From an uncultured Phycisphaerae bacterium (GTDB taxonomy: Bacteria; Planctomycetota; Phycisphaerae; SM23-33): a stretch of DNA of 64,000 nucleotides. Location of the stretch: positions 2,475-66,474 of the forward strand of contig CAVXDC010000012.1 of NCBI GenBank assembly GCA_963760365.1, written 5' to 3'. Positions within the stretch are counted from its first letter, which is position 1, and every line of letters starts with the position of its first letter. The notes below the pieces were generated by a model. It saw only the letters and a list, made by a program, of their open reading frames with translations, made no database searches and was not told where the DNA came from. A program made the position numbers and the translations under genes. This document shows positions 1 through 64,000 of the stretch, piece by piece.

Positions 1-636
<636 letters not shown>

Positions 637-780
637 TCCCCGCCGGCGGGCGACCACGATGGGCCGATCGCCGCAGCCCGGGTGCATCTCCCGGGCCGCA
701 GGCGGGGCCGGGACGCTGACAGAATCGTCCGCGCTCACGGAGGCAGGACGGAACAGACATCGAAGGCAGTTGCGGACAAC

Positions 781-1504
781 GGTGGGCGGCCCGATTCGCC
801 GTCACAGGAGACGTGCGATTTCTTTCGCACCAGGAGATGATGCGCGGCTGGAACTGGCCGCCGTCCGGGCCGGTGTGCCGCTGCGGTACACCCAGGGCTT
901 CAATCCGCATCCGGTCCTGTCGCTGCCGGCCCCGCGCCCGGTGGGCGTGAGCAGCGAGGATGAGCTGTTGGTGATGTCCCTGGAAGCGACGATGCCGGCG
1001 CAGGACCTGCTGGCCGGCCTGGCGGCTCAGGCGCCGGAGGGGGTACGGTTCCTTCACGCCCAGAGGCTCGAATCCAAAGGGCATCCCCAGCCCGTCCGAA
1101 TCGACTATGCCCTGGAGCTGACCGGGGCGGAGATCGCTCGTGTCCGGAATCGCCTGGAGGAGTTGGGGCACCTTGCGGCCTGGCCGGTGGAGCGCCCGAC
1201 CCGCCCCAAAGGTCACAAGCGGCGTAAAACGGCTCCCATGGTTTTAAAAAGGATCGACGTCAAGCCGATGGTGGCCGATCTGAGGCTGGAAGAAGGCCAC
1301 CTGCGGTGGTCGGTCGTCCCGCAAGGAGATACCTGGGCCCGGTGCGGGGACGTTTTGGAGATTTTGGGATTGGACCAGAGGCTGCGACTGGCTGATGTGG
1401 TGCGCAAGGCCGTAGCCTATGCCGCCAGCGGCCTAAGGGCCGATAAGACGACCAAGGATAACTTTACGACGGGAAACCCCCATGCAGAAACAAATGCTGA
1501 TTAA
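781..1504 (+). CDS. Radical SAM-linked protein (DUF2344 / TIGR03936-like)
   Basis: The translation (ISFAPGDDARLELAAVRAGVPLRYTQGFNPHPVLSLPAPRPVGV...) matches the conserved N-terminus of DUF2344. This family is commonly found next to RNase E/G. The start is uncertain: GTG 781 was chosen, and the computed ORF starts at 593 in a low-complexity region. Confidence 0.55.
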
Positions 1505-3631
1505 CACGGTTGAGGGCGTGGAGTGCCGCATCGCGATCGTCAACGGCGGGGCGATGGAAGAGCTCTACGTGGAGCGGGCCAGCAGCGCCAGCCGCGTGGG
1601 CAACATCTACAAGGGCCGCGTGTCCAACCTGGAGCCGGCGATCCAGGCTGCGTTCATCGACTTCGGCATGAGCAAGAACGGCTTCCTTCACGTCTCCGAC
1701 CTGCACCCCCAGTACTTCCCCAAGGGCAAGGCCCCGGCCGAAACCGTGGGCGCAAGCAGCGCCACCGCGATCGCCCCCCCATCCAGGACTGCCTGCGCCG
1801 CGGGCAGGAGGTCATCGTCCAGATGACCAAGGAGGGCATCGGCACCAAGGGCCCGACACTGACGACGTACCTTTCGCTTCCGGGCCGGTACCTAGTCATG
1901 ATGCCGGGCATGAGCCGCCTGGGCGTGTCGCGCAAGATCGAGGACCAGGACGTCCGCGACAAGGCCCGGGGACTTTTGGCCGGCCTGAGCCTGCCGCCCG
2001 ACATGGGCTTCATCGTCCGCACTGCCGGGCTCGACCGCGGCAAGCGCGACCTCCAGCGGGACCTGAACTACCTGCTGCGCCTGTGGAAGTCGGTTAAGAA
2101 CCGCATCAAGACCTCCAAGGCCCCGGCGGAGATTTACCAGGAGTCCGACCTGATTATCCGCACGGTTCGGGACGTCTACAACACCTCCATCGAGCGGATC
2201 ATCTGCGACAAACCGACCGACGCGCTGAAGATCAAGGAGTTCCTGGACGTGGCCATGCCCCGCGGCAAGCACGTCATCCAGTTGTACGTCGGCAAGGACG
2301 GGCTGTTCCACGACTATGGCCTGGAGGAGGAGATCGAGAAGATTTACTCCCGCCGCGTGGAGCTGCCCAGCGGCGGGTCGCTGGTGATCGACCAGGCCGA
2401 GGCGCTGGTTGCCATCGACGTCAACTCCGGTCGCTTCCGCGAGCACAGCGACGCCGAGACCACGGCTACGAAGATCAACCTCCAGGCCGCCGAAGAGATC
2501 GCCCGCCAGCTCCGCCTGCGCGACCTGGGCGGGGTGATCATCATCGACTTCATCGACATGCGCGAGGAAAGGAACCGCCGGGCGGTCGAAAAGGCCATGC
2601 GCGAGGCGATGAAGCCCGACCGCGCCAAGGTCAAGATCCAGCGGATCAGCGCCTTCGGCATCGTCGAGATGACCCGCCAGCGGATGCGCCCCTCGCTGAA
2701 GGACAGCATCTACGCCCTTTGTCCGGCCTGCAACGGCACCGGGCATCTCAAGAGCGAAGAATCCCTGTCGCTGGAAATCATGCGGACGTTGCAGCGACTG
2801 TGCCACCTCGAGGCCGTCGCGCACATCCGGCTCGCCGTCGCCCCGATTATCGCGCACCACCTGTGCAACTACAGGCGTCGGCAATTAGGCTGCCTGGAGG
2901 ATAGCTGCGGCAAGACCGTCGTCGTCGAGGCCGACGGACAATTGCGCGGCGACGAGGTGAAAATCACCTGCACCGACAAACGCGGCAGCGAGGTTGCCTG
3001 GGAACATCCCACCGCGCCCCAGGGCGTTCCGCGGTTCCTGGCCACGGTGGACATCTCCGCGATCCCCGCAGCCACCGGCCGGCGAATGACGGCCGAAGGC
3101 CAAAAGGAAGGCAGGGAAAAGGCCGCCGTGCCCTCAACTCCGCTGACCGAGCCGCTGGGCATGGTGCCTTGGGTGAGACCGCCCCAGCCGTTCCCACTGC
3201 CCGCTCCAGCGAAGTCGGCCCCACCGATCCCGCCTTTATCGGCCGGTCCGTCCGCACCGCCGTCGGGCCAACCGAGCGGGACCCCCGCCGCAGGCCAGCC
3301 ACCCCCCAAGCGGCGCCGTCGGGGTCGCCGAGGCCGACGCAGGGGACGAGGGCAAGGCCAACCGCAAGCCTCCCCCGCAACCCCGGCCACTCCCGTGCCC
3401 ACTTCGCCAACGTCGATGAGTTCCGGCGAACCCTGGCCGCCGACACCGCCCCAACCGCCGCCCGCCAGTCCGCCCGGTCCGCCGCCTCCGCCACAAGCAC
3501 GCCAGCCGTTCCTTCAGCCGCCGTCTGCCCAGTCGGCCGAGCCACGCAAGCGGCGCCGATCTCGCAGGCGGCGCAGGCCCAAAGGCGATTCTGCCCCCCA
3601 AGGACCGAACGCCCCCATCCAGCCTTCCTGA
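1482..3631 (+). CDS. rne: Ribonuclease E/G family endoribonuclease with an Arg/Pro-rich C-terminal tail; interrupted by a 1-bp frameshift in a C7 run at 1774-1780
   Basis: S1 domain at the N-terminus (MQKQMLINTVEGVECRIAIVNGG...YKGRVSNLEPAIQAAFIDFG) in frame 3, continuing in frame 2 with the RNase E/G catalytic core (PPIQDCLRRGQEVIVQMTKEGIGTKGPTLTTYLSLPGRYLVMMPG ... DFIDMREE). Restoring one C in the 1774-1780 homopolymer joins the two frames. The C-terminus is proline- and arginine-rich low complexity, as in RNase E scaffold tails. Confidence 0.8.
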
Positions 3632-3686
3632 TTTTGGTGAAAAAGGTCGAGTCGAGACGCTATCCCCTGCCCCCGGCGGCCTGGGG
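3632..3686. terminator. Possible bidirectional terminator hairpin between the convergent rne and accD genes
   Basis: Imperfect GC-rich palindrome (gcccccggcggcctggggc) in the 55-bp gap between two converging stop codons. There is no clear U-tract. Confidence 0.25.
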
Positions 3687-4556
3687 CTACTTAGCGCAGT
3701 AGTCGATTAGCCGGGCCAACTCGCTGCGAAGGTCCTTGCGCGGCACGATCAGGTCGATGAATCCGTGCTCCAGCAGGAACTCCGCCCGCTGGAAGCCCTC
3801 CGGCAGTTCGGCCTTGATCGTGTTGGCGATCACCCGCTCGCCGGCAAAGCCGATCAGCGCACCCGGTTCGGCCACGGTGATGTCGGCCAGCATGGCGAAG
3901 CTAGCCGTCGTGCCGCCGGTGGTGGGGTCGGCCAGGACGGCGATGTAGAATCCCCCCGCCTCATCGAGCCGGGCCAGGGCGGCGGAGGTCTTAGCCATCT
4001 GCATCAGGCTCAAGGCCCCCTCGTGCATCCTGGCGCCACCGGACATGCAGACGATGATCAGCGGCAAGGCCGACGCGACGGATTGCTCGGTCAGCAGGGT
4101 GATCTTCTCACCGACTACGGAGCCCAGCGAACCCATCAGCCAATCCCCGTCCATGACCGCCAGCGTCACGCGTCGTCCCTTGATGTAGGCGATGCCCGTC
4201 AGCACGGCCTCGGTGTTGCCGGTCTTGGCCTGCTCGGCGCGGATGCGTTCGGCCAGGGTCTTGCCGGCCCAGCGGAACTCCAGCGGGTCGGCCGGGGCGA
4301 TCTCGGCGAACAGATCCTCGAAGCTGTCGGGGTCGACCAGTTGGCGAATCCGCTCGCGGGCGCCCACGCGGAAGTGATACTGGCAGGTGGGGCAAACCTG
4401 GAGGTTCTCGGCCACCGTCTTGCGGTAGAGCGTGCTTTCGCAGGACGGGCAGCGCATCCACAGCCCGTCGGGGATCTCGCGCCTCTTGCGAATGGCCGGA
4501 CCCTCGAAGGTGGAGAAATCATACGGCCGGGTGATTTCTTTTTCGCCTTCCGCCAT
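3687..4556 (-). CDS. accD: Acetyl-CoA carboxylase carboxyltransferase subunit beta
   Basis: N-terminal zinc ribbon (CPSCESTLYRKTVAENLQVCPTCQYHFRV) followed by the carboxyltransferase domain (GIAYIKGRRVTLAVMDGDWLMGSLG, CMSGGARMHEG). Convergent with rne. Confidence 0.93.
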   Translation of the reverse strand: MAEGEKEITRPYDFSTFEGPAIRKRREIPDGLWMRCPSCESTLYRKTVAENLQVCPTCQYHFRVGARERIRQLVDPDSFEDLFAEIAPADPLEFRWAGKTLAERIRAEQAKTGNTEAVLTGIAYIKGRRVTLAVMDGDWLMGSLGSVVGEKITLLTEQSVASALPLIIVCMSGGARMHEGALSLMQMAKTSAALARLDEAGGFYIAVLADPTTGGTTASFAMLADITVAEPGALIGFAGERVIANTIKAELPEGFQRAEFLLEHGFIDLIVPRKDLRSELARLIDYCAK

Positions 4557-4660
4557 GACCTTATTGACCTTCGCATTACTAAGGCGTCGGTCGGTTGTTA
4601 TCCCGCCCTATGCGGCTGGGTGCGATTCGCCGGAGGCGAATCGCTTTGGCAACGCAAAGT

Positions 4661-5386
4661 CTAATAGGTACCGCTGGTTTTTCCCGACGGACCGCCAGGA
4701 CCGCCCACCGCCTCGCGCAGCGCCCGCACGGCTGCGGGGATGTCTGGGGCGCTGAAGATATTCTCCCCGGCCACGAACACGTCCGCGCCGACTTGGCGGC
4801 ACAGCCGCGCAGTGGCGGGGCTGATCCCGCCGTCCACTTCCAGCCGCTGGGACGGTTTTAGCATACCGCGCAGGAGGCGGATTTTCTCCAGCATCTCGTG
4901 CATGAACTCCTGCCCGCCGTAACCCGGCTCGACCGTCATCACCAGCACCATGTCCGCTTCCGTCAACGCGTCGCCCAAGACCTCGACCGGCGTCCCCGGC
5001 CGAAGCGTCACGCCCACCCCCAGGCCCAGGTCCCGCAGGCGGGCGATCAGCTTGTGCGGTTCGCTCGAAGCCTCGGCGTGGAACGTGATGCTGTCGGCCC
5101 CGGCCTCGGCGAACCGCTCCAGGAAGTAGGCCGGGTCGGTCACCATCAGGTGCACGTCCAGGGCCATGTCCGTGGCCTTGCGGATGGACCTGACGAACCC
5201 CGGCCCCATGGACAAGTTCGGCACGAAGTGCCCGTCCATGATGTCCACGTGGAACAGGTCGGCCCCGCCGGCGGCGGCCTGGGCAAGGTCAGTTCCCACG
5301 TGCGCGAAGTTACTCGCCAGCAGCGACGGGGCGATCAGCGCCCCGCCGGGAAGCTGCCTCCAGGGATTTCCGCGTTTCAGTTTCAT
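4661..5386 (-). CDS. rpe: Ribulose-phosphate 3-epimerase
   Basis: LIAPSLLASNFAHVG...HVDIMDGHFVPNLSMGP...HLMV...VMTVEPGYGGQEF are the canonical Rpe metal and substrate motifs. Confidence 0.9.
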   Translation of the reverse strand: MKLKRGNPWRQLPGGALIAPSLLASNFAHVGTDLAQAAAGGADLFHVDIMDGHFVPNLSMGPGFVRSIRKATDMALDVHLMVTDPAYFLERFAEAGADSITFHAEASSEPHKLIARLRDLGLGVGVTLRPGTPVEVLGDALTEADMVLVMTVEPGYGGQEFMHEMLEKIRLLRGMLKPSQRLEVDGGISPATARLCRQVGADVFVAGENIFSAPDIPAAVRALREAVGGPGGPSGKTSGTY

Positions 5387-5408
5387 CGCATGAGTGCCGC
5401 AAGACGGC

Positions 5409-6662
5409 TTACTTGGTGTCCAGCACTTCCAGCGGTGGCATGGACCGGCCTTCCAGGTATTCCAGGCTCGCGCCGCCGCCGGTGGAGATGTGGGTCATCG
5501 CCTTATCCAGGGCCATGTCCTCCACGGCCGCGGCGGAGTCGCCCCCGCCGATGACGCTGATCGCCCCAGCAGCGGTGGCCTGGGCGATCGCCTCGGCGAT
5601 GGCCTTGGTGCCGGCGGCGTATTCGGCCCGCTCGAAGACGCCCACCGGCCCGTTCCACACGATCGTCTTGGCCTTGGATATCTCTCTGCCAAAGGCCTGG
5701 ATGGTCTTGGGCCCGATGTCCATGCCCAGCAGGTTATCGGGGAGGTTCACGTCCGAGACGGCGACGGGCTTGCCGTTTTGGAAGTCGTCGGTGGCGACGT
5801 GGTCCACCGGCAGCAGGATCTTGCCGCCGCCGGCGGCCAGGAGCTTTTTCATCTCCTCCACCTGGTCAGCCTCCAGGAGGCTCTTGCCGACCCGCACGCC
5901 CTGGGCCTTCAGCAGCGTGTAGGCCATCGCCCCACCGATGAGGATGCGGTCCACCTTGGCCAGCAGGTTGGAGATGAGCTTGATCTTGTCGCTGACTTTG
6001 GCGCCGCCCAGGATAGCCAGGAACGGCCGGTGGGGGTTGGCGACGGCTTCGTGAAGGTACTTGATCTCTTTTTGGACCAGAAAGCCCGCCACGGCCGGTC
6101 CACCCTTATCGCGGATGGCCTGGGCCAGGCCGTACATGCTGGCATGCTTGCGGTGGCAGGTGCCGAACGCGTCGTTGACATACACCTCGCCCAGAGCGGC
6201 CAAGCCGGCCACGAAGTCGTCCAGCACCTTCTGCTGCTGGGGCGTGAGCTTCTTGTCGGGGTTCTTCTTGGCGTTGTCAGCCATGGTCTCCCCGGCCGCG
6301 AAACGGACGTTCTCCAGGATCACGACCTCCCCGGCCTTCATCGCGGCCACCAGCTTCTGAGTGGCCGGGCCGACGACCTCAGCCGGGCCGACCTTCACGG
6401 GCCTACCTAAAAGGTCCGCCAGGCAATCGGCGGCGGGCTGAATAGAAAACTCCTTCTCAAAGCCCTTGCCCGCAGGCCTCCCCAAGTGGCTCATCAGCAC
6501 GAGCCTAGCACCTTGCTTCAGCACGGCCTGGATTGTCGGTAGGGCCTGGACGATCCGGCGATCGTTGGTCACCTGGCCGTCCTTGACCGGGACGTTGAAG
6601 TCCACGCGCATCAAGACCGTCTTGCCCGAGACGTCGATGTCCGCGACCGTCTTGGTGGCCAT
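5409..6662 (-). CDS. pgk: Phosphoglycerate kinase
   Basis: MATKTVADIDVSGKTVLMRVDFNVPVKDGQVTNDRRI...LMSHLGRP...AILGGAKVSDKI...ISTGGGA is a full-length PGK. An alternative upstream start lies at 6692. Confidence 0.95.
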   Translation of the reverse strand: MATKTVADIDVSGKTVLMRVDFNVPVKDGQVTNDRRIVQALPTIQAVLKQGARLVLMSHLGRPAGKGFEKEFSIQPAADCLADLLGRPVKVGPAEVVGPATQKLVAAMKAGEVVILENVRFAAGETMADNAKKNPDKKLTPQQQKVLDDFVAGLAALGEVYVNDAFGTCHRKHASMYGLAQAIRDKGGPAVAGFLVQKEIKYLHEAVANPHRPFLAILGGAKVSDKIKLISNLLAKVDRILIGGAMAYTLLKAQGVRVGKSLLEADQVEEMKKLLAAGGGKILLPVDHVATDDFQNGKPVAVSDVNLPDNLLGMDIGPKTIQAFGREISKAKTIVWNGPVGVFERAEYAAGTKAIAEAIAQATAAGAISVIGGGDSAAAVEDMALDKAMTHISTGGGASLEYLEGRSMPPLEVLDTK

Positions 6663-6895
6663 GGTTTCATCCTTCCCGAGTACCTGAGTCATATGTGTGT
6701 TAGTTAAAAGCTCCTCGCCGGTGTTGCCTCTCCTAAAGGCCCACTCGAAGTCGGGGGAGGGCTTCCTGAGAGGGAGCAGGAATCATACGGCCAAGGCCCC
6801 TGATACGCAAGGCTGACAGACCGTGGACCGTAGGGTGGGTCACTTGTAACCCGCGGAAAACCTGCCTACGTGAATAATGCGGCCTGCAATTCCGT

Positions 6896-6921
6896 GGGCA
6901 GCGGAGCTGCCCACCCTACAA
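6896..6921. repeat. GTAGGG-hairpin element (perfect 9-bp inverted repeat gtgggcagc/gctgcccac) in the gap-pgk intergenic region
   Basis: Read on the minus strand it is GTAGGG TGGGCAGC TCCG CTGCCCAC, located after the gap stop codon. A second GTAGGGTGGG...ACCC hairpin-like copy lies at 6831-6855. Same family as the elements at 38868, 39806 and 40886. It may act as an intercistronic terminator or attenuator. Confidence 0.5.
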
Positions 6922-6949
6922 AGCCAAGGGGATTCTCCCAGCGGGTTCG

Positions 6950-7969
6950 CTACAGCTTGGCGATCCGTTCGACGAGGTCAGCGGTGCGGACGCTGTAAGC
7001 CCACTCGTTGTCGTACCACATCGTGACCTTCACCATGTCCCCGTCCAGCACGATGGTGTTGGTGGAATCGAAGATCGAGCTGTGCGGATTGCCGATGACG
7101 TCGGAGGAGACGATCGGGTCGGTGACGTACTCGATGATGCCCCTCATCGGTCCCTCGGCCGCGGTGCGGATCACCTCGTTGATCTCCTCGACGCTGGTCT
7201 TCTTGGCAGCCAGGAAGGTCAGGTCCGTGATGGAGCCGACGGGCACCGGCACGCGGAGGGCGTAGCCGTGCAACTTGCCCTTCAGCGCCGGGATCACCTC
7301 GCCCATGGCCTTGGCCGCGCCGGTGGTGGAGGGGACGGTGTTGAGTGCCGCCGCCCGGCCGCGGCGCTTGTCCTTGTAGGGCATGTCCAGGATGGCCTGG
7401 TCGTTGGTGTAGGCGTGGATGGTGGTCATCAGCCCCTTGACGATGCCGATCTTCTCCTGGAGCACCTTGCAGGGCGGGGCCAGCGAGTTGGTCGTGCAGG
7501 AGGCGTTGGAGATGCACTTCATGCCGGCCTCGAGCGTGTCGTCGTTGACCCCCAGGACGATTGTGGCGTCCGGCTTGTCCTTGGCCGGGGCCGAGAGCAG
7601 CACCCTTTTAGCCCCGGCGGCCAGGTGGCTGTCGTAACCCGGTCCTTTCTCCGAGGCCCGGCTGGTGAACTTGCCCGTGGACTCCACCACCACCTCCACG
7701 CCCAGCTTGGCCCAGGGCAGCTTGGAGGGGTCTTTTTCGTTCAGGACGGGTACTTCCTTGCCGTTGACTACCAGCGCGCCCTGCTTGACGACGATCTTGC
7801 CGGGGAACCGGCCTTGGGTGGAGTCGTACTTCAGCATATAACCGAGCATGTCCGCGTCGAACATGTCGTTGATGGCGAGGACATCGAACTTCTCCGGCTC
7901 CTGCGACATCGCGCGAAACACCAGCCGCCCGATGCGGCCGAACCCGTTGATGGCGACCTTTGCGGCCAT
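6950..7969 (-). CDS. gap: Glyceraldehyde-3-phosphate dehydrogenase (type I)
   Basis: [15 protein letters not shown]...[10 protein letters not shown]...WYDNEWAYS. The computed ORF extends 33 codons upstream, but the conserved N-terminus starts at the internal Met. Confidence 0.95.
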
Positions 7970-8202
7970 GGTGAGCACTCCTTGTCTTGGGTCCAGACTC
8001 TCCAGTCCGCCTTGGACCGCTTCCTGCCCTGTGGGGCCGAACCGCCGCGGACGGACAGAACCCGACACTGTAGGCCCTCCCCGCCGGGACTGTCAACCGC
8101 ATTTGCCCCCAAGCGATGCGGAATGCCCTACAAACCGCTTGGCAGATTGCAGGAGATGAAGTAACCTTTGCGGGGCGCCAAGAACAAGGGAGACACCGGC
8201 TC

Positions 8203-8700
8203 ATGAACGACACCGACCAACCGGTCGCATCGGATCGCGTGGTCTGTCCGGCCACCAAAGGCCCCATCGAACGGTTCTTCATCGTCGCCGCGATGGCGCT
8301 GGCCTTTGGCCTGTGGACGGGCTATGACGCCTACGTTCTCGGCAAGTATCCCTACCCCAACCCGTACAACATCAACGAATTCGGCAAGCACGTCTTCAAT
8401 CACTACGGCCCGGTGGTGTTCATCCCCCTGGCGCTGGTCCTGGTGGCCTGGGGCGTCTGGGCGATGCGCCGCGTCCTGGTGGCCGACGGCGAAGGCGTCG
8501 GCTACGAAGGGGGTGCCCGCCTGAGCTGGACGGGCATCCAGGCGGTGGATGCCTCGCGACTGAAGGACAAGGGGATCCTGGTCCTTCGGTTCCAGGGGGG
8601 CAGGAAACTCGTCCTGGACTCCTGGAAGCTAAGAAACTTCAAGGACCTGGTGGCCTTCGTCGAGGCCCACCTGCCCCCCGAGATTCATATCGGCATGTAA
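8203..8700 (+). CDS. Hypothetical membrane protein (two predicted TM helices, C-terminal soluble domain)
   Basis: AAGGGAG ribosome-binding site before ATG 8203. Hydrophobic segments FFIVAAMALAFGLW and VVFIPLALVLVAWGVWA. The gene ends 7 bp before ileS and is probably co-transcribed with it. Confidence 0.5.
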   Translation: MNDTDQPVASDRVVCPATKGPIERFFIVAAMALAFGLWTGYDAYVLGKYPYPNPYNINEFGKHVFNHYGPVVFIPLALVLVAWGVWAMRRVLVADGEGVGYEGGARLSWTGIQAVDASRLKDKGILVLRFQGGRKLVLDSWKLRNFKDLVAFVEAHLPPEIHIGM

Positions 8701-8707
8701 CGCGGCC

Positions 8708-11689
8708 ATGAGCGAAGGCAAGAACGACTACAAGGATACGCTGAACCTTCCGCAGACGTCCTTTGAGATGAAGGCCAATCTGCTGGCCAAGGAGCCGGCC
8801 ATCCAGGCCCGCTGGGACGCCCACAAGCTGTACGGGCAGATTCGCCGCGCCCGGGAGGGCTGCCCCCGCTTTGTCCTGCACGACGGCCCGCCGTACACCA
8901 ACGGCCCGGTCCACATGGGCACGGCGCTGAACAAGGTGCTCAAGGACATCGTCGTCCGCACCAAGAACATGGCGGGGTTCGACGCGCCCTTCCTTCCCGG
9001 CTACGACTGCCACGGCCTGCCCATCGAGCAAAAGGTGACCGATGAGCTGGGCACTAAGGCCGGGGGCATGTCCGCCATGGAGATCCGCGGCCGGTGTGCC
9101 GAGGTTTCCAAAAAGTTCATCAAGGTCCAGACCGAGCAGTTCCGCCGCCTGGGGGTGATGGGCGAGTTCGAGAACGCCTACCTCACCATGAGCCCTCAGT
9201 ACGAGTCGGCCGTGCTGGAGGTCTTCGCGCGCCTGGTCGATCAGGGACTGGTGTACCGCCAGCTTCGGCCCGTGCAGTGGTCGATTGAAAATCGCACCGC
9301 GCTGGCGGAGGCGGAGCTGGAATACCACGACCGCACCGACCCAAGCATCACGGTGGCCCTGGCGCTGAGCGAATCGAGCGCGGCCGTTTTGCCGCATGAA
9401 AAGGGGGACGAGGTTTACCTGCTGGTCTGGACGACCACGCCCTGGACGTTGCCGGCCAACCTGGCCGTGGTGGTGCATCCGGAATACACCTACCTGTGCG
9501 TCCACGCCGACACGGCCGATGGACCGGCCACGGTCATCGTGGCCGAAGGGCGATTGGAGGCGGTCGTCGCCGCCCTCCGCGCCGCCCGGGTCGACTGGCT
9601 GAAGAGCTACCGGGTCAAGGACAAGTTCACGGGGGAACAACTGGTCGCCGCCAAGCTGACCTACCGTCACCCGATCCTGGAGGGCAAGACCTGCCCGGTC
9701 CTGCCGGCGGAGTACGTTACGCTGGAAGAGGGCACGGGTCTGGTCCACACCGCCCCCGGCCACGGGCTGGAGGACTACGGCACGGGCCTCAAATACGGCC
9801 TGGAGATTTACTGCCCCGTTCGCGAGGACGGTACGTTCGACGACACCGTGCCGGACTGGCTGGTCGGCAAGAGCGTCTGGCAGGCCAATCCCCAGATCGT
9901 CGCCTATCTGCGGCAGCTCGGCACGCTGGTGGCCGAGCAGACCGCCACACATTCTTATCCGCACGATTGGCGCTCCAAGACGCCGACCATCTTCCGCGCC
10001 ACCGAGCAGTGGTTTATCTCGGTGGACCGCCCGATGGCCCGCGGCGGGCGATCCCTGCGCGACCTGGCGATGGAGGTCTGCCGCCGCGAGGTTCACGACG
10101 GCGGGGTGGAGTTCATTCCCCCCTGGGGGCGTCAGCGCATCGCCGGCATGCTCCAGAGCCGCCCGGACTGGTGCCTCTCGCGCCAGCGGGCCTGGGGGCT
10201 GCCGATCCCGGCCTTCTACAACCGTGCAGGCCAACCGTTGCTGACCCCTTCAAGCGTCCGCGCGGTGGCGGCCGTGGTGGCCAGGGAAGGCTCCGACGCC
10301 TGGTTCAAGCGCTCGCCACAGGAGCTCCTGGCCGGCTACGATCCGGCCGCCGACCGCAGCCTGCCCGACCCGGAGGCGTTCCCTATCCGGGAGCTGGTCA
10401 AGGGCAGCGACATCATCGACGTGTGGTTTGAGTCCGGCTCGAGCTGGTTCGCCGTCGCGCTAGGCAGGAACCTGGTGGAAGACATCCCCGTCGATCTGTA
10501 CCTGGAAGCCACCGACCAGCATCGCGGGTGGTTTCAGCTTTCGCTGCTGCCGGCCCTGGGGACCGAGGGCAAGGCCCCCTACAAGACGGTGCTGACCCAC
10601 GGCTACATCGTCGATGAGCAGGGCCGGACCAAGATGAGCAAGTCGCTGGCCAACGCGATGAACGTCGTCGACCAGATGAACAAGCGCGGGGCCGACGTCC
10701 TGCGCCTGTGGCTGGCCTGGCAGAATTACTCCGACGACGTCCGCTGCTCCGAGAACCTCATCGCCCAGGCCGAGGACACCTACCGCAAGATCCGCAACAC
10801 CTTGCGGTATTGCATGGGCGCCTGCCACGACTTCGATTTCCTCCACCACGCCGTCCAGCCGGCGGGGCACTCGGTGGACCTATGGATGAAGATGCAGACG
10901 CATCGGCTCATCCGCGACGTGCGCGAGGCCTACGAGCGCTACGAGTTCCATAAGGCCACCCGGATGATGCATGAGTTCTGCACCGTGCACGCCTCCAGCA
11001 TCTACATGTCCGCCGTCAAGGACAGGCTCTACTGCGAGGCGCCCGATTCCCCACGCCGCCGGGCTACGCAAACCGTCCTGCACGGGATGCTGATGGCGCT
11101 GGTCAAGCTGCTGGCCCCCATCCTCCCGCACACGGCCGAGGAGGCCTGGGAGCACATTCCCTTCCGCCCGGCCGAAGAGCCTTCCAGCGTACACCTGGCC
11201 CGCTTGCCGGATGTTGACGCCAAGATGCTCCGCCTGGCTGAGGAGCTTCGGCCGGTGACGGTGGATCTGGCCAGCTTTTCCGGGGATTCCCTGGAGGCAG
11301 GCCCCGCCTGGGTGTGGGACCGTCTGCTGGACCTGCGCGGGGTCGGGCTGGTGAAGCTGGAGGCCTTGCGGAACAGCGGCGTGAAGAACCCGCTGGACGC
11401 CGAGGTGGTCTTCAAAGTCGCCGCCGGCCGGGAGGCCGTGGCCGGGATGCTCCAGACCTACTTGAAAGAACTGGAAGACCTGCTGGGCGTGGGGTATGCC
11501 CGGATCGAAACCGGCGCGTCGCTGGGCGAGGGGGAAGTGGTGGCCGTGGAAGTGCTGGATGCCCGCGGCCGATACAAGCGGTGCGCCCGGAGCTGGAAGC
11601 GCCGTCCCGACGTCGGCAGCGACGAGCAGTACCCCGACCTGTCTGCCCGCGACGCCGCCGTCATGCGCCAACTCGCCCAACGGGGCTAG
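8708..11689 (+). CDS. ileS: Isoleucine--tRNA ligase
   Basis: 993 aa with the class I HIGH motif (PYTNGPVHMGTALN), KMSKS (KMSKSLAN) and the IleS editing and anticodon-binding regions. Confidence 0.97.
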   Translation: MSEGKNDYKDTLNLPQTSFEMKANLLAKEPAIQARWDAHKLYGQIRRAREGCPRFVLHDGPPYTNGPVHMGTALNKVLKDIVVRTKNMAGFDAPFLPGYDCHGLPIEQKVTDELGTKAGGMSAMEIRGRCAEVSKKFIKVQTEQFRRLGVMGEFENAYLTMSPQYESAVLEVFARLVDQGLVYRQLRPVQWSIENRTALAEAELEYHDRTDPSITVALALSESSAAVLPHEKGDEVYLLVWTTTPWTLPANLAVVVHPEYTYLCVHADTADGPATVIVAEGRLEAVVAALRAARVDWLKSYRVKDKFTGEQLVAAKLTYRHPILEGKTCPVLPAEYVTLEEGTGLVHTAPGHGLEDYGTGLKYGLEIYCPVREDGTFDDTVPDWLVGKSVWQANPQIVAYLRQLGTLVAEQTATHSYPHDWRSKTPTIFRATEQWFISVDRPMARGGRSLRDLAMEVCRREVHDGGVEFIPPWGRQRIAGMLQSRPDWCLSRQRAWGLPIPAFYNRAGQPLLTPSSVRAVAAVVAREGSDAWFKRSPQELLAGYDPAADRSLPDPEAFPIRELVKGSDIIDVWFESGSSWFAVALGRNLVEDIPVDLYLEATDQHRGWFQLSLLPALGTEGKAPYKTVLTHGYIVDEQGRTKMSKSLANAMNVVDQMNKRGADVLRLWLAWQNYSDDVRCSENLIAQAEDTYRKIRNTLRYCMGACHDFDFLHHAVQPAGHSVDLWMKMQTHRLIRDVREAYERYEFHKATRMMHEFCTVHASSIYMSAVKDRLYCEAPDSPRRRATQTVLHGMLMALVKLLAPILPHTAEEAWEHIPFRPAEEPSSVHLARLPDVDAKMLRLAEELRPVTVDLASFSGDSLEAGPAWVWDRLLDLRGVGLVKLEALRNSGVKNPLDAEVVFKVAAGREAVAGMLQTYLKELEDLLGVGYARIETGASLGEGEVVAVEVLDARGRYKRCARSWKRRPDVGSDEQYPDLSARDAAVMRQLAQRG

Positions 11690-11703
11690 CGCCGCCGCCC
11701 CCA

Positions 11704-12637
11704 TCACCAATCGTTCCTGGCCACGATTTGGCAGGCGTCATGCATGTCCTGAGGCACCGCATCCAGGACAGCTCGTGCCTCGGCTAGTTCATCGCACAGG
11801 GCAAACAGGCCGCTGCCGCTGCCGGTCATGCCCACGGGCGCGGGCAGCGCCCGACTGAGCCGATCGTATGCGTCAGCCAACTCCCCAGCCACCTGTCGGG
11901 CAGCCGGAAGGAGTTGATTGACCATCCGCCCCCGCCACCGCGATGGCGGCTCGGTCAGGACGGATTCGGCCGGTTGCTGCTGGGGCTCGTTGGGCAGGCG
12001 GTCGTATGCCTGGTACACCTCGGCCGTGGGGCAAGGAAAGGGCGGCAGATAAAGCACGGCCCAGAACGGGTGCACGGCCAGCGGCTGGAGGGTCTCTCCC
12101 CGTCCCGTCATCCGCGCCGCGGGTGCCCCAGGAAGAACGGCACGTCGCTGCCCAGCCGGCAGGCCAGCTCGGCCAGGTGCGATGGGGCCAGGCCCAGCCC
12201 CCACAGTTCGTTGAGCCCGGCCAGCACGGCCGCGGCGTCGGACGATCCTCCGCCCAGCCCCCTTCCGGGCGGGATCCGTTTGGTCAGCTCGATGGCCACA
12301 CCGCCGGTGCCCACTTCCTCCGCCAGCAGCCCGGCGGCGCGAAGGGCAAGGTTTTTCTCAGTGGGACCGCAGTCGGCACCGGTGTAACGCAAGACAATCT
12401 GGCCGTCTTGCGCGGGGCGAGCACCACCTCGTCGTAAAAAGTTACCCTGGCTACGAAGGAGTCGATTGCGTGGAACCCATCCTCTCGCCGCGGGCCGACG
12501 ATCAGGTTGAGGTTGATCTTGGCGGGGGCAGCCAGGACCAAGGCGCCGTCGGTCCATTTTCTCAGTCGCGGTTGAGAGACTTCCGGCAAGGCGGGGTCTT
12601 GGCGGCCTGGCTTTGAGGTTGGGGGGTGTCCTTCCAC
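11704..12637 (-). CDS. ispE: 4-diphosphocytidyl-2-C-methyl-D-erythritol kinase, read across two 1-bp frameshifts
   Basis: Three consecutive minus-strand frames carry the IspE N-terminus (LVLAAPAKINLNLIVGPRREDGFHAIDSF), the GHMP motif (PPGRGLGGGSSDAAAVLAGL) and the C-terminus (MTGRGETLQPLAVHPFWAVLYLPPFPC...MTGSGSGLFAL). The shifts lie near 12420 and in a C4 run at 12126-12129. Confidence 0.8.
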
Positions 12638-13206
12638 GGCGGCTGATTATACCCGCACGGAGCTGTGGATATGGCGATAGACCGTTTCGATGCCGGGAAA
12701 GACGATCAGGCAAAAGCGGACCCCAGCCTAGGGGCCACCCACAAGCCCCAAAGGGCACTCCGCGACGAAGGCTCCACGTCGCACGTCACGACAGACGACA
12801 GGCACCTCCAAACACCCGCCGCGACAATCGCACGTCCAGCCTCAACCGCTGGCGGCGACTCTCTTGGCGAGTTGGCTCAGCTCCGGGACGATGCCGCCAA
12901 AAAGCGGCAACCCGGCCTGAGCGCGCAGCGTGTAGATCCGGAGATTGTCCTGCCTGGCCCTATCGGCGTCTTCGTCGTAGTCCTCTTCTTGAGAGAAGTG
13001 ACTAGGCCGAAACGCACGCATGTACGGCCCTCCGACAACTGCCTCCGCGGCCTCTACGACTTGACCACGCTGGCCGCTACCTTTGTCGGGAAACCCGACA
13101 CAGCGAAATGCAACTCCTTTTATCCTCGCCGGACCTCCTGTCCAGACACACGTGAAGTGACGCTCTTATTATCCCCTGCTCCCGGAGGGGCAGGCAAGGG
13201 GAAAAA

Positions 13207-13494
13207 TTAACCTTTTTCTCTTTCCGCGCCGGGGCTTTTTCGCCGGGGCCATACGTTCATGCGGCACTCGGCGGCCAGGTCCAGGAATTCCTGATGCTCC
13301 AGGTCTTCCAACTCCTTGCCGCGGGCGGAAAGCTTCTCGTTGAACTTTAGGCATTTTTCCTGCATGGACCGGTGCGTGTCGCGCGATCCGCCGACGAGGT
13401 GGAAGTTCTTTCCCCGCGTGACGCGAACCATCTCGTCGTCGTTATCCAGTCCCAACCCCAGCAGCCTCGCCTTGCGCTGACGGCAAACCACCAA
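13207..13494 (-). CDS. Hypothetical small protein (95 aa)
   Basis: Intact ORF with mixed-charge composition (KNFHLVGGSRDTHRSMQEKCLKFNEKLSARGKELEDLEHQEF). No recognisable family. Confidence 0.3.
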   Translation of the reverse strand: MVVCRQRKARLLGLGLDNDDEMVRVTRGKNFHLVGGSRDTHRSMQEKCLKFNEKLSARGKELEDLEHQEFLDLAAECRMNVWPRRKSPGAEREKG

Positions 13495-13580
13495 TGTTAA
13501 CTCCTCTACCGTCTCCCTTATCCATCATATCCTAGCCGGCCGCAGTCCTTCAAGAGCCACTGCCGCAATGCTAAAAACCA

Positions 13581-13682
13581 TGCCGGAGGCGGGAGTCGAA
13601 CCCTCCTTCGCCAAGGCTTCGGAGGGTTTGGCGCATCTTCAAATCCTGCCGCTCCATCCGCCGAAGCCTGAGCGAAGGCGGA
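13581..13682 (-). pseudogene. tRNA-like degenerate element sharing the 3' 23 nt (T-loop plus acceptor 3' strand) with the adjacent tRNA-Leu
   Basis: tgccggaggcgggagtcgaaccc at 13581-13603 is identical to 13683-13705. The upstream part has loose similarity to the tRNA-Leu D and anticodon regions but no complementary 5' acceptor strand or anticodon stem could be folded. Confidence 0.35.
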
Positions 13683-13768
13683 TGCCGGAGGCGGGAGTCG
13701 AACCCGCACCAGGGGTGAACCTGACAGGATTTTGAATCCTGCGCGTCTGCCAGTTCCGCCACTCCGGC
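13683..13768 (-). tRNA. tRNA-Leu (anticodon CAA)
   Basis: The reverse complement folds as a class II tRNA: acceptor GCCGGAG/CTCCGGC, anticodon arm CAGGA-TTCAAAA-TCCTG (anticodon CAA), long variable arm, T arm GCGGG-TTCGACT-CCCGC, discriminator A. CCA is not encoded. Confidence 0.85.
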
Positions 13769-13861
13769 CCGAGCTGCTGTTGCGCACGATACCGCTTAGG
13801 GAACTTATCGGCAAGGGAACGCCCCGCAGGAGGCAGGAAAACCCCCGCTGCCAGGGTAACG

Positions 13862-15745
13862 CTACAGCTCTAGCGGCGAGACGTAATCGCCCTTGGCCTT
13901 GCGGAGCGCTTCCAACCGGCTGCGCTGGGCGGCCAGAACCTCCAGAACCACCGGCGGCGTGTCGATGACGTCCTGGCGGTAGATCCGCTCGATCCGGTCG
14001 ATCTTGGCCAGGTTTTCTCCGAGGCGGATGGTGAATTGTTTGATGTAGTCCTCGCGGCGGTAGTCCTTGCGCAGCACCTGCTGGAAGAGCGGCTTGAGGT
14101 CTTCGTATCGCGGGATCAGGCCGGTGGGTGCCTTGAGGGTCTGGACGTCGCCGTGGACGCGAAGTTCCATCCACTTCATCCACACCGCCTTGTCCAGCCG
14201 GTCGTTAAGGAACTTGCCGTCGGCGTCCTTCAGGAAGTAATTGACGAAGAACACCGCCGGCGGAAGCTTGAGCGTCTTGGCGAAGTCCAGGTTGTTGCGG
14301 ATGTACTTGCCCAGCGGGATGGCCAAAAAGTCCAGGTTGCTCATCAGGTTGAACGAGCGGACGCCGGTGGCCCCCAACGTGGCGGCGGTGGTCTCGCTCT
14401 CCAGCGACGCCCCATAGGCGATGATGCCGTGGGTCCAGTCAAAGCCCTGCTGGACGGGCACGGAGGTGCCGCTGTCGCGCCCGCCGTAGAGGATCCCCCC
14501 CACCGGCACGCCCTGGGGGTTGTCCAACTGGCGGTCCAGGTTCGTCAGCGCCCTCAAGGAAATGGTGTAGCGGGCGTTGCCCTTGTTGGCAGGGGGGATC
14601 TCGTTTCCGAACTGGTCGATCTTACCCACGTGCCACCGGCCGGCGGCGTTGATGCCCTCGTCGGGGAACGGCTCGTTCATGCCGTACCAGTAGGGCTTGC
14701 CGTCCTTGACCAGGATGTTGGAGAAGATCACCTCCCCGGGGCGGGTCAGGACTTGGTAGATCAGCGGATCGTCCTTGGGGTTGACGTCGGAGATGATGCC
14801 GAAGATGCCCACCTCGATGTTGACCGCCCGCGCCTCCCCGTCGATCGCGCGGAAGTAGGCCAGGTCATCCCCGACGATCGTCTCCCCCGGCAGCATGGCC
14901 GTGGAGGTCTTGCCGCAGGCGCTGGGGAACGCGCCGGCGAAGTAGGTCACGCGGCCGGCGGGTCCGTGCACGCCCATCAGGAACATGTGCTCCGCCAGCC
15001 ACCCTTCCCGGTCGGCCTTGCGGATGGCCAGGCGCAGGGCCAGTTTTTTCAGCCCCACCGTGTTGCCGGCGTACTGCGTGTTGACGCTGTAAATCTGATC
15101 CTGCGTGTAGTCGATGTAGATGCGCTTTTTGTCCATCGCGGCGCTGACGCGGGTCTCAGTGAGCTTCCCGGCCGAGTGCAGGAAGCGGAAGAAGCCCCCC
15201 CGGTTCTCCATCCGCTTGAACTCTTCGTACCCCGGCCGATACAGCAGATCCTCGCTGTGGCCGACGTAGTAGGAGTCGGTGATCTGGACGCAGGGGATGG
15301 CGAAGACCGAGTCGGTCGGCCCCAGGCTAAAAAACCGCACGAGCATCGTCCTTCCCCTCATGGCACCGCGGAGAAAGCCGCGCACCTCGGCCAGGCCCTG
15401 CTCGCGCTCGATCTGATTGAGATTCTTGCTGAGCGGTTCGTCGGCCGGCACCAGGTACTTGGTCACTTCCTTGTCTCGTCCCTGGTCGCCGGGATAGTTG
15501 TCGAAGTGAACGGTGTGGCCTTCCAGGGTCAGGGGGATCTCCTCGCCGTTCTCGATCGCGCCGCGGCGGATAGCGGCGATGTCGGCCGGTTCGTCGCTAC
15601 AGATGTTCACCGTCTTCGGCTGGCAGAGCTTTACCGCGTCGGCCACGAAGGCGTGGAGGGCATCGTTGCGGATGGCCGCGAGCTTCGCGAAGCTCGCGGC
15701 GTCCATCTTGCCCTTGAACATTTTGACGTGAATGTCCTGCATCAT
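13862..15745 (-). CDS. pckG: Phosphoenolpyruvate carboxykinase (GTP)
   Basis: GTP-PEPCK motifs are present, including the kinase-1a loop FPSACGKTSTAM, YFAGAFPS and WMKWMELRVHG. Start taken at the MMQDIHVKMF pair. Confidence 0.93.
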   Translation of the reverse strand: MMQDIHVKMFKGKMDAASFAKLAAIRNDALHAFVADAVKLCQPKTVNICSDEPADIAAIRRGAIENGEEIPLTLEGHTVHFDNYPGDQGRDKEVTKYLVPADEPLSKNLNQIEREQGLAEVRGFLRGAMRGRTMLVRFFSLGPTDSVFAIPCVQITDSYYVGHSEDLLYRPGYEEFKRMENRGGFFRFLHSAGKLTETRVSAAMDKKRIYIDYTQDQIYSVNTQYAGNTVGLKKLALRLAIRKADREGWLAEHMFLMGVHGPAGRVTYFAGAFPSACGKTSTAMLPGETIVGDDLAYFRAIDGEARAVNIEVGIFGIISDVNPKDDPLIYQVLTRPGEVIFSNILVKDGKPYWYGMNEPFPDEGINAAGRWHVGKIDQFGNEIPPANKGNARYTISLRALTNLDRQLDNPQGVPVGGILYGGRDSGTSVPVQQGFDWTHGIIAYGASLESETTAATLGATGVRSFNLMSNLDFLAIPLGKYIRNNLDFAKTLKLPPAVFFVNYFLKDADGKFLNDRLDKAVWMKWMELRVHGDVQTLKAPTGLIPRYEDLKPLFQQVLRKDYRREDYIKQFTIRLGENLAKIDRIERIYRQDVIDTPPVVLEVLAAQRSRLEALRKAKGDYVSPLEL

Positions 15746-15919
15746 CGTCTCTGGCTTGGGGAAAGTGGGCGACGGCTTATACCGGATGGCCCCGTCGGCT
15801 GTCAAGCTTCCCTGAGACGCTTGTGTTGCCAAGTCCCTCAAATGAACACGGCGGAACCGAGGGGGAAAAAAGCTCCGCCGCTTCTTGTTGGCTCTGGAAT
15901 GCGGCCTTTGTCCAGCCGA

Positions 15920-18358
15920 TTATCTCCTCCGCCGCAGCGCCGCCAGGCTGACCAAGCTCAGCAACGTCAAGGTTGCCGGCTCAGGAATAGGAGCCTCCGG
16001 AGGTGCGGCGCTGGGCGCAAGGCCGGTCTGGCCCCAGTTGGCGGCCAGGTCGCCCAGGTCGGCGGCGTTGACTTGACCGTCGCCGCCGAAGTCGGCCTGC
16101 GTCCAGCTCCTGCCGCTCTGGCCCCAGTTGGCGGCCAGGTCGCCCAGGTCGGCGGCGTTGACCTTGTTGTCCCCGCCGGCGTCGCCGGGCATCGCGCCCT
16201 GGAAGGTCACCACGTAGTCCGCGTTGGCGTCAAACGTGCCCCGGAAGATCGGCCAGTAGCCTAAGGCCGGAGTGTTGGGGTCCTTCAGCAGCAGGCCCGG
16301 GATGTTGCTGGTGATGGTACTGAAGTTACCGGCGCCGCTGGTGGCCAGGATCAATGCGAACTGGTTGCCCTGGCTGGGTCGGTACGAGGTGGTGGTTCGA
16401 TCGACTGCCAGCGTGCCGGCCAGCGTCGCGGCGCCCGTCGTGCGGATCAGGCTGGGGCCGTTGGCGTCCAGCTCCATCGACACCTTGGTCGATCGCCCGC
16501 CGCCGGAATTAATGGTCAAGCCGCCCACCTCCACATACGCCGCCCTGGCTACCTTCAGCTCTCCAGTGCTGGAGGCCGCGGAGGCCAGGACGATCGGCCC
16601 CGTGGCCGTCAGACTGCCGCCGGTGAGGGTCAGCAAGCCTACCGCCCCGCCTCCGCCACCGCCCAGGGCCAGGCTGCCGCTGATGGCCATCAGACCGCCG
16701 CTGATGCTGGCCGTGCCGCGGGCACCCGAGGCGCTGCCTAAGTGCAGGGCGTTGCCGATGGTCAGCTTCCCGGCCGTGACGGCCAGCTCAGCCGAGCCAG
16801 CGGCCGTGTTGGCCACGTAGAGCGTGCCAGCCTCCTGGTTGGGGTAGGCGACCGTGGCCTTGCCGGAGTTGATCTCTGCCCGGTCGGCCAGCGTCGGCTG
16901 CCAGGGGATGTCCCAGTTGGTAATCAGCTCGTATCGCCCGGCCGTGCCGCTGGACCCGCCGAGCCAGATGATCGGCTTGGGCGGCGGGATGGGTGCCAGC
17001 CAGTGGAGGTATTCCTCCAGATTGGTGTAGCCGTCATTGTCGATGTCGCCGTTGTTGTCGGCCACGTTAGGGTCCAGGCCGTGGGAGGTTTCCCAGGAAT
17101 TGAGCATGCCGTCGCCATCAGTGTCGAAGTTGGCGTCGCGCGTGAGCTGCGGGTACGTCGGATAGCCGCCAACCTGGGTCTGCGAGTCTATAATGCCCTT
17201 CCCCGCCCCCCAGGTGCCGCCGTAGGTGGCTGTCCCGGTAAGGACCTCGTTGACAATGCGTGTATCAATGGAATCGCGATGGAGATTATCGCCGACGTTG
17301 GCCAGGACCCACGTGAAGGCTTCCTCGGCTGACTGGGTATAGACCGGGGCGTAGGGGGCGGGCGTATAGGCTCGTATCGTCCCCAGGGGCGCACTGCCCT
17401 GGACGCCGCCGGCCCAATTGTCGGCAGTGATGGCGGGATAACCGTAGACGTAGTTGCCCTCGATGTACCACTTGCTGGTCCAGCCGTAGTTGGGGTCTAA
17501 GCTGGGCTCGACGATCCGGTTGCGGACGTCGGAATCGGTGGCCGGTCCGTACTTGTAGTAGTTGTTGACCATGTTGATCGTGCCCTGCTCGCCGCCGTAG
17601 GCACTGTTGAAGCCCCAGTTGTAGATGACGTTGTTGCGGAAATCGATGTTGATCTCGCCCGCGCCGGCGAAGCGGGGATTGCGGCTGGAGTTGTGGGCCA
17701 GGAGGTTGTGGTGCCAGGAGGCGTTGTTGCCACCCCAAATGCCTCCGTAGCCGTGGTTGCCCTTCTCGTGGTGGGAGTGGTAAAGACTCTCGGTAGCCAT
17801 GCAATACTGGACGGTCACGTTGTTGTTGGCGTACAGCGACAGGCACTCGTCGATGGACCAACTTGCGTCGCAGTGGTCGATGATGATGTTGTTGTGATAT
17901 CGACCCCAGATGGCATCACAGTCGCTGGTGCCCTGATCGCCGACGCGGGAGCGAATGTGCCGGATGATGAGGTTGTCGGCATAGGTTTTCAAATCCTCGT
18001 TCTTCAGGCAGATGCCATCCCCTGGGGCCGTCTGACCGGCAATGGTGATGTTGGGGTGGCTGATCGACAGTTGGCTGGTCAACGCGATGGTACCAGAGAT
18101 GTCAAAGACGATGGTCCTGCCGCTGGAGGGAGCATTATTGATCCCGTATCGCAACGTGCCGATGGTGTTGGTGTCGGCCAAGCTGGTGACGTGATAGACG
18201 TCCCCATTGCGCCCTCCGATGGAAGGCGCCCCGAACCCCTCCGCCCCCGGAAAGGCTGGAATCGCGTAGGCTGCTGATCCCAGCAGGCTCAAAGCCACAA
18301 ACGTCGTGATCAAGATGGGCATCACAGGACATGGGATGGGGCGCTGCATGGGCTGCAT
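15920..18358 (-). CDS. Secreted pectate-lyase-like right-handed beta-helix protein with calcium-binding repeats, two dockerin-like repeats and a C-terminal PEP-CTERM sorting signal
   Basis: Signal peptide (MPILITTFVALSLLGSAAYA). PL1-type motifs (NIIIDHCDASWSIDE; HHNLLAHNSSRNPRFAG). TSP3-like Ca motifs (DTDGDGMLNSWE, DNNGDIDNDGYTN). A tandem VNAADLGDLAANWGQ dockerin-like pair. Terminal PEPATLTLLSLVSLAALRRRR. Confidence 0.8.
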   Translation of the reverse strand: MQPMQRPIPCPVMPILITTFVALSLLGSAAYAIPAFPGAEGFGAPSIGGRNGDVYHVTSLADTNTIGTLRYGINNAPSSGRTIVFDISGTIALTSQLSISHPNITIAGQTAPGDGICLKNEDLKTYADNLIIRHIRSRVGDQGTSDCDAIWGRYHNNIIIDHCDASWSIDECLSLYANNNVTVQYCMATESLYHSHHEKGNHGYGGIWGGNNASWHHNLLAHNSSRNPRFAGAGEINIDFRNNVIYNWGFNSAYGGEQGTINMVNNYYKYGPATDSDVRNRIVEPSLDPNYGWTSKWYIEGNYVYGYPAITADNWAGGVQGSAPLGTIRAYTPAPYAPVYTQSAEEAFTWVLANVGDNLHRDSIDTRIVNEVLTGTATYGGTWGAGKGIIDSQTQVGGYPTYPQLTRDANFDTDGDGMLNSWETSHGLDPNVADNNGDIDNDGYTNLEEYLHWLAPIPPPKPIIWLGGSSGTAGRYELITNWDIPWQPTLADRAEINSGKATVAYPNQEAGTLYVANTAAGSAELAVTAGKLTIGNALHLGSASGARGTASISGGLMAISGSLALGGGGGGAVGLLTLTGGSLTATGPIVLASAASSTGELKVARAAYVEVGGLTINSGGGRSTKVSMELDANGPSLIRTTGAATLAGTLAVDRTTTSYRPSQGNQFALILATSGAGNFSTITSNIPGLLLKDPNTPALGYWPIFRGTFDANADYVVTFQGAMPGDAGGDNKVNAADLGDLAANWGQSGRSWTQADFGGDGQVNAADLGDLAANWGQTGLAPSAAPPEAPIPEPATLTLLSLVSLAALRRRR
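16027..16162. repeat. Two copies of a 46-bp direct repeat, 90 bp apart, encoding the dockerin-like segments of the pectate lyase
   Basis: tctggccccagttggcggccaggtcgcccaggtcggcggcgttgac occurs at 16027-16072 and again at 16117-16162. Confidence 0.8.
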
Positions 18359-18825
18359 GGGAAAAACCTTACTTTTTAGGTGTTTTGTCCTTCGGCCGAT
18401 ACAAGACACGGCGAGTGACAAAGATAGCCCTCCGCGTTGAGAAGCCGGGCGGCATTGTGGCAAAAAGCCCGCAAACACGTGGGGCTTTTTAGGTCCGATT
18501 CACACGTATCCTCGTCGCTCCGACAACAGGGGGGATCGCCCTTCATTTTACCGCAATTGTTCGAATCTCCAAGCTCGAAAAGGGGTTTAGCCCGACAGCG
18601 ACGCGGCGCTTTCAGAGCCACGCCGTTTTGGTATAATGCTTTTTGATTTTTTTGGCATAGAATCTATGCCCCATGGCGCCAGGCTTGCTGCGGTGTCGTC
18701 CAGACGGGCCGGGCTGGACGGCTGAGCAGCGGTGGGGGATGTCGGTGAAGAACGTGCATTGTCCCGAGACCACGGAATCCCAGCAGACCTCTGGCCAATA
18801 CTGTCCGGTGGGAGAACAAGCCGTG

Positions 18826-19284
18826 ATGAAGATTACCCGCAACGAAGCTGGTCAATTGGTGGTGCAGATGGACGGGAAGGATTCTCCCGTCGTCGATGCC
18901 CGCGTTGCGCGGTGCTTTCCCTGGTCGCTGCCGGGTTCCTACGTCTCTATCCGCGACAAGGAAGGTAAGGAGCTGGCGCTGTTTAAGACGGTCGAGGAGC
19001 TGGAGCCGGCCAGCAGGAAAATCGTTCAAGAGGAGTTGGCCGACAAGGTCTTCAACCCCAAGATCCGCCGGATCACCAGTTATCGCAACGAGTTTGGCGT
19101 GATCTCCATCACCGCCCAGACCGATCGCGGTGAGGTCACCTTCCAGATTCGAAGCCGCGACGACGTACGGCTGCTCTCCGACACGCGAGCACTGTTCCGC
19201 GACGCCGACGGCAACACCTTCGAGCTGTCCGACCTGGGCGAGCTGGACCGCACCAGCCGAAAGTGGCTGGAAGATTATTTCTAA
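18826..19284 (+). CDS. DUF1854 family protein
   Basis: MKITRNEAGQLVVQMDGKDSPVVDARVARCFPWSLPGSYVSIRDKEGKELALF... This family is typically encoded next to ABC transporter genes. GGAG ribosome-binding site before ATG 18826. Confidence 0.65.
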   Translation: MKITRNEAGQLVVQMDGKDSPVVDARVARCFPWSLPGSYVSIRDKEGKELALFKTVEELEPASRKIVQEELADKVFNPKIRRITSYRNEFGVISITAQTDRGEVTFQIRSRDDVRLLSDTRALFRDADGNTFELSDLGELDRTSRKWLEDYF

Positions 19285-19419
19285 TCGCCTCGACGAAATC
19301 GCAGACCCTGGCACTCATGCTCACTAATCAACAGGTACACCAGTCAACTAGTAACTGGTTGACGGGTTGACTCGGGGACAGCAGCGGCGCGTGGATTCGC
19401 TCAGGCGGGTTCCACCTCA

Positions 19420-21722
19420 TCAACCGATGGCGATGATGGACTGCATCTCCGTCTGCATGCGGAGGAGCTTGGCGTAGATGCCGCCTTCTTTGGCGGAAAG
19501 TTCCTCGTGAGAACCCTGCTCGACGATCTCACCCTTGTCCAGGATGATCAGCCGGTCGGCCTTGCGGAGCGTGCTCAGGCGGTGGGCAATGGCGATGGTC
19601 GTGCGGTTGGCGATGAGCCGGTCCAAGGCTTCCTGGATGAGCTTTTCCGTCTCGGTGTCCACGGAGCTGGTGGCCTCGTCCAGGATGAGGATGATGGGGT
19701 TGTTGAGGATGGCCCGGGCGATGCTGATCCGCTGGCGTTCTCCGCCCGACAGCGTCTGGCCCCGCTCGCCGACCATCGTGTCGTAACCGTCGGGGAAGCC
19801 CACGATGAAGTCATGGGCGTTGGCGGCCTTGGCGGCGGCGATGATCTCCTCCATCGTGGCGGTGGGTTTGCCGTAGGCGACGTTGGCCCCCACGGTGCCG
19901 TAGAAGAGAAAAGGCTCCTGGAGCACCACGCCGATGCGGCGGCGGAGCTCCTCGATGTCGTAGTCGCGCACGTCCACACTGTCGATGAGGATCTGCCCCT
20001 CCAGCACGTCGTAGAAGCGGCAGATGAGGTTGACCATCGTGGTCTTGCCGCCCCCGCTGGGCCCGGCCAGGCCGACCATCTCGCCTGGGACGATCTTCAA
20101 GCTGACGTTCTTGAGCACCTTGCGGACGCCGTCGTAGCTGAAGCTCACGTCGCGCAGCTCAATCTGGCCCTGGAGGGTCTTGGCCGGCATCGCCCCGCTC
20201 TTGGAGAAGATGGACGGCTCGGTGTCGAGGATCTCGAAGATCCGCTGGACGCTGGTGGCCGCCCGGTTGAACATGCGGTCCATGTGCGCGATCATGTGGA
20301 TGGGCTGGTAGAACATCCACATGTACGACACGTAGGCCAGCAGCGTCCCGGCCGTCATCGCCCCCTCGGCCGGCGTGCGCCGGACATGATGTCGCGCACC
20401 ACCCACCAGCCTCCCACGATCCACACCAGCAGCGCCCCCAATTGCGTGCAGAAAATCATCACCGGCCCAAACAGCGTCCACAGCGAGATCAAGCCGACCT
20501 CGTCCCGGTAAAAGTCGGCGTTCTTCAGCCCGAAGCGATCCACCTCGCGCTGCTCCTGGCTGAAAGCCTTGATCACGCGCACCCCCGGCAGCGAGTCGGC
20601 GACGACGGCCGTCAGCACGCTCCAGCGGTGCCACAAGCGGTCGAAGCCCCGGTGCAGCTTCTGGTGGAACATGACCGAAAAAGCCAACATCACCGGGATC
20701 GGTAGCAGCACGATGCACGCCAACTTCCAGTTCAGCAGGAACAGCGCCACCGCTACCCCGACGATCGTCACCGTGGAGATCACCAGCTCGGTGATCGTGA
20801 AGGCCACGAAGTCCCAGATGCGGTCACTGTCGCTGGTCACGCGCGTCACTAGCGAGCCGGTGGGCTTGCGGGAAAAAAAGCTCAAACTCAGCTTGTGCAG
20901 ATGGTCGTAGGTGCGGTCGCGGACGTCGCGGCTGATCCGCGAGCCCAGCGTGCCCATCAGCCGCTCGCGCAACGCCCCGGCCAGGGCGGAAAAGACCATC
21001 AGGGCCGCCAGGATGAAAATGTACCCCAGCAGCACGGGGTAGCTGGGTTTGCCGTGGGGCACCATGCCCAGTCCCTGGTCCATCATCGGCTTGGTCATCC
21101 ACGGCCGGACGAGCTGCGAGAGCGTCACGAGGATCGCCAGCGTCATGCCGGTAATCGCCCGCCACTTGTAGGGCTTGACGAAGTCCAGCAACCGGCTGAG
21201 CACCTTGCGGCGGCTCAAGCAGGCCGGGCACACCTCGGCCCAGGGCGGGACCACCCGCCCGCATTTGTCGCAGCGAATCTTCTTCTCCTCGCCGCGGGGT
21301 TTGTCGGCCTCGGCCGGGACGTCTTCCTTGCCCTCCAGCCTCCGCTCCAGCCGCCGCTGCAACTTGGCCACCTCCTTGGCCTGGCGGAGCGTGAAGCGGA
21401 ACTCCTCCGCCACCTTCCCGTCGGAAAGGAGGCGCAGCAGGTTCATGCCCAACCCCTCGACAATCAGGGCGCTGCTCAACCCGCCCAGGTCCCTCCACCG
21501 GCTCTGCCATGTTCCGTCGCGAAGGAGAAAATGACCCAACGTCAACTCGGTCAGCACCAGGTAGCCCTCGACGTACATCCCGCGCTCGTCGAGGTCGAGC
21601 CGTGCCGCCTCCTGAACCGATTCCAGCGGCACTGCCGTCGAGATCACCTTCAGGAGCTCGTCGGGGGCGTGGCCCAGCACGTCGTCCTTTTTGTTTTGCT
21701 TGTCCTGTGTGTCTTGCGACAT
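19420..21722 (-). CDS. ABC exporter (fused permease and ATPase) with an unusual ~190-aa N-terminal cytoplasmic extension containing a CxxC...CxxC zinc ribbon; one 1-bp frameshift
   Basis: N-terminal extension (CDKCGRVVPPWAEVCPAC), six-TM ABC exporter domain, then Walker A (GPSGGGKTT), signature (LSGGERQRISIAR) and Walker B (ILILDEATS). The N- and C-terminal frames join if the C5 run at 20361-20365 is read as C6. Confidence 0.85.
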
Positions 21723-21965
21723 GGCGTTCCTTCGGTGCTGCTACGGCCGGAAAGTGTTTATTCTACCTTGCTAAAAGTCCTCCCGCCACAGTCTGTCTTT
21801 TTTGACCTTCGCATTTTGAAGGCGGTTGCCCAGTTCCCTTCGACTCTATCAAAAGGAGCAATCCGCCTTCGGCGGATCGCGTTGGCCTTGCGAAGTCCAA
21901 TGGGATTCCTTTTGGACGAACAGGGCTGGCAGCCTACAATCGCCTTAGTGCCGCGACAGGTCGCC

Positions 21966-22694
21966 ATGAAGAAAGATCGCCTCGTCTCCATCGCGATAGA
22001 AACCTCCTGCCGCACCGGCGGACTGCTGCTGGCCATCGGAGATCGCCGGGAGCAGGAGGTCTGCTTCGACGCCGCCGGCCGGCACACCGTGCAGTTGCTG
22101 ACACACCTGGCAGCGATGGTGAAGCAGACAGGCCTGGGGCCCAAGGACATCGACGAGGTGTACGTCTCCACCGGCCCGGGCAGCTTCACGGGCCTGCGCG
22201 TGGGCATCACCGTGGCGCGGACGCTGGGGCAAGCGATTGCACATCTGAAGTGCGTGGCCGTGCCCACGCCGGCGGCCGTGGCGGAAAACGCCCGCGAGCT
22301 GGACTGGCAGCACCTGGCCGTCGTCCTGGATGCCCGACAAGGCTGCATCCACGCTTCCGTCTTTGACCGCCGAGACGGGACGATCGCCCCCGCCGACCTG
22401 CCGGCGGGGCTGTGGAGGCCACAGGAGTTTCTGGCCGCCGCCCCCCGGCCGCTGCTGCTGACTGGTGAGGGTCTGGATTACCACCCGATGAGCGCGGCGG
22501 GCGTGAGCCTTGCCCCGCCGCAGCTTCGCCTGCCCACGGCCCGGGGGGTCTGGACCGTCGGCTGGCGCCTGGCCCGGGCGGGGCAGTTCACCGAGTACCA
22601 CCACCTGCTGCCCATCTATGTCCGCGCCCCCCATATCACCGGCCCGGCTGCACGAAATGGAGATTGTAACCTTCCAGATAATAAGGGATTATAG
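21966..22694 (+). CDS. tsaB: tRNA N6-threonylcarbamoyladenosine biosynthesis protein TsaB
   Basis: SIAIETSCRTGGLLLAIGD...VSTGPGSFTGLRVGITVARTLG is the TsaB/YeaZ signature. The larger computed ORF starting at 20895 is antisense to the ABC transporter. Confidence 0.85.
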   Translation: MKKDRLVSIAIETSCRTGGLLLAIGDRREQEVCFDAAGRHTVQLLTHLAAMVKQTGLGPKDIDEVYVSTGPGSFTGLRVGITVARTLGQAIAHLKCVAVPTPAAVAENARELDWQHLAVVLDARQGCIHASVFDRRDGTIAPADLPAGLWRPQEFLAAAPRPLLLTGEGLDYHPMSAAGVSLAPPQLRLPTARGVWTVGWRLARAGQFTEYHHLLPIYVRAPHITGPAARNGDCNLPDNKGL

Positions 22695-22799
22695 AAATAT
22701 CTCGCTGAGACTGTTTTCGTCATGAACCTTAGGTGCCTTGGAACGTAATGTGTCCTAGAATACAAAAGTAGGACAGGACAGTCTTAGAAAGGAGTTGAG

Positions 22800-23252
22800 A
22801 TGCGCACGGAGACGGAGTTTTCGGTCTTCCTGATCAATCGACCGGGGGTTCTTGCGGCGGTGACGGGGGCGTTGGCCAAGGCCAGGATCAACATCATCGC
22901 CTTGACGCTTAGCGATGCCGGTGAGCACGGCGTGTTGCGGCTTATCTGCGACGATCCGGTGGCCTCGCGGCAGGTTTTGGGCAAGGCCCACGACCGCTGG
23001 GGCGAGAGCCAGGTGCTGGTGCTGGAGCTGGAGAACCGGCCCGGGGCCTTTGCCGCGGTGGCTCAGAAGCTGGCCGACGAACACGTCAACATCGACTACG
23101 CCTACTGCACAGGCGGGGCGCACGGCGGGCGGACCACGGCCGTGTTCAAGGTCAACGACCTGATCCACGCCTCGCGGGCGTTGCAGGACTACCGGCCTAC
23201 CGACGCCAAGGCCGAGCGCACCGTCAAGACCTCCCCCCAGCGGGCCAGGTGA
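22800..23252 (+). CDS. ACT domain-containing protein (tandem ACT)
   Basis: Two ACT-like units (FSVFLINRPGVLAAVTGALAKARINI and LVLELENRPGAFAAVAQKLADEHVNI). AAAGGAG ribosome-binding site. Confidence 0.7.
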   Translation: MRTETEFSVFLINRPGVLAAVTGALAKARINIIALTLSDAGEHGVLRLICDDPVASRQVLGKAHDRWGESQVLVLELENRPGAFAAVAQKLADEHVNIDYAYCTGGAHGGRTTAVFKVNDLIHASRALQDYRPTDAKAERTVKTSPQRAR

Positions 23253-23303
23253 TGAATCTGAAAACCTGGCGGAATGAACCGAAGGGAACTCCGCCAGGTT
23301 TTT

Positions 23304-24047
23304 CTAAGGGGACTTTTCCACGGAGCGGATGCGGGCGACGAAGGCGGCGTAGTCGGCCGGGGTGTCGATGCCGCTGCCGCGATAATCCACCACCGCCACG
23401 GCGACCGCGTGCCCGTGCTCCAACGCGCGGAGCTGCTCGAGTTTTTCGGCCTGCTCCGCCGGCGTGGGCGATAGCGAAGCAAAGAGTTTCAGAAATCCCA
23501 CGCGATAGGCGTACACGCCCAGGTGCAGCAGATAGCGGACGGAGCCGGTGTTGTCGCGGTCGAAGGGGATGCGGCTGCGGGAGAAGTACAATGCCCGTCC
23601 GCGGCCATCCAGCACGACTTTAACTTTGTTGGGGTCGTCGGCCTGATGGGCCGACAGGGGCGTCGCCAGCGTGGCCATGGGTGCCTCGGAGCCTTCCAGC
23701 AGGTCGACCAGCTTGTCCACGCACGCCGGCTGCATGTCCGGCTCGTCCCCCTGGACGTTGACCACGATGTCGGCCTCAGTCAGGCCCAGCTTGATGGCGG
23801 CTTCGTGGATGCGGTCGGTGCCGCAGGGGTGGTCCGGGCGGGTCATCACGGCCTGGCCGCCGAAGGCCTCCACGGCCGTGGCGATTCGCCGATCGTCGGT
23901 GGCCACGACGATCCGCGTGATCCGCTTAGCCGTACGGATGGATTCCACCACGTGCTGGATGAGGGGTTTGCCCGTCTCGGCGAGCAAAGGCTTACCCGGC
24001 AGGCGGGTAGAGGCGTATCGGGCGGGGATAATGACCACCGCGCTCAT
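23304..24047 (-). CDS. kdsB: 3-deoxy-manno-octulosonate cytidylyltransferase (CMP-Kdo synthetase)
   Basis: MSAVVIIPARYASTRLPGKPL...VNVQGDEPD...RYLLHLGVYAYR are the canonical KdsB motifs. Confidence 0.9.
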   Translation of the reverse strand: MSAVVIIPARYASTRLPGKPLLAETGKPLIQHVVESIRTAKRITRIVVATDDRRIATAVEAFGGQAVMTRPDHPCGTDRIHEAAIKLGLTEADIVVNVQGDEPDMQPACVDKLVDLLEGSEAPMATLATPLSAHQADDPNKVKVVLDGRGRALYFSRSRIPFDRDNTGSVRYLLHLGVYAYRVGFLKLFASLSPTPAEQAEKLEQLRALEHGHAVAVAVVDYRGSGIDTPADYAAFVARIRSVEKSP

Positions 24048-24088
24048 GGCCGATGAGTCTATGCCGAAACGTCCGAAATGCAACAGGA

Positions 24089-24811
24089 CTACCGCCGGCC
24101 CAGGCCGTACTTGAGGATGCACCAAAGGGTCTTGAGGCCGTCGCGCCAGCCGATCTTTTTGCCTTCGGCCCGGCTGCGGGCGCGGTAGCTGACAGGGACT
24201 TCCGTCACTCGCACGCCCAGGTGGGCGATCTTGGCGGTGAACTCCGGCTCAAAGCCGAAGCGATCCTGCTCCAGGCGGATGCCTTGGAGCACCTGCCGGC
24301 GGAACATCTTGTAGCAGGTCTCCATGTCCGTCAGGCCTAGGCCGGTGGTTCGGTTGGATAAAAACGTCAGGAAGCGGTTGGCCAGATAGTTTTGCCACGT
24401 CCCCTTGCGGGAGCCGCCGGCAGCGAAGCGGCTGCCGTAGACCACCTCGGCTGTACCGGCAAGGAGAGGCGCGAGCAGTTTGGGGAAATCGGCGGGGTCG
24501 TATTCCAGGTCGGCGTCCTGGACGACGAGGATGTCACCGTCGGCGGCGGCGAAACCCGTTCGCAGGGCCGCGCCTTTGCCCCGGTTGACGTCATGGAACA
24601 GCACCTTGACCGCCGCTGGGCCCCTGGATTCGGGGCTGCCCTCCAGCGCTTGGGCGTAATCCCGCAGTTGCTCGCGCGTGCCATCGCGCGAGCCGTCATC
24701 CACCAGGACGATCTGCCGGTCGCAGGGTAACGGGACGGCCTGGACGCGGGCGACGACCTGCCGCCATACGTCTCGCTCGTTGCAGACGGGGATCACGATG
24801 GTGAGCATCAT
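24089..24811 (-). CDS. Family 2 glycosyltransferase resembling polyprenol-phosphate sugar transferases (DPM/ArnC type)
   Basis: LTIVIPVCNER...VLVDDGSRDGT...VVQDADLEYDP is a GT2 DXD-type fold. Confidence 0.85.
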   Translation of the reverse strand: MMLTIVIPVCNERDVWRQVVARVQAVPLPCDRQIVLVDDGSRDGTREQLRDYAQALEGSPESRGPAAVKVLFHDVNRGKGAALRTGFAAADGDILVVQDADLEYDPADFPKLLAPLLAGTAEVVYGSRFAAGGSRKGTWQNYLANRFLTFLSNRTTGLGLTDMETCYKMFRRQVLQGIRLEQDRFGFEPEFTAKIAHLGVRVTEVPVSYRARSRAEGKKIGWRDGLKTLWCILKYGLGRR

Positions 24812-24839
24812 GCCCTCACCGGTGGCGGGGATGGGGGCG

Positions 24840-26057
24840 TCAGGGCTTCTCCGCACCCTGGCCCTTGTCTGATTTGGATTCAGTCTCCTTGGAAGGCGGG
24901 GTAACCATGCCCAGCTTGAGGAAGACGCCCCAGATGATCACCAGCATCACCGCGTAAAGAGCCGCCGCGTACCGGCCCCGCAGATGGGTCGCGACCAATA
25001 CCCCCACGACCGCCGCCACAACCGCCAGGATGTAGAACAGCACCACGACTTGCTTAACCGTCATGCCGCGGTCCACGAGCTGGTCGTACAGGTGGCTGCG
25101 GTCACCGGCAAAGATGTTCTTGCCGGCCAGCACCCTCCGCACGACGGCCAAGGCCGTGTCCAGGATCGGCAGGGCATAAATGGCACAGGCTGCGATCAGC
25201 CAGCGAAACGTCCCTTCCTTGGAGAATAAGGCCATCATCGTGGCCACGAAGAACCCCAGGAGCATGCTGCCGGCGTCGCCCATGAAAATGCTGGCCGGTG
25301 GGATGTTGTAGGGCAGGAAGCCCAGCACCGCCCCCGCCATGGCCAGGCACACACCGACCCGCAAGTCGTCGGTGTCGGGAAAGCGGCCGTAGGTGGCCAG
25401 CCACACCGCCAGGGCCAGATACCCCACGGCGATGATGCCCGTCACGCCCCCGCACAGCCCGTCCAGGCCGTCCAGCAGGTTGGTGGCGTTGCAGGTGCAG
25501 ACCACGACGATAAACAGGAGCAGTCCGCGGAGGGGAACCAGGACCCACAGGGGCAGCGATAGCCCCACCAGACTACAGAACACACCCGCCAAACCGGTGC
25601 CCACGCCGCCCACCAGGAGCACCCCGGCTGCGACAGCTTGGCCGTAGATCTTCTGCCGGGGTGTCAGGCTGTAGATGTCGTCCAGCAGTCCCACGATGGT
25701 GATCAGCACGGCAGCCACTGCGAAGGCCAGGGCTTTGAGGAGCGAATTGGAGTGCAACTTCTCGATATCCGCGGCCGCTAGGGCCTGGCCGATCCCGCTC
25801 CAATACTCCTGCAGGTTGGGCATGGAGGCGATGTAGCAGGCCACGCCGACTAGCAACCCCGCGCACATCGCCAGCCCCCCCAGATACGCCACCGGACGGC
25901 GGTGGGGCTTCAACCAGTCATTGGGACGATCGACAAGCTGCTTTTGGTAGGCAATCCACCGGACGATGGGCGTCACGACCAGCGAAACGCCCAACGCCAC
26001 GACACCAATCCACCACTTCCTCTCGAGAACCTGGATAAAAGACTCAGCCGGAAGCAT
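24840..26057 (-). CDS. Undecaprenyl-phosphate HexNAc-1-phosphate transferase (WecA/MraY family, GT4)
   Basis: Ten or more TM segments with NATNLLDGLDGL and DxxD motifs typical of polyprenyl-phosphate N-acetylhexosamine-1-P transferases. Confidence 0.85.
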   Translation of the reverse strand: MLPAESFIQVLERKWWIGVVALGVSLVVTPIVRWIAYQKQLVDRPNDWLKPHRRPVAYLGGLAMCAGLLVGVACYIASMPNLQEYWSGIGQALAAADIEKLHSNSLLKALAFAVAAVLITIVGLLDDIYSLTPRQKIYGQAVAAGVLLVGGVGTGLAGVFCSLVGLSLPLWVLVPLRGLLLFIVVVCTCNATNLLDGLDGLCGGVTGIIAVGYLALAVWLATYGRFPDTDDLRVGVCLAMAGAVLGFLPYNIPPASIFMGDAGSMLLGFFVATMMALFSKEGTFRWLIAACAIYALPILDTALAVVRRVLAGKNIFAGDRSHLYDQLVDRGMTVKQVVVLFYILAVVAAVVGVLVATHLRGRYAAALYAVMLVIIWGVFLKLGMVTPPSKETESKSDKGQGAEKP

Positions 26058-26180
26058 CAATGAACTTGACCTCGGTACACACCACAACGAGCAGACCGCC
26101 CTGGGGCGGGAAGGTCCAGTCTGGACGTCTGATTACTATACCTCGCACGCTTTAAGAGCACAACCGCCCGGCCGCTGCCG

Positions 26181-27287
26181 TCAGCCCGTGCGCCCGGGAC
26201 GGTAGTCTTCAAACAGCCTCCCCCAGGGGCTGTGGGCCAGCCAATCGTTGACCGTCTTGCGGCCGACTAGCGGGTACCACAGATGGTCGTGGTACACGGC
26301 CGAGGCGACGATGAAGGCGTACACGATCGGCGTGTGGAACATGAGGTGCTGAAGCCAGCGCAAGGGTCCGAACCACAGCAGCTTTCCCATGCGGCCGGCG
26401 GCGTTGAGGCCGGTGTGGAAGCCCCAGTTCTCAGCGGCGGCCTCGGCGTCACCGACGATCTCGATCTCCTCTGTCCGCCCGACGCCCAGCCCGCGTTCAT
26501 GCGCCAGGCGGATAAAACCGTGGTCCATCGGGTCAAAGCCCATCATCTTGATGGCCACGGCGTCGACGGCCACGCAGTCGGATGAGGCCAGCAGGACGTT
26601 CTTGGTCAGCGGGGTCATCGTCCGCGGACCGGCCCCGTTGCCGGCGGTCGTGCCGTCGGTGAGGACGAAAAGACCCCGGAAGATCTCCTTCTGGATGGCC
26701 AGCAGGTCCACCAGCGTCTCGTGGATCCGGCTGTGGCAGTAATGCCGCTTGTTGTCCAGCATCGCGCCGAAGGCGTTCTTCATCGAGCCGGAGACGTTGG
26801 TGTAGATGTGGCACTTCATCGTCGGCAGGTGGACGATGTTCTTGCCGTGGAGGTAGTCCGGGATGCGGATACCTTCCGGGAAGATGTCGTGCAGCGCGAG
26901 CATCGGGGCCTGTGGCTGATAGACCTGCCAGGTCATGTCCGACGGGCGGAAGTTATACTTGATCGGTACGCCGTAGTGGTCGCAGACCATCCGATGCTTG
27001 TTGAGCCTCTCGCCCTTCTCGGCGTTGGTCACGACCGTCTCGTTCTCCAGGCACACCAGGTCGCGCAATCCCGCCTCCCGCAAGGCCAGGATCGCCCCCT
27101 CCAGCTGCCAGGGGGTGGTGTTGGCGCCGGGGTACATCAAGTGCCAGGAAAGATTCTTCTTAAGGATCGTGGTGGCCGAAGAATTCATTGCCTGCTTCAG
27201 CCCCCCTAGCTCCATCACGCGCCGCACGTCGGCCAGGACTGTCTCCGGGGCCGTCCTCACTACCGCGACTTTGCTGCGCATCGCCAT
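26181..27287 (-). CDS. DUF362 domain protein
   Basis: LKKNLSWHLMYPGANTTP...DGTTAGNGAGP pattern typical of the DUF362 family. The assignment is from memory of the family and is moderate. Confidence 0.5.
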   Translation of the reverse strand: MAMRSKVAVVRTAPETVLADVRRVMELGGLKQAMNSSATTILKKNLSWHLMYPGANTTPWQLEGAILALREAGLRDLVCLENETVVTNAEKGERLNKHRMVCDHYGVPIKYNFRPSDMTWQVYQPQAPMLALHDIFPEGIRIPDYLHGKNIVHLPTMKCHIYTNVSGSMKNAFGAMLDNKRHYCHSRIHETLVDLLAIQKEIFRGLFVLTDGTTAGNGAGPRTMTPLTKNVLLASSDCVAVDAVAIKMMGFDPMDHGFIRLAHERGLGVGRTEEIEIVGDAEAAAENWGFHTGLNAAGRMGKLLWFGPLRWLQHLMFHTPIVYAFIVASAVYHDHLWYPLVGRKTVNDWLAHSPWGRLFEDYRPGRTG

Positions 27288-27385
27288 AATAAGCCTCCGG
27301 TAATACTCTCATGTGAATTATATCAAATGAAGGAGGAGCAGCAGCGCGCCACTAAAAGCAGTCACTGTGTGGGTGGTCGTCTCGT

Positions 27386-28297
27386 TCAATAGTACCGCCC
27401 TAGCCACTGCTGGATCGCCCGGCCTTGCCAGAGGACGACCACGACCATCAGCCCCCACAAGAACACGGTCAACTGGAAGGGTCGGTCGCGGAGGATCAGA
27501 TGGGTCGGGTCGGCGTGCCGTCCGAAACTGGAGAGCATCTCGAAGCGGCAGATGCCGTAGATGACCAGCGGCAGCGTGTAGAGAAGGTAGTCGGTGCCGA
27601 AGTGCTCCACCGTTCGCGTCGAGGTGGCGTACAGCAGGTACGAGACGATCGCGATGCCCGCCGACAGGGTCGTCAGGTGCGTCAGGAGTTGTGGGATGTA
27701 GAAGGGCAGGGTCAATCGATGCTGGGCGGCCGTCTTGGTGTCGTCGATGGCGGCGACCTCGCTCCGCCGCTTGCAGAAGCCCATGAACAGGCAGATGGTG
27801 AAGGTGCAGATGAATAGCCAGGGGCTGAGTTCCACGTGGATGGCCACCGCCCCGGCGGCCGCCCGCAGCACGAAGCCCAGGGCAATGCACATGACGTCCA
27901 CGATCATTCGGGTCTTGAGGTACCACGTGTAGGCCGCCTGGAGCAGGACATACGAGGCCAGGACGAGCAGCGTGATCGGGCCCAAAATCCACGCCATGGC
28001 CGCACCGGCTGCCAGCAACACCGCCGATTCCACCCAGGCGGTGCGTACGGACACCTGCCCGCTGGCTAGGGGGCGGTCCTTTTTCTGCGGATGCAGGAGG
28101 TCGGCGTGGCGGTCGTGGATATCGTTGGCGACGTAGGCGGCGCTGGAGACCAGGCAAAAGGCTACCGCCGCTATCGCGGCCTGCGCCCAGGCCACCGGGT
28201 CGTTCACGCGCAGCGCAAAGACCACCGGAAACAGCACGATGCTGTTTTTGATCCAGTGTTCGGGCCTGGCCAGGCGAACCAGGGAAGTGATGTTCAT
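27386..28297 (-). CDS. UbiA-family prenyltransferase resembling decaprenyl-phosphate phosphoribosyltransferase (DPPR synthase)
   Basis: NDIHDRHADLLHPQKKDRPLASGQVS matches the first Asp-rich motif with the HPxK..RPxAxGxV extension characteristic of the DPPR synthase subgroup. Eight to nine TM helices. Confidence 0.7.
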   Translation of the reverse strand: MNITSLVRLARPEHWIKNSIVLFPVVFALRVNDPVAWAQAAIAAVAFCLVSSAAYVANDIHDRHADLLHPQKKDRPLASGQVSVRTAWVESAVLLAAGAAMAWILGPITLLVLASYVLLQAAYTWYLKTRMIVDVMCIALGFVLRAAAGAVAIHVELSPWLFICTFTICLFMGFCKRRSEVAAIDDTKTAAQHRLTLPFYIPQLLTHLTTLSAGIAIVSYLLYATSTRTVEHFGTDYLLYTLPLVIYGICRFEMLSSFGRHADPTHLILRDRPFQLTVFLWGLMVVVVLWQGRAIQQWLGRYY

Positions 28298-28344
28298 GGC
28301 ATTTCCTACGCCCAGCGGCTTCGGCGGGTCTTGCACTTTTGGCT

Positions 28345-28365
28345 CTTGGTTCTTGGTTCTTGGTT
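28345..28365. repeat. Tandem heptamer repeat (cttggtt)x3 in the divergent promoter region between the UbiA-like and GT-C genes
   Basis: ggct cttggtt cttggtt cttggtt aaaa. A related block ggttcttggct...tcaagtt tcaagtt ccaagtt taaaaag occurs at 31383-31428 upstream of the pglF operon. Confidence 0.6.
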
Positions 28366-28497
28366 AAAATTCATCGACAGGAACCTAAGTGCGTCTTGAG
28401 GTCAACGCGCCTTGCCCGACCGGACCATCCTGTTTATCAGTCGGGACGGCGGTTTGCCTTTGAAAGGTCCGGCCTGCTCCCGCTAACATCTACGCCG

Positions 28498-30081
28498 ATG
28501 ACGAGCGTTCCATCCCAACCGTCCCAGACTACCGGCAGGCGGACGGTGCTATTGTGGTTGGGCACCTTTCTCGTTTTCTCGCTGCTTTACGTCGCCACCG
28601 CTCAACAAGGCGTGAATTGGCAGGACAGCGGTAGCCGGCAGTGGCGGATCCTGACGGGGACTTATCGCGACCCCCTGGGATTGGCCCTGGTGCACCCGCT
28701 CTACATCGCCGTCGGCCAGGTGTTGGTGGCGGTTCCTCTGGGCAGCGTCACGGCCCGGTTGAACGCCCTCAGCGGCCTGGCCATGGCAGCGGCCTTGGCG
28801 AACTTCGCCTGCCTCGTGGCGGTGCTGGCGGGCCGGCGATGGATCGGCCTTGCGACCGCGGCCATGCTGGCGGTCTGCCACACCGTCTGGTGGCTGGCGA
28901 CCATCACCGAAAGTTACACGCTCAACGCCTTCTTGTTTACGGCGGAGCTGTGGTTGCTGGTGGCGCTGCTCCGCCGGCCGCGAACGGTTGTGCTGGTCGG
29001 TCTGGCGCTGGTCTGCGGGTTGAATTGGTCCGTGCACAACATGGCCCTGCTGGCCTTGCCGGTTTACGCGGTGGCGGCGGTGGTGCTGATGGCCCGGCGC
29101 CGCTTGCCGGTCTGGTCGGCCGTGGCGGCGGTGTTGGCCTTTGTCGCTGGAGCCTTACCGTTCCTCCTCCTGATCGTGCGCCAGGGTCAGGCCAGCGGGG
29201 ACCTGCTGGGGGCGATGCACTCGGCCTTGTTTGGAGCGTTTCGGACCGACGTGCTCAACGTTTCGGTGGGCCGGCCGATGATGGGCGTCAACGCCGCCAT
29301 CGCGGCGTTGAATTTCGTCTCTCCTCTGCCGGTGCTGGCCGTGATCGGCTGGTGGAGCTTGCGCCGCCTGCCGCACCGACCCACGGCCTATGCCTTGGCG
29401 GTCCTGACGCTGATCGAAATCCTTTTCGTCAGCCGCTACCCCGTCCCGGATCAGTTCATGTTCTTGCTGCCCAGCCTGGTGATGATCGCCCTGGCCGCTG
29501 CGTTGGGCGTGGCGACGCTGGTCGACGCTTCCCCCCCATGGCGCAAAGCGGCCATAGCAGCCTGCCTCCTTTCGATCGCCATGCCCCCGGCCCTGTACGC
29601 CGCCGCGCCCCGCTTGGCGGCTTGGTTGGGCGTGCAAATTCACCGGCCCCGCCAGCTTCCCTTCCGCAACGAGCTTCGGTATTGGTCCGTGCCCTGGAAG
29701 CACGACGAGCGGTCCGCCGACCTGTTCGCCCGCCGCGCCCTCACCGAGGTGGATGATGGGGCAGTCGTGCTGGTGGACATCACCGCGATGGACACGCTCC
29801 GAGTGGCCCAGAAGGTGTACGGCCTTGGCCCGAGGGTGGTTCTCACCGGCGAGCAAGGCCCGCTGGGGGACTACCAGCGCGATCCGCAGGCCTTCCGGAT
29901 CGCCCTGGGCACCCGGCCGCTGTACGTCCTCTCACCCATCCGTGGTTATCTCCCCGACAAGCTTCTGGCCGACGCGGACTTCGTCCAGAAACAGGGGCAG
30001 GTGCTCTACCAGGTCGTGTGGAAGCACCCGCTACCGATCCCTGCACCGCCTTCCTCAACACCGACGTCCACGAAGAATTAG
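28498..30081 (+). CDS. GT-C-type polytopic membrane glycosyltransferase (DUF2723/PMT-like)
   Basis: Ten or more TM helices in the N-terminal two-thirds with a periplasmic-loop acidic motif, then a C-terminal soluble domain. The architecture matches lipid-linked-sugar-dependent GT-C enzymes. The start is uncertain: the computed ORF starts at 28339 inside the heptamer repeat. Confidence 0.55.
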   Translation: MTSVPSQPSQTTGRRTVLLWLGTFLVFSLLYVATAQQGVNWQDSGSRQWRILTGTYRDPLGLALVHPLYIAVGQVLVAVPLGSVTARLNALSGLAMAAALANFACLVAVLAGRRWIGLATAAMLAVCHTVWWLATITESYTLNAFLFTAELWLLVALLRRPRTVVLVGLALVCGLNWSVHNMALLALPVYAVAAVVLMARRRLPVWSAVAAVLAFVAGALPFLLLIVRQGQASGDLLGAMHSALFGAFRTDVLNVSVGRPMMGVNAAIAALNFVSPLPVLAVIGWWSLRRLPHRPTAYALAVLTLIEILFVSRYPVPDQFMFLLPSLVMIALAAALGVATLVDASPPWRKAAIAACLLSIAMPPALYAAAPRLAAWLGVQIHRPRQLPFRNELRYWSVPWKHDERSADLFARRALTEVDDGAVVLVDITAMDTLRVAQKVYGLGPRVVLTGEQGPLGDYQRDPQAFRIALGTRPLYVLSPIRGYLPDKLLADADFVQKQGQVLYQVVWKHPLPIPAPPSSTPTSTKN

Positions 30082-30130
30082 GGGTGTTTTGAGCCCCCCC
30101 GGGGCGTAATAATGTAAGAAGAGGAAAGGC

Positions 30131-31249
30131 ATGGGTCGGTGGAGAGCAATGTGGTTGGTGGCCGCTGCAGCCGCCATTGCGGTAGGTCCACCTTTTGCCC
30201 CTGCCCAAGTCCGCGGGCAGGTAAATATCGGCTCCCCTGGAACGCTAAGAGATGTCGGAAGTTCGGGGGTCGTTGCCACGTTCCGCAACACCTCCTATGG
30301 CCTGGGTGCGCTCCAGTCGCCCGTAGGTGCCCCCTCCAGCAACCTTCTCCGCAGCGCGATGGAGTCCCGGGCATCCTATACCATCAGCCGACCCGGCGGG
30401 GATTCTTTTCTAGGTCAACCGTCTGTGTCTCTGACGCCCTTGCCCGGTTCCGGCATGCGCCTTTCCAGACCGATGCTGGCGGGAAGCCCAGGTCTGTATG
30501 CGGGCGGTTCTGGCGAGGATCCTCTGGCCTCGGATTCGCGACTGCTCAAGGCCACGTCCACCTACCTCAACGCCCTGGGCGGGAACCAGGATGTGGGCAT
30601 TGCCACGCGGTTGAGTCCCATCATCTCTCTGGTGACGGGGGGCGACGACCAGTTCAGCACTTATATGGAAGAGGGTGAGAAGGCCTTTCGCGCCGGGGAT
30701 TACGACAACGCGATGGAGCGCTTCAAGATGGCCAACACCGTCAACCCCAAAAACCCCGATTGTCTCCTGAGCCTGGCCCATGCCAGCTTCGCCATCAGCA
30801 GGAATTCCTACTATCGGGCGGCCTACTACCTCACCCGCGCGCTGAAGTTCATGCCGGATATGCCCCTGCTCCCGATCCAACCTCAGGCGTTCTATGCCTC
30901 CCCGGAGCAGTATACCCAGCGGATCGACTGGCTGGACAAGCATCTCCAGAGCAATCCCTTCGACAACGACGCCTTCTTCGTGGCAGCCTATTTCCGCTGG
31001 TTCCAGCAGGACTTCGAGGGCGCCCGCCTGGCCTTGGAGAAGGCCCGCCGCGGCAAGATCAATCCCGACCTCCGGGAGGCCGTCAACACGTTTTGGGACG
31101 GCATGAAGGCCAGCGGCAAGCTCAGCGGGACGGCGGAAGGTTCGGGCGCTTCCGAACCGCCTGCGGGGCCGTCTTCTCAACCCACCCTGACTCCACCTCT
31201 GCTGCCGATGGAAAGTCCCACCACCGCACCGGCGGCATCCGCCCGATGA
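30131..31249 (+). CDS. Secreted TPR-repeat protein
   Basis: Signal peptide (MWLVAAAAAIAVGPPFAPAQV), TPR-like helices (AFRAGDYDNAMERFKMANTVNPKNPDCLLSLAHASFA) and a Pro/Thr-rich tail. Confidence 0.6.
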   Translation: MGRWRAMWLVAAAAAIAVGPPFAPAQVRGQVNIGSPGTLRDVGSSGVVATFRNTSYGLGALQSPVGAPSSNLLRSAMESRASYTISRPGGDSFLGQPSVSLTPLPGSGMRLSRPMLAGSPGLYAGGSGEDPLASDSRLLKATSTYLNALGGNQDVGIATRLSPIISLVTGGDDQFSTYMEEGEKAFRAGDYDNAMERFKMANTVNPKNPDCLLSLAHASFAISRNSYYRAAYYLTRALKFMPDMPLLPIQPQAFYASPEQYTQRIDWLDKHLQSNPFDNDAFFVAAYFRWFQQDFEGARLALEKARRGKINPDLREAVNTFWDGMKASGKLSGTAEGSGASEPPAGPSSQPTLTPPLLPMESPTTAPAASAR

Positions 31250-31304
31250 ATGTTGCAGCCCGTCCCGAACCCACCCCGTCATTGCCACGCATTAAGGATG
31301 CCTG

Positions 31305-31333
31305 TTGAAGGGAAGGTAGGCGTGGCCTATAAT
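31305..31333 (+). promoter_or_regulatory. Near-consensus sigma70-type promoter upstream of the pglF-degT-degT operon
   Basis: TTGAAG, 17-bp spacer, TATAAT (31305-31310 and 31328-31333), about 110 bp upstream of ATG 31443, followed by a lower-GC leader carrying heptamer repeats. Confidence 0.55.
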
Positions 31334-31442
31334 CCTAAATTCGCCTGAATCAGGCATCGACAAGAGACCTAGCGACAAGACCTGGTTCTTGGCTTAAGGC
31401 TTCAAGTTTCAAGTTCCAAGTTTAAAAAGCTAAGACTTAAGA

Positions 31443-33470
31443 ATGATAGAACCCCCCTCCACAGGAGCGAGAAGGCCCTCTTCCGGCGGGTTCGCCTGGA
31501 CGGAAGGATTGCTGCTGAAGCACCGTCTGACCTTCAACGTCGTGGTCCACGCGGTGCTGTTTGCGCTGGCGCTGCTCCTGGCCTACTTGGTCCGTTTTGA
31601 GGTGGCCGGAGAGCAGGCCCGAAAGGGGTGGTTCCTGAGCTCCTTCCTGCCGATGCTGCCGTTCTTTATCATCGTCAAGATCATCATCTTCGGGGCGACC
31701 AACCTTTTCCGCGGCGGCTGGCAGTACGCCTCGATCCGCGACATCGGAAACATCCTGTTTGCCTCGTGGTTGTTCCTGCTGGTGATGTATGTGCCGATCG
31801 TCGCGGTCCGCTGGCTTGAGGCCTATGGGGGCGTGACGCTGGCCTACGTAGGTGACTACATCAAGTCCTACCCAACCGGTGTGCTGTTTTTGGACTTCCT
31901 GGCCAGCATCTTCCTGGTCTGCACGGCCCGGCTGGGGTTCCGTATCTACCGCGAGGAGCTTCGGCCGATGTCCAAGGAGGGGGTGCGCCGCGTGCTGGTT
32001 GTCGGGGCCGGGAACGCGGCCGAGGCGATCGTCCGGGAGATCCACCGCATGCCCGTGGAGCGATTCAGGGTTATCGGCCTGGTGGACGACGACCCGGCCA
32101 AGCAGCATCTGATCATCCACGGCGTGCCCGTGTTGGGCCACACGACTGAGATCCGGCGGATCTGCGAAGAGGAGGACGTCGAGGAGATTATCGTCGCGAT
32201 GCCCTCGGCCACGCAGAAGGAGCTCCGCCGCGTGATTGAGCTGTGCAGCGGCACGAAGCTGAAGTTCCAATCGCTGCCGGGCGTGAGCGACCTGATCGAC
32301 GGGCGGGTGACCGTCTCGCAGATCCGCCCGGTGGACATCCACGACCTCCTGGGCCGCCAGGCCGTGGCCCTGGATAGCGAGGCCATCGGCCGGTTCCTCC
32401 GCGGTCGGCGGGTGCTCATCACCGGGGCCGGTGGGAGCATCGGCTCGGAGATGTGCCGTCAGGTAGCCCATTACCAGCCCGCTCAGCTCATCCTTGTGGA
32501 GCAGGCCGAAAACCCTCTCTACGAGATCGAGAACGAGCTGCGCTCCAGGCACGGCGACATCCCGCTGGTCGTCTGCGTGTGCGACATCTTCGACCGCCAG
32601 CGCGTCATGAGCGTGTGGAAGACGCACCGGCCGGAAGTGGTCATCCACGCCGCCGCCCACAAGCACGTGCCGCTGATGGAGCACAACCCCTGCGAGGCGA
32701 TTAAGAACAACGTCCTCGGCACGCGCAACGTGGCCGACGCCTCCGTCGCGTACGGCGCGGCGGAGTTCATCACCATCTCCACCGACAAGGCCGTCAACCC
32801 CTCCTCTGTGATGGGCGCCTCCAAGCGCGTCGCGGAGATCTACACGCAGGCCCTCAGCGCCTCCAACAGCAGCAAGACGCAGTTCAAGGCCGTGCGGTTC
32901 GGCAACGTGCTGGACTCGGCCGGCTCGGTCGTCCCCGCCTTCCGCCAGCAGATCGCCGAGGGCGGACCGGTCCGCGTCACCCACCCGGAGATGCGGCGAT
33001 ACTTCATGACCATCTCCGAGGCCTCGCAACTGGTCCTCCAGGCCGCCGCGACGGGAACCGGCGGGCAGATCTACGTGCTGGACATGGGCGAACCGGTCAA
33101 GATCGTGGACCTGGCGCGGCAGATGATCACCCTCAGCGGCTTTCGGCCCGGGGAGGACATCGACATCGCCTTCACCGGCGTCCGTCCCGGCGAGAAGCTC
33201 TTTGAGGAGCTGCGCACCTCCGGAGAGGACATCGAACCGACCGTCCATCCCAAGGTGCTCGTCTGGCGTAGTAAGCCTATGGACCTGGCCGTCATCAACA
33301 AGGTCATGGACGAGCTGGAGGCGCTGGCGAACTCCACGGACCGCCCCAAGATCATCGCTGCGCTCCAGCGCCTGGTACCGGAGTACGCACCCCTCAATTC
33401 TCCCTCGCCGGCCGAAGGGGGAATCGCCTCGGTTTCCTCGGCGGCGGGCGACGCTCTGGCGACCCCATGA
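31443..33470 (+). CDS. Membrane-anchored UDP-N-acetylglucosamine 4,6-dehydratase (PglF/CapD/WbpM family)
   Basis: Four N-terminal TM helices, a Rossmann core (LITGAGGSIGSE), and the catalytic region (HAAAHKHVPLME...STDKAVNP..MGASKRVAE). Confidence 0.9.
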   Translation: MIEPPSTGARRPSSGGFAWTEGLLLKHRLTFNVVVHAVLFALALLLAYLVRFEVAGEQARKGWFLSSFLPMLPFFIIVKIIIFGATNLFRGGWQYASIRDIGNILFASWLFLLVMYVPIVAVRWLEAYGGVTLAYVGDYIKSYPTGVLFLDFLASIFLVCTARLGFRIYREELRPMSKEGVRRVLVVGAGNAAEAIVREIHRMPVERFRVIGLVDDDPAKQHLIIHGVPVLGHTTEIRRICEEEDVEEIIVAMPSATQKELRRVIELCSGTKLKFQSLPGVSDLIDGRVTVSQIRPVDIHDLLGRQAVALDSEAIGRFLRGRRVLITGAGGSIGSEMCRQVAHYQPAQLILVEQAENPLYEIENELRSRHGDIPLVVCVCDIFDRQRVMSVWKTHRPEVVIHAAAHKHVPLMEHNPCEAIKNNVLGTRNVADASVAYGAAEFITISTDKAVNPSSVMGASKRVAEIYTQALSASNSSKTQFKAVRFGNVLDSAGSVVPAFRQQIAEGGPVRVTHPEMRRYFMTISEASQLVLQAAATGTGGQIYVLDMGEPVKIVDLARQMITLSGFRPGEDIDIAFTGVRPGEKLFEELRTSGEDIEPTVHPKVLVWRSKPMDLAVINKVMDELEALANSTDRPKIIAALQRLVPEYAPLNSPSPAEGGIASVSSAAGDALATP

Positions 33471-33511
33471 CTAGGGCCAACAGGCGATAGCGCCCTGGGA
33501 GGACGCAACGT

Positions 33512-34639
33512 ATGGCGGAACAGTCGGTGCCGCTTTCCGGCCCGGACATCACGGACCAGGAGGTGCAGGCGGTCGCCGCGGTGCTTCGCAGCGGCCGACT
33601 GAGCATCGGCCCGCGGCTCCAGGCTTTTGAAACCGCTGTGGCGGCCCGCGCGGGACGAACGCACGGCATCGGGGTCAGCAGCGGCACCTGCGGACTGCAC
33701 CTGGCCGTGCGGGCGCTGGGGATCGGCGAAGGGGACAAGGTCATCACGACCCCGTTCTCGTTCATCGCCACCACCAACTGCCTGCTGTTCGAACGCGCCA
33801 GGCCCGTATTCGTGGACATCGACCCGGCCAGCTACAACCTCGATCCGGCGGCCCTGGAAGCGGCCATTACCCCGCGCTCCAAGGCCATCCTGCCGGTGGA
33901 AGTCTTCGGCCACATGGCCCACTTCGACCGCTACGAGCAGATCGCCCGCCAGCACGGGCTGGCGTTGATCGAGGACTGCTGCGAGGCCCTGGGGGCGGTG
34001 CGGGACGGCCGGCCCGCGGGCAGCTTCGGGGAGGTTGGCGTGTTCGCCTTCTACCCCAACAAGCAGATGACCACCGGCGAGGGTGGGATGATCGTGACCG
34101 ATGACGACCGCCTGGCCGACCTGTGCCGCTCGCTGCGCAACCAGGGGCGCGACACGGCGGACTGGCTGAGCCATGCGCGACTGGGCTACAACTACCGCCT
34201 GAGCGAAATCCATGCCGCCCTTGGGGAAGTTCAGATGCGACGCCTGGACGACCTGCTCGCCCGCCGCCGCCACGCGGCCGACTTGTACGACCACGCCCTG
34301 GGGGAGATCCAGGAGGTGCACCTGCCGCCGATGCACGACCGCGCGACGGCAAGCTGGTTCGTGTACGTCATCCGCCTGGCCGACCGCTTCAGCCAGGCCG
34401 ACCGGGACACGGTCCTGGCGCACCTGCGGGCCGGCGGCATCGGTTGCAACCCGTACTTCGTGCCCATTCATCTCCAGCCGTACATCCGCAAGATGCTGGG
34501 CACGAAAGAGGGCGACTTCCCCGTCACCGAGGCCGTGGCCGAGCGGACCATCGCCCTGCCGTTCTTTGCGGGTCTGAGCGAGGACCAGGTGCAGGCCGTC
34601 AAGAAGGCCCTCACCTCGGCCTTGGCCGCCGTCTCCTAG
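33512..34639 (+). CDS. DegT/DnrJ/EryC1/StrS family sugar aminotransferase (PglE-like)
   Basis: PLP fold-type I sugar aminotransferase motifs (LAVRALGIGEGDKVITTPFSFIAT; FYPNKQMTTGEGGMIV). Confidence 0.9.
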   Translation: MAEQSVPLSGPDITDQEVQAVAAVLRSGRLSIGPRLQAFETAVAARAGRTHGIGVSSGTCGLHLAVRALGIGEGDKVITTPFSFIATTNCLLFERARPVFVDIDPASYNLDPAALEAAITPRSKAILPVEVFGHMAHFDRYEQIARQHGLALIEDCCEALGAVRDGRPAGSFGEVGVFAFYPNKQMTTGEGGMIVTDDDRLADLCRSLRNQGRDTADWLSHARLGYNYRLSEIHAALGEVQMRRLDDLLARRRHAADLYDHALGEIQEVHLPPMHDRATASWFVYVIRLADRFSQADRDTVLAHLRAGGIGCNPYFVPIHLQPYIRKMLGTKEGDFPVTEAVAERTIALPFFAGLSEDQVQAVKKALTSALAAVS

Positions 34640-34718
34640 GGACGTCGCCTCGATGCACGGATCGGCCAAGAAGTCGCAAGGTGGGGAGCGTCCTGCCTCC
34701 GGCAGGGAAAAATCGACC

Positions 34719-35876
34719 ATGAGCCGAGTGCGAGAGGATTTCCAAAAAACCTTTGCGGACTGGCTGGGTGTGCCCTACGCCTTTGCCTTCTGGAGGGGCC
34801 GTGTGGCGATCTATGCCATCCTCCGCGCGCTGGGAATCCAAGAGGGCGACGAGGTCATCCTCCCCGGCTATACCTGCGTGGTCGCGGTCAACCCCATCAA
34901 GTACCTCGGCGCCAAACCGGTGTACGTGGACATTGAACCGCACACCTACAACATCGACGTGGACCAGATCGAGCGGAGGATCACCCCGCGGACCAAGCTC
35001 TTGGTCGCTCAGCACACCTACGGGTATCCGGCGGAGATGGAGGCCATCCTGGACATCGCCCGCCGCCACGGTCTGCCCGTCATGGAGGACTCCTGCCTGG
35101 CGGTGGGGTCGACCTACAAGGGCCGAAAAACCGGCACGTTCGGCCTGGCCTCGTGTTTCTCCGGCCAGTGGAACAAGCCCTTCACCACCGGCATCGGCGG
35201 CATCGCCGTGACCGCCGACCGTGAGCTGGCGGAGAAGATCCGCCGACGGTGCGAGCAGGAGGCCTTCCAGCCGGGAAGGGGGGAGTGCGCCCTGCTGGCT
35301 GCCCAACGCCTGGCCTACAAGGCGGTGGTATTTCCGCAAACCACCGCCGCGGTCCAGTGGTTGTTCCGTTGGCTGGTGAGAAAGAAGGTGCTTGTGGGTA
35401 GCGCAACCCCCAGCGAATGCCGTCTGGAACCCCAAAGGGAGTTCTTCAAACTCATGGGCAATGGGCAGGCCCGTTGTGGGCGGCGGGAGGTCGCCCGATT
35501 GGAAACCAACCTCCAGCACCGCCGCCGCATGACTGCCCTCTATGATCGCCTGCTGACTGAACGGGGTTGGCCGAGGCGGGTGACGCCCGACTACATAGAC
35601 CCTGTTTTAGTCCGCTATCCTATTCGCGTGGCCGACAAGGCCCGGGCCGTCGCCTTAGCCGCCCGCAAGGGCATCGAGCTGGGCACGTGGTTTGAGTCGC
35701 CCCTGCACCAGGCGCTGGTGTCGCTGGATCATTACGACTATGCTTTCGGCTCCTGTCCCGTGGCCGAGCGGGCCACCCGCGAGGTGGTCAACCTGCCCAC
35801 CCACCGCCGCGTCAGCCCGCGCGTGGCCCGCAAGACCGTCAACTTCATCTGCCGGATCGGCCCGTCCCAACTCTAA
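34719..35876 (+). CDS. Second, divergent DegT-family aminotransferase
   Basis: ILRALGIQEGDEVILPGYTCVVAVNPI...LAVGSTYKGRKTGTFG. The ATG at 34719 was preferred over the upstream extension. Confidence 0.75.
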   Translation: MSRVREDFQKTFADWLGVPYAFAFWRGRVAIYAILRALGIQEGDEVILPGYTCVVAVNPIKYLGAKPVYVDIEPHTYNIDVDQIERRITPRTKLLVAQHTYGYPAEMEAILDIARRHGLPVMEDSCLAVGSTYKGRKTGTFGLASCFSGQWNKPFTTGIGGIAVTADRELAEKIRRRCEQEAFQPGRGECALLAAQRLAYKAVVFPQTTAAVQWLFRWLVRKKVLVGSATPSECRLEPQREFFKLMGNGQARCGRREVARLETNLQHRRRMTALYDRLLTERGWPRRVTPDYIDPVLVRYPIRVADKARAVALAARKGIELGTWFESPLHQALVSLDHYDYAFGSCPVAERATREVVNLPTHRRVSPRVARKTVNFICRIGPSQL

Positions 35877-35988
35877 CACGTGCTCCGCACCGGGAAATGG
35901 GGGCAATAGCCTTCAGGCTCCGGTCGCGTGGGATGAACGACTTTTGCTCACAGGATGAGGATCGCGTGCAGCATCTACCCTCGGCGAT

Positions 35989-36858
35989 CTACGCAAAGAC
36001 GATCGACGCGTAGCCGACGGTGGTGTCGTCGGGGTCGTCGGGGTAGACGGCGTGGACGACCTGGTAGCTGTTGGTGTATTCCAGGCAGATCCCGCGTGTG
36101 GCTCCAAGCTCGCGGCAGGCGGCGATGGTCGCGGCGACGGCGCCCGCCCCGCAGGCGTTGCCGCGGGACTCAGCCTCGTTCACCACCTTCTGGGCCGAGA
36201 GCCGCTCCATCAGGTCGATCATGCGCCGGTCGTTGGCGACGGTCCACCGCACGCCCACCTCCCCTCGCCCGCCGGGGGCGGGAAAGTTCCCGGCGTGATG
36301 CGTCAGGTCGGTGCTGCCGACCACGCGGACGCCCGCCCAGCCGGCCAGCGCCCGCCCCACCGCCCGGCCGATGTCCATCGCGAGCGCCGTCGGCGGGACG
36401 GTGACGGGCACGATGCGGGCCTGGGGGCACAGCAGCTTAATGAGCGGCAACTGGACCTCCAGGGAGTGCTCGTGGGCATGGGCCTGGGGGTTGGCCCGCA
36501 AGGCCGGGTCTGCTTTGAGGATGGCGGCGGCGAGTTTTTCGTCAACGGCCAGGTCGCCCACCGGCGTCCGCCAGCTTCCGCGGTCATACACCTCACCCTC
36601 GCTGGCCGCCCCGACGTGGTCGGCCCCCAGCAGCACGAACGTCTCCACCTCGCCGGCGGCCGCCAAGGCCTTGAACGTCATCGCGGCCAGCCTCCCGGAA
36701 TAGACCCATCCGGCGTGCGGCACGATTCCCCCGTACAGCACGGCCGGGAGGTCGGGCGGCAGCTCGGCCTGGGCGATCAGATGGCCGGCGTGGCGCCGGC
36801 AGTCATCGCTCGAGGCGTCGTAGAAGCTTCCGGCACGGAAGGGGCTGCGAACGGTCAT
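35989..36858 (-). CDS. MEMO1-family protein (AmmeMemoRadiSam system protein B homolog)
   Basis: GIVPHAGWVYSG...LGADH...HEHSLEVQLPLIK...GSTDLTHH pattern of the MEMO1/extradiol-dioxygenase-like fold. Confidence 0.75.
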   Translation of the reverse strand: MTVRSPFRAGSFYDASSDDCRRHAGHLIAQAELPPDLPAVLYGGIVPHAGWVYSGRLAAMTFKALAAAGEVETFVLLGADHVGAASEGEVYDRGSWRTPVGDLAVDEKLAAAILKADPALRANPQAHAHEHSLEVQLPLIKLLCPQARIVPVTVPPTALAMDIGRAVGRALAGWAGVRVVGSTDLTHHAGNFPAPGGRGEVGVRWTVANDRRMIDLMERLSAQKVVNEAESRGNACGAGAVAATIAACRELGATRGICLEYTNSYQVVHAVYPDDPDDTTVGYASIVFA

Positions 36859-36965
36859 GGGGCACCTTGCTCTTTGTCCTTGTCCTTATTAAATGCCGTT
36901 GGTGGCAGCCGTTGCCACAGGTATTATCGTTCCATTATAACCCCGCACCGGGGGGAGGAAAACTT

Positions 36966-37616
36966 GTGGCCGTCAACGTCTACAAGCCCTGGAAGAGCCT
37001 GAACTGGCCCAACCGCATCACCATCATCCGCCTGCTGCTGGTGGCCCCGTTCGTGATCCTGCTGACCAACCAGGACAGTTGGCCTCATGCGCGCTATGCG
37101 GCGATGGCCATCTTTGCGGTGATGGCCCTGTCGGACCTGCTGGACGGTGTGCTGGCCCGGCGGCTCCGCGCCCGCACCCGCCTGGGCGCCATCCTGGACC
37201 CCCTGGCCGACAAGGTGCTGATCATCTGCTCGGCCGTGCTGCTGTCGCTGCCGCACTCCGCGCCGCCGGGGGTGATCCTGTCCAACTGGATCGTCGTCTT
37301 CATCGTCGGCAAGGACCTGTGGGTGATCCTGGGGTTCCTGGTGATATACTTGGTGACCGACAAGTTCCTCATCCACCCGGCCAAGGCGGGCAAGGCCTGC
37401 ACGGTGGGGCAGCTCGTCATGGTGATGCTGTTCCTGGCTGGACCCGACCTCAACCGCCTGGCCGGGGGGCTGGGTAGCAGGATCGCCCTGGCCGCGGGCT
37501 GGGTCGTGGCAGGGCTGTGCGTGCTGGCGGTGATCAGCTACACCCGCATGGGCCTGTCCTTCATCGCCCAGGAAGAAAAGCCCCTGGAAAACACCGGCCA
37601 CAAAAAGAACCCCTAA
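36966..37616 (+). CDS. pgsA: CDP-alcohol phosphatidyltransferase (phosphatidylglycerophosphate synthase-like)
   Basis: [24 protein letters not shown] is the D-G-x2-A-R...G-x3-D-x3-D motif. GGAGGA ribosome-binding site with a GTG start at 36966. Confidence 0.8.
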
Positions 37617-37623
37617 GCAACCG

Positions 37624-38852
37624 ATGCACGCGATTGATGAAATCCTGGCCGAGCTGCGAAGCGGGCGGATGATCGTCCTGGTGGACGACGAGAACCGCGA
37701 GAACGAGGGCGACCTGGTCTGCGCGGCCGAGAAGATCACGCCCGAGGCCGTCAACTTCATGCTCCACGAGGCCCGCGGCGTGCTCTGCGTGCCGATGACG
37801 GGCGACCGGGCCGACCGGCTGGCGCTGTACCCCCAGGCCAGCGAGAACACCGCCCTGCACGGCACGGCCTTCACCGTGACCGTCGATGCGGCCGGGGGCG
37901 TGACCACCGGCGTGTCGGCCGCCGACCGGGCTAGGACCATCGAGGTCCTGGTCCGCGACGACAGCCGGCCCGGCGACCTCGCCCGGCCGGGACACATCAA
38001 CCCGCTGCGGGCCCGCGACGGCGGCGTGCTCGTCCGCGCCGGCCAGACCGAGGGCGCGGTGGACCTGTGCCGCCTGGCGGGGCTGAAGCCCGTGGCCGTC
38101 ATCTGCGAGATCATGAACGAGGACGGCACGATGGCCCGCCTGCCCGACCTGGAAAAGTTCTGCGCCGCCACTCGCTCAAGATGTGCTCGGTGGCCGACGT
38201 CATCCGCTACCGCCTCCGCAGCGAGCGGCTGATCGACCGGGCCGTGGAGATCGACCTGCCCACCGAGGCCGGCACCTTCCACCTGATCGCCTACAAGTCC
38301 CTGGTGGACCCCGAGCCGCACCTGGCCCTGTGCACCGGCGGCGTGGGCAAGCTGGACAAGGACGGCAAGCCCATCATTCATCCCGAGCCGGTGCTGGTCC
38401 GCGTGCACAGCGAGTGCCTCACCGGCGACGTGCTGGGCTCGCTGCGGTGCGATTGCGGCCCGCAGCTCCGCACCGCCCTGCGCCAGGTGGCCGAGGCGGG
38501 CAAGGGCGCGGTGGTCTACATCCGCCAGGAGGGCCGCGGCATCGGCCTGGTCAACAAGCTGCAGGCCTACAAGCTCCAGATGGAAAAGGGCATGGACACC
38601 GTCGAGGCCAACCTCCACCTGGGCTTCCAGGCCGACACGCGGGACTACGGCATCGGCAACCAGATCCTCCGCGACCTGGGGCTGACGCAACTGCGCATCC
38701 TGACCAACAACCCGCGGAAGATCCTCGGCCTGGAGGGCTTCGGCCTGACGATCGTCGAGCGCGTGCCGCTTCTAATCCCCCCCGACGAGCACACCCGCGA
38801 CTATCTCAAGACCAAAAAGGACAAACTCGGCCATCTGCTGGAGGGTTTGTAG
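37624..38852 (+). CDS. ribBA: Bifunctional 3,4-dihydroxy-2-butanone-4-phosphate synthase / GTP cyclohydrolase II; one 1-bp frameshift near 38168
   Basis: RibB domain ([21 protein letters not shown]) in one frame and RibA (CDCGPQL...[11 protein letters not shown]) in the next. Restoring one C in gccgcc(c)actcg joins them. Confidence 0.9.
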
Positions 38853-38867
38853 ATTGTAGGGTGTGCA

Positions 38868-38910
38868 GGTTCTCCACAAAGCGGGGGTTCTGCACACGCG
38901 AATCGTCGTG
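38868..38910. repeat. GTAGGG-hairpin element (8-bp inverted repeat gtgtgcag/ctgcacac) at the ribBA 3' end and the low-GC islet boundary
   Basis: GTAGGG TGTGCAG gttctccacaaagcgggggtt CTGCACAC immediately after the ribBA stop. Same GTAGGG-plus-palindrome format as the elements at 6896, 39806 and 40886. Confidence 0.5.
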
Positions 38911-38959
38911 TTGGTTTTCTGTGGGCAACAAGTTGCCCACCCTACTGGACTTGACTGGG

Positions 38960-39748
38960 CTACTCAAACGGGCTCAAGGTATCTCTATTCGGGAATTGGA
39001 AGCTCAGTTTTGTGCCAACCGAAGCATTTGACGGAATACCCCCTGGTGGGTCGTATGCACCTACACAACCATGGCTTCTGGGCCAACGTGAATCGGCCAA
39101 TTTCTCCCAATCGTATATGCGCAATGCCCAGAAACATATTGGATCCCCATTGTCGGCTCGCACGAATACACACTCGTAGACGCACTTCCCATTGCAGCAC
39201 TCGATGCGGTCGAGATTCCTGGCCAAGCGGTTCTTCTTGATCACCTCCGGGACGAAGGATTGCTGGTCTAGGATATCATTAAACATAATTTTCTCCCCAT
39301 TTCTTCGACCCTTTGGGAAAGGTGTATGCACGAAGGAAGGGTTGGTTCTCGGCAAGTGCACATGATAGAGAGCTGCGTGGAAGCCTCGAACCCATCTCCA
39401 AACGATCCGATCCAGATTGATGTTCGTAGTGAAGGCAATAGGCGTGGCATCGTCCTGCAGTCTTCCGGCTGTGATGGCGAGACGTTGCCGTTCAGGTCGA
39501 GGAAGGCGTCCATGGTGCGCTGAAACTAACTGGGCTACGAGTTCATCCTCTCCAGACTCGGCATCGTTGCAACTGGGGTGCGTGAGCAGGATCAAAGGGT
39601 CTCCTCGATCAGCCTCAAGGAAGATCGCTTTAGGAGGAACGTGATCCCGGTTTGGCTGCTCCGCCTTCTCGAAAGGTTTGCCGCACAGGTAGCAGAAGTC
39701 TAACCTTGCACAAATCTGTAGTTCCCTTTGTGTCACGATCTGGATCAA
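38960..39748 (-). CDS. HNH endonuclease-like protein (low-GC islet)
   Basis: CYLCGKPF...NRDHVPPKAIF is an HNH-type motif (CxxC...DH..P). GC content is clearly lower than the surroundings. The likely start is TTG 39746-39748 after a GAGG ribosome-binding site, because the computed upstream extension overlaps a GTAGGG hairpin. Confidence 0.5.
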   Translation of the reverse strand: MIQIVTQRELQICARLDFCYLCGKPFEKAEQPNRDHVPPKAIFLEADRGDPLILLTHPSCNDAESGEDELVAQLVSAHHGRLPRPERQRLAITAGRLQDDATPIAFTTNINLDRIVWRWVRGFHAALYHVHLPRTNPSFVHTPFPKGRRNGEKIMFNDILDQQSFVPEVIKKNRLARNLDRIECCNGKCVYECVFVRADNGDPICFWALRIYDWEKLADSRWPRSHGCVGAYDPPGGIPSNASVGTKLSFQFPNRDTLSPFE

Positions 39749-39805
39749 GTAGTGCCTCGATTTATCTTTGCTGTTTCTCTTTACATCGTTCAGGTAGTTG
39801 CGTAG

Positions 39806-39830
39806 GGCGGGAGAATCGTTTCCCGCAGCT
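39806..39830. repeat. GTAGGG-hairpin element, copy A (gtagggcgggagaatcgtttcccgc)
   Basis: Matches copy B at 40886-40910 in 22 or 23 of 25 positions. Sits between the two low-GC islet genes. Confidence 0.6.
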
Positions 39831-39845
39831 AATGAGACACTGGCC

Positions 39846-40559
39846 CTACTTTGGCCTACCGTATAGCTTTTTCCAGCGAGACTTGATCCATGCGGCCATC
39901 CCCAGAACAACAGGAATCAACGCAGCCGTTAACATCTTGTCTGATATGGGGAATACAAAGCCTTCCTTGTACTCAAGCCCTTCGCGCAGTCTGATACTCC
40001 TGACCATTTGTTCAAGTATAGGGCTGTACTTCTCCACGTCCTTATCATCACAGTACAACACTGTCATAACCGTCCCTTGTTCCGTCAGCCTCATTCCTAT
40101 TATCCTCTTGAGGCCAGTTGGGTCGCTTATCTTCATCCAAAGAATGTGGCTTTCCGGTTCGTAGACGGGAGAACCGATGTCGAGTGAGGAACCCACTGAG
40201 GGGTCTATCTTGCTGACCTCTGTCTTGAGTCTTTGATTTATTGTCTTATATTTTTTCAACTCTTGTTCAGGCACACGTTTGGTTCTCACCTGAACCAAGA
40301 CATATGGTGTCTGCATCCAGGTTTTATTGGTCGAGGGCTGGAAACCGGCATCCATCTCCATGTTTACCGAAGCCGGTACGTTCTGCTGTAAGAGTCTAGA
40401 ATCCTCATCCAAGACGTTCTGAGGAATACGAACCCAACCGGCCGGTATCTGCATTGATATACCATCAGACACCGTGTACTGCTGCGAAGGATCGACTGCA
40501 CGGACTTGGACGGACAGCACGGCAAGAATAAGCGGGACTATCAGAAGCATTCTCATCAC
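39846..40559 (-). CDS. Hypothetical secreted protein with a C-terminal TM anchor (low-GC islet)
   Basis: Signal peptide (MMRMLLIVPLILAVLSVQVRA), C-terminal hydrophobic helix (LTAALIPVVLGMAAWI) and a basic tail. Low GC and atypical codon usage for this genome. Confidence 0.5.
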   Translation of the reverse strand: MMRMLLIVPLILAVLSVQVRAVDPSQQYTVSDGISMQIPAGWVRIPQNVLDEDSRLLQQNVPASVNMEMDAGFQPSTNKTWMQTPYVLVQVRTKRVPEQELKKYKTINQRLKTEVSKIDPSVGSSLDIGSPVYEPESHILWMKISDPTGLKRIIGMRLTEQGTVMTVLYCDDKDVEKYSPILEQMVRSIRLREGLEYKEGFVFPISDKMLTAALIPVVLGMAAWIKSRWKKLYGRPK

Positions 40560-40885
40560 AATGGTCTCCCCGTTCTCTGGTGCGTAACCGGAGCAACTAT
40601 CTTACGCGGCCAGTACTAAATGGCAAGTTTGTAGGTTGGGAAGCCCGGTGCCGTGGCCGCGGCGTTTGCGGCCACGTAGGTTACAGGCGCAACTGGGGAA
40701 AGGACTGTCGATCCAGTCGAATAGGCTCATTCACGCCCGTCTCCCACGCCCTGGCGCTGGACCACGGCCAGTCCTCCGCACGCGGCATAAGGCCACGCCG
40801 GACAGGATTATTGTGAATGTAACGGGCCTTCTCGTGAATCTCCTGGGTTGACCGCATGTTCCGGTCATACCCCCCTCCGCGCTGC

Positions 40886-40910
40886 CAGCTTGTAGGGCGG
40901 GAAACTCGTT
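40886..40910. repeat. GTAGGG-hairpin element, copy B (gtagggcgggaaactcgtttcccgc; perfect 9-bp stem)
   Basis: gcgggaaac-tc-gtttcccgc palindrome preceded by GTAGG, at the far boundary of the low-GC islet. Confidence 0.6.
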
Positions 40911-40924
40911 TCCCGCGGAATCCC

Positions 40925-42218
40925 TTATTCCGGCTTCTGCCAATCTGGGGGGTTTTTGAGTTTGTAGAGTCTCTCTCCGGCCTGGGGGACGTAGAGGAGG
41001 CCGCCCGATTCGTGGCCTTGCCAATCGGCAACGTTGATGCTGGCCGGGTCGCGGTAGCCAAGGTTGATCTTGCGGCAGAGGGATTCGGGGATGCCCGTGG
41101 CCAGCGTGACCTGGATGCGGCATTTCTCGACGCCATTCTCGTACGTGCCGATGCCGCGGACGTGAGTCGAGTGCGCCAGCACGCCCCAGGGGAAGTGCTT
41201 GTAGCGTTCCCACTGGGCGAGGAAAAAATCCCGCGTGTGGTAGCCGATTTCTTCGATGATCCGACCGTGGGCGGCGGAAAGCTGCGTGATGTGTGGGGCG
41301 TAGATAATCAGCTCGCCCCCGTCGGCCACGACGGGCTCCATCTTGTACATGCACTTGCCGCCGGTCCACAGCTCGTCGTACATCTCCGGCGCGGGAGAGC
41401 ACCGAGTCGAAGGGCTTTTCCATGTAGGTGATGTGGAGCTTGTCGGACAGGTCCACCGCGGCCGACCAGCTCTCGCGCACCGGGCCGAAGAACAGACCCG
41501 CCAGCTCGTGCTCGGTAACGACCATGCACAGGGCGAACTTCTCGAACTTCTTTAACAAGAGCATGTCGGCGGCCGCCTCCAGCGTGGTGCGGACGGGCGT
41601 GTCCTTGTTGCCGATGATCCTGGGATTGGTGATGACCGCCCCCAGCCAGTGGAAGAAGTTCAGCAGCTCGGCCCCGCAGATGCCCGGGAAAAAGTACTTG
41701 CTGCCGCCGGAAAAGCCCACAACCTCGTGCGGGAAGACCGGCCCGGCCACCAGCACCAGGTCGTAGTCGAACACCATCTTGTTGATGGTGACGGTCACGT
41801 CCATCTCGAACCGCCCGGCGGTGATTTTGCGAATCTGCGCCGCCGGCAGCGTGCCGATGGACGTCAGGGCGGCCGGGTCGTTCCAGCGATGGTTGAAAAA
41901 CCGGCTGCCGCGAAAAACCTTTTCTCTCTCGCGATATCCGGCCTTGACGCCTATCAGGCGGTCGATCTGCGATTCGCTGAGCGGCGGGTGCGTGCCCAGG
42001 GCGATGAGGAAGTCCAGCTTGGCGGCCACCGGAGCCAGGGCGGCGTGAAGCTGCCGCGTGAGCATCGGCAGCGGGCAGGACCGCGTGTGGTCGGGCAGCA
42101 GGACCAGGACCTTCTTGCCCGCCGGCGACATCGCTCCCGCGGCGGCGGTGATGACCTGGGCCGATTCGGCCTCGCTCAGGTGCCCCCCAATCGGTGCTAC
42201 GCGCGAGATCACGCTCAT
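40925..42218 (-). CDS. LarA-like (nickel-dependent lactate racemase family, DUF2088) protein; one 1-bp frameshift near 41386
   Basis: N-terminal KKVLVLLPDHTRSCPLPML is the LarA-type motif. The C-terminal half continues in the next frame (MYDELWTGGKCMYKMEPVVADGGELIIYAPH). The other minus-strand frames over this region are low-complexity artefacts. Confidence 0.65.
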
Positions 42219-42271
42219 CGAAGCTCTCCACATCTTTTAATTCTATCGTCGCCGTCGGGACCGCCGCGGGG

Positions 42272-42997
42272 TCACGGGTTGGCCGGTTGCGTCGTCGGGA
42301 CAGGTGCGGCCGCGGGGGCTATCCGGGCGGGCTGGGTGGCGAGGTAGGCGTTCACTTGGGCCAGGGCCTGGTTGAAGAGGCGGTGCTTGTCGGCCGCGCT
42401 GCCGGCGATCATCGCCTGCTCGCGGGCGGCGGTGAGCAGGGCGGCGACGCGGGCCTTTTGCTCCTCGCTCAGGTCGTGCTTGGCGGTGATGTCGTTGTAG
42501 AGCAGCTTGGCCCGGCCGTAGGTCATCTTGTCCTTGACGGTCTCGATCTGACCGGATGAGAGCACCTTGCCCAAGTCGGCCAGCAGCGCCTCGCGCATCC
42601 GGGCCAGCTCATCGTCCAAAGCCTTCAGCTCGGTCTGGAGCTCTTTGGCCCCAGCCTCGGCGCTATCTTTGGGGGCCTTGGCCAATTGCCTTTCCAGCTC
42701 CTTGATCTTGTCGTCGTTGGGCTCCCAGGCGATCCGCTTGACGTAAAAGGCCGTCATCACGGCCCGGACCTTGGCCTCCTTGGCCGGGTCGCCCAGGGCC
42801 AAGGCCTCCAGGATGCCGGCGGCGGCCTTGTCGGCCGTGGCCTTGATGGCGTCGGCTTCGCTGGCGGCCTGGGTGGTCGTGGGCTGAGTCGTCTGCTGAC
42901 TTGCCGGCTGGCTCGTGGCCTCCGCCAGCGCGATGGACGCCGTTGCCAACCCCGCACCCCAAACGGCCAGACACACCGTGAACGTCCACTTGCGCAT
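42272..42997 (-). CDS. Hypothetical secreted or periplasmic coiled-coil protein
   Basis: Signal peptide MRKWTFTVCLAVWGAGLATASIALA with a Thr/Gln-rich linker. The computed ORF start at 43123 is an artefact that runs into tRNA-Ser. Confidence 0.45.
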   Translation of the reverse strand: MRKWTFTVCLAVWGAGLATASIALAEATSQPASQQTTQPTTTQAASEADAIKATADKAAAGILEALALGDPAKEAKVRAVMTAFYVKRIAWEPNDDKIKELERQLAKAPKDSAEAGAKELQTELKALDDELARMREALLADLGKVLSSGQIETVKDKMTYGRAKLLYNDITAKHDLSEEQKARVAALLTAAREQAMIAGSAADKHRLFNQALAQVNAYLATQPARIAPAAAPVPTTQPANP

Positions 42998-43079
42998 CGT
43001 GCGATCCTTTCCGAGCTCTAGCGCCCGTCCGAAGGTTTTTTCATCCTCATTGGCCGGTGAGTGCCCAGCCAATAGCGAA

Positions 43080-43166
43080 CGGTAGGGGTGGGATTCGAAC
43101 CCACGGTACCCTTGCGGGCACACCGGTTTTCAAGACCGGCCCGATCGACCGCTCCGGCACCCTACC
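43080..43166 (-). tRNA. tRNA-Ser (anticodon TGA)
   Basis: The reverse complement folds as a class II tRNA: acceptor GGTAGGG/CCCTACC, anticodon arm CCGGT-CTTGAAA-ACCGG (anticodon TGA), long variable arm, T arm GTGGG-TTCGAAT-CCCAC, discriminator G. CCA is not encoded. Confidence 0.9.
43122..43166. repeat. Left copy of a 45-bp direct repeat (5' half of tRNA-Ser); putative island boundary attL
   Basis: accggttttcaagaccggcccgatcgaccgctccggcaccctacc. An imperfect copy with 42 of 45 matches lies at 58128-58172 in the same orientation. Confidence 0.7.
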
Positions 43167-43360
43167 ACAGTAGTCACAGGACCCGCATCTGACGGGCCTG
43201 AGATGCATTTCAGCCGCGTCGGACGGGCCTTCTCTGCATATCGTCCAGCTCGCCGCTTTGTCCCACCGCAACCCACCGGAGCACATGGCAACCCACCCCG
43301 TTGGGGGCAGTCCGGGGGGCAGTGGAGCAGGCAGTCGAGCGGGCAGTAAATCGCCGCCAC

Positions 43361-44164
43361 TCATGCCCCACCCGTTCCAGTCCTACCAGATTCTACCAGC
43401 GCAGGCTTTGCACACAAGTCCGGCAGCCGGCTCAGGGCGTCTACTTCCTGCTCTTGGAGGACGTGGGTGTAGCGGTCCATGGTCAGGGTGATGGTGCAGT
43501 GGCGGGCCAGGGATTGGGCCACGCGGGGATGGACTCCTCCCCTGGCCAGGTTAGTGATGAACGTGTGCCGCAGGGCGTGCCAATCGGCGTAGCGGCCGTT
43601 CTGATCGCGATACGGAATGCCGGCGGCAGCCAGGTCGGTCTGGAGCAGGCCGGCCCGGGCATTCTTGGAGCGTGGAAGGGAGAACGCGGGGCCGTCAGGC
43701 ATCTTGAGCGCCAGGGCCTGCTGGAGCTTGGTTACCAGCTCGGCTCGGAGCAGGACTGTGTCATCACGGCGGTGCTTGGAGTACGCCGCCCTGACCACAA
43801 GCCATGGCGGGTCGGCCTCGAAGTCGAAACTCCCCCGCGTCAGGGACATGATCTCGCGGACACGCAGCCCGGTCTCCAGGGCCAACTGATAGACCAGCGC
43901 CCGATCCGTCCCGGACATGCCGCCACGATTGGGCCTGCTTGCTGCCGCTTCAATGAGCCGGCAACACTCCTCAGTGGATAGCGCCCTCCTGTCATGCCGG
44001 CGGTCCAGTCTGACGTTCTGGCCTGAGAGGCCCACCAGGGGGTTCTCGTTCGCTCGGCGCTCACGGACCATCCAGCGGCAGAACTGCTTGGCCGCCTGGA
44101 GATAGAAGTTGGCCGTCTGAATTGAGACGCTGGGCTTATCCTTGGCATAAGTAGCTGACGACAC
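43361..44164 (-). pseudogene. Tyrosine recombinase / phage-type integrase, N-terminally truncated
   Basis: Catalytic domain with the RHTF and RYTH-type residues (WHALRHTFITNLARGG...LTMDRYTHV). The ORF begins at a GTG immediately after an in-frame TAG, the region upstream is lower-GC, and at 267 aa it lacks the N-terminal arm-binding domain. It lies adjacent to the tRNA-Ser 5' side. Confidence 0.7.
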
Positions 44165-44452
44165 CCAAGGGTGTCTATGTGCCTAGGAAAAAGATAACCT
44201 GCCAGTTGAGAAGCATAACTCGCTGCGATCCAGCAGCTTGAGCAGGGTAGGTTCGTGTGCGCGAAGAGGAGCTTCAACGCGCATCGCGCACGAGCTTCGT
44301 TCCGGTTCTGTCTGCACAATCCTTCGATCCACCCAGTTGGAGCTCATGATCCTGCAACCCTGGTATTACGAGTCGTTTGGTATCTGCCTAGGAACAGTCG
44401 CGAAGGGAAATTCCGGGCAAGAAAGGCGTGCGATCGTTGGCCGGTGCGCCCG

Positions 44453-45739
44453 TCACTCCACGAGCCGATTCCACGCGTCGGGATGAGGTCCGGACGCCCC
44501 CGGCAAGGTCACCGGGTCGGTGAGGTTCGTGATCCTCTTGTCTTCGTGAACCGCCGCGCCGCCGGTGAGGCTGACGTTATTGGCTACCACCGCCCCGCAG
44601 AGCTGGGAGCCGCTGGTGATCTGCACGTCCGCGCCGGGGGAGAGGATGACGCCCTCCGTGCTGGTGGTGCTGTTGCTCAGTTGGACCGGGCTGGTCCCCA
44701 GGTTGATGAACTTCAAGCGGGATAGGTCCGAGCCGCGCACGACGTTCGTCGCGCGGTCCCGAATCTCCAGGCTGCCTTTACAGTACAGCGTCAGGGACGC
44801 CCCGGGGAGGACTTCGATGCCCGATCCGTTCCAGATGTCGACGCTCCCTTCGGCCAAGATGATCACGTTGCCGCTGATCTGGACCCTGGTGCTGGACTCG
44901 ATCGAGAGATTGTCGACGTGAAGGTTTCCGCTGATGACAAAGGGTCCGCTGCCTTGGTAGGACCGGTCACCCACGCTGGAGCCCATCCCTGTGGGGGCGG
45001 CTGGGGTCGAAATCGCCAATGGCTGGGACATGGCGCTCACGGTCCCGGTGATGGTGCTGCCTCCGTCCTTGTGGACGACCACGTTGGGGTCGCCGGACGG
45101 TCCGATCGCCGCCGAGCCTTGAATCCGCGCGTCCGAGGTCAGGTAGAGGCCGCTGGGCGCGGTGGAATTAGTGGCCACAAACGCTTCGGCTCCGACATTG
45201 GGCCCACCGTATGCCCCGACGCCCGAGTCGTAACTGTCGATGGTGGAATTGTCCACGAAGATGGTGCCCAGCGCGCTGACTCCGCTGACAATCTGGACCG
45301 ATGGCATCGTCATGTGCACGCGCAGGGAGTAGCTCGCATCCCCGACGGTCCCCATGGCAAAGACGGTAAAAGGTGAAGTGGGGTCGTTGGTCAGGTCTCC
45401 ATCGGCCTCGTCCACCAGCCGCCAGGTGAACGTCCCCCGCCCCAGCGACTTCCCGATCGTCTGCTGACTGTACGCCGACCGCCAGCCATCCGTCTCGTCG
45501 ATCTGCGCCAGGGCGTGCTCGACGGCCGAAAAGGCCAGCGATTGCGCCTCCGACCAGTCCTGCGAACCGCCCGTGGACCGGGCCTGGACCCGGCTAACCG
45601 TGACAGCCCCCAGGCCGATGACCGTGAGGATCACGGCCATGCCCAACACCAGCAGGTAGATCGAGCCCCGCCGTCGGTTCGTGCGGACCCGGGGGAGACC
45701 AACGGAATGGCACCGGAGGCAGGGGTAGGGCATGGGCAT
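44453..45739 (-). CDS. GspK-like minor pseudopilin (large, beta-rich)
   Basis: RRRGSIYLLVLGMAVILTVIGLGAV is a GspK-type N-terminal helix (no Glu at +5), followed by a long Ser/Gly/Thr-rich beta-strand repeat region. Confidence 0.55.
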   Translation of the reverse strand: MPMPYPCLRCHSVGLPRVRTNRRRGSIYLLVLGMAVILTVIGLGAVTVSRVQARSTGGSQDWSEAQSLAFSAVEHALAQIDETDGWRSAYSQQTIGKSLGRGTFTWRLVDEADGDLTNDPTSPFTVFAMGTVGDASYSLRVHMTMPSVQIVSGVSALGTIFVDNSTIDSYDSGVGAYGGPNVGAEAFVATNSTAPSGLYLTSDARIQGSAAIGPSGDPNVVVHKDGGSTITGTVSAMSQPLAISTPAAPTGMGSSVGDRSYQGSGPFVISGNLHVDNLSIESSTRVQISGNVIILAEGSVDIWNGSGIEVLPGASLTLYCKGSLEIRDRATNVVRGSDLSRLKFINLGTSPVQLSNSTTSTEGVILSPGADVQITSGSQLCGAVVANNVSLTGGAAVHEDKRITNLTDPVTLPGASGPHPDAWNRLVE

Positions 45740-46379
45740 TCAAGGACCTCCGGCCGGGATGACGTTCAACAGGTTGGCGCCCGAGTACGCCCGGGTGCTG
45801 CTGTCGCTGCCGATCTGCAATTCCACGCCGACCCACGCGACGCACGTGATCGGGGAGGCCGGCCTGACGTCATAAACGCCCGCCTTGCTCCGCAGCGCCA
45901 CGACGGTGGTCGACACGCTCCTGGGGTCGGTGACGATCACCGAGATGCGCTTGACCCCGCGATCCGTCGTACCGCAGGGGGCCATGGTGTCCGGGTCGAT
46001 GTGCTCGACCGTGACCTTCCGTGTCCAGCCTGCCAGCCCGGGAATCGCGCGCCCGTCCCTGAACTGCGGTGGCGATTCCGTCCAGTTGTGATAATCGTCC
46101 ACGTCGTCGAACTGCGCGGGACGTGCCTGCCTCTCCTGGCTCGGGCCCGAACACGCTTTGGCCGGACGGGTCCAGATAGAAGTTCTGGAGGACCTCCGAC
46201 AGGAGCTGGTTGGCCAGGCCCGTGGCAGTGTTCCGGGAGACATTCAGCTGCCGCCCTTTCGCCAGCGAGCCAAACGTGTTGAGCACCATGGTGATCAGGA
46301 CCGCCAGGATCACGACGGAGATCGCTGCCTCCACGAGCGTCAGTCCACGGCGCCCGGACGATGACCCGTGAGGATTCAT
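45740..46379 (-). CDS. Pseudopilin (GspJ-like); an internal frameshift between about 46130 and 46240
   Basis: Prepilin-type N-terminus GRRGLTLVEAAISVVILAVLITMV. The C-terminal half (FDDVDDYHNWTESPPQF...) is in the adjacent frame. Confidence 0.5.
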
Positions 46380-46893
46380 GGGCAGGCCTCCGGGTCGCCC
46401 GATGGGCAGAACGCCAGCCATTGAATGTCCGCCGGCGTCAAGAGGGCCTGGGGAGACAACGTCTTGAGCAGGTAGGTCAGGCTGAACAGGTGCACGTCTT
46501 CGGCAATGATTGCGGCCGGCGAGCCGTTGACCTGGCGGGTGAGGGGGTCGCCCGGCGTACCGGACCAACTGTAGCGGATGGTCTCGGGCTGGCCGTCGCC
46601 ATTGCGGTCCGGCACGACCAGGGTGACGGCCTCGGCGGACTGTTGGCTCAAGGCCGTCGCCAGGCTCAGGTCCAGTGTGATCATCTGGATCGCCCGGCTC
46701 TGCCTGGACATGTTGTCAGTCTTGTCGGCCCCGCTGGACAGACCGCCATAGGCGAGGAACATGACGCCGACGATTCCGGCCAGGATGATCACGGCGATGG
46801 CCGTGCCGAGAACGGCCTCGATGAGCGTGAATCCCCCGTGGGCGTGGGTGGGTGCGCCGCGGCGCCCGTCCGGTCTGTGGCCTTGGGGTTCAT
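46376..46893 (-). CDS. Pseudopilin (GspI-like); a 1-bp frameshift in a G4 run at 46885-46888
   Basis: ATG 46891-46893 overlaps the upstream gene's stop codon (ATGA). After restoring one base the product reads MNPQGHRPDGRRGAPTHAHG GFTLIEAVLGTAIAVIILAGIVGV, a classic prepilin cleavage motif with Glu at +5. Confidence 0.55.
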
Positions 46894-47369
46894 TGGACCT
46901 TCACGTTTCCGGTGTTCTGGTCAAGCACGATAGTCCTCTGGAAGGAACCCGCCCCGACCACCACCTGCCCGCCTCGGTCCGGCAGCCCGTAGCCGTCGAA
47001 CGTGACGCTTCTGGACCCCTGGAAGTCCGCCGAGATGATGTCGGCATGATGGGGGGCCTCCCACAGACTGGCCACGTATTCGGCGGAGGCCCTCTCCAGG
47101 CTGCGTATGCCTGACAACCGGTACTCGTCGGTGTCGGGGTCGAACGTGACGACCCGCCGAACGCCGGTGGTCCAGGCGTTGTCACGGGCCATCGCCAAGT
47201 CCGCCGCGATGCGCTTGGCCGCCAGATCCGCTCGATAGAAATTGAGGGAGTCGACGTACCTGGGCATGGCGATGGCCGCAACCGTGCCCAGGATGCACAC
47301 GACGAGGACCGTCTCCAGCAGGCTGAATCCTCTCCGGATGAACTGGATGCTGTGGTCAAAGCGAGTCAT
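46890..47369 (-). CDS. Pseudopilin (GspH-like)
   Basis: MTRFDHSIQFIRRGFSLLETVLVVCILGTVAAIAMP. Confidence 0.65.
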   Translation of the reverse strand: MTRFDHSIQFIRRGFSLLETVLVVCILGTVAAIAMPRYVDSLNFYRADLAAKRIAADLAMARDNAWTTGVRRVVTFDPDTDEYRLSGIRSLERASAEYVASLWEAPHHADIISADFQGSRSVTFDGYGLPDRGGQVVVGAGSFQRTIVLDQNTGNVKVQ

Positions 47370-47564
47370 CCGATTCCGCCCTTTGTGGCGTTTCTGGGAT
47401 GCCCGTCTCCAGCCGCCCATGGCCGTTGGCGAGCCCGCACGGCGCCGGGTGTGACCAACGAGGAAGGCCCCACGGCGCTACAGGACGGACACGGGGCGGA
47501 GGCCTCTAGCGATCGTCTCGCCACGATTCGTCCGGCGCTGCTGCGCTCTGTCCAGAAAAGGACA

Positions 47565-48038
47565 TCAATAGGTGCTGTAGAGCTTCCCGGTGACGTCCAC
47601 TTCCGTAGTCGTGTTCGCCCTGATGTCGCCTGTGGCCGCGGTGTATATCCACCCGATCGTGGCCGCGTCGGCGGCAGCCACACCGCTCTGGCCCTTCCTA
47701 GCCCCCACGGGCAGAGGCGGAATCGTGCGGACATAGGGCCCGTAGATGAACACGGCGGTCTTGGTGGCGCTGGTCGCCCCGGCCTCGTTGGTGTATTGCG
47801 TAATCTGGGCCAGGAAGGTGGCGACGGCGGGGAACGCACCGACATGCTCAGCCGAATAGCGGTCAATGGCTTCCCTGAGCACCGCCAGGTTGCCGGACAG
47901 GGCCGCGTCGGCTGCACCGGCCGCCCCGCGGCTTAGCCTCGGTATGGCCACCGCCGCGATTAGGCCGATGATCACCACGACCAGCAACAGCTCAAGCAAG
48001 CTGAAGCCTTTACGCTCGCGCAAGTTCCGATGAGACAT
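47565..48038 (-). CDS. Major pseudopilin / type IV pilin-like protein (GspG-like)
   Basis: KGFSLLELLLVVVIIGLIAAVAIP is the class III signal peptide. About 157 aa. Confidence 0.8.
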   Translation of the reverse strand: MSHRNLRERKGFSLLELLLVVVIIGLIAAVAIPRLSRGAAGAADAALSGNLAVLREAIDRYSAEHVGAFPAVATFLAQITQYTNEAGATSATKTAVFIYGPYVRTIPPLPVGARKGQSGVAAADAATIGWIYTAATGDIRANTTTEVDVTGKLYSTY

Positions 48039-48179
48039 TTCTCCTTACCTCCTACTGGAGTAGCAGTCAAAATCTCGCTCCGCCAAGGTTCCACATCGCT
48101 TATCGACGCCCTGGCAAGCGGACTTTAGCACGGGGGGGAACCCTTCGAGAACCTTATGGGCCAGCAGGCTGGAGGAGGG

Positions 48180-48746
48180 TCACTCCTCGCGCCCGTCGGC
48201 ATTCACGGGCAACTCGAGGGTCACGCGAGACCCGTCCTCTGACACCAGGACGACCCCCCGTTCGCCCACTGAAACCAGTTTGAAGCCGTCGATCGTCTGT
48301 CCGAACCCCACGCAGGTATTGTCAATGATGGCCTGATAGCCTTTGGCGCCGACCATGACTGCCTTGAGGGTATGCTTCTGCATGAAGGCCTCCGCTGCGG
48401 ACCCGACGGTTCCTTTCACAGGGGGCTTGGAGGAAGCGGGCATCCAGTCCGCCGGGGGCTGGAAGGCATCGCGCATGTCGTCCGCCCGGAAGGGGGTGTT
48501 GGCGGTGGCCGCCTTGAGACGGCCGGCCAGGGCGTCTCCTGGCCTGTCGCCCACAGCGTCCGGCGTGTCAGCGGGCACAGCCGCAGGAGTGCCTGCCGGG
48601 GGTACCGCATCGATCCCGACGGCCGAGGCCAAAGCCCCCTGGGGGCCCGGAACGGCGGGCGTAGCCCGCAACCGGTCCATGAGAACAGCCGCCACGCCGA
48701 TCGCGCACAGCCCCATCAGGACCTTCTGTGTTTTCGAGAGGGCCAT
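48180..48746 (-). CDS. Hypothetical membrane-anchored periplasmic protein (possibly PilP/GspC-like)
   Basis: N-terminal TM segment (VLMGLCAIGVAAVLM), Pro/Ala-rich linker and a C-terminal beta domain. Its position between the PilO-like and GspG-like genes fits a PilP or GspC role. Confidence 0.35.
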   Translation of the reverse strand: MALSKTQKVLMGLCAIGVAAVLMDRLRATPAVPGPQGALASAVGIDAVPPAGTPAAVPADTPDAVGDRPGDALAGRLKAATANTPFRADDMRDAFQPPADWMPASSKPPVKGTVGSAAEAFMQKHTLKAVMVGAKGYQAIIDNTCVGFGQTIDGFKLVSVGERGVVLVSEDGSRVTLELPVNADGREE

Positions 48747-48799
48747 ACTTGAAGTAGAAGATACAACCGGGCTTGGGGCAAATGGGGGCGCCCTTTATC

Positions 48800-49336
48800 T
48801 TACGGACTGCCGGGCGCCTTGTCGGGGACGACATGCCAGACGAGGTCGACCTGGAACTCCGGCGGAGACGCCGAGTCGTCGTGCTTGCCGGACAGCAGGA
48901 ACGAGTCCACCGCCGTGTCCGGGAACGACTGAGACAACGTGTGGAGGAAGCCCGCCCAATCGCGATAGCCGCCGGTGCCGTTCAGACGAATCGGCACCGA
49001 TCCGGAGTTCTGGCCGTAGACGGGCTCGGCCGGTTGGACCTCATTCACCTTCAACCCATGATGGGCCGCCAGTTCCGCTAGCCGGCTGATCCTGTTGTTG
49101 ATCGCGCTGGCCGGCTCCAACTGGACCAAGCCCTGGGTCACGGCCTTTCGGACCTCCGAGAGCTTCTTCTTAAGGTCCTCAGCACGGGTCCTCATCAGCG
49201 CAATGTCTTTCTGCCGGCTCTCAAGCTGAGTCTTCTCAGCGGCGTGTCGGTCTTGCAGGTACAGGACGGGGCGCAGGCCGAACCAGAAGAAGAGGAACCC
49301 TGCCACCCCAGCCACCGCCAGGGCGGCCAGGTGCAT
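48800..49336 (-). CDS. PilO/GspM-like inner-membrane assembly protein
   Basis: MHLAALAVAGVAGFLFFWFGL TM helix, then a coiled-coil (LKKKLSEVRKA) and a periplasmic domain. The upstream extension of the computed ORF is low-complexity. Confidence 0.55.
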   Translation of the reverse strand: MHLAALAVAGVAGFLFFWFGLRPVLYLQDRHAAEKTQLESRQKDIALMRTRAEDLKKKLSEVRKAVTQGLVQLEPASAINNRISRLAELAAHHGLKVNEVQPAEPVYGQNSGSVPIRLNGTGGYRDWAGFLHTLSQSFPDTAVDSFLLSGKHDDSASPPEFQVDLVWHVVPDKAPGSP

Positions 49337-49395
49337 CCGGATATGCTTGCATGTTGTCAGCGGGCCGATCTTCACTGGACCGTTCCTCCGCAGTC

Positions 49396-49977
49396 CTACA
49401 GGGTGCACTCCAACCGGAACGCCATCGCCTGCTCGCCCAGGAACACCTGGCGAGTCGTCTTGACCAGCTTGACCTTGCCGAAAAGCCCCGTCTGCTCCAG
49501 TCGCAGCACGTAGGCGGAGACATCCGCCTGGGCCTTGGCCCATCCGCTCACCTCCAGCAGAAACGACCCGTCGGAGGCATCGGGATTGGCGGGGGACTGG
49601 CTGACGGGAGGAACCTTCTGAAGCCGGCATAGATCCAGGACGATCTGGTCCCCCAGGTTCTGGGCCACCGCCCTCAGCACGCTGCCCCAATCGGGCTGCT
49701 GCCCCACGGCCTGGGCCGCTTGCAGCTTCTGCCGAGCTTGGGCAAGCTCCACCGTCAGCACCAAAACCTGGCAACTGGACGCGTTCAGCCTGGCGGCCAC
49801 CGTCCTGATCTCGCTGTCCAGCGGCTTGCTGTCCAGGGCGACGTGGCGAATGCAGAGGAAGTACCCTACCAGCAGCGCCGCCCCATAGACCACCAGAGCG
49901 CTGGCCAATTTGAGCAGATGTGCCTTGTTCGCCTTGGCCTCGCGCCGGCCCAAAGGTATCAGGTTCACGCCGTTCAT
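49396..49977 (-). CDS. PilN/GspL-C-like protein
   Basis: MNGVNLIPLGRREAKANKAHLLKLASALVVYGAALLVGYF is a PilN-type N-terminus with TM helix and coiled coil. The start overlaps the PilM stop (ATGA). Confidence 0.6.
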   Translation of the reverse strand: MNGVNLIPLGRREAKANKAHLLKLASALVVYGAALLVGYFLCIRHVALDSKPLDSEIRTVAARLNASSCQVLVLTVELAQARQKLQAAQAVGQQPDWGSVLRAVAQNLGDQIVLDLCRLQKVPPVSQSPANPDASDGSFLLEVSGWAKAQADVSAYVLRLEQTGLFGKVKLVKTTRQVFLGEQAMAFRLECTL

Positions 49978-51053
49978 CAGTCCGCCTTCCAGGAGTACTG
50001 GGCCAGGCCTAGGGCCGGAATCAACGAGGGCCCGTAGGTCGCATTAATCGTTTCGGGGCACTGGCCCAGGTCGCCGGGGTTGACGATGCGCACCTCCAGG
50101 CCAAGTCTGGCGGCAAGGAACCCTTGCAGTCCCCGGATGCAGGCGCCGCCGCCGACCATCAGCAGACGCTTCACGAGGGCGTCCTGATACTGGCTGGCCA
50201 GGTACGCCAGGCTGGTGCGCACCTCCGCGGCCATGTTCTCGAGGTGGGCGGCCAGTGTGGTTGTGCTGCTACCCCCCTGGCCGTTGCCTGGACTCCCCGT
50301 GCCCGGCCCCGGATCGCCGGTGGGAAGCCCCAGGTTCTCCAGCCCTTCCGTGAAGAAAACGTGTTCCGTGGCGTCCACATCCGCGTTGCGTTCCGACGCC
50401 ACAAGGCGCACCATCGCCGCGAATCCGCTCTTGGTCAGGTCCCGCTCGTATACGACGGTGCCGCCGTGGAGCAGAACCAGCCGCGAGGACGCCCAGCCCA
50501 CATCCAGGATGGCCCCGGTGTGCTGCACGTCCGACAGGAGAGGCAGGCATGCCCGGCTGACGGCCATGGCTTGAACGTCCAGGGCTTCCACGTTCAGGCC
50601 CTCCCCCTCAACTAGGTCCAGGAGGCTCTCGGCGTTCGCCTGGGGGCATGCGACAGCCATCACGTAGGTTCGATTGGCCGCCCGGGCCGGCGGGGGCAGG
50701 TCCCAGCAGGCTATCTCAAGCGATCGCATGTCCACGTTGTGTCGGCGGGCCAACTCCGAGCAGGCAAGCTGTTTGATCGGAGCGCCCGAAGACCGAGGGG
50801 GTAGCTCCATGATCGCCGTCAGGATCTGGGTGGCCGGAACGGCCAGCACGATGGACTTGCCCCGGAACAGGTTCTTCCGCAGCGCCTGCGAGAGACGCTG
50901 GACTTCAGAGGGCTCCAGCGCGCCGTTGGAGCTCGTTCGCGGGACCCAGACGGCCGCCGTGATGCGAGAACCGACCACCTGGGCCGCCTTGATGTACCGC
51001 GAGCCGATGTCCACACCTATGATCGCGCGAGATGTCAGTGTCGGCCACCTCAA
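49977..51053 (-). CDS. PilM-like actin-fold ATPase (type IV pilus / T2SS inner-membrane platform)
   Basis: IIGVDIGSRYIKAAQV...LDVGWASSRLVLL...LMVGGGACIRGLQGFLAARLG. Confidence 0.8.
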   Translation of the reverse strand: MRWPTLTSRAIIGVDIGSRYIKAAQVVGSRITAAVWVPRTSSNGALEPSEVQRLSQALRKNLFRGKSIVLAVPATQILTAIMELPPRSSGAPIKQLACSELARRHNVDMRSLEIACWDLPPPARAANRTYVMAVACPQANAESLLDLVEGEGLNVEALDVQAMAVSRACLPLLSDVQHTGAILDVGWASSRLVLLHGGTVVYERDLTKSGFAAMVRLVASERNADVDATEHVFFTEGLENLGLPTGDPGPGTGSPGNGQGGSSTTTLAAHLENMAAEVRTSLAYLASQYQDALVKRLLMVGGGACIRGLQGFLAARLGLEVRIVNPGDLGQCPETINATYGPSLIPALGLAQYSWKAD

Positions 51054-52281
51054 GAGCCACCTCCGCCGGACATCATGCTCGTCACGTCGAACAACGGCAG
51101 AAAGATGCTGATGGCGACGAACCCGACCATCAGGCCCATCAGGATCAGCAGGACCGGCTCAACGATGCTCGTCAGCGATTTCAGGGCCAGTTCGTTCTCG
51201 TCATCCAGGAAGTCGGCCAATTCCAGCAGCAGCGGCCCGACCTGCCCGCTCTGCTCGCCGCTGCGCATGGATTCGTAGACCGACGGGCTGATAAGGTTCG
51301 TCTCGCGGAAGGCTGAGCTGACGGGCTCCCCGTGGCCGACGGCCTGTTCGGCCTTGGCCAGGAGGGCGGCGTAGTGAACGTTGCTCGTAGCGCCGCGGGT
51401 GAGGGACAGGATGTCCTGGACAGGCAGATGGCTGTCGGTCAACAGGCCCAGGAGGCGCACGATCCGCGCCGTGGCGAAGTTCCTGAAGAGTTTGCCGACT
51501 TGGGGCAGGCGAATCGCCACCGTATCCACCGCCCGCCTTCCGGCCGAGGACTTGAAGTACTGCCGGGCCGCCACAGCCGCCGCGACGATCGCTCCCGCCA
51601 AAGCCCACCAGTACGTCCGAAGGCCTTCGCCGGCCGCGATAAGGGCGGCGGTGGTGGGCGGCAGCGGGGCGCCGATATTCGCGAACAGCTCGCCGAAACG
51701 CGGCACGACGAACAGCAACAGGGCGCCGAACACCGTCGTCGCCACGCAGCACAGCAGAATCGGATAGGTCATCGCCGCACGCACGGTACTCAAGACATGC
51801 ACGCGCTTGCGGGTCAGAACCGCCAGCCGGTCCAGTAAGGCCGTCAGCTTGCCGCTGCTCTCGCCCGCGGCGACCATCGCCCGGTACACCGAATCGAAGC
51901 ACTCCGGATGCGCCCCCAGGGCCTCCGACAGCGACAGACCGCGCTCCAGGCGAGTGGAGACGTCCTGGATCACCTGGTGCCACCAAGGGTCGCGCGCCTG
52001 GCGTTCCAGCGCCTGAAGACCCTGCGCCAGAGGCGTGCCCGATCGGATCAGCGAGTAGAGCTGCGCGTGAGCAAGGCCAGCTCTCGGAGCTGGCGGATGC
52101 GGCTGCGCGGAAGGTGCAGTCGCCACGTCTTGGCTGCCACCGCCCGCCCGGCCGGGGCGATGTCCGCGACAAACAGGTCCTGTTGGTGAAGCCGGTCCAT
52201 GGCCTCGCCCAGGCTGCCTGCCTCCACGACACTGCAGACCTCTCGACCCGTCTTGTCGAAGGCGCGAAACTCAAGCTTCAT
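51050..52281 (-). CDS. gspF: Type II secretion / type IV pilus platform protein GspF/PilC; a 1-bp frameshift near 52080
   Basis: N-terminal GspF domain (MKLEFRAFDKTGREVCSVVEAGSLGEAMDRLHQQDLFVADI) in one frame and the remainder (AQLYSLIRSGTPLAQGLQAL...three TM...second GspF repeat) in the adjacent frame. Confidence 0.85.
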
Positions 52282-52293
52282 GTCGTTGCCCCA

Positions 52294-54051
52294 TTAAGTG
52301 CTCGCCACCTGGACCTCCGGTCGCCTGGTGGCTGGCTGGTTCACTGAGCTCACCTCGCTATGCGTGGCGCTCAGTACCTCCTCCAGCGTCGTCTTGCCGG
52401 CCTCCGCCAGGACCAGCCCTTCCTCGCGCAGCGGCATCGCTCCTTGCCGGATCCACTCGCAGCGAAACTCCTGCGGCGGCACCCTCCTGTAAATCATGTT
52501 CCGCAGCTCCGGCGTGATCTCCATAACCTCGAAGATTCCCGCCCGGCTGTGGAAGCCGGTGTGCTGGCACTGCTCGCACCCGCTGCCCTTGCTGAAGGGT
52601 TTGTTGACCTGTCCGGTCAGGCCGGCGTCGCGCAGGACGACGGCGTCGGGGTAGTAAATTGTCGTGCAGTTGGGGCAGTTTAGCCGCACCAGCCGCTGCG
52701 CGACGACCCCGTTCAAGGCCCCAGAGAGCAGGTACGGCTCCACGCCCATATCCACCAGCCGGGCGACCGCGCCGGGGGCGTCGTTGGTGTGCAGCGTCGC
52801 CAGCACGAGGTGCCCCGTCAGGGCCGCGTGCACCGACACGCTGGCGGTCTCCTCGTCGCGGATTTCGCCGACCATGATGATGTCCGGGTCCTGCCGCAGG
52901 ATGCTCCGCAGGGCCCGCGCGAAGGTCATCCCGATGGCCTCCTGCACCTGGATCTGGTTGACCAGGTCCAGCTGATACTCCACGGGGTCCTCAACCGTGA
53001 CGATGTTGACCTCGGGGCTGCGCAGGGAGTCCAGGGCAGAGTAGAGCGTGGTGGTCTTGCCGCTGCCGGTCGGACCGGTCACCAGCACCATCCCGTAGGG
53101 CTCGCAGAGCATCCGCCGGAAACACTCCAGCGTCTCAGGGCGGAACCCCAGGTCCTCCATCCGGACCTTCAGGTTGGCCTTGTCCAGGATGCGGATGACG
53201 ACCTTCTCTCCCAGCAGCGTGGGCATGCTCGAGACGCGCAGGTCGATCTGTCGCCCCTCGGCCAGGATGCCCAGGCGCCCCTCCTGCGGCAGGCGCTTCT
53301 CGGCGATGTCCATCCTGGCCATGACCTTCACGCGCGAGACGATGGCTGCATGCATGTCCCCCGGCGGTTGCATCAGGTCGCGCAGCACCCCGTCGATGCG
53401 GTAGCGGACCCGCGTAGAGGCACTGTCCGGCTCGATGTGGATGTCGCTCGACCGGTCGCGGATGGCCTTGAGAAGGACCATGTTGACCAGGTTCACCACC
53501 GGGTTGCCCTCGCGAGGCTTGTCCAGGTCGATCACCGGACCTTCGTCGCTCTCGGCCGTGACCTCGGCTAGGTCTGACTCGGAGATGGAGGCAAGGACGC
53601 TCTCCATGTCCATCTTCATGGAGGCATGCTTCTTGATGAACTCGATGGTGTTGGCCTCCAGCGCCAGCACTGGGTGGATGTTGCAGTGGGTCAGCTGCCG
53701 CAGCCGGTCGATGTGGGGCAGGGACTGGGGTTCGGCCATCGCGACTGTCAGGGTGTCCCAGACCTTGAACATCGGTAGGGCCTTGAGCCGTAGGGCCTCC
53801 TCTTGGCCGATCAGCTCCAGCATCGCAGGGTCCGCCAGACCGGTGCGAAGCACGCAGCCGCGCACCCCCAGGTGCTTGGCTAGCACCTTGACGAGCTGCT
53901 CGTGGCTCAGCACCCCGCGAGAAACCAGCAGCTCACCCAGGAACTGCCCGGTGACCTTCTGCTCGGCCAGGGCCTGGTCGAGCTGTTCCTTGGACAGGAC
54001 ATTCTCCTGGACGAGGACATCACCGATCCGTATGGGTGCCGAAGCGGTCAT
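52294..54051 (-). CDS. gspE: Type II secretion / type IV pilus assembly ATPase GspE/PilB
   Basis: T2SSE_N domain, Walker A (GPTGSGKTT), Asp box, Walker B, His box and tetracysteine motif (CPNC...CEQC). Confidence 0.95.
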   Translation of the reverse strand: MTASAPIRIGDVLVQENVLSKEQLDQALAEQKVTGQFLGELLVSRGVLSHEQLVKVLAKHLGVRGCVLRTGLADPAMLELIGQEEALRLKALPMFKVWDTLTVAMAEPQSLPHIDRLRQLTHCNIHPVLALEANTIEFIKKHASMKMDMESVLASISESDLAEVTAESDEGPVIDLDKPREGNPVVNLVNMVLLKAIRDRSSDIHIEPDSASTRVRYRIDGVLRDLMQPPGDMHAAIVSRVKVMARMDIAEKRLPQEGRLGILAEGRQIDLRVSSMPTLLGEKVVIRILDKANLKVRMEDLGFRPETLECFRRMLCEPYGMVLVTGPTGSGKTTTLYSALDSLRSPEVNIVTVEDPVEYQLDLVNQIQVQEAIGMTFARALRSILRQDPDIIMVGEIRDEETASVSVHAALTGHLVLATLHTNDAPGAVARLVDMGVEPYLLSGALNGVVAQRLVRLNCPNCTTIYYPDAVVLRDAGLTGQVNKPFSKGSGCEQCQHTGFHSRAGIFEVMEITPELRNMIYRRVPPQEFRCEWIRQGAMPLREEGLVLAEAGKTTLEEVLSATHSEVSSVNQPATRRPEVQVAST

Positions 54052-54383
54052 TGGCAGCTCCCCACGGCCATATCCACGTCTTGGCAGTGCTCAAAAAGCG
54101 GCGCCAGTTCTGTCAACTCCAGGACTTCTGCAAGGGTTGCGTTGGCGCCGGCCAGCTTGAGCATGAGGCCCTGTTGGATCATCCGCTCGGCCGCCTCCGC
54201 GAGAACCTCCAGGCCGCGGCTATCGACAAACAGGATCCCCGATGCGTCCAAGACGATCCGGGGAGGGCTTTCGTCCATCGCCTTGGCCAGAACGGCCTTG
54301 AGCTCCTCGGCGTCGGCCGCAACCAGCAGACCGCGAGGCCGAAGAATAATCACATCGCCTTGTCGCGTGCTCTCGATTCTCAT
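54048..54383 (-). CDS. STAS-domain protein (anti-sigma factor antagonist, SpoIIAA-like), first gene of the secretion/pilus operon
   Basis: ILRPRGLLVAADAEELKAVL...LVLDASGILFVDSRGLEVL. The stop overlaps the gspE start. Confidence 0.75.
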   Translation of the reverse strand: MRIESTRQGDVIILRPRGLLVAADAEELKAVLAKAMDESPPRIVLDASGILFVDSRGLEVLAEAAERMIQQGLMLKLAGANATLAEVLELTELAPLFEHCQDVDMAVGSCQ

Positions 54384-54835
54384 GTCGTGCCGCGCCGGCC
54401 CCCAAGGCCGGCTTGTCCTGATGCCTCGTGTGACGGTTCCGAACGTACCGACAGCGTCGCCGTGTTCTCGAGGGACGAGCGCCGCGGGCGCCGCCGCAGC
54501 CCCGTCCGACGACGGCGACGGTTACACGGACATCGCGATTTCATCTAGAACCATCGGTCGGCCTTGACGCAACTTGAGGAGAAACATCGGCTTCTCGATC
54601 ACCTTCGAGCCGCCACACCTGCGCCCGGCCGTGGGCGCGCGGGCAACTGGCTGACCTTGGGGACCCGATCAACGGACGGCGGAAGGGCGACACCACGCAG
54701 GTACTCGGGAGCTACGCTGACCGGATCACGGCCTGGCCCTCCAAGAAGCGCCGCGAAATCGCCCTTAACTCGACGTGGTGGGGTCTCCAGGAACACAACG
54801 ACCGCCAGGAACGGCGGTCGTGTGCAAAGCTTATA

Positions 54836-54900
54836 GATGGGGTGGGATTCGAACGCATGACCCGCCGGTTATGAGCCGACTTAGCCAGCCATCCTGAACC
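54836..54900 (-). pseudogene. Partial tRNA-Met-like fragment (anticodon arm CAT plus T-loop and acceptor 3' strand; no matching 5' half)
   Basis: Reverse complement ...GTCGG-CTCATAA-CCGGC GGGTC ATGCG-TTCGAAT-CCCAC CCCATCT A. The T stem has mismatches and no complementary 5' acceptor strand could be found. Confidence 0.35.
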
Positions 54901-55173
54901 GCCGCCAGAACGCCTGCCCGATCCAGAAACGAACGAGGCCCTGGGCATCGAGCCTAGGACCTGCGTCCCGAGTAGCATAGCGGGGGCGCGCTCGCTACCG
55001 CTTCACCTGAGAGATGCCTTCTGGGAGAGATGGGGCACGGCGGCGTAAACCGGGGCAGATGTTGGGATAGTGCACCCAACGACGTCGCACCTACGACCAT
55101 CTACGGACCGACAACACGAGGCGTCTGTCCGAAGTTTGAACCGATCGCGCTAGCATTCGTTCAGGCCGCCGTT

Positions 55174-55560
55174 TCAGAACACGCCTGTTTGGAGCAAACC
55201 ATCCCCCGCCTCAAATGAACTGCGATACCAGGCCGGGTCGGCTGGAGCGGCCCATTCGAAGCCGGTGCCGGGCGTGCCGTCGTAGCTGATGTAGCGGCTG
55301 ATCTCTCGCCAGCCCAGCAGTTGCCTGGCTGCCCCCGCAGCCGCGGCGTCGCGCGGGGTCAGTGGCTTTCCGGTCCCCGCCTCCCAACCCTCGCGGAAGA
55401 AGGCCCACGCTGCATGACCGGCCTCGACCATGCCCAATGCGGACCCCAACTGCATGGCCGAACAACCAACTCGGCACATTTCCAGATCAAAGAAGCCCGT
55501 GAACCGCCCTTGCTGGACGTGCAGGTTGGCGACGTCCTGGTGGCACAAGATGCGAGGCTG
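55174..55560 (-). pseudogene. Phosphotransferase (APH/choline-kinase family) C-terminal fragment
   Basis: ILCHQDVANLHVQQGRFTGFFDLEMCRVGCSAMQLGSAL resembles the APH catalytic-loop region (LCHGDLHPGN...IDFE). The N-terminal lobe is absent and that space is occupied by the methyltransferase gene. Confidence 0.4.
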
Positions 55561-55619
55561 CGCCGGGCGCGGAGACGCCGCACGGCGAACGACTCCTTTC
55601 TCTCTCCGATGCCCATCCG

Positions 55620-56453
55620 TCAATCGCCGGCCAGGCGGGCCCAGATCGTGAGCCAGGGCGGGGCGTAGGCCTTGAAGTGGTCCCAACTGCCCGGCCGGGC
55701 ATCGAGGCTACCGGCATCTTGCTCCCACAGGCCCTGCACGACAAAGCCGCGCCGAATCAACCCATTGACCAGGGTTCCTAGCGTGTGGCGGAACTCGCGT
55801 GGCCCGTGGATGCGAACCGTAGGCAGGCTTTCTTGAGGCTTCTGTGATTCCTCGCTGCCTGGCTCGGGCCGGTCCCAGGGCGCCACATCCCAGAACGGCT
55901 GGGTGTCGATCTCTCGGCCTTCCACGTAAGGGTGGATGACCACGTAGCCCGCACCGTTCCAACTATCTTGGTCCAGGCCGTGGGCGAACGGATTCCAGCA
56001 GCTCATACGATATTGCCCACGGGGCCGCAGGACGCAGCGGACCTGGCCGAACACGACATCGGCGTCGGGTACGAAGTTCAGGGAATGGGCATGCCACACC
56101 ACGTCGAAGCTGCCCGGACCAAAACACGAAAGGTCGCGCATGTCTCCCTGGATGGTCCGAACGGTCTTTCCGTAGTGCTCAGCCGCCTGGCGGTCGCGAG
56201 CCAGCTGCGTGTCGCACAGGTCCAGGACCGTCACGTTGGCCCCCAACAGGGCAAAGGCAGCCGACTGCTGCCCGCCTCCGCCAGCCAGACACAGGACCTC
56301 CCGCCCCGCCGGGTCGTCCATCATGCCTTCAGGGTCCACAAGCTTGCGGGCGGAGGTGGCATCCAGGTTCAGGGCGGGGCGTGAGAATATGACACCTGCC
56401 TTCGCCAGTTCTTCCCACCGTTCCTTATTGAATCTTGCCAGGCCGTCCAACAT
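55620..56453 (-). CDS. Class I SAM-dependent methyltransferase
   Basis: Motif I region (VLCLAGGGGQQSAAFALLGANVTVLDL), post-I Asp, motif II (IQGDMRDL...FDVVW) and motif III (LRPRGQY). Confidence 0.7.
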   Translation of the reverse strand: MLDGLARFNKERWEELAKAGVIFSRPALNLDATSARKLVDPEGMMDDPAGREVLCLAGGGGQQSAAFALLGANVTVLDLCDTQLARDRQAAEHYGKTVRTIQGDMRDLSCFGPGSFDVVWHAHSLNFVPDADVVFGQVRCVLRPRGQYRMSCWNPFAHGLDQDSWNGAGYVVIHPYVEGREIDTQPFWDVAPWDRPEPGSEESQKPQESLPTVRIHGPREFRHTLGTLVNGLIRRGFVVQGLWEQDAGSLDARPGSWDHFKAYAPPWLTIWARLAGD

Positions 56454-56586
56454 GTGGCACCTTCGAACAACTTATCCTGGCCCTTGCGGAATTGCCCGTG
56501 TTTTCCGGGCGTTTCCTCTGGGGTACATATCCCGGCCGCGCCCCGCCGATGGGTTGGAGCCCCCCTGAGTCCATGTGAAACGGTCA

Positions 56587-56665
56587 CTAGCGGGGGTGGG
56601 ATTCGAACCCACGACCTCCGGGTCATCACCTCGACGAGCCAACAACGGCCGCCACTAGCCTCTGC
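56587..56665 (-). pseudogene. tRNA-like fragment (perfect T arm plus acceptor 3' strand; upstream part does not fold)
   Basis: Reverse complement ends ...GAGGTC GTGGG-TTCGAAT-CCCAC CCCCGCT A. Candidate 5' acceptors pair poorly and a full cloverleaf could not be built. Confidence 0.3.
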
Positions 56666-57025
56666 GTTTTCACCTTGGACACCGGCGGTATACTGGAACA
56701 TTCCCGTCCAACACCCGGTACCCGCTCAAACTATTCCCCCTAGCGGGTCAACACGGGCCATCTCGGACGATTCCCAGATAGACGTTCGGGAATACCAAGG
56801 ACTCATACGTTGGAGAGTTGGGTGAGGAAGTAACACGGCGATAAGGTCATCATCGCCCCCAGCCTGGATGCCTTGCCTTTACCCAAGGCCGCGAGCCTGG
56901 ACACACCAAGGCTGAGGAGGCTAAAGATGCCAGCAAGCCACATCTCTTAGTCGGTGTTGTGAAGCCTGAGGTTCGCAGAGACACCGATTACCAACGTCAG
57001 AAAATGTCGCGTCTACCCTGGGATA

Positions 57026-57400
57026 TCAGCATTTGTCTCGAGCCACATACCTTGTCAGGCACAGTTTCAACAGCAGCACCGCTGGCAGGCCGGTTTGTCG
57101 CCGGGCGAGGTTAAGCCGGCCGATCACGTTGTCGTCCAGTAGTACGCGGACAAGCTTGTCGGCCAGGACCTCACCCTGGAGCCCGAACTGCCGGAGTTCC
57201 TGAACCAGCCCGGCTAACTTGGCGTCCAAAGCTTCATCCACCACCCACCGGATCGCCTTGGCGTCGCGTTGGCCTCGCCACTTGACCGCCCGCCAAAGGG
57301 AAGTAGGTAAGCGGATCGTGCGGTGGAACAGGGGCAGGCGTTTGTCCTCGTCGCAACTGACGGTCTCACATGGTCTTGTGCTCATTTCTCGCACCTCCAA
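57026..57400 (-). CDS. Ribbon-helix-helix (CopG/Arc-like) DNA-binding protein, possibly an orphan antitoxin
   Basis: KRLPLFHRTIRLPTSLWRAVKWRGQRDAKAIRWVVDEALDAKL matches the RHH beta-alpha-alpha pattern (TIRLP..LW..VK......S....IR.VV.EAL). Confidence 0.4.
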   Translation of the reverse strand: MEVREMSTRPCETVSCDEDKRLPLFHRTIRLPTSLWRAVKWRGQRDAKAIRWVVDEALDAKLAGLVQELRQFGLQGEVLADKLVRVLLDDNVIGRLNLARRQTGLPAVLLLKLCLTRYVARDKC

Positions 57401-57546
57401 AACCAGGGAATCACGCGTTTAATTCTCTGTCAATATGTCCACAATTAATACCCCCCGGCCCTGAGCCTCGGAGAACGATCTGAAGCCCGCTGGTCTGTGC
57501 ACAGCAGATCGGCGGGCTTTTTCTTTGGGGTGGCGGAACAGGTGAC

Positions 57547-57969
57547 ATGGCGGAAGAGATCGAGAACGCGATTCGGCAGAACGCCGAGGGACCGGAGTCG
57601 GCCGAGGAGGACGGCGTTCGAATGAAGCAGCACCCGCTCCCCGACCAGATCGAGGCCGACAAGTACCTGGCCACCAAGGAAGCGGCGTCGCGCAATCCGG
57701 CCAAGGCGTTCACCCGCGTCAAGATCGTTCCGCCCGGCGCCGTTGAGGCGCCCGCGGTGAGCGGAGTTGAACCGCGGGACAAGAAGAATGGGACTTCCTT
57801 CGACAGGCTCAGGATGAATTGGCCCTGGATAAGGCGGAAGAAGGTGCAGGCCGCCGGCCAGTTGATGTTCGTACGCGCCCGGTTCTACGCCGCGCAGACC
57901 ACGCCGGACAACCGGAAGCACTGGTCGAACGCCGACCATCTCTCGAGCAACGCCAACCGCACCAGCTAG
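57547..57969 (+). CDS. Hypothetical protein (acidic N-terminus, basic C-terminus)
   Basis: Intact 140-aa ORF inside the putative island. No confident family assignment. Confidence 0.35.
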   Translation: MAEEIENAIRQNAEGPESAEEDGVRMKQHPLPDQIEADKYLATKEAASRNPAKAFTRVKIVPPGAVEAPAVSGVEPRDKKNGTSFDRLRMNWPWIRRKKVQAAGQLMFVRARFYAAQTTPDNRKHWSNADHLSSNANRTS

Positions 57970-58127
57970 GCCGAGTTCGCCCGCTGGGCAATGGTCAAGC
58001 TCATGAGGTGGCTGCCCGCGAAGCTCGACCCTGTGCGGTATGTGGTGTCGGAGGGGCAGCCGGACAGGCAGTCGGCTTAGTGAGATTCACAAGAGCCTTC
58101 GCCGGCCGGGACTTAAGGAAGTCAGCA

Positions 58128-58172
58128 ACCAGTTTTCAATACCGGCCCGATCGACCACTCCGGCACCCTACC
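58128..58172. repeat. Right copy of the 45-bp tRNA-Ser 5'-half direct repeat (putative attR)
   Basis: accagttttcaataccggcccgatcgaccactccggcaccctacc has three mismatches to 43122-43166. The flanking sequence is unrelated to tRNA-Ser. Confidence 0.7.
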
Positions 58173-58354
58173 CGCCGGTGCAATCCGGGGCATTTTCGAC
58201 CTCAGGGGGTGGGTTTTTCAGCGTTTTCGACCGGCTGGGGCGCTGTTAATCGCTGGTGGCAGCCGATGGGGGGCCTGCTCATGCCGACACCTTGGCCTCC
58301 TGGGAGTTCTGGAAATGCGCGGCTAGCTGCACTAAGCTCTGCGGCACGTTGCCT

Positions 58355-58394
58355 ATTTTGCCTTTTCGTTCATTTTGCTTTTCGTTGATTTTGC
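58355..58394. repeat. AT-rich tandem repeat (about 2.4 copies of attttgcYttttcgttS) immediately upstream of pgi
   Basis: attttgccttttcgttc attttgcttttcgttg attttgc, 25 bp before the pgi ATG. Possible UP element or regulator binding sites. Confidence 0.5.
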
Positions 58395-58419
58395 AAAAAG
58401 TCCGTGAAAGGGAAGTCGG

Positions 58420-59820
58420 ATGATCGAACTGTACTGGAAGAACGCCACCGACCGCGTCGTGCCCGCCACCCACGGCCTGACGGCCGAGGACCTGGAGAAC
58501 ATCGACGGGCCGATCCGCCGCGCCCACGCCAACGTCTTAGAGCAGGTCCGAAGCGGCAAGCTGGGCTACGCCGCCTTGCCCACGCACAGCGAATACCCCG
58601 CGGCCGTCAAGGCGATGGTCCAGCGCTACCGCTCCAACACCACCGACCTGATCGTCCTGGGCATCGGCGGCAGCGCCCTGGGCAACATCGCCCTCCAGGC
58701 GGCGCTGAATCCCGTTACCTACAACATGCTCTCCGATCGCAAGCGGCCCGGGCCGAGGCTGTTCGTGCTGGACAACGTCGATCCGGTGCTGGTGGCTGAG
58801 ACGCTGGGGCTGCTGGGCCGCCGCCTGGAGAGCACGCTGGTCAACGTGATTTCCAAGAGCGGCGAGACGGCCGAGACGGCCGCCCAGTTCATGATCGTCC
58901 GCGAAATGCTCCGCAAAAAACTGGGGGACAAATTCGCCCAGCGGATCGTGGCCACCACCGACGCCCACAAGGGCACGCTCCGAGACATCGCCACCGCCGA
59001 CGGCTACGCCACGCTTCCGGTGCCCCAGGACGTCGGTGGACGGTTTAGCGTGCTGTCGCCGGTGGGGCTGTTCTCGGCGGCCATGTGCGGCATCGACATC
59101 GATGCGCTGCTCGCGGGGGCGGCGGCCATGAGGCAGCGGGTGGAAAACGTGCGCTGGCGCGAGAACCCCGCCTGCATGTTGGCGGCCATCAAGTACATCG
59201 CCTACGCGGCCAAGGGCAAGACTATCCACGTGATGATGCCTTACTCCAACCGCCTTGTGGGCCTGGCCGACTGGTACCGCCAGCTCTGGGCGGAATCGCT
59301 GGGCAAAAAAACCGTCCGCGACGGCAGGGAGGTCTTCATCGGCCCCACGCCCGTCAAGGCGCTGGGTGCCACCGACCAGCACAGCCAGATTCAGCTCTAC
59401 CGCGAAGGCCCCAACGACAAGCTGGTTGTGTTCCTTGAGGTCCGCAAGCACCCGCGCGACCTTTCTGTACCGGACGTGTTCGCCCAGGCGGGAGGCTTGA
59501 GCTACCTTCGCAAAGCAAAGCTCTCCAAGCTCCTGATCGCCGAAAAGGCGGCCACGGAGTATGCCCTGGCCGAATCGGGCCGGCCCAGCGTCACGCTACG
59601 GTTCAACGCCGTCACGCCGCCGTCGGTGGGCGAGTTCCTCTATTTGTATGAGTTCGCCACCTCGCTGATGGCTGAATTACTTGGGGTCAACGCCTACGAT
59701 CAGCCGGCGGTGGAGCTGGGCAAGCAGGCGACGTTCGCCCTGCTGGGACGCGAAGGCTACGAGGACCTGGCCCGCCAAATCAAACCCTTCACCTCCCCGG
59801 ACCAGACCTACTCCGCCTGA
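58420..59820 (+). CDS. pgi: Glucose-6-phosphate isomerase
   Basis: LGIGGSALG, GGRFSVLSPVG and VKALGATDQHSQIQLYREG are conserved PGI motifs. Confidence 0.93.
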   Translation: MIELYWKNATDRVVPATHGLTAEDLENIDGPIRRAHANVLEQVRSGKLGYAALPTHSEYPAAVKAMVQRYRSNTTDLIVLGIGGSALGNIALQAALNPVTYNMLSDRKRPGPRLFVLDNVDPVLVAETLGLLGRRLESTLVNVISKSGETAETAAQFMIVREMLRKKLGDKFAQRIVATTDAHKGTLRDIATADGYATLPVPQDVGGRFSVLSPVGLFSAAMCGIDIDALLAGAAAMRQRVENVRWRENPACMLAAIKYIAYAAKGKTIHVMMPYSNRLVGLADWYRQLWAESLGKKTVRDGREVFIGPTPVKALGATDQHSQIQLYREGPNDKLVVFLEVRKHPRDLSVPDVFAQAGGLSYLRKAKLSKLLIAEKAATEYALAESGRPSVTLRFNAVTPPSVGEFLYLYEFATSLMAELLGVNAYDQPAVELGKQATFALLGREGYEDLARQIKPFTSPDQTYSA

Positions 59821-59890
59821 GCGAGCACCGCGGGAGCGAGCTTGGACCGTCCCTTGAGGTGGCCTATTTCTCAATGTAGCACTTTAAGTC

Positions 59891-60109
59891 ATGCCTGACG
59901 ATGCCGACCGTGCGTTGTGGGAAACCTACGAGCGCCGTGCGCCGGGCTGGCAGGTCCGGTGTCTGAAATGCGGTTTCACGGAGCATTGGGGCAAATACGG
60001 CATCCGCATAGGGGGTGCCGGTCGAAAATGGACGCTCGGATGGTGTTCCCGGTGCCGATGGATTCGGTGCCACGTGATTGAGAAGGCCAAGACCGGGAAG
60101 ATCGGCTAA
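59891..60109 (+). CDS. Small zinc-ribbon protein (hypothetical)
   Basis: CLKCG...CSRCRW form paired CxxC motifs. 72 aa. Confidence 0.35.
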   Translation: MPDDADRALWETYERRAPGWQVRCLKCGFTEHWGKYGIRIGGAGRKWTLGWCSRCRWIRCHVIEKAKTGKIG

Positions 60110-60166
60110 CTCGAACCTCTCCTGGTTCCCCATCACGCCAAAGTCGCCGACGGAGCCCGACAATCC

Positions 60167-63100
60167 CTATTCGGTCTGAGCGGGCGAGGCCCGCCGGTTG
60201 GCTTGGAGCCGCCACTCCTTGAGGGCGCAGTAGAGCACCGGCACGATGAGCATGGTCATGATCTGAATGGTCATCCCGCCGAACGAGGGGATGGCCATCG
60301 GGATCATGATGTCGCTGCCGCGTCCGGTGGAGGTGAGCACCGGCAGCAGGGCCAGGATCGTCGTGGCCGTGGTCATCAGGCAAGGCCGAATCCGCCGCGT
60401 GCCCCCGGCCAGGACCGCTTGGCGGATCTCGACCAGGGTGTCGGGCTTGCGGGCGGCGAAGGACTGGTTCAGGTACGTGGCCATGATGACGCCGTCGTCG
60501 CTGGCGATGCCGAACAGCGCCAAAAACCCCACCCACACCGCCACCGACAGATTAATCGGATGGATGCGGAACAGCTCCCGCATGTTGACGCCGAAGACCG
60601 AAAAGTCCAAAAACCATCCCCGCCCGTACAGCCAGATCAGCAGGAACCCGCCCGCCCAGGCCACGAAGATGCCGCTGAACACCAGCAGCGTCGTGGGAAT
60701 CGAATCGAACTGGAAGTACAGGATCAGGAAGATCACGAACATCGCCAGCGGCAGGATCAGGGCCAGCGTCTTGCGGCTGCGGATCTGGTTCTCGTAGCTG
60801 CCAGCGAAGGTGTAGCTGACGCCCTCGGGAATGATAAGCTCCCCGCTTTTGATCTTGGCGTCCAGGTATCGGCGGCACTGTTCCACCACGTCCACCTCGG
60901 CCTGGCCGGGCTTCATGTCGAACAGGACGTAGCCGGTCAGGAACGTGTTTTCGTTCTTGATCTCCTGCGGGCCTGGCGCGTAGCGGATCTCGGCGATCTG
61001 CTCCAGGGGAATCTGCTGGCTTTCCATCCCCGGGACGAGCACCCTGCCCAGCGCCTCGGCGGTGTCGCGCAGCTCCCGCGGATAGCGGATGCGGACAGGG
61101 AAGCGCTGACGCCCTTCCACCGTGGTCGTGACGGGCATGCCGCCGATGGCGATCTCCACGACGTCCTGAAACTCCCGCATCTTCACGCCGTAGCGGTCCA
61201 TGGCCAGGCGGTCGGGGACGATCTCCAGGTAGGGCTTGGCGACGATCCGGTCGGCGATCACCGTGGGGGAGTCCACGACAGGCACTTCCTTCAGCAGCTT
61301 TTCGATCTCCAGGCCGAAGCGTTCGATGGCTGCCAGCGTGGGGCCGTAGATTTTCACGCCCATGGCGGCCCGCATTCCGCTTTGGAGCATGACGATCCTC
61401 GCGGCGATGGGTTGGAGCTTGGGCGCGGAGGTCGTGCCGGGGATCTGTCCGGCCTTGACGAGTTCCGCCCAGATGTCGTCGGGCGAGCGGATGCCCGCCC
61501 AGGCCGTCCGGCCTTCGTTCAGGTCTGTCTCCAACGTCGGCCGCCACTGCCGGAACGGCCGGCCGGCGGCATCGGAGATCAATCGTCCGGCCTTGTCGCG
61601 CGCGAATTGCCCGCGGACGTAGTAGTTTTCACCGTCCGCGGCCACCATCAGCAGACCGTCGGCGTCCTTGGCCAGTTCGATGCCCCCTGAATCGTAGCGG
61701 AAGTTCACCCGCCGACCGGCCTTGTCGGTCACGTACTCGGTGCGGTAGTTGACGATCGTCTCGAACATGGAGATCGGCGCCGGGTCCAGTGCCGACTCCA
61801 TCCGCCCCAGCTTGCCCAGGACCGACTCGACCTCCGGAATGCCCCCAAAGGCCTGGTCCTGACGCGACACGATGTCCAGCGCCTCGCCGATCGACGCGTG
61901 GGCCATGGTCGTGGGCATCCACAGGAACGAGCCCTCATCCAGCGGGGGCATGAACTCCCTGCCCAATCCCGGCAGCGCGCGGCTGCCGCCGACCCACAGC
62001 GTCGTGGAACGGATGACCTGCGGGTCGATGCCGAGCTTTTCGACCCCGCCGGCAGCCAGCCCATGATCGTCGGGAACCCCAGCCAGATGAACGCTCCCAG
62101 CACCGTGACGGCCGAGGGGATCAGCAGGAAGAGCACCTTGTGGGCCAGGCACCAGCCCAGGATCTGCGGGTAATAGTGCTGGAACAGGCGGAACAGGGCC
62201 ATCAGCCCGCCCACCAACATCGCCACGAACAGGAAGTTCCTTATCGCCCCGCGCTGCGGCCCCAGGGGGTCCCAGCTCTTGGTGAGCAGCAAACCCACCA
62301 GCAGCACGACCGCCGCGTTGGCCAGCAAGGGAGCGGCCTGCCGCAACCGTTGCGACAGCCGGTGACGTCCCCATCCGTAGGCCACGAACCCCGCCCCGGC
62401 CAAGGCGGCAAGGACGGTCAGCGCCGAACCGCGCCAGGCCGAAGACGGCCAGGGCGGCCAACCCCGCCGTCAGCAGGCCGTACACGTAGCCCCGAACCTT
62501 TTTGGAAGAGATCCGCCCGCAGAACAGGACGTGGGCCAGCGGCGGGATCACCGTCAGGGCGATGACGATCGAGGCGATCAGGGCGAAGGTCTTGGTGAAG
62601 GCCAAAGGCTTGAACAGCTTGCCCTCGGGCCCCGTCATCGCGAACACCGGCAGGAAGCCCACGACGGTGGTGGACACGGCCGTCAGGACGGCGCTGCCGA
62701 CTTCGCTGGCGGCGTGGTGCACGACCTCCAGGCGCGGGGCATCAGGAGGTGCCTCCTCCAGGCGGTGGAGGATGTTCTCGCACAGGACGATCCCCATGTC
62801 CACGATCGTGCCGATGGCGATGGCGATGCCCGACAAGGCCACGATGTTGGCGTCCACGTGGAAGGTCTTCATCGCGATGAAGCACAGCAGCACGGCCAGG
62901 GGCATCATCCCGCCGATCAGCACGCTGCTGCGGAGGTTGGTGATCATGAGGATCACCACGATGGCGGTGATGAGGATTTCCTGGCCGATGGCGTCGTTGA
63001 GCGTGCCGAGGGTCTCGTAGATCAGCCCCGTGCGGTCGTAGGCCGGCACGACCGTCACGTGGCTGGTGGTGATCCAGGCCGGCCAGCTTGCCCGCGGGCG

Positions 63101-64000
63101 GGTGCGCAGAAAGTGCAACCAACCTTCGTGGTTGAGCTCTCCGGAGTCGGCGTAGGCGGCAAAGTGGTTCTCCTCGGCCAGGCGGCGGACCTCTTCCTCG
63201 TTGACCTTGGCGGGGTCGATGACGACCTTGGTCGGCAGGGAGGGGGCGATCTCGGCGATCTTGACCTTGACGTTCTTGATGACGGCCAGCGGATTCGAAC
63301 CAAACCGCGCCACGACCACGCCGCCGACGGCCTGAGCCCCGTCCTTGTCCAGCGCCCCGCGGCGCGAGGCCGGACCCAGCGCCACGTGGGCCACCTGGGC
63401 GACGCGGATGGGGACGTTGTTATTGACCTTGACGACGCTGTTTTCGATGTCGGCCGTCGAACTTGATGAAGCCCACGCCGCGGATGAAGTACTCCACGCG
63501 GTTGATCTCCAGGGTGTCTGCGCCGACGTCGATGTTGGCGCCCTTGACGGCCCCGAACACCTCCATGAGCGTCACGTCGTAGGCCCGCATGGCGTCCGGG
63601 TCGACATCCACCTGGTACTCCCGCACGAACCCCCCGCCCGAGGCCGCCTCGCTGACCCCCTCAGCCGACAGCAGTGCGTACCGCACCTGCCAGTCTTGGA
63701 TGGTCCGCAGCTCCTCCAAATCCCAGCCGCCGGCCGGTCGGCCGTCGGCGTCTCGACCTTCCAGCGTGTACCAGAAGATCTGCCCCAGGGCGGTGGCATC
63801 TGGCCCCAGCGCCGGCCGGACGCTGGGGGGCAGGGAGTCGGCGGGCAGGCTGTTGAGCTTCTCCAGAAGGCGGCTGCGGGACCAGTAGAAGTCCACCCCG
63901 TCCTGGAAGATCACGGAGATCGTCGAAAAGCCGAACATCGAGGTGCCGCGGACGGTCTTGACGCCCGGCACGCCCATCAGCGCCGCCGTCAGCGGCTGGG
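60167..64000 (-). CDS. RND efflux transporter, CusA/CzcA-like heavy-metal efflux family; the 5' end lies beyond the window; at least three frameshifts
   Basis: CusA-like segments (GVPGVKTVRGTSMFGFSTISVIFQDGVDFYWSRS; GEAVGG-like AQAVGGVVVARFGSN; TM regions; REFMPPLDEGSFLWMPTTMAHASIGEAL). Frame changes occur near 63450 (a 1-bp insertion, tt) and near 62400 and 62050, with an out-of-frame low-complexity stretch between them. Confidence 0.8.

Follow-up and report, generated by a model that had tools for sequence, protein, structure and literature searches.

An envelope-glycan cluster in an uncultured Phycisphaerae bacterium (Planctomycetota, CAVXDC010000012.1) probably encodes an extracytoplasmic pentofuranose glycosylation route. 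The cluster lies at 23304-35876 of the window, which is the whole 64 kb stretch of DNA that was analysed. The route would centre on two neighbouring genes, one for a UbiA-family phosphoribosyltransferase and one for a GT-C glycosyltransferase. Pathways of this type have been described before; the Phycisphaerae locus uses an unusual set of parts. It differs by a GT-C of the TMEM260 family, a cluster without flippase, phosphatase or DprE1/E2, and a strongly conserved DUF362 protein in a slot otherwise filled by an SDR epimerase.

The original prediction described ten genes, and ORF calls, Pfam and NCBIfam find all of them at or very near where it placed them. They are listed in Table 1.

Table 1 Features of the cluster, in window coordinates.
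Feature	Coordinates	Strand	Remarks
kdsB, CMP-Kdo synthetase	23304..24125	-	final gene of leftward operon
GT2, polyprenyl-phosphate sugar synthase type	24089..24856	-	PF00535
MraY/WecA-family GT4	24840..26087	-	PF00953
DUF362 protein	26181..27287	-	PF04015; directly downstream of UbiA
UbiA, PPPRS/DPPRS	27386..28297 (ORF to 28336)	-	NF008977, NF008978
UbiA/GT-C divergent intergenic region	28298..28497		~200 bp
GT-C, DUF2723/TMEM260-like	28498..30081 (ORF from 28339)	+	PF11028, AF2 fold
Secreted TPR-like protein	30131..31249	+	directly downstream of GT-C
PglF/CapD/WbpM-type UDP-HexNAc 4,6-dehydratase, membrane-anchored	31443..33470	+	PF02719
DegT/PseC/PglE-type sugar aminotransferase	33512..34639	+	PF01041
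Second, atypical DegT-family PLP enzyme	34653..35876	+	PF01041 in two stretches

Judged by its sequence, the UbiA protein belongs among the true polyprenyl-phosphate 5-phosphoribosyltransferases (DPPRS/PPPRS). Translation probably begins with the ATG at 28297, which gives 303 amino acids, and the first motif quoted in the original prediction, NDIHDRHADLLHPQKKDRPLASGQV, is found in the product. Two NCBIfam models for such enzymes score above their cut-offs, NF008977 with 258 bits (cut-off 234) and NF008978 with 210 bits (cut-off 207). The best PDB relative is Rv3806c of M. tuberculosis (8j8j), at E 3e-33 over residues 4-283, while an archaeal UbiA structure matches at 2e-7. The residues that contact PRPP, Mg and phosphoribose have been defined for this enzyme (PMC10994848). 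Eleven of the 12 substrate-binding residues of Rv3806c are kept, and only K208 is lost. R22, K28, Y70, N73, D77, K87, R90, Q135, Y138 and K143 are all present, and Y157 has become F. Across the family alignment these contact positions are invariant or nearly so.

That the protein might instead be an aromatic or tetrapyrrole prenyltransferase of the quinone, heme o or chlorophyll type, with a superficial likeness to DPPR synthases, is hardly credible. Some automatic JGI annotations do name close homologs 4-hydroxybenzoate polyprenyltransferase, and the Pfam match is to the generic UbiA family only. However, the NCBIfam models for heme o synthase, UbiA, MqnP/MenA-type enzymes and chlorophyll synthase reach just 20-49 bits against cut-offs of 200-400. 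In addition, the protein keeps the phosphoribose-contacting residues, which are not conserved in prenyltransferases (PMC10994848). Together these two observations effectively refute a prenyltransferase identity, and the DPPR-synthase-like character that was originally proposed holds.

The neighbouring GT-C gene likely starts at 28498 or 28546, for a product of 511-527 amino acids. From sequence and a structural model (AF2, pLDDT 93.3, pTM 0.92) it is confidently predicted to be a GT-C fold enzyme of the DUF2723/TMEM260 family. The model has some 11 transmembrane helices and ends in an alpha/beta domain of about 120 amino acids on the periplasmic side. An invariant WQDSG motif lies in the first periplasmic loop; its aspartate, D43, aligns with the catalytic D52 of human TMEM260. 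PF11028 (TMEM260-like) is the sole Pfam match, at 38 bits against a cut-off of 24.2. Human TMEM260 is also the only PDB relative by sequence (profile search, E 1.8e-8), and by fold, Foldseek ranks ArnT first, with STT3/PglB, ALG9/12 and DPY19 also among the top matches. Identification as ArnT, PMT or Emb was rejected. A standard ArnT, which the original prediction had named as evidence against itself, is thus not what the profiles point to. TMEM260, the sole characterised member of this sequence family, uses dolichyl-P-mannose and no pentose.

Two surveys address whether the pairing of UbiA and GT-C extends beyond this locus. One covers 82 genome loci of Planctomycetota centred on UbiA, and the other 80 metagenome loci centred on GT-C. 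GT-C lies within 3.4 kb of UbiA in 28 of the former, divergently in close relatives and co-directionally or overlapping in more distant ones. UbiA is present in 36 of the latter, mostly head to head. Pooling the informative loci (n=82) gives 55 in which the genes adjoin, 6 in which they are close to each other and 21 without the pairing, with counts that span several GT-C subclades. Roughly a quarter of the informative GT-C loci have no UbiA nearby. A larger block also recurs, at 40-70% protein identity: GT2, GT4, DUF362 and UbiA read leftward, and GT-C, TPR, PglF and DegT read rightward. Neither the pairing nor the larger block is due to chance, and because the adjacency is both conserved and tolerant of rearrangement, UbiA and GT-C can be called linked, which bears out the pairing that had been predicted. 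Only one distant relative showed a PAP2 gene beside UbiA.

The region between the two genes is presumed to be a shared control region, and its equivalent in a related locus (L001) measures 165 bp. It contains one promoter-like match, at 28460-28489; the number of matches in the region is at chance level.

A candidate enzyme for tailoring the lipid-linked pentose is DUF362 (PF04015 at E 1.5e-22). Of 118 loci, 26 have it no more than 3 kb from UbiA, in no case along with the SDR of the same slot, and in sister loci an SDR epimerase fills the place held here by DUF362. The protein carries invariant His/Cys motifs (TKCHIYT and RHYCHS) and C-terminal helices at residues 296-361, and its best 120 homologs are 71-90% identical. 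Pfam places it in clan CL0471, together with LarA/DUF2088 (PMC11770544), the superfamily of nickel-pincer nucleotide racemases and epimerases. The best solved fold match to its AF2 model (pLDDT 80) is likewise a LarA-like NPN enzyme (9q3k), at E 3.7e-4, although partial (TM 0.39). A search for sequence similarity between DUF362 and LarA detected none, and the Cys/His pattern is unlike the Lys/His sites of LarA. DUF362 orthologs are also found in unrelated contexts.

The remaining leftward genes fit an envelope glycan. KdsB matches PF02348 at E 3e-56 and exceeds two NCBIfam cut-offs (NF003952, 292 bits against 193; TIGR00466, 242 against 155). Its likely start is near 24047, going by a 247-amino-acid homolog in L001, where the gene holds the same position. 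GT2 (E 1e-34) consists of a catalytic domain only, about 242 amino acids, with no C-terminal transmembrane helices. By sequence it is likely a polyprenyl-phosphate sugar synthase like Dpm1, ArnC, GtrB and PpgS: the best PDB relatives are DPMS (5mlz, 4e-18), then ArnC and GtrB, and the best NCBIfam models, AglJ, PpgS and ArnC, stay below their cut-offs. It is again found beside GT4 in related loci. GT4 (E 5e-34) is polytopic, matches the WecA and MraY models below cut-off and has MraY structures as its best PDB relatives. On these grounds it is assigned as a polyprenyl-phosphate N-acetylhexosamine-1-phosphate transferase of the MraY/WecA family. Of the 80 GT-C loci 11 contain it, as do 6 of the 82 UbiA loci.

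Downstream of GT-C, a secreted TPR protein had been predicted. The N-terminus is indeed signal-peptide-like, and the N- and C-terminal regions are rich in Ser, Pro and Gly; the TPR label is weakly supported, since every Pfam TPR match is below threshold (best 22.3 bits, cut-off 25). A homolog follows GT-C in 15 of 80 GT-C loci and is found in 7 of 82 UbiA loci, and the protein may help GT-C to recognise substrates or be a substrate itself. The PglF-like dehydratase (E 7e-116, with an N-terminal CoA_binding_3 domain) matches the PseB and FnlA models below cut-off, and comes after the GT-C or TPR-like gene in about 15-21 of 80 GT-C loci. The first DegT enzyme (E 4e-122) is below the cut-offs of PseC, LegC and ArnB. 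The second (E 2e-70) is seldom conserved in related loci.

Put together, these parts suggest a pathway. By homology, the UbiA enzyme would move 5-phosphoribose from PRPP to polyprenyl phosphate at the cytoplasmic face, yielding polyprenyl-P-ribofuranose-5-P. The 5-phosphate would then be removed, the sugar possibly tailored, and the lipid-linked pentose flipped to the periplasm, by enzymes not found in the window. Finally GT-C would transfer the pentofuranose from its lipid carrier to a periplasmic acceptor, via D43 of the WQDSG loop; this step is suggested by the fold, the catalytic motif and the conserved adjacency to UbiA. An LPS-like glycan or some other envelope polysaccharide might serve as acceptor, or else a protein recognised via the TPR-like partner. 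The WecA/MraY-like primer transferase, the Dpm1/ArnC-like synthase and KdsB would serve the rest of the envelope glycan, and PglF and DegT would make a sugar of the 4-amino-4,6-dideoxy-HexNAc type. We infer donor, acceptor and anomeric outcome alike.

Searches of the 64-kb window found no phosphoribose phosphatase (HAD or PAP2), no flippase (MATE, SMR or GtrA), no DprE1/DprE2 and no Emb/Aft-type GT-C. Nor are a phosphatase, a flippase or DprE1/E2 among the recurrent neighbours of the UbiA/GT-C pair. This leaves two pathway steps without assigned proteins. Because the window has neither DprE1/E2 nor an SDR epimerase, the default donor would be ribofuranose, unless DUF362 alters it. The proposed periplasmic glycosylation that depends on a polyprenyl-phosphate-linked pentose is nevertheless supported by the identities of UbiA and GT-C and by their conserved adjacency.

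GT2 could itself supply the same GT-C with a different lipid-linked donor. As in ArnC/ArnT or LgmA/LgmB, GT2 would load the PglF/DegT amino sugar onto polyprenyl phosphate, and GT-C would pass it to a protein, to lipid A or to the LPS core, with the UbiA product left to another transferase encoded elsewhere. Such a route is unlikely, but it does have several points in its favour. The nearest relatives of GT2 are all polyprenyl-phosphate sugar synthases (DPMS, ArnC, GtrB, PpgS, AglJ), ArnT is the top structural match of GT-C, and the characterised relative TMEM260 uses a polyprenyl-P-hexose. KdsB is within the operon, and GT-C relatives that lack UbiA adjoin LpxC, PglD-like and NTP-transferase genes. 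Against this, only about 15 of some 160 surveyed loci contain GT2, compared with UbiA/GT-C adjacency in 55, an adjacency that persists when orientation or order changes. Within the conserved block GT2 never sits directly next to GT-C, and loci such as L015, L024 and L036 have UbiA followed by GT-C with no GT2 within reach.

The cluster might also be a loose neighbourhood of envelope genes without a common pathway, in which regulation or history has brought UbiA and GT-C together and what UbiA makes is not a glycosyl donor but, for example, a lipid-linked intermediate for another cell-wall component. The stray contexts of DUF362 would agree with this, as would the 46 of 118 UbiA loci that have no GT-C, DUF362 or SDR within 3 kb, and a more divergent UbiA group in which a different protein of about 800 amino acids precedes UbiA. 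Yet the adjacency rate far exceeds that of two unlinked genes in genomes of several megabases, and the pair persists in two gene orders and several GT-C subclades. Moreover, polyprenyl-P-ribose and its derivatives are known only as donors for GT-C enzymes. A mere neighbourhood is quite improbable.

Pentofuranose transfer by a PPPRS and a GT-C outside Actinobacteria is not new. Kelly et al. 2024 published such systems and termed them widespread (PMC11127046); Planctomycetota are not mentioned there. The logic of PPPRS, GT-C and optional epimerase was experimentally demonstrated in Citrobacter, and proposed earlier for a Pseudomonas pilin (PMC11127046). Annotated plasmids from Legionella, Bacteroidota and haloarchaea show the pairing as well. 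Citrobacter youngae O1/O2 has ORF15 as PPPRS, ORF14 as MATE flippase, ORF12 as GT-C (GT136) and optionally ORF13 as SDR epimerase (PMC11127046). Both there and here, in diderm non-Actinobacteria, a UbiA-type PPPRS gene sits next to a GT-C gene in a surface-glycan cluster, and sister loci of the Phycisphaerae cluster have an SDR epimerase beside the synthase. Unlike in Citrobacter, no HAD phosphoribose phosphatase is fused to the synthase, the cluster has no MATE/SMR flippase, DUF362 occupies the epimerase slot, and GT-C belongs to DUF2723/TMEM260 rather than to GT136, an ArnT-like founding family.

The mycobacterial decaprenyl-phosphoarabinose pathway, to which the original prediction appealed, consists of the Rv3806c DPPRS, the Rv3807c PAP2 phosphatase, DprE1/DprE2 and Emb/Aft GT-C enzymes. 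The analogy stands for the first enzyme, homologous over its full length to Rv3806c with substrate-binding residues kept, and for a lipid-linked pentose that would serve a GT-C outside the cytoplasm. It does not extend further: DprE1/DprE2, PAP2 and Emb/Aft-type enzymes are missing from the window, so that arabinose is not indicated, and GT-C resembles EmbB and AftD at fold level only (Foldseek E ~1e-2).

ArnC/ArnT-type lipid A modification, with its analogues LgmA/B and FlmF2/FlmK, similarly clusters a GT2 polyprenyl-P-sugar synthase, an aminotransferase and a GT-C, here beside the LPS gene kdsB. The Phycisphaerae GT-C however does not match PMT_2/ArnT in Pfam, the scores of the aminotransferase and of GT2 are far under the ArnB and ArnC cut-offs, and the cluster has no equivalents of ArnA, ArnD or ArnE/F.

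Human TMEM260 (PF11028, formerly DUF2723) is a protein O-mannosyltransferase. It has the GT-C module and the catalytic aspartate of a common DSG motif (D43/D52) in common with the Phycisphaerae enzyme, which is distinguished by its length of 511-527 amino acids and its small alpha/beta C-terminal domain. In the human protein TPR forms a fused C-terminal domain, whereas in Phycisphaerae a TPR-like protein is encoded by a separate downstream gene. For the Phycisphaerae enzyme, the genomic context suggests polyprenyl-P-pentose as donor, not dolichyl-P-mannose.

The UbiA-superfamily protein of the window exceeds the cut-offs of two NCBIfam models for decaprenyl-phosphate phosphoribosyltransferase (DPPRS), with 258 bits for NF008977 (cut-off 234) and 210.3 bits for NF008978 (cut-off 207). 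Other models of the superfamily score 49 bits for heme o synthase, 42 for UbiA in the strict sense (4-hydroxybenzoate prenyltransferase) and 34 for chlorophyll synthase; MqnP is likewise far below its cut-off. The protein is 303 amino acids long and has PF01040 as its only domain, without a fused HAD. Its closest solved relative is Rv3806c (8j8j), the DPPRS of M. tuberculosis, at E 3.4e-33, where residues 4-283 align to 15-293, or nearly the full length. The second-best match in the PDB is an archaeal UbiA, at E 2e-7. The NCBI pipeline already names close homologs as polyprenyl-phosphate 5-phosphoribosyltransferases.

The paper on the Rv3806c structure lists the residues that bind Mg, pyrophosphate and phosphoribose, and states that prenyltransferases do not conserve the ones in contact with phosphoribose (PMC10994848). 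The Mg and pyrophosphate ligands N73, D77, R22, K87, R90, K143 and Y138 correspond to N58, D62, R11, K72, R75, K128 and Y123 in the window protein, all identical. The phosphoribose-specific contacts K28, Y70, Q135 and Y157 are found as K17, Y55, Q120 and F142, and this last change to Phe also occurs in mycobacteria. K208 is the sole binding residue that is lost (L195, beside the invariant R194). In the family alignment (n=30), the substrate-binding positions are invariant or almost so.

Given the profile scores, the similarity to Rv3806c and the conserved contact residues, the protein is regarded as a polyprenyl-phosphate 5-phosphoribosyltransferase (PPPRS), predicted to convert PRPP and polyprenyl-P to polyprenyl-P-ribose-5-P. 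This agrees with the original prediction of a DPPR synthase-like enzyme, and the motif quoted there does occur in the translation. On profile scores and residues, a quinone or heme prenyltransferase is rejected.

All ten cluster genes named at that time are recovered by ORF calls, Pfam and NCBIfam. They form a leftward operon with short intergenic gaps and a rightward set, with the UbiA and GT-C genes divergent and about 200 bp apart. The cluster is bordered by genes of housekeeping type, namely PEP carboxykinase, a frameshifted MsbA-like ABC exporter, tsaB, an ACT-domain protein, Memo, a CDP-alcohol phosphatidyltransferase and ribBA. A scan for promoters and terminators yielded match counts at chance level. 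The window has a G+C content of about 65%, and the nearest homologs of its proteins come from MAGs of Phycisphaerae and other Planctomycetota.

Features of the cluster and its surroundings, in window positions
Feature	Position	Strand	Remark
MsbA-like ABC exporter	19420-21722	-	two overlapping ORFs
tsaB-like gene	21957-22694	+	PF00814
kdsB		-	leftward operon
GT2		-	leftward operon
MraY/WecA-family transferase (GT4)		-	leftward operon
DUF362 protein	26181-27287	-	leftward operon
UbiA	27386-28297	-	leftward operon
GT-C	28498-30081	+	rightward set
TPR-like protein		+	rightward set
PglF-type dehydratase		+	rightward set
DegT-family enzymes (two)		+	rightward set
tRNA-Glu(CTC), ARAGORN call	34268-34339	-	probably false positive
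Low-G+C stretch	38900-44200		G+C 0.58-0.59
tRNA-Ser(TGA)	43079-43167		
Phage-type integrase	43361-44164		
Type II secretion / type IV pilus-like cluster	44453-54051	-	
AcrB-family gene	60167-63977	-	two ORFs

The pairing of UbiA and GT-C is not specific to this contig. HMMs built from homolog sets were used to scan 80 genome loci centred on UbiA relatives, every one from Planctomycetota and most from Phycisphaerae. GT-C adjoins UbiA in 24 of these, and is within 3.4 kb in 4 more. The reciprocal set consists of 80 loci from metagenome contigs scanned with the GT-C alignment; UbiA is present in 36 (adjacent in 32), and missing from 21 in which both flanks were long enough to contain it. Pooled, there are 82 informative loci, with the two genes adjacent in 55, near each other in 6 and unpaired in 21. 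The two genes are head to head in close relatives; in more distant ones they are co-directional, UbiA before GT-C, and often overlap. Adjacency spans several GT-C subclades and is wholly absent from a few.

Many contigs share a larger block whose proteins are 40-70% identical, with leftward GT2, GT4, DUF362 and UbiA genes followed by rightward GT-C, TPR, PglF and DegT genes. The cluster is therefore a conserved neighbourhood and not a one-off.

Among UbiA relatives there is also a divergent subgroup (below about 50% identity) with a conserved protein of about 800 amino acids encoded directly upstream, seen in 15 loci. Its sole Pfam match is a faint one, to the heparinase II/III C-terminal domain. 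No DUF2723 GT-C is found near UbiA in these loci, and the protein looks like a different, uncharacterised partner of UbiA.

The product of the GT-C gene was modelled by AlphaFold from 67 homologs, very confidently (pLDDT 93). The best structural matches are ArnT, STT3/PglB, ALG9/ALG12 and DPY19, with weaker ones to EmbB, AftD and Pmt4; the similarity is at the level of the fold, with a TM of about 0.55 to ArnT and E around 1e-2 to EmbB and AftD. Judged by these matches of the model, the protein is a GT-C enzyme. Its only Pfam match is PF11028 (TMEM260-like, formerly DUF2723), at 38.0 bits against a gathering score of 24.2. A profile search of the PDB gives human TMEM260 as the only match (E 1.8e-8). 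D43, an invariant residue in the WQDSG motif of the family, has TMEM260 D52 (GGDSG) as its aligned counterpart in the first extracytoplasmic loop, and D52 is the proposed catalytic residue of that protein. The PMT_2, PMT and Arabinose_trans profiles of Pfam, which represent ArnT (GT83), PMT (GT39) and Emb (GT53), do not match at E <= 0.01. It follows that this is not a standard ArnT, one of the outcomes against which the original prediction was to be checked, and neither is it a GT39 or GT53 member.

Human TMEM260 has a fused luminal TPR domain. The window GT-C has no such C-terminal fusion: in the model, roughly residues 400-510 form a small alpha/beta domain, and a weakly TPR-like protein is encoded by a separate gene. 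That gene lies directly downstream, and accompanies GT-C in many related loci. It had been described as a secreted TPR protein; its N-terminus does resemble a signal peptide, but the TPR label is less secure, with all matches below the Pfam cut-offs. A polyprenyl-P-mannose donor and a protein Ser/Thr acceptor characterise the TMEM260 type; for the window enzyme, the gene context suggests a pentose donor instead.

The main rival to a pentose donor is that GT-C uses the product of the GT2 enzyme, as in lipid A modification of the ArnC/ArnT type. The nearest relatives of GT2, which consists of a catalytic domain only, are the polyprenyl-phosphate sugar synthases DPMS, ArnC, GtrB, PpgS and AglJ. 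The structural match of GT-C to ArnT and the adjacency of kdsB speak for this rival, as do the LpxC and PglD-like genes located close to those GT-C relatives that have no UbiA. However, the linkage of GT-C to UbiA is much stronger than that to GT2, and more tolerant of rearrangement. The TMEM260-family GT-C is likely a pentofuranosyltransferase.

In six loci, GT-C relatives without an adjoining UbiA are located near LpxC, a PglD-like acetyltransferase, a MobA-like nucleotidyltransferase and a second GT-C of the PMT_2 type. This hints that their subclade is linked to lipid A or LPS. For the window enzyme, an LPS-like glycan or a different envelope polymer would fit the data as acceptor, and so would proteins that the TPR-like partner recognises.

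Further downstream, the window encodes a cluster like those for type II secretion or type IV pili, with a T2SSE ATPase, T2SSF, PilM, PilN, pseudopilins that are GspH-like or have the N-methyl motif, and a DUF7305 protein. In Pseudomonas, pilins are glycosylated by a lipid-linked arabinofuranose pathway.

Several steps that such a pathway might call on are not represented in the cluster. Among the window genes scanned with Pfam, no MATE, SMR or GtrA flippase and no PAP2 or HAD phosphatase was found, and the scanned genes also lack a pair of DprE1 (FAD oxidase) and DprE2 (SDR reductase). None of the flippase, phosphatase and DprE1/E2 families is within the 25 commonest families of 144 other neighbours of UbiA/GT-C pairs, where the leading family is an SDR epimerase/dehydratase. 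A PAP2 gene lies beside UbiA in a single locus.

In 22 loci the gene directly downstream of UbiA is DUF362; in 12 it is an SDR epimerase of one specific subfamily, and in 11 it is GT-C. DUF362 lies no more than 3 kb from UbiA in 26 loci, and this SDR does so in 13. The two are never found together, against about 3 such cases under independence; this mutual exclusion is suggestive, not significant. In otherwise collinear blocks, DUF362 and the SDR fill one and the same slot, between GT4 and UbiA.

DUF362 is a large family whose function, to our knowledge, has not been established. Over its best 120 matches, across Planctomycetota, the protein has 71-90% identity, which makes it far better conserved than its neighbours UbiA (55-87%) and GT-C (41-78%). 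The His/Cys motifs TKCHIYT and RHYCHS are invariant, which suggests a metal or cofactor site, and the C-terminal helices could bind the membrane. The family shares a Pfam clan with the N-terminal domain of the LarA racemase/epimerase. The only convincing fold match to a solved structure is a LarA-like nickel-pincer enzyme (E 3.7e-4, TM 0.39). Because sequence and profile searches of the PDB gave no meaningful match, and so no link to LarA at the sequence level, the connection consists of the shared clan and this one fold match.

Orthologs at 71-73% identity occur in unrelated contexts, which counts against a dedicated role. For this reason, and given the missing sequence link to LarA, tailoring of the lipid-linked pentose by DUF362 is treated as a lead and not as a conclusion. 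In its fullest form the idea is improbable: DUF362 would be a new tailoring enzyme, a metal-dependent, membrane-associated epimerase or oxidoreductase of the LarA clan that acts on polyprenyl-P-ribofuranose in place of DprE1/DprE2 or the SDR. The TMEM260-family GT-C and its separate TPR partner would then use the DUF362 product to attach pentofuranose to LPS or envelope proteins of Planctomycetota.

Some other observations concern the surroundings of the cluster. The MsbA-like exporter (ABC_membrane and ABC_tran) is broken: in tblastn with an intact 767-aa homolog from a related locus, residues 1-448 and 449-767 fall in separate frames, with the junction near 20379. One frameshift accounts for the break, and it reflects either a pseudogene or an assembly error. 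The tsaB-like gene lies within a 599-aa mechanical ORF antisense to the ABC gene, and was spotted by its codon-position GC pattern. ARAGORN places a tRNA-Glu(CTC) opposite the DegT coding region, and this call has no Rfam support at the gathering score. The low-G+C stretch, compared to about 0.65 elsewhere, has few ORFs with the codon bias of the genome. After it come a DUF3826 gene, the tRNA-Ser and the phage-type integrase, and it may be an element integrated at tRNA-Ser. The AcrB-family gene is a 1075-aa ORF preceded, after a gap of 26 nt, by a 185-aa ORF whose match covers the N-terminal portion of the Pfam profile also hit by the longer ORF. A disrupted gene might explain this, as might two neighbouring paralogs truncated by the window end.

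Homology and conserved synteny support the original reading of a periplasmic glycosylation pathway dependent on polyprenyl-phosphate pentose. If true, it provides a first functional lead for bacterial DUF2723/TMEM260 members, and suggests that these can take polyprenyl-phosphate pentose instead of mannose. TMEM260 is a human gene for congenital glycosylation disease. The PRPP-derived pentofuranose pathway would also extend to Planctomycetota, whose envelope glycans have hardly been characterised as far as we know. DUF362 would become a testable candidate for the missing step, maybe epimerisation or other tailoring of lipid-linked sugars.

Related systems exist elsewhere. On plasmid records, tblastn with the window UbiA finds homologs in haloarchaea, Bacteroidota, Rhizobium, Legionella and cyanobacteria. 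A Flammeovirgaceae plasmid has a DPPRS beside FAD oxidoreductase and SDR genes, which is a DprE1/DprE2 pair. In Legionella adelaidensis, a DPPRS is followed by a GT39-like GT-C, beside lptA, lptC and kpsF. A Haloterrigena plasmid (NZ_CP149788.1) has an SDR epimerase divergent from the DPPRS, and two GT-C genes nearby; it belongs to the haloarchaeal group that contains the closest plasmid-borne relatives of UbiA (~40% identity). By hhalign, the GT-C partners of DPPRS in Legionella and Flammeovirgaceae are not similar to the window's GT-C family, so the synthase pairs with different GT-C families by lineage. In tblastn of phage records with the window UbiA, aimed at a Caudoviricetes record given by Kelly et al., the sole match was an unannotated fragment of 6.6 kb.

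Kelly et al. (PMC11127046) showed for Citrobacter youngae that O antigen receives alpha-linked ribofuranose in the periplasm through three proteins: a polyprenyl phosphoribose synthase, a MATE flippase and a GT-C (GT136). An SDR epimerase turns the donor into xylofuranose, and systems for arabinofuranose come with DprE1/E2 homologs. Their paper has no mention of Planctomycetes, DUF362 or TMEM260, and literature searches on a combination of TMEM260 and arabinofuranose, or on the pairing in Planctomycetes, found nothing. The window cluster differs in that its scanned genes include no MATE or SMR flippase, and no phosphoribose 5-phosphatase, either HAD-fused or separate. Its GT-C matches PF11028 only and may differ from GT136 as well. 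Compared to the mycobacterial DPA pathway, DprE1/DprE2 are absent from the window genes scanned. Common to the window and the Citrobacter system is that a PPPRS and a GT-C are encoded together in a glycan cluster. This pairing outside Actinobacteria is already established, and what is new here is not the concept but its variant parts: a TMEM260-family GT-C, a Planctomycetota lineage, a cluster without the canonical accessory genes, and an uncharacterised DUF362 protein in the position of the epimerase.

Follow-up and report, generated by a model that had tools for sequence, protein, structure and literature searches.

Where ribBA and the larA-like gene converge, the low-GC patch is a mosaic islet of an ordinary sort: two unrelated foreign accessory genes lie there among host GTAG-type REPs and the decayed remains of a REP-associated tyrosine transposase (RAYT) gene. 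In the window, meaning the whole 64-kb stretch of DNA that was analysed, which comes from a Phycisphaerae-like planctomycete, the ribBA/larA-like gap is probably a nest of REPs with the two foreign genes lodged in it. An initial annotation had read the patch quite differently, as a nuclease and an exported protein that could form a small module, bracketed by hairpin repeats. The layout of the islet, the nature of the hairpins and the distribution of both gene families are set out below.

Composition and layout of the islet

The stretch at 38.9-40.6 kb is the lone low-GC segment of the window. Sliding GC is 0.46-0.55 at about 38.8-40.6 kb and 0.62-0.76 on both sides, and a scan of the whole 64 kb in 700-nt windows gives values below 0.56 at the islet only (minimum 0.474; mean of the 64 kb 0.645, sd 0.036). 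Codon usage falls with it, since GC3 is 0.565 and 0.57 in the two islet genes, compared with 0.83-0.95 in the ribBA and larA-like flanks. The composition of the islet is an outlier by 4-5 sd, and its secreted-protein gene has close relatives on contigs of another GC and gene context. The drop in GC and codon usage and the foreign origin of the segment, both proposed in the initial annotation, are thus borne out, and the two same-strand genes it described are indeed found on the minus strand, intact and 97 nt apart. The features are as follows.

6830..6919, no strand, inverted doublet of REPs, GTAGGGTGGG type like those of the islet, in an unrelated gap between genes 32 kb from it
38850-38852, ribBA stop codon
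38856..38945, no strand, GTAG-type REPs as an inverted doublet, immediately following the ribBA stop codon
38856-38899, plus strand, left unit of this doublet, GTAGGGTGTGCAG...CTGCACAC
38945-38921, minus strand, right unit of this doublet, GTAGGGTGGGCAACTTGTTGCCCAC
38960..39748, minus strand, HNH-like gene for a 262-aa protein (P0001), TTG start, GAGG ribosome-binding site, GC 0.523
39802..39849, no strand, REP doublet between the two islet genes: strong hairpin 39802-39826 (plus) and GTAGGG head 39849-39844 (minus)
39802-39826, plus strand, REP GTAGGGCGGGAGAATCGTTTCCCGC
39846..40556, minus strand, secreted-protein gene for a 236-aa protein (P0121), GC 0.484
40631..40685, no strand, degenerate REP-like spacer adjoining the 3' end of the RAYT remnant
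40681..40887, minus strand, C-terminal remnant of a RAYT (IS200-like Y1), about 67 aa and a stop codon
40892-40916, plus strand, REP GTAGGGCGGGAAACTCGTTTCCCGC, 8 nt from the larA-like stop codon, fold z = -3.0
40925-40927, larA-like stop codon
43079-43167, tRNA-Ser
43364-44164, integrase

An Rfam search gave no match at 38-42 kb, and a scan for promoters and terminators stayed at chance level.

Could the islet be a chimeric join in the MAG contig, made at the repeated hairpins? Repeats do lie at its junctions, ribBA and the larA-like gene on either side contain 1-nt frameshifts in this contig (at about 38170 and 41390) that suggest error-prone assembly, and only the MAG contig covers the right-hand junction, past 40677. 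However, an independent Logan contig of 2,017 bp (L001), which matches at 99.85% over 38666-40677, runs from the interior of ribBA up to 40677, taking in the HNH-like gene, the intervening REP doublet and the secreted-protein gene, and so confirms both the ribBA-islet and the gene-gene junctions. REPs of 25 nt are also too short to mislead most assemblers, and we regard an artefact as extremely unlikely.

GTAG-type REPs and a RAYT remnant

The GTAGGG hairpins are GTAG-type REPs of the host, present singly and as inverted doublets. Such REPs have been reported from Planctomycetes as short imperfect palindromes with an unpaired 5' GTAG head, stems of 5-13 bp and loops of 2-20 nt, also occurring as dimers; their usual site is downstream of ORFs, where the heads often give TAG stop codons, and they flank RAYT genes (PMC3733652). 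The units in the window have this structure of a palindrome with an unpaired GTAG head: at 6830, 6919 (minus), 38856, 38945 (minus), 39802 and 40892, GTAGGG is followed by a stem of 7-10 bp. The 10-mer GTAGGGYGKG occurs six times in the 64 kb against 0.49 expected, always in intergenic DNA, at four sites that include 6830-6919, and three inverted doublets are present. Folded as DNA, the doublet after ribBA reaches -19 kcal/mol (z = -2.6) and the one at 6830..6919 reaches -25.2 kcal/mol (z = -5.1). The stems also covary, with changes on both sides in five of eight stem pairs and a score of 0.382 versus 0.136 for shuffled sequences (0.382 was reached in none of 500 shuffles), in a sample of only nine sequences selected for hairpin formation. 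Because a doublet of the same type stands 32 kb away, the hairpins are a property of the host genome and not of the islet, whose ends they had been taken to be. The copies at 6830-6919, outside the islet, had been overlooked in that earlier reading.

Their arrangement also differs from a pair of brackets. The near-identical 25-bp repeats placed earlier at 39806 and 40886 are a real pair, 23 of 25 nt being identical and no such pair appearing in 100 shuffles, but they lie at 39802 and 40892; they enclose only the secreted-protein gene and the transposase remnant, and one copy sits between the two genes. Likewise, the related hairpin reported at 38868 exists, but it occupies 38856-38899 and is one half of an inverted doublet with 38921-38945. 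In the doublet between the genes, the hairpin of the minus-strand GTAGGG head (39849-39844) is weak, and the TAG of this head is the stop codon of the secreted-protein gene. The degenerate spacer at 40631..40685 has GTAGGTT heads at 40631 and 40677 on both sides of a 10-bp G+C hairpin (40652-40676), whose fold alone is not significant (z = -1.4).

A RAYT gene was once present in the ribBA/larA-like gap, and its last 67 or so codons are left. The remnant, with a host-like GC of 0.61, aligns to positions 97-146 of the 146 in NCBIfam NF047646 (E = 2.8e-11) and is 58% identical to residues 134-200 of a 201-aa RAYT on an unrelated metagenome contig (L119); the N-terminal part of about 133 aa, which would include the HUH region, is gone. 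It is the sole NF047646-type match in the window. Being partial, the match scores 43.5 bits, short of the 80-bit cut-off, and with just the 50 C-terminal profile positions covered, a full-length RAYT was rejected in favour of a remnant. This stub at 40681-40887 had also escaped the initial annotation.

The association of REPs with a RAYT is seen twice. Here, the truncation point of the remnant is 4 nt from the REP at 40892, and on L119 the intact RAYT homologue is preceded, at 110-240 nt, by near-identical REPs (GTAGGGTTGGCAACTTGTTGCCGAC and GTAGGGCGTGCTACTTGTTGCACGC); the unit at 38945-38921 shares 22 of 25 positions with a REP on that contig. GTAGGG REPs occur at only about five of 80 related RAYT loci, and most close metagenome homologues of the remnant have no visible GTAG hairpins at their flanks. 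As so few homologues are REP-flanked, the claim of a cognate transposase is weakened while the identity of the REPs is unaffected, and the remnant may not derive from the cognate enzyme of the local REPs. The locus otherwise resembles the described GTAG-type REPs, REPINs and BIMEs with their RAYT (TnpA-REP) (Nunvar 2010, PMC2817692; Di Nocera 2013, PMC3733652) in its unpaired GTAG(GG) head and 7-10 bp G+C stem, its inverted doublets, its intergenic position just 3' of ORFs with a TAG stop supplied by the head, its compensatory stem changes and the adjoining RAYT-family gene. It differs from these systems in that the local RAYT is only a dead C-terminal stub, few of whose close homologues have visible REPs at their flanks.

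Two separately acquired genes and their meeting with the REPs

The two low-GC genes are unrelated and were acquired separately, as their different closest relatives and different neighbours demonstrate. In blastn, the islet splits into one block at 38963-39750 (69% to contig L008) and another at 39847-40583, which is 87.5% identical at the nucleotide level to metagenome contigs L002-L007 over this interval only; nothing outside the genes is held in common, and the L002-like contigs have a GC and a gene context unlike those of the islet. Upstream of the nearest relative of the HNH-like gene lies an unrelated 333-aa gene. When all neighbouring ORFs at 44 loci of this family, drawn from many phyla, were compared mutually, no recurrent neighbour was found; all that recurs is antisense shadows of the HNH-like gene and ubiquitous ABC ATPases, and Pfam and PADLOC tallies of 90 neighbours show no recurrent family either.

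The secreted-protein family, with six members, has other company. In its two closest relatives (79% and 75% aa identity) the next gene downstream encodes a HEPN_RES_NTD1+RES protein, and MNT/HEPN is a further neighbour of the gene. The HEPN_RES_NTD1+RES architecture is that of aRES, a stand-alone antiphage protein (bioRxiv 10.64898/2026.01.28.702374) that joins HEPN/RES-NTD1, a domain named in PMC3710099, to a RES NAD+ phosphorylase. The link sets the secreted-protein gene in defence-island surroundings; as aRES has been described as a single-gene system, however, the secreted protein is not a known component of it. At our locus there is no RES gene after the secreted-protein gene, and the REP doublet and the HNH-like gene stand there instead; the HNH-like protein has no homology to the RES protein that takes its place elsewhere. 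The secreted-protein gene would then be a fragment of a defence-island neighbourhood, parted from its aRES neighbour.

The 236-aa product has, on inspection, both features ascribed to it earlier, a signal peptide and a C-terminal anchor: an N-terminal signal-like segment (MRMLLIVPLILAVLSVQVRA) is followed by an ectodomain of about 190 aa, a hydrophobic transmembrane helix at the C-terminus and a basic tail. It is predicted to be exported, with this helix anchoring it to the outer face of the cytoplasmic membrane. It belongs to no Pfam, NCBIfam, PADLOC or PHROG family, has no PADLOC-DB match at E<=1, and gives only a faint PsbP-like signal.

Could the two genes nevertheless work together in defence, toxin-immunity or competition, as one small module that arrived whole and ends at hairpins of its own? 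They share strand and low GC at a spacing of 97 nt, and relatives of each are sometimes found beside defence or toxin genes. Against this, the HNH-like and secreted-protein genes lie side by side at this locus and at no other locus found, so that the proposed co-occurrence in other genomes is not seen; the closest relatives have other partners, and the 44 loci have no shared neighbour. The families are unequal in size (about 1,200 clusters against six proteins), each homology block ends where its gene does, a host REP doublet separates the two blocks, and the same hairpins occur elsewhere in this genome and in other genomes. A module is very improbable on these grounds, and the idea of a nuclease paired with an exported protein is not upheld. 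What can be kept, loosely, is a flavour of defence-like accessory gene for each of the two singly.

How, then, did foreign genes and REPs come together? REPs stand at every junction (38856-38945, 39802-39849 and 40892-40916), and they may either have invaded the new intergenic spacers after acquisition or have served as recombination points during it. Under the latter scenario, REP/RAYT-mediated capture, each foreign gene would have entered at a REP used for recombination or insertion, and the RAYT would have been cut in the same process. Besides the REPs at all junctions and the truncation of the RAYT 4 nt from a GTAG head, capture is favoured by the end of the donor-like homology: the match of the secreted-protein gene to L002 stops at 39847, exactly at the GTAG head over the stop codon, where the donor-like contig has G|TAA. 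An imperfect 12-nt repeat, GTTTGTAG(A/G)TTG, also lies at 38845 and 40627, near both ends of the low-GC block, but it is at chance level, with 22 such families in 4 kb. GTAG REPs, moreover, normally settle 3' of ORFs and often give TAG stops (PMC3733652), and this habit means that invasion after acquisition explains the same junction pattern. Capture is thus unlikely in our judgement. A search for a close relative with an empty site gave none: the nearest ribBA relatives (75-88% aa) either lie on short contigs or are followed by wholly different genes, as are all of those at 75-81% identity.

Two other vehicles were considered and rejected. For an integron cassette, the match to the other copy does not extend past the stop codon, and the 48-nt spacer has, by inspection, no GTTRRRY or RYYYAAC boxes. 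For a tRNA-linked integrative island, larA-like and DUF3826 genes of host GC separate the islet from the tRNA-Ser and the integrase. Repeats of tRNA fragments are present at 54.8-58.2 kb, on the far side from the islet.

The 262-aa family and the meaning of the locus

The product of the HNH-like gene was described earlier as a protein of about 260 aa with a CxxC...DHxP motif, and it is a 262-aa protein with C19xxC22...D35-H36-x-P38. An N-terminal HNH-like domain of about 80 aa holds a CxxC...DH...HxxCN zinc finger and is followed by a C-terminal domain of about 180 aa. The family comprises about 1,200 clusters at 50% identity (E<=0.001), uniformly around 260 aa long, from Planctomycetota, Acidobacteriota, Proteobacteria, Chloroflexota, Nitrospirota and other phyla. 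C19, C22, D35, H36, H57 and C60 are invariant, N61 is almost invariant, and R118, H124, R174, D180, C205 and C228 are conserved polar residues of the C-terminal domain. The AF2 model (pLDDT 90.9) has strands at 33-36, which holds D35-H36, and at 53-56, and a helix from 58 around H57xxCN. The family is without annotation in Pfam, NCBIfam and PADLOC, the protein has no PADLOC-DB match at E<=1, and no match was found in 72,556 plasmids, 50,697 phages or IMG/VR contigs.

The HNH identity of the protein is weakly supported. The motif is invariant, and the HNH profile PF01844 is matched over almost its whole length (positions 1-45 of 47, E = 0.025), while HNH_5 (PF14279) is hit by 13 of the 36 family members examined, the best E-value being 0.005; both stay below the Pfam gathering thresholds (15.2 vs 21.4 bits and 15.3 vs 27.5 bits). 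An hhalign comparison with McrA-type HNH pairs the CxxC and DH with their equivalents at a probability of 21%. The nuclease call of the initial annotation stands only so far, as neither profile nor fold search leads to a solved HNH nuclease. Profile searches of the PDB with the full family and with the N-terminal domain return zinc fingers and ribbons and no HNH nuclease chain, whereas a single McrA HNH sequence recovers 40 HNH chains there; Foldseek with the full model and with the N-terminal-domain model gives nothing significant, zinc-ribbon ribosomal proteins appearing at E>=0.1. The C-terminal domain has no recognised fold and no counterpart among solved or viral structures.

These searches, together with the many invariant polar residues of the C-terminal domain, are what an alternative builds on, in which the protein is no nuclease, its N-terminal CCHC zinc finger serves for binding only, and the chemistry lies in the C-terminal domain. 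D35-H36, however, is invariant and, seen from the CxxC, stands where HNH has its catalytic His; N61 comes after the second zinc pair in the manner of CxxCN/H, and PF01844 covers the region almost completely; we consider this alternative possible but doubtful. Most likely, the 262-aa protein is a stand-alone accessory enzyme with an N-terminal CCHC zinc His-Me-finger-like nuclease domain and a C-terminal recognition domain, and its mode of action would be that of a lone type IV (McrA/TagI-like) nuclease or of another single-gene defence nuclease. With the solitary type IV HNH nucleases (E. coli McrA, PDB 6GHC; ScoMcrA; TagI) it shares the single gene without a methyltransferase partner, the patchy distribution across lineages, and a CxxC...(D/H)H...xxC(N/H) zinc and His-Me motif joined to a larger second domain. 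It differs from them in its reversed domain order, the HNH-like part being N-terminal, in a second zinc pair that is HxxC and not CxxC, in its sub-threshold Pfam scores, in resembling no solved HNH nuclease by sequence or fold, and in a C-terminal domain that matches no known reader domain.

In most of the 44 homologue loci the GC of the HNH-like gene is below that of its flanks, and integrases or transposases are near some of them. Some neighbours are defence genes (Cas1, a PLD nuclease, SIR2_2, DpnI-like, ThsB, SduA and PDC candidates), at about eight of 44 loci, a modest enrichment by a count without a control. That the family represents a new kind of stand-alone defence nuclease, with a divergent CCHC His-Me finger and a C-terminal sensing or recognition domain, is a tentative idea that we think rather unlikely to hold.

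The locus has no bearing on any long-standing open question, and the uncharacterised 262-aa family is its sole mildly novel item. For annotation, the lesson is that, in a planctomycete, hairpins with a GTAG head that surround a low-GC patch are REPs and not island borders, and that a RAYT stub of 67 codons is easily overlooked. The locus also shows REPs exactly at the seams of newly acquired genes, to the point of donating a stop codon. The 262-aa family, being widespread, uniform, unannotated and confidently modelled without a structural match, is worth the attention of specialists; if its members are indeed nucleases with a new recognition domain, they would add one more single-gene accessory or defence enzyme.

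A low-GC gap holding two foreign genes

Measured in 300-nt windows, GC content is 0.67-0.76 in ribBA, drops to 0.46-0.55 at about 38.8-40.6 kb and recovers to 0.61-0.70 thereafter. In 700-nt windows, values below 0.56 are confined to 38.6-40.9 kb; the lowest is 0.474, and the whole window averages 0.645 (sd 0.036). The two genes of this islet have third-position GC of 0.565 and 0.57, whereas ribBA reaches 0.95 and the larA-like gene 0.83. The GC drop described in the initial annotation is real and unique within the window, and the two same-strand genes reported there are indeed both encoded on the minus strand:

38850-38852, ribBA stop codon; ribBA and the larA-like gene converge on the gap
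38960-39748, minus strand, HNH-like gene, 262 aa, TTG start with GAGG before it
39846-40556, minus strand, secreted gene, 236 aa
40925-40927, stop codon of the larA-like gene, convergent with ribBA across the gap

An independent Logan assembly contig of 2,017 bp covers 38666-40677 at 99.85% identity, so the ribBA-islet and gene-gene junctions are not artefacts of one assembler.

When the islet was compared with the fetched contigs by blastn, 39847-40583 matched one set (L002-L007) at 87.5% and 38963-39750 matched another (L008-L011) at 69%, and no shared sequence was found beyond the coding regions. At the stop of the secreted gene, a donor-like contig reads CAG|TAA where the window reads AAG|TAGGGCC..., and homology ends there. 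The nearest relative of the HNH-like gene (L008, 68% amino acid identity) is preceded by a gene for an unrelated 333-aa protein. The two distinct blocks and the low GC uphold the proposed horizontal acquisition, in the form of two foreign genes that were acquired separately. The nearest relatives of both genes and of a transposase remnant beside them all come from the JGI metagenome series Ga03152xx, which is consistent with exchange inside one community. The initial annotation had also suggested that the pair could be a module of a nuclease and an exported protein; separate homology blocks, differing neighbours and the absence of any recurrent neighbour speak against this, and joint action of the two proteins is not expected.

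The 236-aa protein is favoured to be exported and, by prediction, C-tail-anchored. Its distant homologues (23-28% identity) share the plan of signal peptide, ectodomain, transmembrane helix and basic tail and occur in housekeeping gene contexts; a PsbP-like signal is only faint. The relative on L002-L007 (79% amino acid identity) comes after an MNT/HEPN pair and before a 406-aa HEPN_RES_NTD1+RES protein, and a protein of this kind also follows the relative on another contig, L058 (75%). The HEPN_RES_NTD1 domain was named in PMC3710099, and the architecture is that of aRES, a stand-alone antiphage NAD+ phosphorylase published as a single-gene system (bioRxiv 10.64898/2026.01.28.702374). On these two diverged contigs (L002 922-3854, L058 724-2956), the gene for the C-tail-anchored secreted protein directly precedes the aRES-type gene.

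GTAG-type REPs and a transposase remnant

The 25-nt repeats at 39802-39826 and 40892-40916 agree at 23 of 25 positions, and no such pair arose in shuffled sequence. Near-identity, as the initial annotation had it, stands; the idea of a module bracketed by its own hairpins is not supported, given their repetitive extragenic palindrome (REP) anatomy and hairpins of the same type 32 kb away. In each hairpin, an unpaired GTAG(GG) head leads into a G+C stem of 7-10 bp. Inverted doublets occur at 38856/38945, at 39802/39849 and, in an unrelated intergenic gap 32 kb off, at 6830/6919, and the 10-mer GTAGGGYGKG is found six times in the window (0.49 expected). The TAG stop of the secreted gene is itself the TAG of a minus-strand GTAGGG head (39849-39844). 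GTAG REPs were described in Planctomycetes by Di Nocera et al. with stems of 5-13 bp, loops of 2-20 nt, a predominance of dimers, sites downstream of ORFs, heads that "often provide the stop codon (TAG)", and genes for REP-associated tyrosine transposases (RAYTs) flanked by them (PMC3733652). Every one of these features is matched, and the window hairpins are GTAG-type REPs. Nine units drawn from the window and RAYT contigs, a small set picked for hairpin formation, show compensatory changes in five of eight stem pairs. With their near-identical sequence and direct orientation, the REPs at 39802 and 40892 look like products of a recent duplication or transposition.

Immediately to the right of the secreted gene lies a feature that the initial annotation missed:

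40681-40887, minus strand, RAYT remnant

Its translation (...WQRGGGYDRNMRSTQEIHEKARYIHNNPVRRGLMPRAEDWPWSSARAWE...) aligns with the final 50 positions of NCBIfam NF047646, "REP-associated tyrosine transposase" (E = 2.8e-11), and residues 134-200 of a 201-aa RAYT homologue at 58% identity. The N-terminal two thirds are missing and the gene is therefore dead. This RAYT-family remnant is the sole RAYT-type sequence in the window, and the GTAG head of the REP at 40892 is 4 nt from its end. A metagenome scan with the remnant peptide recovered 80 RAYT loci. One contig, L119, carries a doublet GTAGGGTTGGCAACTTGTTGCCGAC with 22/25 identity to the window unit at 38945, and two GTAGGGCGTGCTACTTGTTGCACGC units 110-240 nt upstream of an intact RAYT; GTAGGGTGGG hairpins are present on L111 and L116. 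Because most of the 80 homologue loci lack a GTAG hairpin within 350 nt, the remnant is not proven as the mover of the window REPs.

The locus combines a convergent REP-rich gap, a decayed RAYT, two foreign genes and REP units at every seam. The two genes may have been gained by illegitimate or REP-assisted recombination; alternatively, REPINs would have settled the new spacers after the genes arrived, and the data favour neither order. Overall, horizontally acquired DNA forms an ordinary mosaic here, set in a REP nest, and the original observation was largely correct.

Two other kinds of repeat were observed. An imperfect 12-nt repeat, GTTTGTAG(A/G)(T/G)T(G/C), occurs at 38845-38856 (the ribBA stop codon), 40627-40638 (about 45 nt beyond where homology of the secreted gene ends on its upstream side) and 40960-40971 (within the larA-like 3' end); the low-GC block lies roughly between the first and second copies, and the repeat may reflect chance or a target motif containing GTAG. 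On L012, from a Planctomycetaceae MAG, short tandem repeats of the GTAGGC/GTAGGTC type (such as GTAGGTCATAGGTCGTAGGTC and its complement) occupy 1850-2170, about 2 kb upstream of an HNH-like homologue.

Flanking genes

Both islet flanks are split by apparent 1-nt deletions, at 38160-38175 in ribBA (gccgcc^actcg) and at 41385-41395 in the larA-like gene (cgcgcc^ggagatg, where ...DSVLSRA should run on as ...EMYDELW...). The public ribBA gene call is split too (P0127, 223 aa); either the assembly contains indels at the breaks, or both genes are true pseudogenes. In the closest named relative (Phycisphaerae MAG JAFGEJ010000207, L054 938-7091; RibBA 81% amino acid identity), ribBA is followed by an AAA_16/BrxC-like/nSTAND ATPase, two unknown genes, a HicB-like gene and a PIN toxin pair; in this lineage the site downstream of ribBA appears to host varying accessory genes.

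A minus-strand gene at 42272-43123, between the larA-like gene and tRNA-Ser(tga), encodes a DUF3826 protein of 283 aa whose N-terminus is signal-like; the true start of the gene must lie further downstream because the listed long ORF begins within the tRNA. The tRNA (43079-43167) adjoins a 267-aa tyrosine integrase (43364-44164), and direct repeats of tRNA-Ser fragments are found at 54839-54855 and 56593-56613 (3' T-arm part) and 58141-58172 (5' part). These suggest at least one integrative element at tRNA-Ser, of host-like GC and on the far side from the islet.

The 262-aa protein family

Is the 262-aa protein an HNH nuclease, as first suggested? The family shows no variation at C19, C22, G23, D35, H36, P38, H57 and C60, and almost none at N61, where one member has H. 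In the AF2 model (pLDDT 90.9), D35-H36 lie on strand 33-36, followed by strand 53-56 and a helix from residue 58, a predicted order that is the one expected of a beta-beta-alpha-metal finger. Alignment with four solved HNH domains by hhalign paired the CxxC and DH correctly, at a probability of only 21%. PF01844 aligned over profile positions 1-45 of 47 (E = 0.025), and PF14279 gave hits in 13 of 36 family members. On the other side, every Pfam score fell below threshold. Family profiles retrieved no HNH chain from the PDB, where a single McrA HNH segment finds 40, and Foldseek with the full model or the separately predicted N-terminal domain (pLDDT 78) returned zinc-ribbon proteins only (E>=0.1). 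The C-terminal 180 aa have invariant R118, F123, H124, R174, D180, C205, W214 and C228 and no matches in PDB or BFVD. A true His-Me nuclease domain is slightly better than an even bet; that the protein is a single-gene nuclease working like the type IV, McrA-like enzymes is the favoured reading of its function, held with low confidence.

A word-indexed search found 125 family clusters, and an exhaustive profile search 1,200 representatives at E<=0.001, including 275 at E<=1e-30; nearly all of the top 150 matches are 250-270 aa and align end to end. Forty-two GTDB loci span Planctomycetota, Acidobacteriota, Alpha- and Gammaproteobacteria, Chloroflexota, Nitrospirota, Binatota, Gemmatimonadota, Bdellovibrionota and Latescibacterota, and in most loci the gene is lower in GC than its flanks. 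No neighbour recurs among the family loci. Tightly coupled upstream genes include those for Cas1, a PLD/NgoFVII-like nuclease, SIR2_2, a SEC-C protein, GroEL, a PALP enzyme and a DnaJ protein, and integrases, IS66, a resolvase, DpnI, ThsB, SduA and PADLOC candidate families appear once or twice each in the wider neighbourhood, a modest, uncontrolled lean toward variable or defence regions. The family was not found in plasmid, phage and IMG/VR collections, and the overall impression is of a solitary accessory gene that resides on chromosomes and moves horizontally. This widespread, uncharacterised protein family is the one moderately novel item of the locus.

Follow-up and report, generated by a model that had tools for sequence, protein, structure and literature searches.

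Here we report that the interval 43168-58127 of the window (the whole stretch of 64,000 nucleotides that was analysed) is very probably a decayed integrative element, which was inserted by way of the 5′ part of a tRNA-Ser(TGA) gene and later became a mosaic. There is strong support for a real insertion with a duplicated tRNA-Ser 5′ part at its ends. Direct observations are the repeat itself, the empty site, where each flank comes from, the truncations, and the layout common to the integrase family. An earlier note on this DNA had described an integrated and now decaying mobile element; the insertion, the duplication of the tRNA-Ser 5′ part and the truncated recombinase all hold, but the interval cannot be demonstrated to be a single element.

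The duplicated tRNA-Ser 5′ part and the empty site

ARAGORN calls an intact tRNA-Ser(TGA) on the minus strand at 43079..43167, which scores 57 bits against the Rfam tRNA model (43080-43166) and is 97.7% identical to the tRNA-Ser of L001, the closest relative found. The 5′ 45 nt of this functional gene (43122..43166, minus strand; the left att copy) span the acceptor 5′ strand, the D arm and the entire anticodon stem-loop plus 1 nt. They occur a second time in the window only at 58128..58172 on the minus strand (the right att copy), where the displaced 5′ part matches at 42 of 45 positions; 100 dinucleotide-preserving shuffles yielded no match. The repeat of the 5′ half with its three mismatches is therefore as first described, and so is the statement that the second copy is not another tRNA: neither ARAGORN nor a permissive Rfam search found a tRNA at 58 kb, and the sequence to the left of 58128 reads without a variable arm or T arm. 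The three mismatches could reflect either decay or polymorphism between host and element, so that the crossover point cannot be placed.

The two copies have flanks of different origin. In a four-way alignment, the 5′ flank of the 58-kb fragment corresponds to the 5′ flank of the L001 tRNA-Ser, and the 5′ flank of the intact tRNA corresponds to the spacer between integrase and tRNA in L081 and L082, two loci to which the window is 78-79% identical at the nucleotide level across ∼1 kb including the integrase. The segment 58173..58260 (minus strand) is the native upstream (promoter) region that belonged to the original tRNA-Ser and has stayed joined to its displaced 5′ part, and the segment 43168..43360 (minus strand) is an upstream region derived from the element. 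The alignment agrees with the earlier description of unrelated flanks, the upstream region of the intact tRNA being unlike the native one. The element-derived spacer presumably carries a replacement promoter together with the P arm; a scan for sigma-70 consensus sites, whose coverage does not extend to planctomycete promoters, recognised none upstream of the chimeric tRNA.

The empty site that the earlier note had proposed to look for was found in L001, where an intact tRNA-Ser(TGA) stands directly between a DUF3826 homolog and pgi and everything that lies between the att copies is missing. In the window, the DUF3826 gene (42272..43000, minus strand; PF12875, E = 3e-25) is the host flank 3′ of tRNA-Ser, and the homolog that adjoins tRNA-Ser in L001 has the same position and orientation; the true start of the window gene is probably below 43000, because the listed ORF runs into the tRNA. 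The other host flank is pgi (58420..59820, plus strand; PF00342), with 84.4% nucleotide identity to L001. Relative to L001, DUF3826 as the host 3′ flank has kept its ancestral orientation, and so have the native promoter and pgi as the host 5′ flank. The empty-site allele was seen in this one genome; in L002 and L003, which do not show it, the DNA upstream of pgi is unrelated.

The integrase and its relatives

A truncated tyrosine integrase gene (43361..44164, minus strand; PF00589, E = 8e-16) lies 194 bp from tRNA-Ser, and its translation shows the R...HxxR...H...Y motifs. Homology to full-length relatives, which have 410-460 aa, covers the C-terminal ∼257 residues, and the alignment to one of these relatives (P0001) begins at P0001 residue 161, at window position 44143. 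The N-terminal ∼160 residues are missing, as the earlier description of an integrase remnant had it, and the missing piece was not found elsewhere in the window.

The same layout recurs in related loci. In L081, L082, L083, L170 and L171 the integrase is followed by tRNA-Ser on the same strand, as in the window, and ORF tails that read through a sense tRNA-Ser are found in 6 of the 120 best integrase homologs. More distant members of the family (55-57% identity; L084-L086) have the classical layout, in which the tRNA is antisense and overlaps the 3′ end of the integrase gene. Judged by these gene orders, the 5′ orientation is typical of the closest relatives of this integrase. Related elements of the family carry a primase or DnaB, Xis and the integrase only, with no secretion genes. 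None of the loci examined yielded a complete relative that has both att ends: L083 has no distal repeat of the 5′ half within 10 kb, and the contigs of the other relatives end inside the element. Excisionase and replication genes are absent from what is left of the element. Because the integrase is truncated and there is no Xis gene, the element is unlikely to be able to excise at present.

Candidate binding sites for the integrase are present at both ends. Four ACTGCC repeats with an exact 12-nt spacing (43306..43347, minus strand) are putative arm-type sites, and a GCTGCC and an ACTGCC with the same 12-nt spacing, 56 nt past the right att copy (58055..58072, minus strand), are putative P′ arm sites. 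On the minus strand of the window, such clusters occur only at 43306-43347 and 58055-58072. L081 and L082 each have three ACTGCC copies at 12-nt spacing, and L083 has CTGGCCGTCA twice, 12 nt apart. The phased ACTGCC repeats at the two ends of the island are probably arm sites.

A mosaic interval

Between the operon discussed below and the right att copy, the interval holds the remains of several genes. Two further partial tRNAs, listed in the earlier note, are indeed present on the minus strand: the first (54834..54880) consists of an anticodon arm (CAT) and a 3′ half with a decayed T stem, and the second (56588..56626), 79% identical to the first, comes from a tRNA with a short variable loop, of which it keeps the 3′ half including a perfect T arm. 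The first is an att scar of the classical 3′ type. Pfam confirms the methyltransferase (class I, SAM-dependent; 55620..56453, minus strand; PF08241, PF13649) and the remnant of an APH phosphotransferase, of which only the C-terminal part is left (55174..55686, minus strand; PF01636, profile positions 151-234 of 239 only). The 124-aa ORF at 57026..57400 (minus strand) resembles an RHH protein by eye only, and its former designation as one is not sustained, as the ORF has no Pfam, PHROG or PDB match.

A prophage stub lies at 57547..57969 (plus strand), in which a small phage protein of ∼80 aa is fused to the first residues of a lambda-family portal protein; the ORF is truncated at about codon 136. 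Homologs of the stub (P0242, P0262, P0269 and others) carry PF05136; P0242 is 66% identical across 97% of the stub query, with a portal domain that begins at the point where the window ORF breaks off. PHROGs and Pfam gave no direct match to the stub, and there was no match to any deposited phage genome, or to an IMG/VR contig at useful identity. Since this portal stub and two scars of tRNA 3′ halves are present, the interval is a mosaic of a prophage stub and the scar of at least one other tRNA-targeting element, and is not demonstrably one element.

The source element was most likely a lambda-like prophage. In such prophages the order is attL, an outward-reading integrase, early genes, and then W and portal towards attR. 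The portal stub and the leftward-reading integrase correspond to a lambda-like order: the integrase stub at the left end reads towards its att site, and the stub of small protein plus portal reads towards the right att site. Unlike a lambda-like prophage, the window has lost nearly all phage genes.

Origin of the T2SS/T4P-like operon

Most of the interval is taken up by an operon on the minus strand (44453..54383), delimited by Pfam and by gene-by-gene tblastn with the operon of L088. By falling coordinate, its genes encode STAS (54048-54383), GspE (52294-54051), GspF (51050-52281, frameshifted at ∼52063), PilM (49977-51053), PilN (49396-49977), PilO (48800-∼49390), a hypothetical protein (48180-48746), a pseudopilin (47565-48038), a GspH-like protein (46890-47420), two further pseudopilins (∼46376-46834, and 45740-46568 with a frameshift at ∼46120) and DUF7305 (44453-45739). 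This matches the STAS-gspE-gspF-pilMNO-pseudopilin operon of the earlier note, with the DUF7305 gene added at its end, and provides an assembly ATPase (GspE/PilB), a platform protein (GspF/PilC), an alignment complex (PilMNO or GspL/M) and pseudopilins. To call the set complete-looking was an overstatement: an outer-membrane secretin (GspD/PilQ) and a prepilin peptidase (GspO/PilD) are not among the twelve genes, nor are they in the L088 operon, and gspF and one pseudopilin gene are frameshifted in the assembly. The secretin and prepilin peptidase may be encoded elsewhere in the genome, and the frameshifts are possibly assembly errors, because the housekeeping RNase E/G gene likewise appears frameshifted.

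L087 and L088 have the same operon with identical gene order in an ordinary chromosomal context, with no integrase or tRNA nearby, and its neighbourhood is different in every relative examined. It is the standard Phycisphaerae operon; the window copy differs in its position between the att copies of a mobile-element remnant and in its two frameshifted genes. GspE is 73-76% identical in amino acids to the copies of L087 and L088, and the whole operon is ∼70% identical in nucleotides to that of its relatives; gspE is 77-78.5% identical in nucleotides, compared with 77-84% for pgi and acrB. A composition unlike that of the host is common in integrated islands but not obligatory. Here the tetranucleotide distance of 43-58 kb is inside the normal range of the window, the outliers being 38-42 kb and 17-20 kb, and the operon is not compositionally foreign. 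Its divergence from relatives equals that of the flanking core genes, and in both divergence and composition it matches the host.

We consider it somewhat more probable that the operon was not the original cargo of the tRNA-Ser element than that it was. Its description as island cargo in the earlier note is not established, given that it is typical of the lineage, host-like in composition and divergence, and missing from related elements. The integrase is truncated on the side that faces the operon, ∼300 bp from the operon end, and the foreign att scars formed by tRNA fragments lie on the other side of the operon from the integrase. At the junction between the integrase stub and the operon end (44165..44452) there is no repeat, tRNA fragment or att-like feature, and neither operon border shows an IS element, a repeat or any other sign of rearrangement.

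It is possible, if doubtful, that the whole 15 kb is one island that carried the operon from the start, and that one later deletion removed the integrase N-terminus and a neighbouring module. Arrival of the operon with the element is the simplest account of an empty site in L001 with nothing between the att copies; a single deletion would explain the junction of integrase and operon, and the lack of an integrase N-terminal piece beyond the operon speaks against an integrase gene that was simply interrupted by an insertion. The two frameshifted genes would fit a redundant, decaying copy, although the frameshifts may be assembly errors, since RNase E/G looks frameshifted too. Set against this are the lineage-typical character of the operon with its host-like composition and divergence, the nearest elements of the integrase family, which have primase/DnaB, Xis and integrase but no secretion genes, and the portal stub, which points to a phage; phages would not usually carry a 10-kb operon of the host type. 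The two unrelated att scars also show that other elements were active in the interval.

An equally tentative alternative is that the operon belongs to the host itself and reached a prophage remnant by a rearrangement within the genome, for example through paired inversions or through recombination involving prophages or att scars; only ∼5 kb would then be truly foreign DNA. The match to the host in composition and divergence favours this, a neighbourhood that varies in every relative examined points to a rearrangement-prone operon, and the junction at 44144-44452 has no att-like feature. At least two breakpoints would nevertheless be needed within a 5-kb remnant, with the outer DUF3826-tRNA...pgi synteny kept, and both operon borders are free of any IS, repeat or rearrangement signature.

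Proposed history of the element

In the history that follows we infer where the crossover took place, what the arm sites do, that the element supplied a promoter, and by which route the operon came. A tyrosine integrase would have recombined with the 5′ part of the host tRNA-Ser(TGA) gene, a stretch of 45 nt that extends through the anticodon stem-loop. The attP would have borne its own copy of these 45 nt, with the integrase, the upstream region and the four ACTGCC repeats on one side and two more arm-type repeats on the other. Since attP would have held the 45 nt, integration would have produced a working chimeric tRNA-Ser, in which the 5′ part and upstream region of the element are joined to the host 3′ part, and would have moved the original host 5′ part with its native promoter region 15 kb away, beside pgi. 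The intact tRNA-Ser(TGA) would accordingly be chimeric, its first ∼45 nt from the element and the remainder from the host, in a mechanism that mirrors the usual integration at the 3′ end. The element later lost its function: the integrase is left without its arm-binding domain and most of its core-binding domain, and the portal gene is cut down to a 5′ stub. The operon would, more probably than not, have reached the interval secondarily, either on a nested element or as a relocated native operon.

It is very improbable that a classical 3′-end integration was followed by an inversion or rearrangement that mimics duplication of the 5′ half. The distant family members L084-L086 do use the classical orientation, but the order of integrase, spacer and tRNA on one strand is kept at the nucleotide level in L081/L082 and as a layout in L083, L170 and L171, and both host flanks are in the ancestral orientation relative to L001, which contradicts such a history. 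TRNA pseudogene fragments do occur in many genomes, but a second 45-mer that arose as a leftover of tRNA-Ser duplication, as a pseudogene unrelated to mobile elements or by chance is effectively refuted and can be given next to no credence, in view of the shuffles without a match, the position of the fragment where the intact tRNA of L001 sits (with its upstream region kept), the upstream region that the intact copy shares with integrase loci of other genomes, and the phased repeats at both ends.

Integration into the 5′ part of tRNA-Ser also lends itself to a wider but unlikely conjecture: that a planctomycete integrase clade has repeatedly flipped the half of tRNA-Ser that it carries, that elements of the 5′ type supply the tRNA promoter, and that this element or a nested partner mobilised the 10-kb operon between Phycisphaerae. 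If this were true, the flip of the carried half would exploit the symmetry of the anticodon stem-loop, and elements of the 5′ type would control the transcription of an essential host tRNA.

Comparison with known integration systems

Among classical tRNA-targeting tyrosine integrases, those with their crossover at the anticodon stem-loop reportedly make up a symmetric sublocation class (Williams 2002, NAR 30:866, a work cited in PMC1635311 and PMC6563490). Like their targets, the att identity block in the window holds the whole anticodon stem-loop and runs to an end of the gene, and the integrase adjoins the att site with arm-type repeats flanking the core. In contrast to theirs, the block extends to the 5′ end and not to the 3′ end.

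Elements that use the 5′ part of a tRNA gene are rare; reports of them go back to 2002, and the present one is not new in kind. The earlier note had regarded the 5′ orientation as unusual; it is real and rare, but there are published precedents (PMC6563490). Integration at the 5′-distal part, termed 'reversed target orientation', is attributed there to Zhao & Williams (2002, J Bacteriol 184:859), and further reports cited in the same source are those of Krupovic & Bamford (2008), Krupovic (2010), Gaudin (2014) and Cossu (2017). In Ca. Caldiarchaeum subterraneum, CalSub-E1 occupies the 5′-distal region of a tRNA-Ser gene (PMC6563490), so that it and the element in the window both target tRNA-Ser. 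As in these systems, what is duplicated in the window is the tRNA 5′ part, and the functional tRNA has the element on its upstream side, so that its 5′ part and, presumably, its promoter have to come from the element. Unlike them, the window has a Phycisphaerae-like planctomycete as its host, a copy that is decayed and mosaic, and an integrase family that uses both orientations on tRNA-Ser. The small scars at 54834-54880 and 56588-56626 in the same interval are of the classical type.

Results and Discussion

A direct repeat of the 5′ half of tRNA-Ser and its empty site

Three tRNA genes were called in the window by ARAGORN, among them tRNA-Ser(TGA) at 43079-43167 on the minus strand, which scores 57 bits against the Rfam tRNA model. 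Nucleotides 1-45 of this gene (43122-43166), comprising the 5′ strand of the acceptor stem, the D arm, the full anticodon stem-loop and one further base, recur at only one other place in the window, at 58128-58172, where 42 of the 45 positions are identical; no match was produced in 100 dinucleotide-preserving shuffles, which confirms the direct repeat described in an earlier note on this DNA. That note was also correct that the distal copy is not another tRNA, as neither ARAGORN nor a permissive Rfam search found a tRNA at 58 kb, and sequence alignment revealed no variable arm or T arm beyond the 45-mer. Seen on the tRNA, the mismatches give a U in the D loop, an A at position 32 and, in the anticodon stem, a G-U pair; all three fit either decay or natural polymorphism between host and element, and so do not locate the crossover point.

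Relatives were picked by a genome scan with the flanking PGI, the best of which were MAGs at 85, 82 and 81% identity; the scan shows the window organism to be a Phycisphaerae-like planctomycete. In the closest relative (L001) a DUF3826 gene, an intact tRNA-Ser(TGA) with 97.7% identity to that of the window, and pgi are contiguous. The outer genes of the window are those of L001 and keep their orientation, with 15 kb separating the tRNA from pgi, and the empty site expected of an island is therefore present. In the next two relatives (L002 and L003) the DNA upstream of pgi is unrelated, leaving L001 as the single empty-site genome.

A four-way alignment showed that the fragment at 58128-58172 runs on into the upstream region of the L001 tRNA, which is the native promoter region of tRNA-Ser. 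The region upstream of the intact window tRNA-Ser differs from the native one, and is homologous to the spacer between integrase and tRNA in two loci of related integrases (L081 and L082). Since the two upstream regions differ in origin, the functional tRNA-Ser would be a chimera whose 5′ side is element-derived, and the orphan fragment is the ancestral 5′ part of the gene, now displaced. A sigma-70 promoter scan upstream of both tRNA-Ser copies found nothing. Taken with the repeat and the L001 empty site, the element-derived upstream region supports the island and 5′-half reading of the earlier note, and we consider it very probable that the island was inserted through the 5′ half of tRNA-Ser.

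Both borders of the interval carry short repeats that may represent arm-type integrase binding sites. Between the integrase stop codon and tRNA-Ser, ACTGCC occurs four times with an exact spacing of 12 nt (43306-43347, minus strand), while GCTGCC and ACTGCC lie 12 nt apart at 58055-58072, 56 nt past the orphan fragment; there are no other such clusters on the minus strand of the 64 kb. Three ACTGCC copies with the same spacing are found in L081 and L082, and a different decamer occurs twice at 12 nt in the related integrase locus L083. The reading as arm-type sites goes by analogy with lambda-family integrases, in which the N-terminal domain binds such sites. If the repeats are indeed arm-type sites, both borders of the 15 kb would be authentic element ends.

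An integrase family with two tRNA orientations

The integrase ORF at 43361-44164 retains a complete PF00589 catalytic domain. Its full-length relatives are 410-460 aa long, and the alignment to the closest of these (P0001, 82%) begins at P0001 residue 161; the missing N-terminus is absent from the whole window. Among the loci of the closest full-length relatives, L082 has tRNA-Ser(TGA) 185 bp past the integrase and on its strand, a layout that L081 matches as far as its contig end, and L083, whose integrase has 60% identity, has a tRNA-Ser(CGA) at the same position. Two further loci, L170 and L171, selected for ORF tails in which a sense tRNA-Ser is translated, likewise have the integrase and then tRNA-Ser(TGA) on one strand. 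On the host side of this pair in L170 (2933-7642) lie a HEAT-repeat gene, a DUF7305 gene and two small opposite-strand genes; this DUF7305 cluster adjoins tRNA-Ser on the other side than in the window, which may be coincidence.

The more distant members L084, L085 and L086 show the classical orientation, with tRNA genes for Ser, Ser and Arg, respectively, on the opposite strand and overlapping the 3′ end of the integrase. In these loci the called integrase ORF spans the entire tRNA gene (11280-11367, 11088-11176 and 11233-11306), the C-terminal tail being encoded antisense to the tRNA, and integration would alter the integrase C-terminus in such members. Among the ORF tails of the top 120 integrase homologs, six read through a sense tRNA-Ser and 25 an antisense tRNA. 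In a quick, unbootstrapped and star-like neighbour-joining tree, the window integrase, P0001, a second full-length relative (P0002) and another relative (P0005) form one clade and other sense-type members are scattered, a faint hint that tRNA orientation may have flipped more than once in the family.

A distal att repeat was sought in L083 and not found, and in L081, L082, L170 and L171 the contig stops before the element does. Searches of IMG/VR, run once with the lone integrase sequence and once with an alignment, returned only relatives at or below 45% identity, none with a tRNA-Ser; a pattern scan of IMG/VR for a free attP with the tRNA-Ser 5′ part found none, and deposited phages gave no match to full-length P0001.

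According to PMC6563490, tRNA-targeting elements normally use the 3′-distal part of the gene, and 5′-distal recombination is “considerably less frequent”; the cases cited there are Zhao & Williams 2002 (reference also in PMC1635311), Krupovic & Bamford 2008, Krupovic 2010, Gaudin 2014 and Cossu 2017, to which CalSub-E1 adds one in an archaeal tRNA-Ser gene. With these published precedents, the earlier note was right to call the 5′ orientation unusual, but its kind is not new. What the present locus adds is a case from a bacterium, a planctomycete, in which the empty site and both putative arms are present, and a single family of integrases for which tRNA-Ser is a target in either orientation. 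This bacterial case, clean and sharply bounded, illustrates the rare mirror-image mode of tRNA-gene integration and comes with full-length relatives of its integrase (P0001 and P0002), and the occurrence of both orientations on the same tRNA species within one family bears on how integrases switch target sublocation. On a practical level, island finders that expect 3′-end repeats would overlook elements of the 5′ type.

Contents of the interval

From the left end, the interval contains the integrase stub, ~290 bp of unassigned DNA and a 10-kb operon encoding STAS, GspE, GspF, PilM, PilN, PilO, a hypothetical protein, four pseudopilin-type proteins and DUF7305. Beyond it are a tRNA fragment at 54834-54880 (an anticodon arm with CAT and a 3′ half whose T stem has decayed), two enzyme genes (the C-terminal remnant of an APH gene and a methyltransferase), and a second tRNA fragment at 56588-56626, a 3′ half with a perfect T arm that is 79% identical to the first. 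Both fragments represent classical 3′-type att scars, and at least one other tRNA-targeting element was thus once active in the interval. A 124-aa ORF follows, for which the earlier label of an RHH protein was not borne out by Pfam, PHROG or PDB.

For the ORF at 57547-57969, a portal remnant was not supported by PHROGs or Pfam and was supported by a homolog search. In its homologs the first half matches small proteins of ~80 aa, and longer homologs bear PF05136, the lambda-family portal domain. In the best homolog (P0242, 66% identity over 97% of the query) the portal domain starts where the window ORF ends, and the ORF is thus what remains of a phage portal gene, a stub of its 5′ end. With the integrase reading outwards at the left end and the small-protein/portal pair directed at the right end, the gene order agrees with that of a lambda-like prophage, of which nearly everything has been lost in the window copy. 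Directly upstream of the portal stub, a hairpin at 57482-57520 on the plus strand has a strong 17-bp stem followed by a T-run and is terminator-like.

Origin of the secretion-like operon

The earlier note took the T2SS/T4P-like operon for cargo of the island. In agreement with this, the empty site lacks all that lies between the att copies in the window, one deletion could account for the integrase/operon junction (no repeats and no tRNA scar were found there), and the operon borders bear no signature of rearrangement. Against it, the operon is lineage-typical and host-like: in two other loci (L087 and L088) its gene order is identical and it lies away from any integrase or tRNA, among genes for glycoside hydrolases, sulfatases and transporters, and GspE homologs at 65-76% number in the thousands across Phycisphaerae. 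The nucleotide identity of gspE to L087 and L088 (77-78.5%) is in the same range as that of pgi and acrB to L001-L003 (77-84%). Nor was the expected foreign composition found, as the interval is not a tetranucleotide outlier and the regions at 38-42 kb and 17-20 kb are. Besides the integrase, the closest elements of its family carry an HTH_17 Xis-like gene and either a primase or DnaB, and no secretion genes. We judge the cargo claim, as applied to the element behind the repeat, more probably false than true. Original cargo, arrival with a nested element and relocation of a native operon seem about equally likely, each of them less probable than not, and some other origin is improbable. If the operon is truly mobile, Phycisphaerae-typical envelope machines can travel on integrative elements.

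The gene set falls short of a complete machine, contrary to its look in the earlier note, both a secretin and a prepilin peptidase being absent from the operon, as they are from that of L088. Two operon genes are broken in this assembly, gspF by a 1-nt deletion at ~52063 and one for a minor pseudopilin by a split at ~46120, which would fit a redundant, decaying copy. Outside the island, a housekeeping RNase E/G gene (1482-3631) is apparently frameshifted, its S1 domain starting in the frame of ORF 1482-1826 and its catalytic domain lying in that of ORF 1523-3631. This suggests indel errors in the assembly, and the operon frameshifts could thus be of the same kind. A codon-usage Viterbi segmentation of frames, intended to calibrate frameshift frequency, was too noisy, splitting the continuous acrB ORF, and served for candidate picking only; one candidate, the RNase E/G gene, looks truly frameshifted.

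Exact look-ups of the window PGI and GspE returned no record, and a metagenome scan with GspE gave, among the matches listed, mostly paralogs at 40-48% and no close contexts. Proteins at least 90% identical to the window GspE and integrase stub occur on other metagenome contigs of 11-102 kb, among them those of P0275 (11 kb), P0277 (64 kb), P0278 (27 kb), P0279 (102 kb) and P0280. One such stub is 267 aa, the length of the window ORF, so the decayed state may be common to a population. In a more distant relative (L055, 142-9334), two or three gspE paralogs, at 40-42% identity to the window GspE, and a gspF come directly after pgi. They form a T2SS/T4P-like cluster distinct from that of the window and lie on the opposite side of pgi.

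Other features of the window

The strongest tetranucleotide outlier of the window, at 38800-41000, has a GC content of about 0.50-0.56, compared with 0.65, and is only 2-4 kb from tRNA-Ser on the host side; it may represent one more foreign insert, and its ORFs at 38960-39910 and 39846-40559 have no Pfam match. The second outlier, at 17000-20000 (GC 0.60), overlaps part of a ~4.4 kb coding segment on the minus strand (13863-18323). A LarA-like ORF with a Lar_N domain (40731-42233) switches codon-usage frame near 41386 towards that of a 152-aa ORF at 40925-41383, which has no Pfam match; either a frameshift or a gene boundary may underlie the switch.

No coding signal was detected at 12.36-13.86 kb, adjoining tRNA-Leu(CAA) (13683-13768, minus strand). 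Within 13581-13768, the 3′ end of this gene is repeated exactly over 23 nt (GGGTTCGACTCCCGCCTCCGGCA) ~100 nt downstream, preceded by a degenerate copy resembling an anticodon arm, and the arrangement resembles a classical att scar that has lost nearly all DNA between its copies.

Follow-up and report, generated by a model that had tools for sequence, protein, structure and literature searches.

The operon described here belongs to a bacterium of the Phycisphaerae (Planctomycetota). It occupies positions 44453-54383 of the 64-kb stretch of DNA that we analysed (the window) and comprises 12 co-oriented minus-strand genes, encoding a STAS protein, a PilB-like ATPase, PilC, PilM, PilN, PilO, a PilP-like protein and five pilins. 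The series begins with a STAS protein of the SpoIIAA/RsbV type (54048..54383, 111 aa; Pfam STAS, 7.9e-16), followed by a PilB-like extension ATPase (52294..54051, 585 aa; T2SSE, 4e-131, with an MshEN N-terminal domain), the PilC/GspF platform protein (51050..52281, split in frame; Pfam T2SSF, 4.7e-52), the actin-like cytoplasmic platform protein PilM (49977..51053, TTG start; Pfam PilM_2, 2.8e-18; NCBIfam pilM, 2.9e-23), PilN (49396..49977; Pfam PilN, 6.5e-07), a PilO/GspM-like protein (48800..49375; Pfam PilO, 1.9e-07; T2SSM_b, 1.3e-04), whose GTG start was set from an alignment with the nearest related locus, L083, and a 188-aa PilP-like protein (48180..48746), whose predicted C-terminal domain resembles PilP. 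Stops and starts overlap by 4 nt at STAS/PilB (as ATGA), PilC/PilM, GspH/minor pilin 2 and minor pilin 2/minor pilin 3, and by 1 nt at PilM/PilN; around the major pilin gene there are intergenic gaps of 53, 141 and 195 nt, and a strong GGAGG ribosome-binding site lies 5' of that gene. A conserved non-coding leader or promoter region on the same strand (54384..54844), 5' of the STAS gene, forms the upstream end of a 10.4-kb block shared with L083; it matches no Rfam family at threshold and has a fold z-score of -0.73.

One major and four minor or tip pilins complete the operon. The major pilin or pseudopilin (47565..48038, 157 aa; motif KG/FSLLE; N_methyl, 2.5e-06) matches NCBIfam GspG weakly, at 41.6 bits against a cut-off of 88.85. 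It is followed by a GspH/FimU-like minor pilin (46890..47369, 159 aa; Pfam GspH, 1.8e-06; start likewise set from the L083 alignment), minor pilin 2 (46376..46893, frame broken; GG/FTLIE; N_methyl, 0.0034), minor pilin 3 (45740..46379, frame split; RG/LTLVE; N_methyl, 1.6e-04) and a protein in the tip or GspK/PilX position (44453..45739, 428 aa), which has a hydrophobic N-terminal segment lacking Glu5, then a DUF7305 domain (Pfam, 6.9e-18), and is 76% identical to the final gene of the L083 operon. These are the genes that a preliminary description of this DNA had named, all recovered on the minus strand at these positions by profile matches or, for the PilP-like protein, by predicted structure. 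Its division of the minor pilins into H-, I-, J- and K-like holds for the GspH-like gene; no profile backs the I-like and J-like labels of the two middle genes, which drew on position and prepilin motif only.

Three operon genes are broken in frame. A 1-nt deletion near 52062 splits pilC and leaves its N-terminus in another frame, and the L083 gene is intact at 426 aa (tblastn, blastn). Relative to L083, minor pilin 2 has lost a net 25 nt near 46858-46863, which breaks its frame in the leader, and a 2-nt deletion near 46114 causes minor pilin 3 to match in two frames by tblastn, the L083 counterpart being intact at 213 aa. The blastn block shared by the two loci (44426-54844, 86.4% identity) contains indels whose lengths are not divisible by 3. 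Because frameshifts also interrupt housekeeping genes of this window (ribBA and the genes for an ABC exporter and an AcrB-like pump), the breaks in pilC and the two minor pilins are likely assembly errors; with three genes affected, it is not certain that the operon works in this genome. In GC content and GC3 the operon is similar to the remainder of the window. A recombinase gene and a tRNA-Ser lie just downstream of the operon, and the tRNA T-arm recurs, as an 18/19-nt copy, exactly at the end of the L083 homology.

Against the PDB, the ATPase matches full-length PilB of Geobacter and Myxococcus (~500 bits), compared with 380 bits for EpsE, whose alignment starts at residue 160 and so covers just the C-terminal part. 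NCBIfam scores are 585 bits for PilB and 563 for GspE, both under the equivalog cut-offs. The N-terminal region carries a tandem c-di-GMP motif (RIGDVLVQENVLSKEQLDQALAEQ, a 5-residue spacer and FLGELLVSRGVLSHEQLVKVLAKH) and scores 62.6 against the c-di-GMP motif model NF053729 (cut-off 38). By sequence, the ATPase resembles PilB more closely than GspE, and its N-terminus is of the MshE type and putatively c-di-GMP-binding. Because PilM, PilN, PilO and PilP stand in for GspL and GspC, the machine is type IVa pilus (T4aP)-like rather than a T2SS; of the double label first given to it, the T4aP part is borne out by the PilB-type ATPase and PilMNOP, and the T2SS part falls for want of GspL and GspC. 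The operon would accordingly be read, from its profile matches, as the inner-membrane and filament part of such a machine, including a predicted PilM-N-O-P alignment complex.

The PilP-like protein, which matches no Pfam or NCBIfam family, starts with a membrane helix, which a Pro/Ala-rich linker joins to a small C-terminal beta-domain that AF2 models with a pLDDT of 71-82. PilP accounts for each of the top seven Foldseek PDB matches of this domain (rmsd 1.8-1.9 A over ~65 residues), with E-values of only ~1e-2. To our knowledge, PilP has a single known role, bridging PilN/O to the N0 domain of the secretin; the presence of a PilP-like protein therefore implies a secretin partner elsewhere. 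As the preliminary description had noted, the window itself encodes neither secretin nor prepilin peptidase: a search of all coding-looking ORFs of at least ~200 aa and ten intervening ORFs of 105-318 aa gave no match to Secretin, Peptidase_A24 or a second T2SSE/PilT family in the 64 kb, and neither component lies within ~10 kb on either side of the operon. Since five prepilins need a peptidase, the simplest view is that its gene, like that of the secretin, lies at another site in the genome.

The first ORF of the operon is a genuine SpoIIAA/RsbV-type STAS protein that retains a phosphorylatable serine, Ser55, within the motif VDSRGLE. It scores 58.4 bits against the NCBIfam anti-sigma factor antagonist model (cut-off 53.45), its AF2 model (pLDDT 94.6) matches SpoIIAA/RsbV with a Foldseek TM of ~0.9, and residues D54, S55, G57, L58 and E59 are invariant across a 35-homologue alignment; the partner-switching-type fold and the serine expected from the first reading of the DNA are thus both found. 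Glycine replaces the serine in the STAS protein of L022, and in L026 the motif has TS in place of DS, so phosphorylation may not be essential. STAS proteins from Phycisphaerae to Pirellulales share a strongly conserved C-terminal tail, AVRSF, which is atypical for SpoIIAA; in the window's own STAS clade it is altered to AVGSCQ. Just outside the family, the nearest multi-domain STAS relatives from a search of 1.8 billion proteins are fused to SpoIIE/PP2C and HATPase_c_2 (RsbW-like) domains, an arrangement consistent with classical partner switching in which the kinase or anti-sigma factor has gone unseen.

A STAS gene followed by the ATPase gene recurs in every one of ~20 related loci. A family-specific STAS profile matched 23 ORFs in 86 loci and nothing else; 22 of them immediately precede the ATPase gene, and the remaining match falls within the ATPase ORF of L026, beside a GAF-GGDEF-EAL gene. 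There, on one MAG contig, an N-terminal extension matches at 28 bits with the family-specific profile only (Pfam gives no STAS). The stop codon of STAS runs into the start codon of the ATPase gene not only in the window but also in L083, L085, L087 and the P0007 contig. When the ATPase cores are placed in an NJ tree, a rough distance method without support values, all STAS-linked ATPases form one group, mostly from Planctomycetota, apart from ~60 PilB/GspE relatives without STAS. The pairing is conserved, not accidental. It seems not to have been described before and suggests a novel means of switching pilus assembly on or off. The STAS gene had been presented as the leading gene, which is true of the window's sub-clade (the window and the intact operons of L083, L087 and the P0007 contig); in many relatives signalling genes precede it, either an orthologous PAS-HisKA-HATPase_c kinase (L001-L009, L081, L085, L088) or, in the Pirellulales loci L029 and L054, kinase-REC-(GAF)-HD-GYP. 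No homologue of the relatives' upstream kinase occurs in the 64-kb window.

Because the STAS-ATPase coupling is conserved across related loci, post-translational control of the ATPase is a reasonable reading. STAS, co-translated with the ATPase, would act as its dedicated regulatory partner, binding it in one state that is probably set by Ser55 phosphorylation or by a competing partner. The likely docking site is the MshEN N-terminal region, also the predicted c-di-GMP reader; once bound, STAS would either allow the motor to engage the platform or prevent it from doing so, any direction assigned to this regulation being presumptive. Pilus assembly would so follow environmental signals, which in many relatives would enter through the adjoining PAS histidine kinase, or kinase, receiver and HD-GYP phosphodiesterase, and in the window's sub-clade would come from elsewhere; secretin, prepilin peptidase and any retraction ATPase would likewise be encoded elsewhere in the genome. 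Taken whole, a T4aP-like machine with STAS as dedicated post-translational regulator of its ATPase, through putative binding and phosphorylation, and with its missing parts at other loci, seems to us the likeliest reading, about as apt to be right as wrong.

The preliminary description had also allowed for control of a sigma factor. In this classical form of partner switching, STAS would release a sigma factor bound by an RsbW-like anti-sigma kinase whose gene lies elsewhere, and would control transcription, perhaps that of the pilus operon, its adjacency to pilB reflecting co-regulation only. In its fold and conserved serine the protein corresponds exactly to SpoIIAA/RsbV, the antagonist superfamily score is above its cut-off, and the nearest multi-domain relatives carry SpoIIE/PP2C and RsbW-like domains. 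However, the window and eight Pfam-annotated neighbourhoods yielded no gene for an RsbW-like kinase, a PP2C phosphatase or a sigma factor, so this version lacks local support; the tight, clade-wide and often overlapping adjacency of STAS and ATPase would be unexpected for a mere regulator of transcription, and non-sigma STAS targets have precedent, as with HmpV of Nostoc (PMC6495340). We consider it unlikely. STAS could instead be a constitutive, unphosphorylated structural or adaptor subunit that connects the ATPase with the platform or with c-di-GMP enzymes, in the way that PilZ joins FimX to PilB in Xanthomonas, given that Ser55 is not universal (L022, and the degenerate motif of L026), that the AVRSF tail could be a docking peptide, and that c-di-GMP enzymes adjoin in L029, L054 and L026. 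The invariance of Ser55 and DSxGLE in the 35-member family alignment, and replacement of the tail by AVGSCQ in the window's clade, make such a role rather improbable.

A decaying or newly mobilised locus, nonfunctional here and with STAS in leader position as a by-product of upstream kinase loss, would account for the three frame-breaking indels, for the recombinase gene, tRNA-Ser and T-arm copy at the end of the L083 homology, and for the missing kinase. But the split housekeeping genes point to assembly indel errors, GC and GC3 do not set the operon apart, and the kinase-less, STAS-first layout of the intact L083, L087 and P0007 operons argues for a stable sub-clade architecture, making decay very doubtful. 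We give equally little credence to a machine specific to PVC bacteria that genuinely lacks a secretin and passes the outer membrane via a different conduit, a non-canonical design raised in the preliminary description. No secretin was found in the window or within ~10 kb upstream of STAS in annotated relatives, and the pilins follow pilMNOP at the place of pilQ in a classical pilMNOPQ operon; yet the operon encodes a PilP-like protein, which leaves that design unsupported, and pil genes are often scattered in bacterial genomes.

Compared with the type IVa pilus of Myxococcus xanthus and Pseudomonas aeruginosa, the operon shares a full-length PilB-like ATPase, PilC, PilM, PilN, PilO, a PilP-like fold, and a major pilin with four minor pilins of which the first is GspH/FimU-like (FimU/PilVWX in T4aP). 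It differs in that pilP is not followed by pilQ, pilD and pilT are absent from the locus, the ATPase and pilins score below the NCBIfam equivalog cut-offs, the tip protein has DUF7305 instead of a PilX/PilY1-type domain, and a STAS gene stands ahead of pilB. Likeness to the T2SS (GspC-M, GspD, GspO) extends to weak-to-moderate GspE, GspF and GspG matches of the ATPase, platform (whose best NCBIfam match is GspF) and major pilin, to four minor pilins in H-I-J-K order and to the lack of a retraction ATPase in the locus. By contrast, GspL, GspC and GspD are absent, PilM and PilN replace GspL, the PilP-like protein replaces GspC, and the ATPase N-terminus is MshEN/PilB-type rather than a GspE N1E domain. 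With MshE of the Vibrio MSHA pilus the ATPase shares a predicted N-terminal tandem motif above the NCBIfam cut-off for MshE-related c-di-GMP binding, whereas the remaining operon follows the PilMNOP pattern and adds a STAS partner gene.

In the FimX-PilZ-PilB system of Xanthomonas and Pseudomonas, a ~110-aa adaptor binds PilB and couples the ATPase to a c-di-GMP sensing protein; the putative STAS-ATPase binding would resemble this in logic only, the folds (PilZ and STAS) being different. Partner-switching STAS systems with non-sigma outputs include SypA/SypE of Vibrio fischeri, BtrV/BtrW of the Bordetella T3SS and HsbA of P. aeruginosa. HmpV, the partner-switching output of HmpU/V/W in Nostoc punctiforme, is required for type IV pilus-dependent motility through an undefined effector (PMC6495340). 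Like HmpV and similar systems, the protein described here is a single-domain STAS with a phosphorylatable serine, tied to control of a surface machine. Unlike them, it has no PP2C or RsbW-like partners nearby, histidine kinase and c-di-GMP enzymes being the neighbours of STAS in relatives instead, and its gene is joined into the pilus operon beside the ATPase.

The operon consists of twelve co-oriented genes running from 54383 down to 44453 on the minus strand, most of them identified by profile searches. It opens with a 111-aa STAS protein (54383-54048; Pfam STAS, 7.9e-16) and a T2SSE-family ATPase of 585 aa whose N-terminal domain is MshEN (54051-52294; profile searches), and continues with the T2SSF platform protein PilC (52281-51050; Pfam T2SSF; frame-broken in the assembly), PilM (51053-49977; Pfam PilM_2), PilN (49977-49396; Pfam PilN), PilO (49375-48800; Pfam PilO) and a 188-aa PilP-like protein (48746-48180) that has no family match and is recognized by its predicted fold only. 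These are followed by a 157-aa major prepilin (48038-47565; N_methyl motif), a GspH-like prepilin that is the first minor pilin (47369-46890; GspH domain), two further minor pilins identified by their N_methyl motifs (minor pilin 2, 46893-46376; minor pilin 3, 46379-45740), and a 428-aa tip protein in which a hydrophobic segment at the N-terminus precedes a DUF7305 domain (45739-44453). At five gene junctions the stop codon overlaps the next start codon; the major pilin gene is set apart by gaps of 53-195 nt and has a strong GGAGG ribosome-binding site before it. Class III signal peptides (G↓F/L xxxE, with cleavage motifs read from the translations) are present in the major and minor pilins. 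Profile and ORF analysis recovered all twelve genes listed in the preliminary description at their correct coordinates; for the two middle minor pilins, its names I-like and J-like derive solely from position and prepilin motif.

A scan for promoters and terminators returned nothing beyond chance level. The 460 nt 5' of the STAS gene (54384-54844) form a non-coding leader that is ~86% conserved with L083, the nearest relative of the window operon, and differs from it by indels that are not multiples of three; this leader has no Rfam match, no known riboswitch or structured leader, and an ordinary folding energy (z = -0.73). Across the window, G+C ranges from 58 to 69% in 2-kb steps, and real genes are strongly GC-biased at third positions. 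The interval 38900-40700, with a G+C of 0.58-0.59, lacks this third-position bias and holds ORFs of 251 and 318 aa without a Pfam match; it may be foreign or non-coding DNA.

We found the leading gene to encode a true SpoIIAA/RsbV-type STAS protein, as had been proposed, with both the fold and the conserved serine in place. Its scores as an anti-sigma-factor antagonist exceed the thresholds of both Pfam and NCBIfam, and its AlphaFold2 model (pLDDT 94.6, 35 homologues) shows the four-stranded beta-sheet and helices of a STAS domain over ~110 aa. Foldseek aligns the model to anti-sigma-factor antagonists with a TM of 0.88-0.90 and an rmsd of ~1.6 A, the top structural matches being Haliangium 4hyl, SpoIIAA with SpoIIAB (1th8), and RsbV with RsbW. 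Ser55, the equivalent of the phosphorylated serine, lies in VDSRGLE as part of the DSxG motif that opens helix 2, and D54, S55, G57, L58 and E59 are invariant across the 35-homologue alignment; exceptions to the motif are rare among distant members (Gly in locus L022, TS in locus L026). A HMMER search of 1.8 billion representative proteins with the STAS family returned 3,721 at E<=1e-10. Ten long multi-domain relatives were scanned, and each carries three STAS repeats; because most of the ten combine these repeats in one polypeptide with SpoIIE/PP2C, RsbW-like HATPase_c_2 or Ser/Thr kinase domains, we place the family in the partner-switching world.

The association of this STAS protein with the ATPase extends well beyond the window. 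An ATPase search limited to one genome per species gave 80 loci. The seven closest (61-69% identity) come from MAGs of Phycisphaerae or Planctomycetota and share one gene order from the STAS gene to the tip protein. When the STAS family profile was run over all ORFs of 86 loci, it matched 22 ORFs directly 5' of the ATPase, one within the ATPase ORF, and none elsewhere. STAS-positive loci beyond Phycisphaerae come from Planctomycetaceae, Pirellulales and Thermoguttaceae MAGs, and from a few MAGs labelled otherwise. In a neighbor-joining tree of the ATPase core, a rough one that carries no support values and has a STAS-less Phycisphaerales locus at the clade base, the STAS-linked ATPases form one clade, apart from ~60 other PilB/GspE relatives. 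Because these ATPases share one clade and the pairing recurs across loci, we regard the STAS-ATPase pair as an old unit passed on by inheritance. The single match within an ATPase ORF belongs to L026 (1628-3697), from a MAG labelled Gammaproteobacteria, where a 139-aa in-frame N-terminal extension scores 28 bits with the STAS family profile; a GAF-GGDEF-EAL gene (L026 1-1632) precedes and adjoins this ATPase. Since Pfam calls no STAS domain in the extension and a search with it found no further STAS-ATPase fusions, L026 offers a weak hint of a domain fusion.

Many of these loci encode signaling proteins next to the STAS gene. An orthologous PAS-HisKA-HATPase_c kinase ends immediately before it in L001-L009, L081, L085 and L088, with identities to the L085 kinase of 43-57% in L001-L007 and 30-37% in L008 and L009. 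A kinase and a receiver lie upstream in L022, L033 and L059. The Pirellulales loci L029 (5849-9590) and L054 (6195-9635) encode, in order, a kinase, a single-domain receiver, a (GAF-)HD-GYP phosphodiesterase, STAS and the ATPase, a complete signaling set ahead of the pilus genes. This upstream kinase is absent from the window, L083, L087 and the P0007 contig, the members of the window's own sub-clade, and since the upstream kinase is missing there, STAS is truly the first gene of the operon in this group. The C-terminal tail of the protein is AVRSF in most STAS relatives from Phycisphaerae, Pirellulales and Thermoguttaceae, but reads AVGSCQ or AVESC in the kinase-less sub-clade, a shift that may go together with the disappearance of the neighboring kinase. 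Neither an RsbW/SpoIIAB-like kinase nor a PP2C phosphatase was found in the 64-kb window or in the ~10 kb upstream in annotated relatives, and no sigma-factor gene was found in the window or the annotated neighborhoods.

The ATPase and its platform indicate what kind of machine the STAS gene accompanies. The best structural matches of the ATPase in the PDB are the Geobacter and Myxococcus PilB structures, to which it aligns over its full length (~500 bits), whereas alignment to the T2SS ATPase EpsE begins only at residue 160 (~380 bits). NCBIfam scores it at 584.8 bits as PilB (equivalog cut-off 675.65) and 563 as GspE, both below cut-off. Its N-terminus matches Pfam MshEN (1.1e-10) and, over residues 8-59, the c-di-GMP motif model NF053729 of NCBIfam (62.6 bits against a cut-off of 38); the tandem 24-residue motif of MshEN ATPases, predicted to bind c-di-GMP, is present in this region. 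The platform is PilM, PilN and PilO rather than GspL. For the PilP-like protein, with four homologues available, the C-terminal beta-domain is modeled with a pLDDT of 71-82 and the remainder poorly; the top seven Foldseek matches of the domain in the PDB are all PilP (rmsd 1.8-1.9 A over ~65 residues), with a probability of ~1 but a weak E of ~1e-2. The combination of PilC with PilM-PilN-PilO-PilP that marks a T4aP is thus present, PilP by fold alone. Some traits recall a T2SS: the platform protein matches GspF best, the major pilin bears a weak resemblance to GspG (below cut-off), the minor pilins form a set in H-I-J-K style, and PilT is absent from the locus. The scores pass the equivalog threshold of no named system, and the description that fits the machine best is T4aP-like with a few features of a T2SS. 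We rejected the T2SS class because GspL, GspC and GspD are missing and the ATPase N-terminus is of the PilB/MshE type; GspL, GspC and Secretin profiles have no match in the window, and PilM/PilN and the PilP-like protein occupy those positions.

Pfam was scanned against all coding-looking ORFs of at least ~200 aa in the window and ten ORFs of 105-318 aa between them. Among the scanned ORFs of the 64 kb there is no Secretin (PF00263), no Peptidase_A24 (PilD) and no second T2SSE/PilT, and Pfam finds none of the three in eight related contigs (operon plus ~10 kb upstream of STAS). PilP couples PilN/O to the N0 domain of the secretin in T4aP. Because PilP docks on a secretin and five prepilins depend on a peptidase, it is simplest to assume that the genome carries both genes outside this locus; the "missing secretin" is probably ordinary, with the genes likely at other sites. 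Of the interpretation in the preliminary description, then, the STAS coupling proved real and conserved. Its T2SS label gives way to a locus with PilM/N/O and a PilP-like protein in place of GspL, GspC and GspD, and its suggestion of a secretin-less PVC machine finds no support in an operon that encodes a PilP-like protein and five prepilins requiring a peptidase. It had also allowed for a secretin directly outside the window as part of the same operon; this does not apply, because the operon stops well inside the window.

Comparison with L083 bears on both the integrity of the operon and its boundaries. L083 is the closest relative found, with 86.4% nucleotide identity over ~10.5 kb (window 44426-54844), and its operon is intact, with a pilC of 426 aa and minor pilins of 180 and 213 aa. 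Relative to it, the window lacks 1 nt of pilC near 52062, a net 25 nt of the minor pilin 2 leader near 46858-46863, and 2 nt of minor pilin 3 near 46114, and each loss breaks the frame. These breaks may reflect real pseudogenisation, but genes outside the operon are frame-split too: an ABC exporter (19420-21740) is read in one frame for its membrane domain and in another for its ATPase domain, ribBA (37534-38852) falls apart into DHBP synthase and GTP cyclohydrolase II frames, and the AcrB-like pump at 60167-63998 is likewise divided between frames. This pattern suggests an indel-prone window assembly, with about one frameshift per 10 kb, and because housekeeping genes of the same window are affected, assembly indel errors are the most economical account of the operon's frame breaks.

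Homology to L083 ends 27 nt past the tip protein gene on one side and at 54844 on the upstream side, the latter within an 18/19-nt copy of the T-arm/acceptor of tRNA-Ser. The tRNA-Ser(TGA) gene is found a short way downstream of the operon (43079-43167), with a short tyrosine-recombinase ORF between them (43361-44182), and the resulting 18/19-nt direct repeat (54839-54857 and 43085-43103) brackets the operon and the recombinase ORF; its upstream copy belongs to a remnant that resembles a tRNA but is called by neither ARAGORN nor Rfam. In L083 the flanks differ: a DUF4011 helicase is encoded upstream of the operon and a hydrolase downstream of it. Rearrangement by a recombinase is plausible, and the repeats may mark a past island boundary. 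We did not adopt a genomic island as the main explanation, because the operon's composition matches the genome and its layout, with the repeat copy 5' of the intact tRNA, departs from the standard order of tRNA, integrase, island and repeat. Just upstream of the operon block, 55174-55707 on the minus strand encodes the C-terminal third only of an APH-family phosphotransferase and overlaps the end of a methyltransferase ORF (55620-56471); this piece is a gene fragment or another frameshift. ARAGORN also calls a tRNA-Glu(CTC) at 34268-34339, inside a DegT/DnrJ aminotransferase ORF and unconfirmed by Rfam, which is likely a false positive.

What the STAS protein acts on can be read in two ways. 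It could be a classical antagonist of an anti-sigma kinase encoded elsewhere, a viable alternative for a protein whose structural matches include SpoIIAA with SpoIIAB and RsbV with RsbW. We favor a reading in which it would act on the ATPase itself, on the strength of translational coupling, clade-wide co-inheritance, c-di-GMP and two-component neighbors, and a neighborhood free of any sigma partner. Under action on the ATPase, STAS would serve as a switch for pilus assembly, probably working at or near the predicted c-di-GMP-reading N-terminus of the motor. The fuller proposal, that the family comprises direct regulators of the T4P extension ATPase that dock on MshEN and integrate kinase/phosphorylation and c-di-GMP signals, in a module of kinase, optional receiver and HD-GYP, STAS and PilB common in Planctomycetota, is tentative, and we give it somewhat less than an even chance. 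If it is true, the partner in this form of partner switching would be a secretion-type motor ATPase in place of an anti-sigma factor, and the STAS proteins would form a previously unrecognized class of regulator.

The locus would then represent partner-switching-type control of a type IV filament machine. To our knowledge, Planctomycetota envelope machines are poorly understood, and such control would open the surface attachment and pili of this phylum to concrete tests. Post-translational switching of pilus motors is, as far as we know, established in few systems, namely c-di-GMP on MshE/PilB, PilZ/FimX, and polarity GTPases; if a STAS protein is tied to the motor gene throughout a phylum, it would bring in a new kind of input, and would carry partner switching beyond sigma factors to an ATPase of the secretion family. 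In the literature searched, nothing connects STAS to GspE, PilB, a pilus ATPase or Planctomycetes beyond the Hmp system of Nostoc. There, the Nostoc punctiforme protein HmpV is described as the output of partner switching, with an undefined effector and a tie to type IV pili (PMC6495340), a precedent for STAS proteins with a non-sigma output linked to these filaments.
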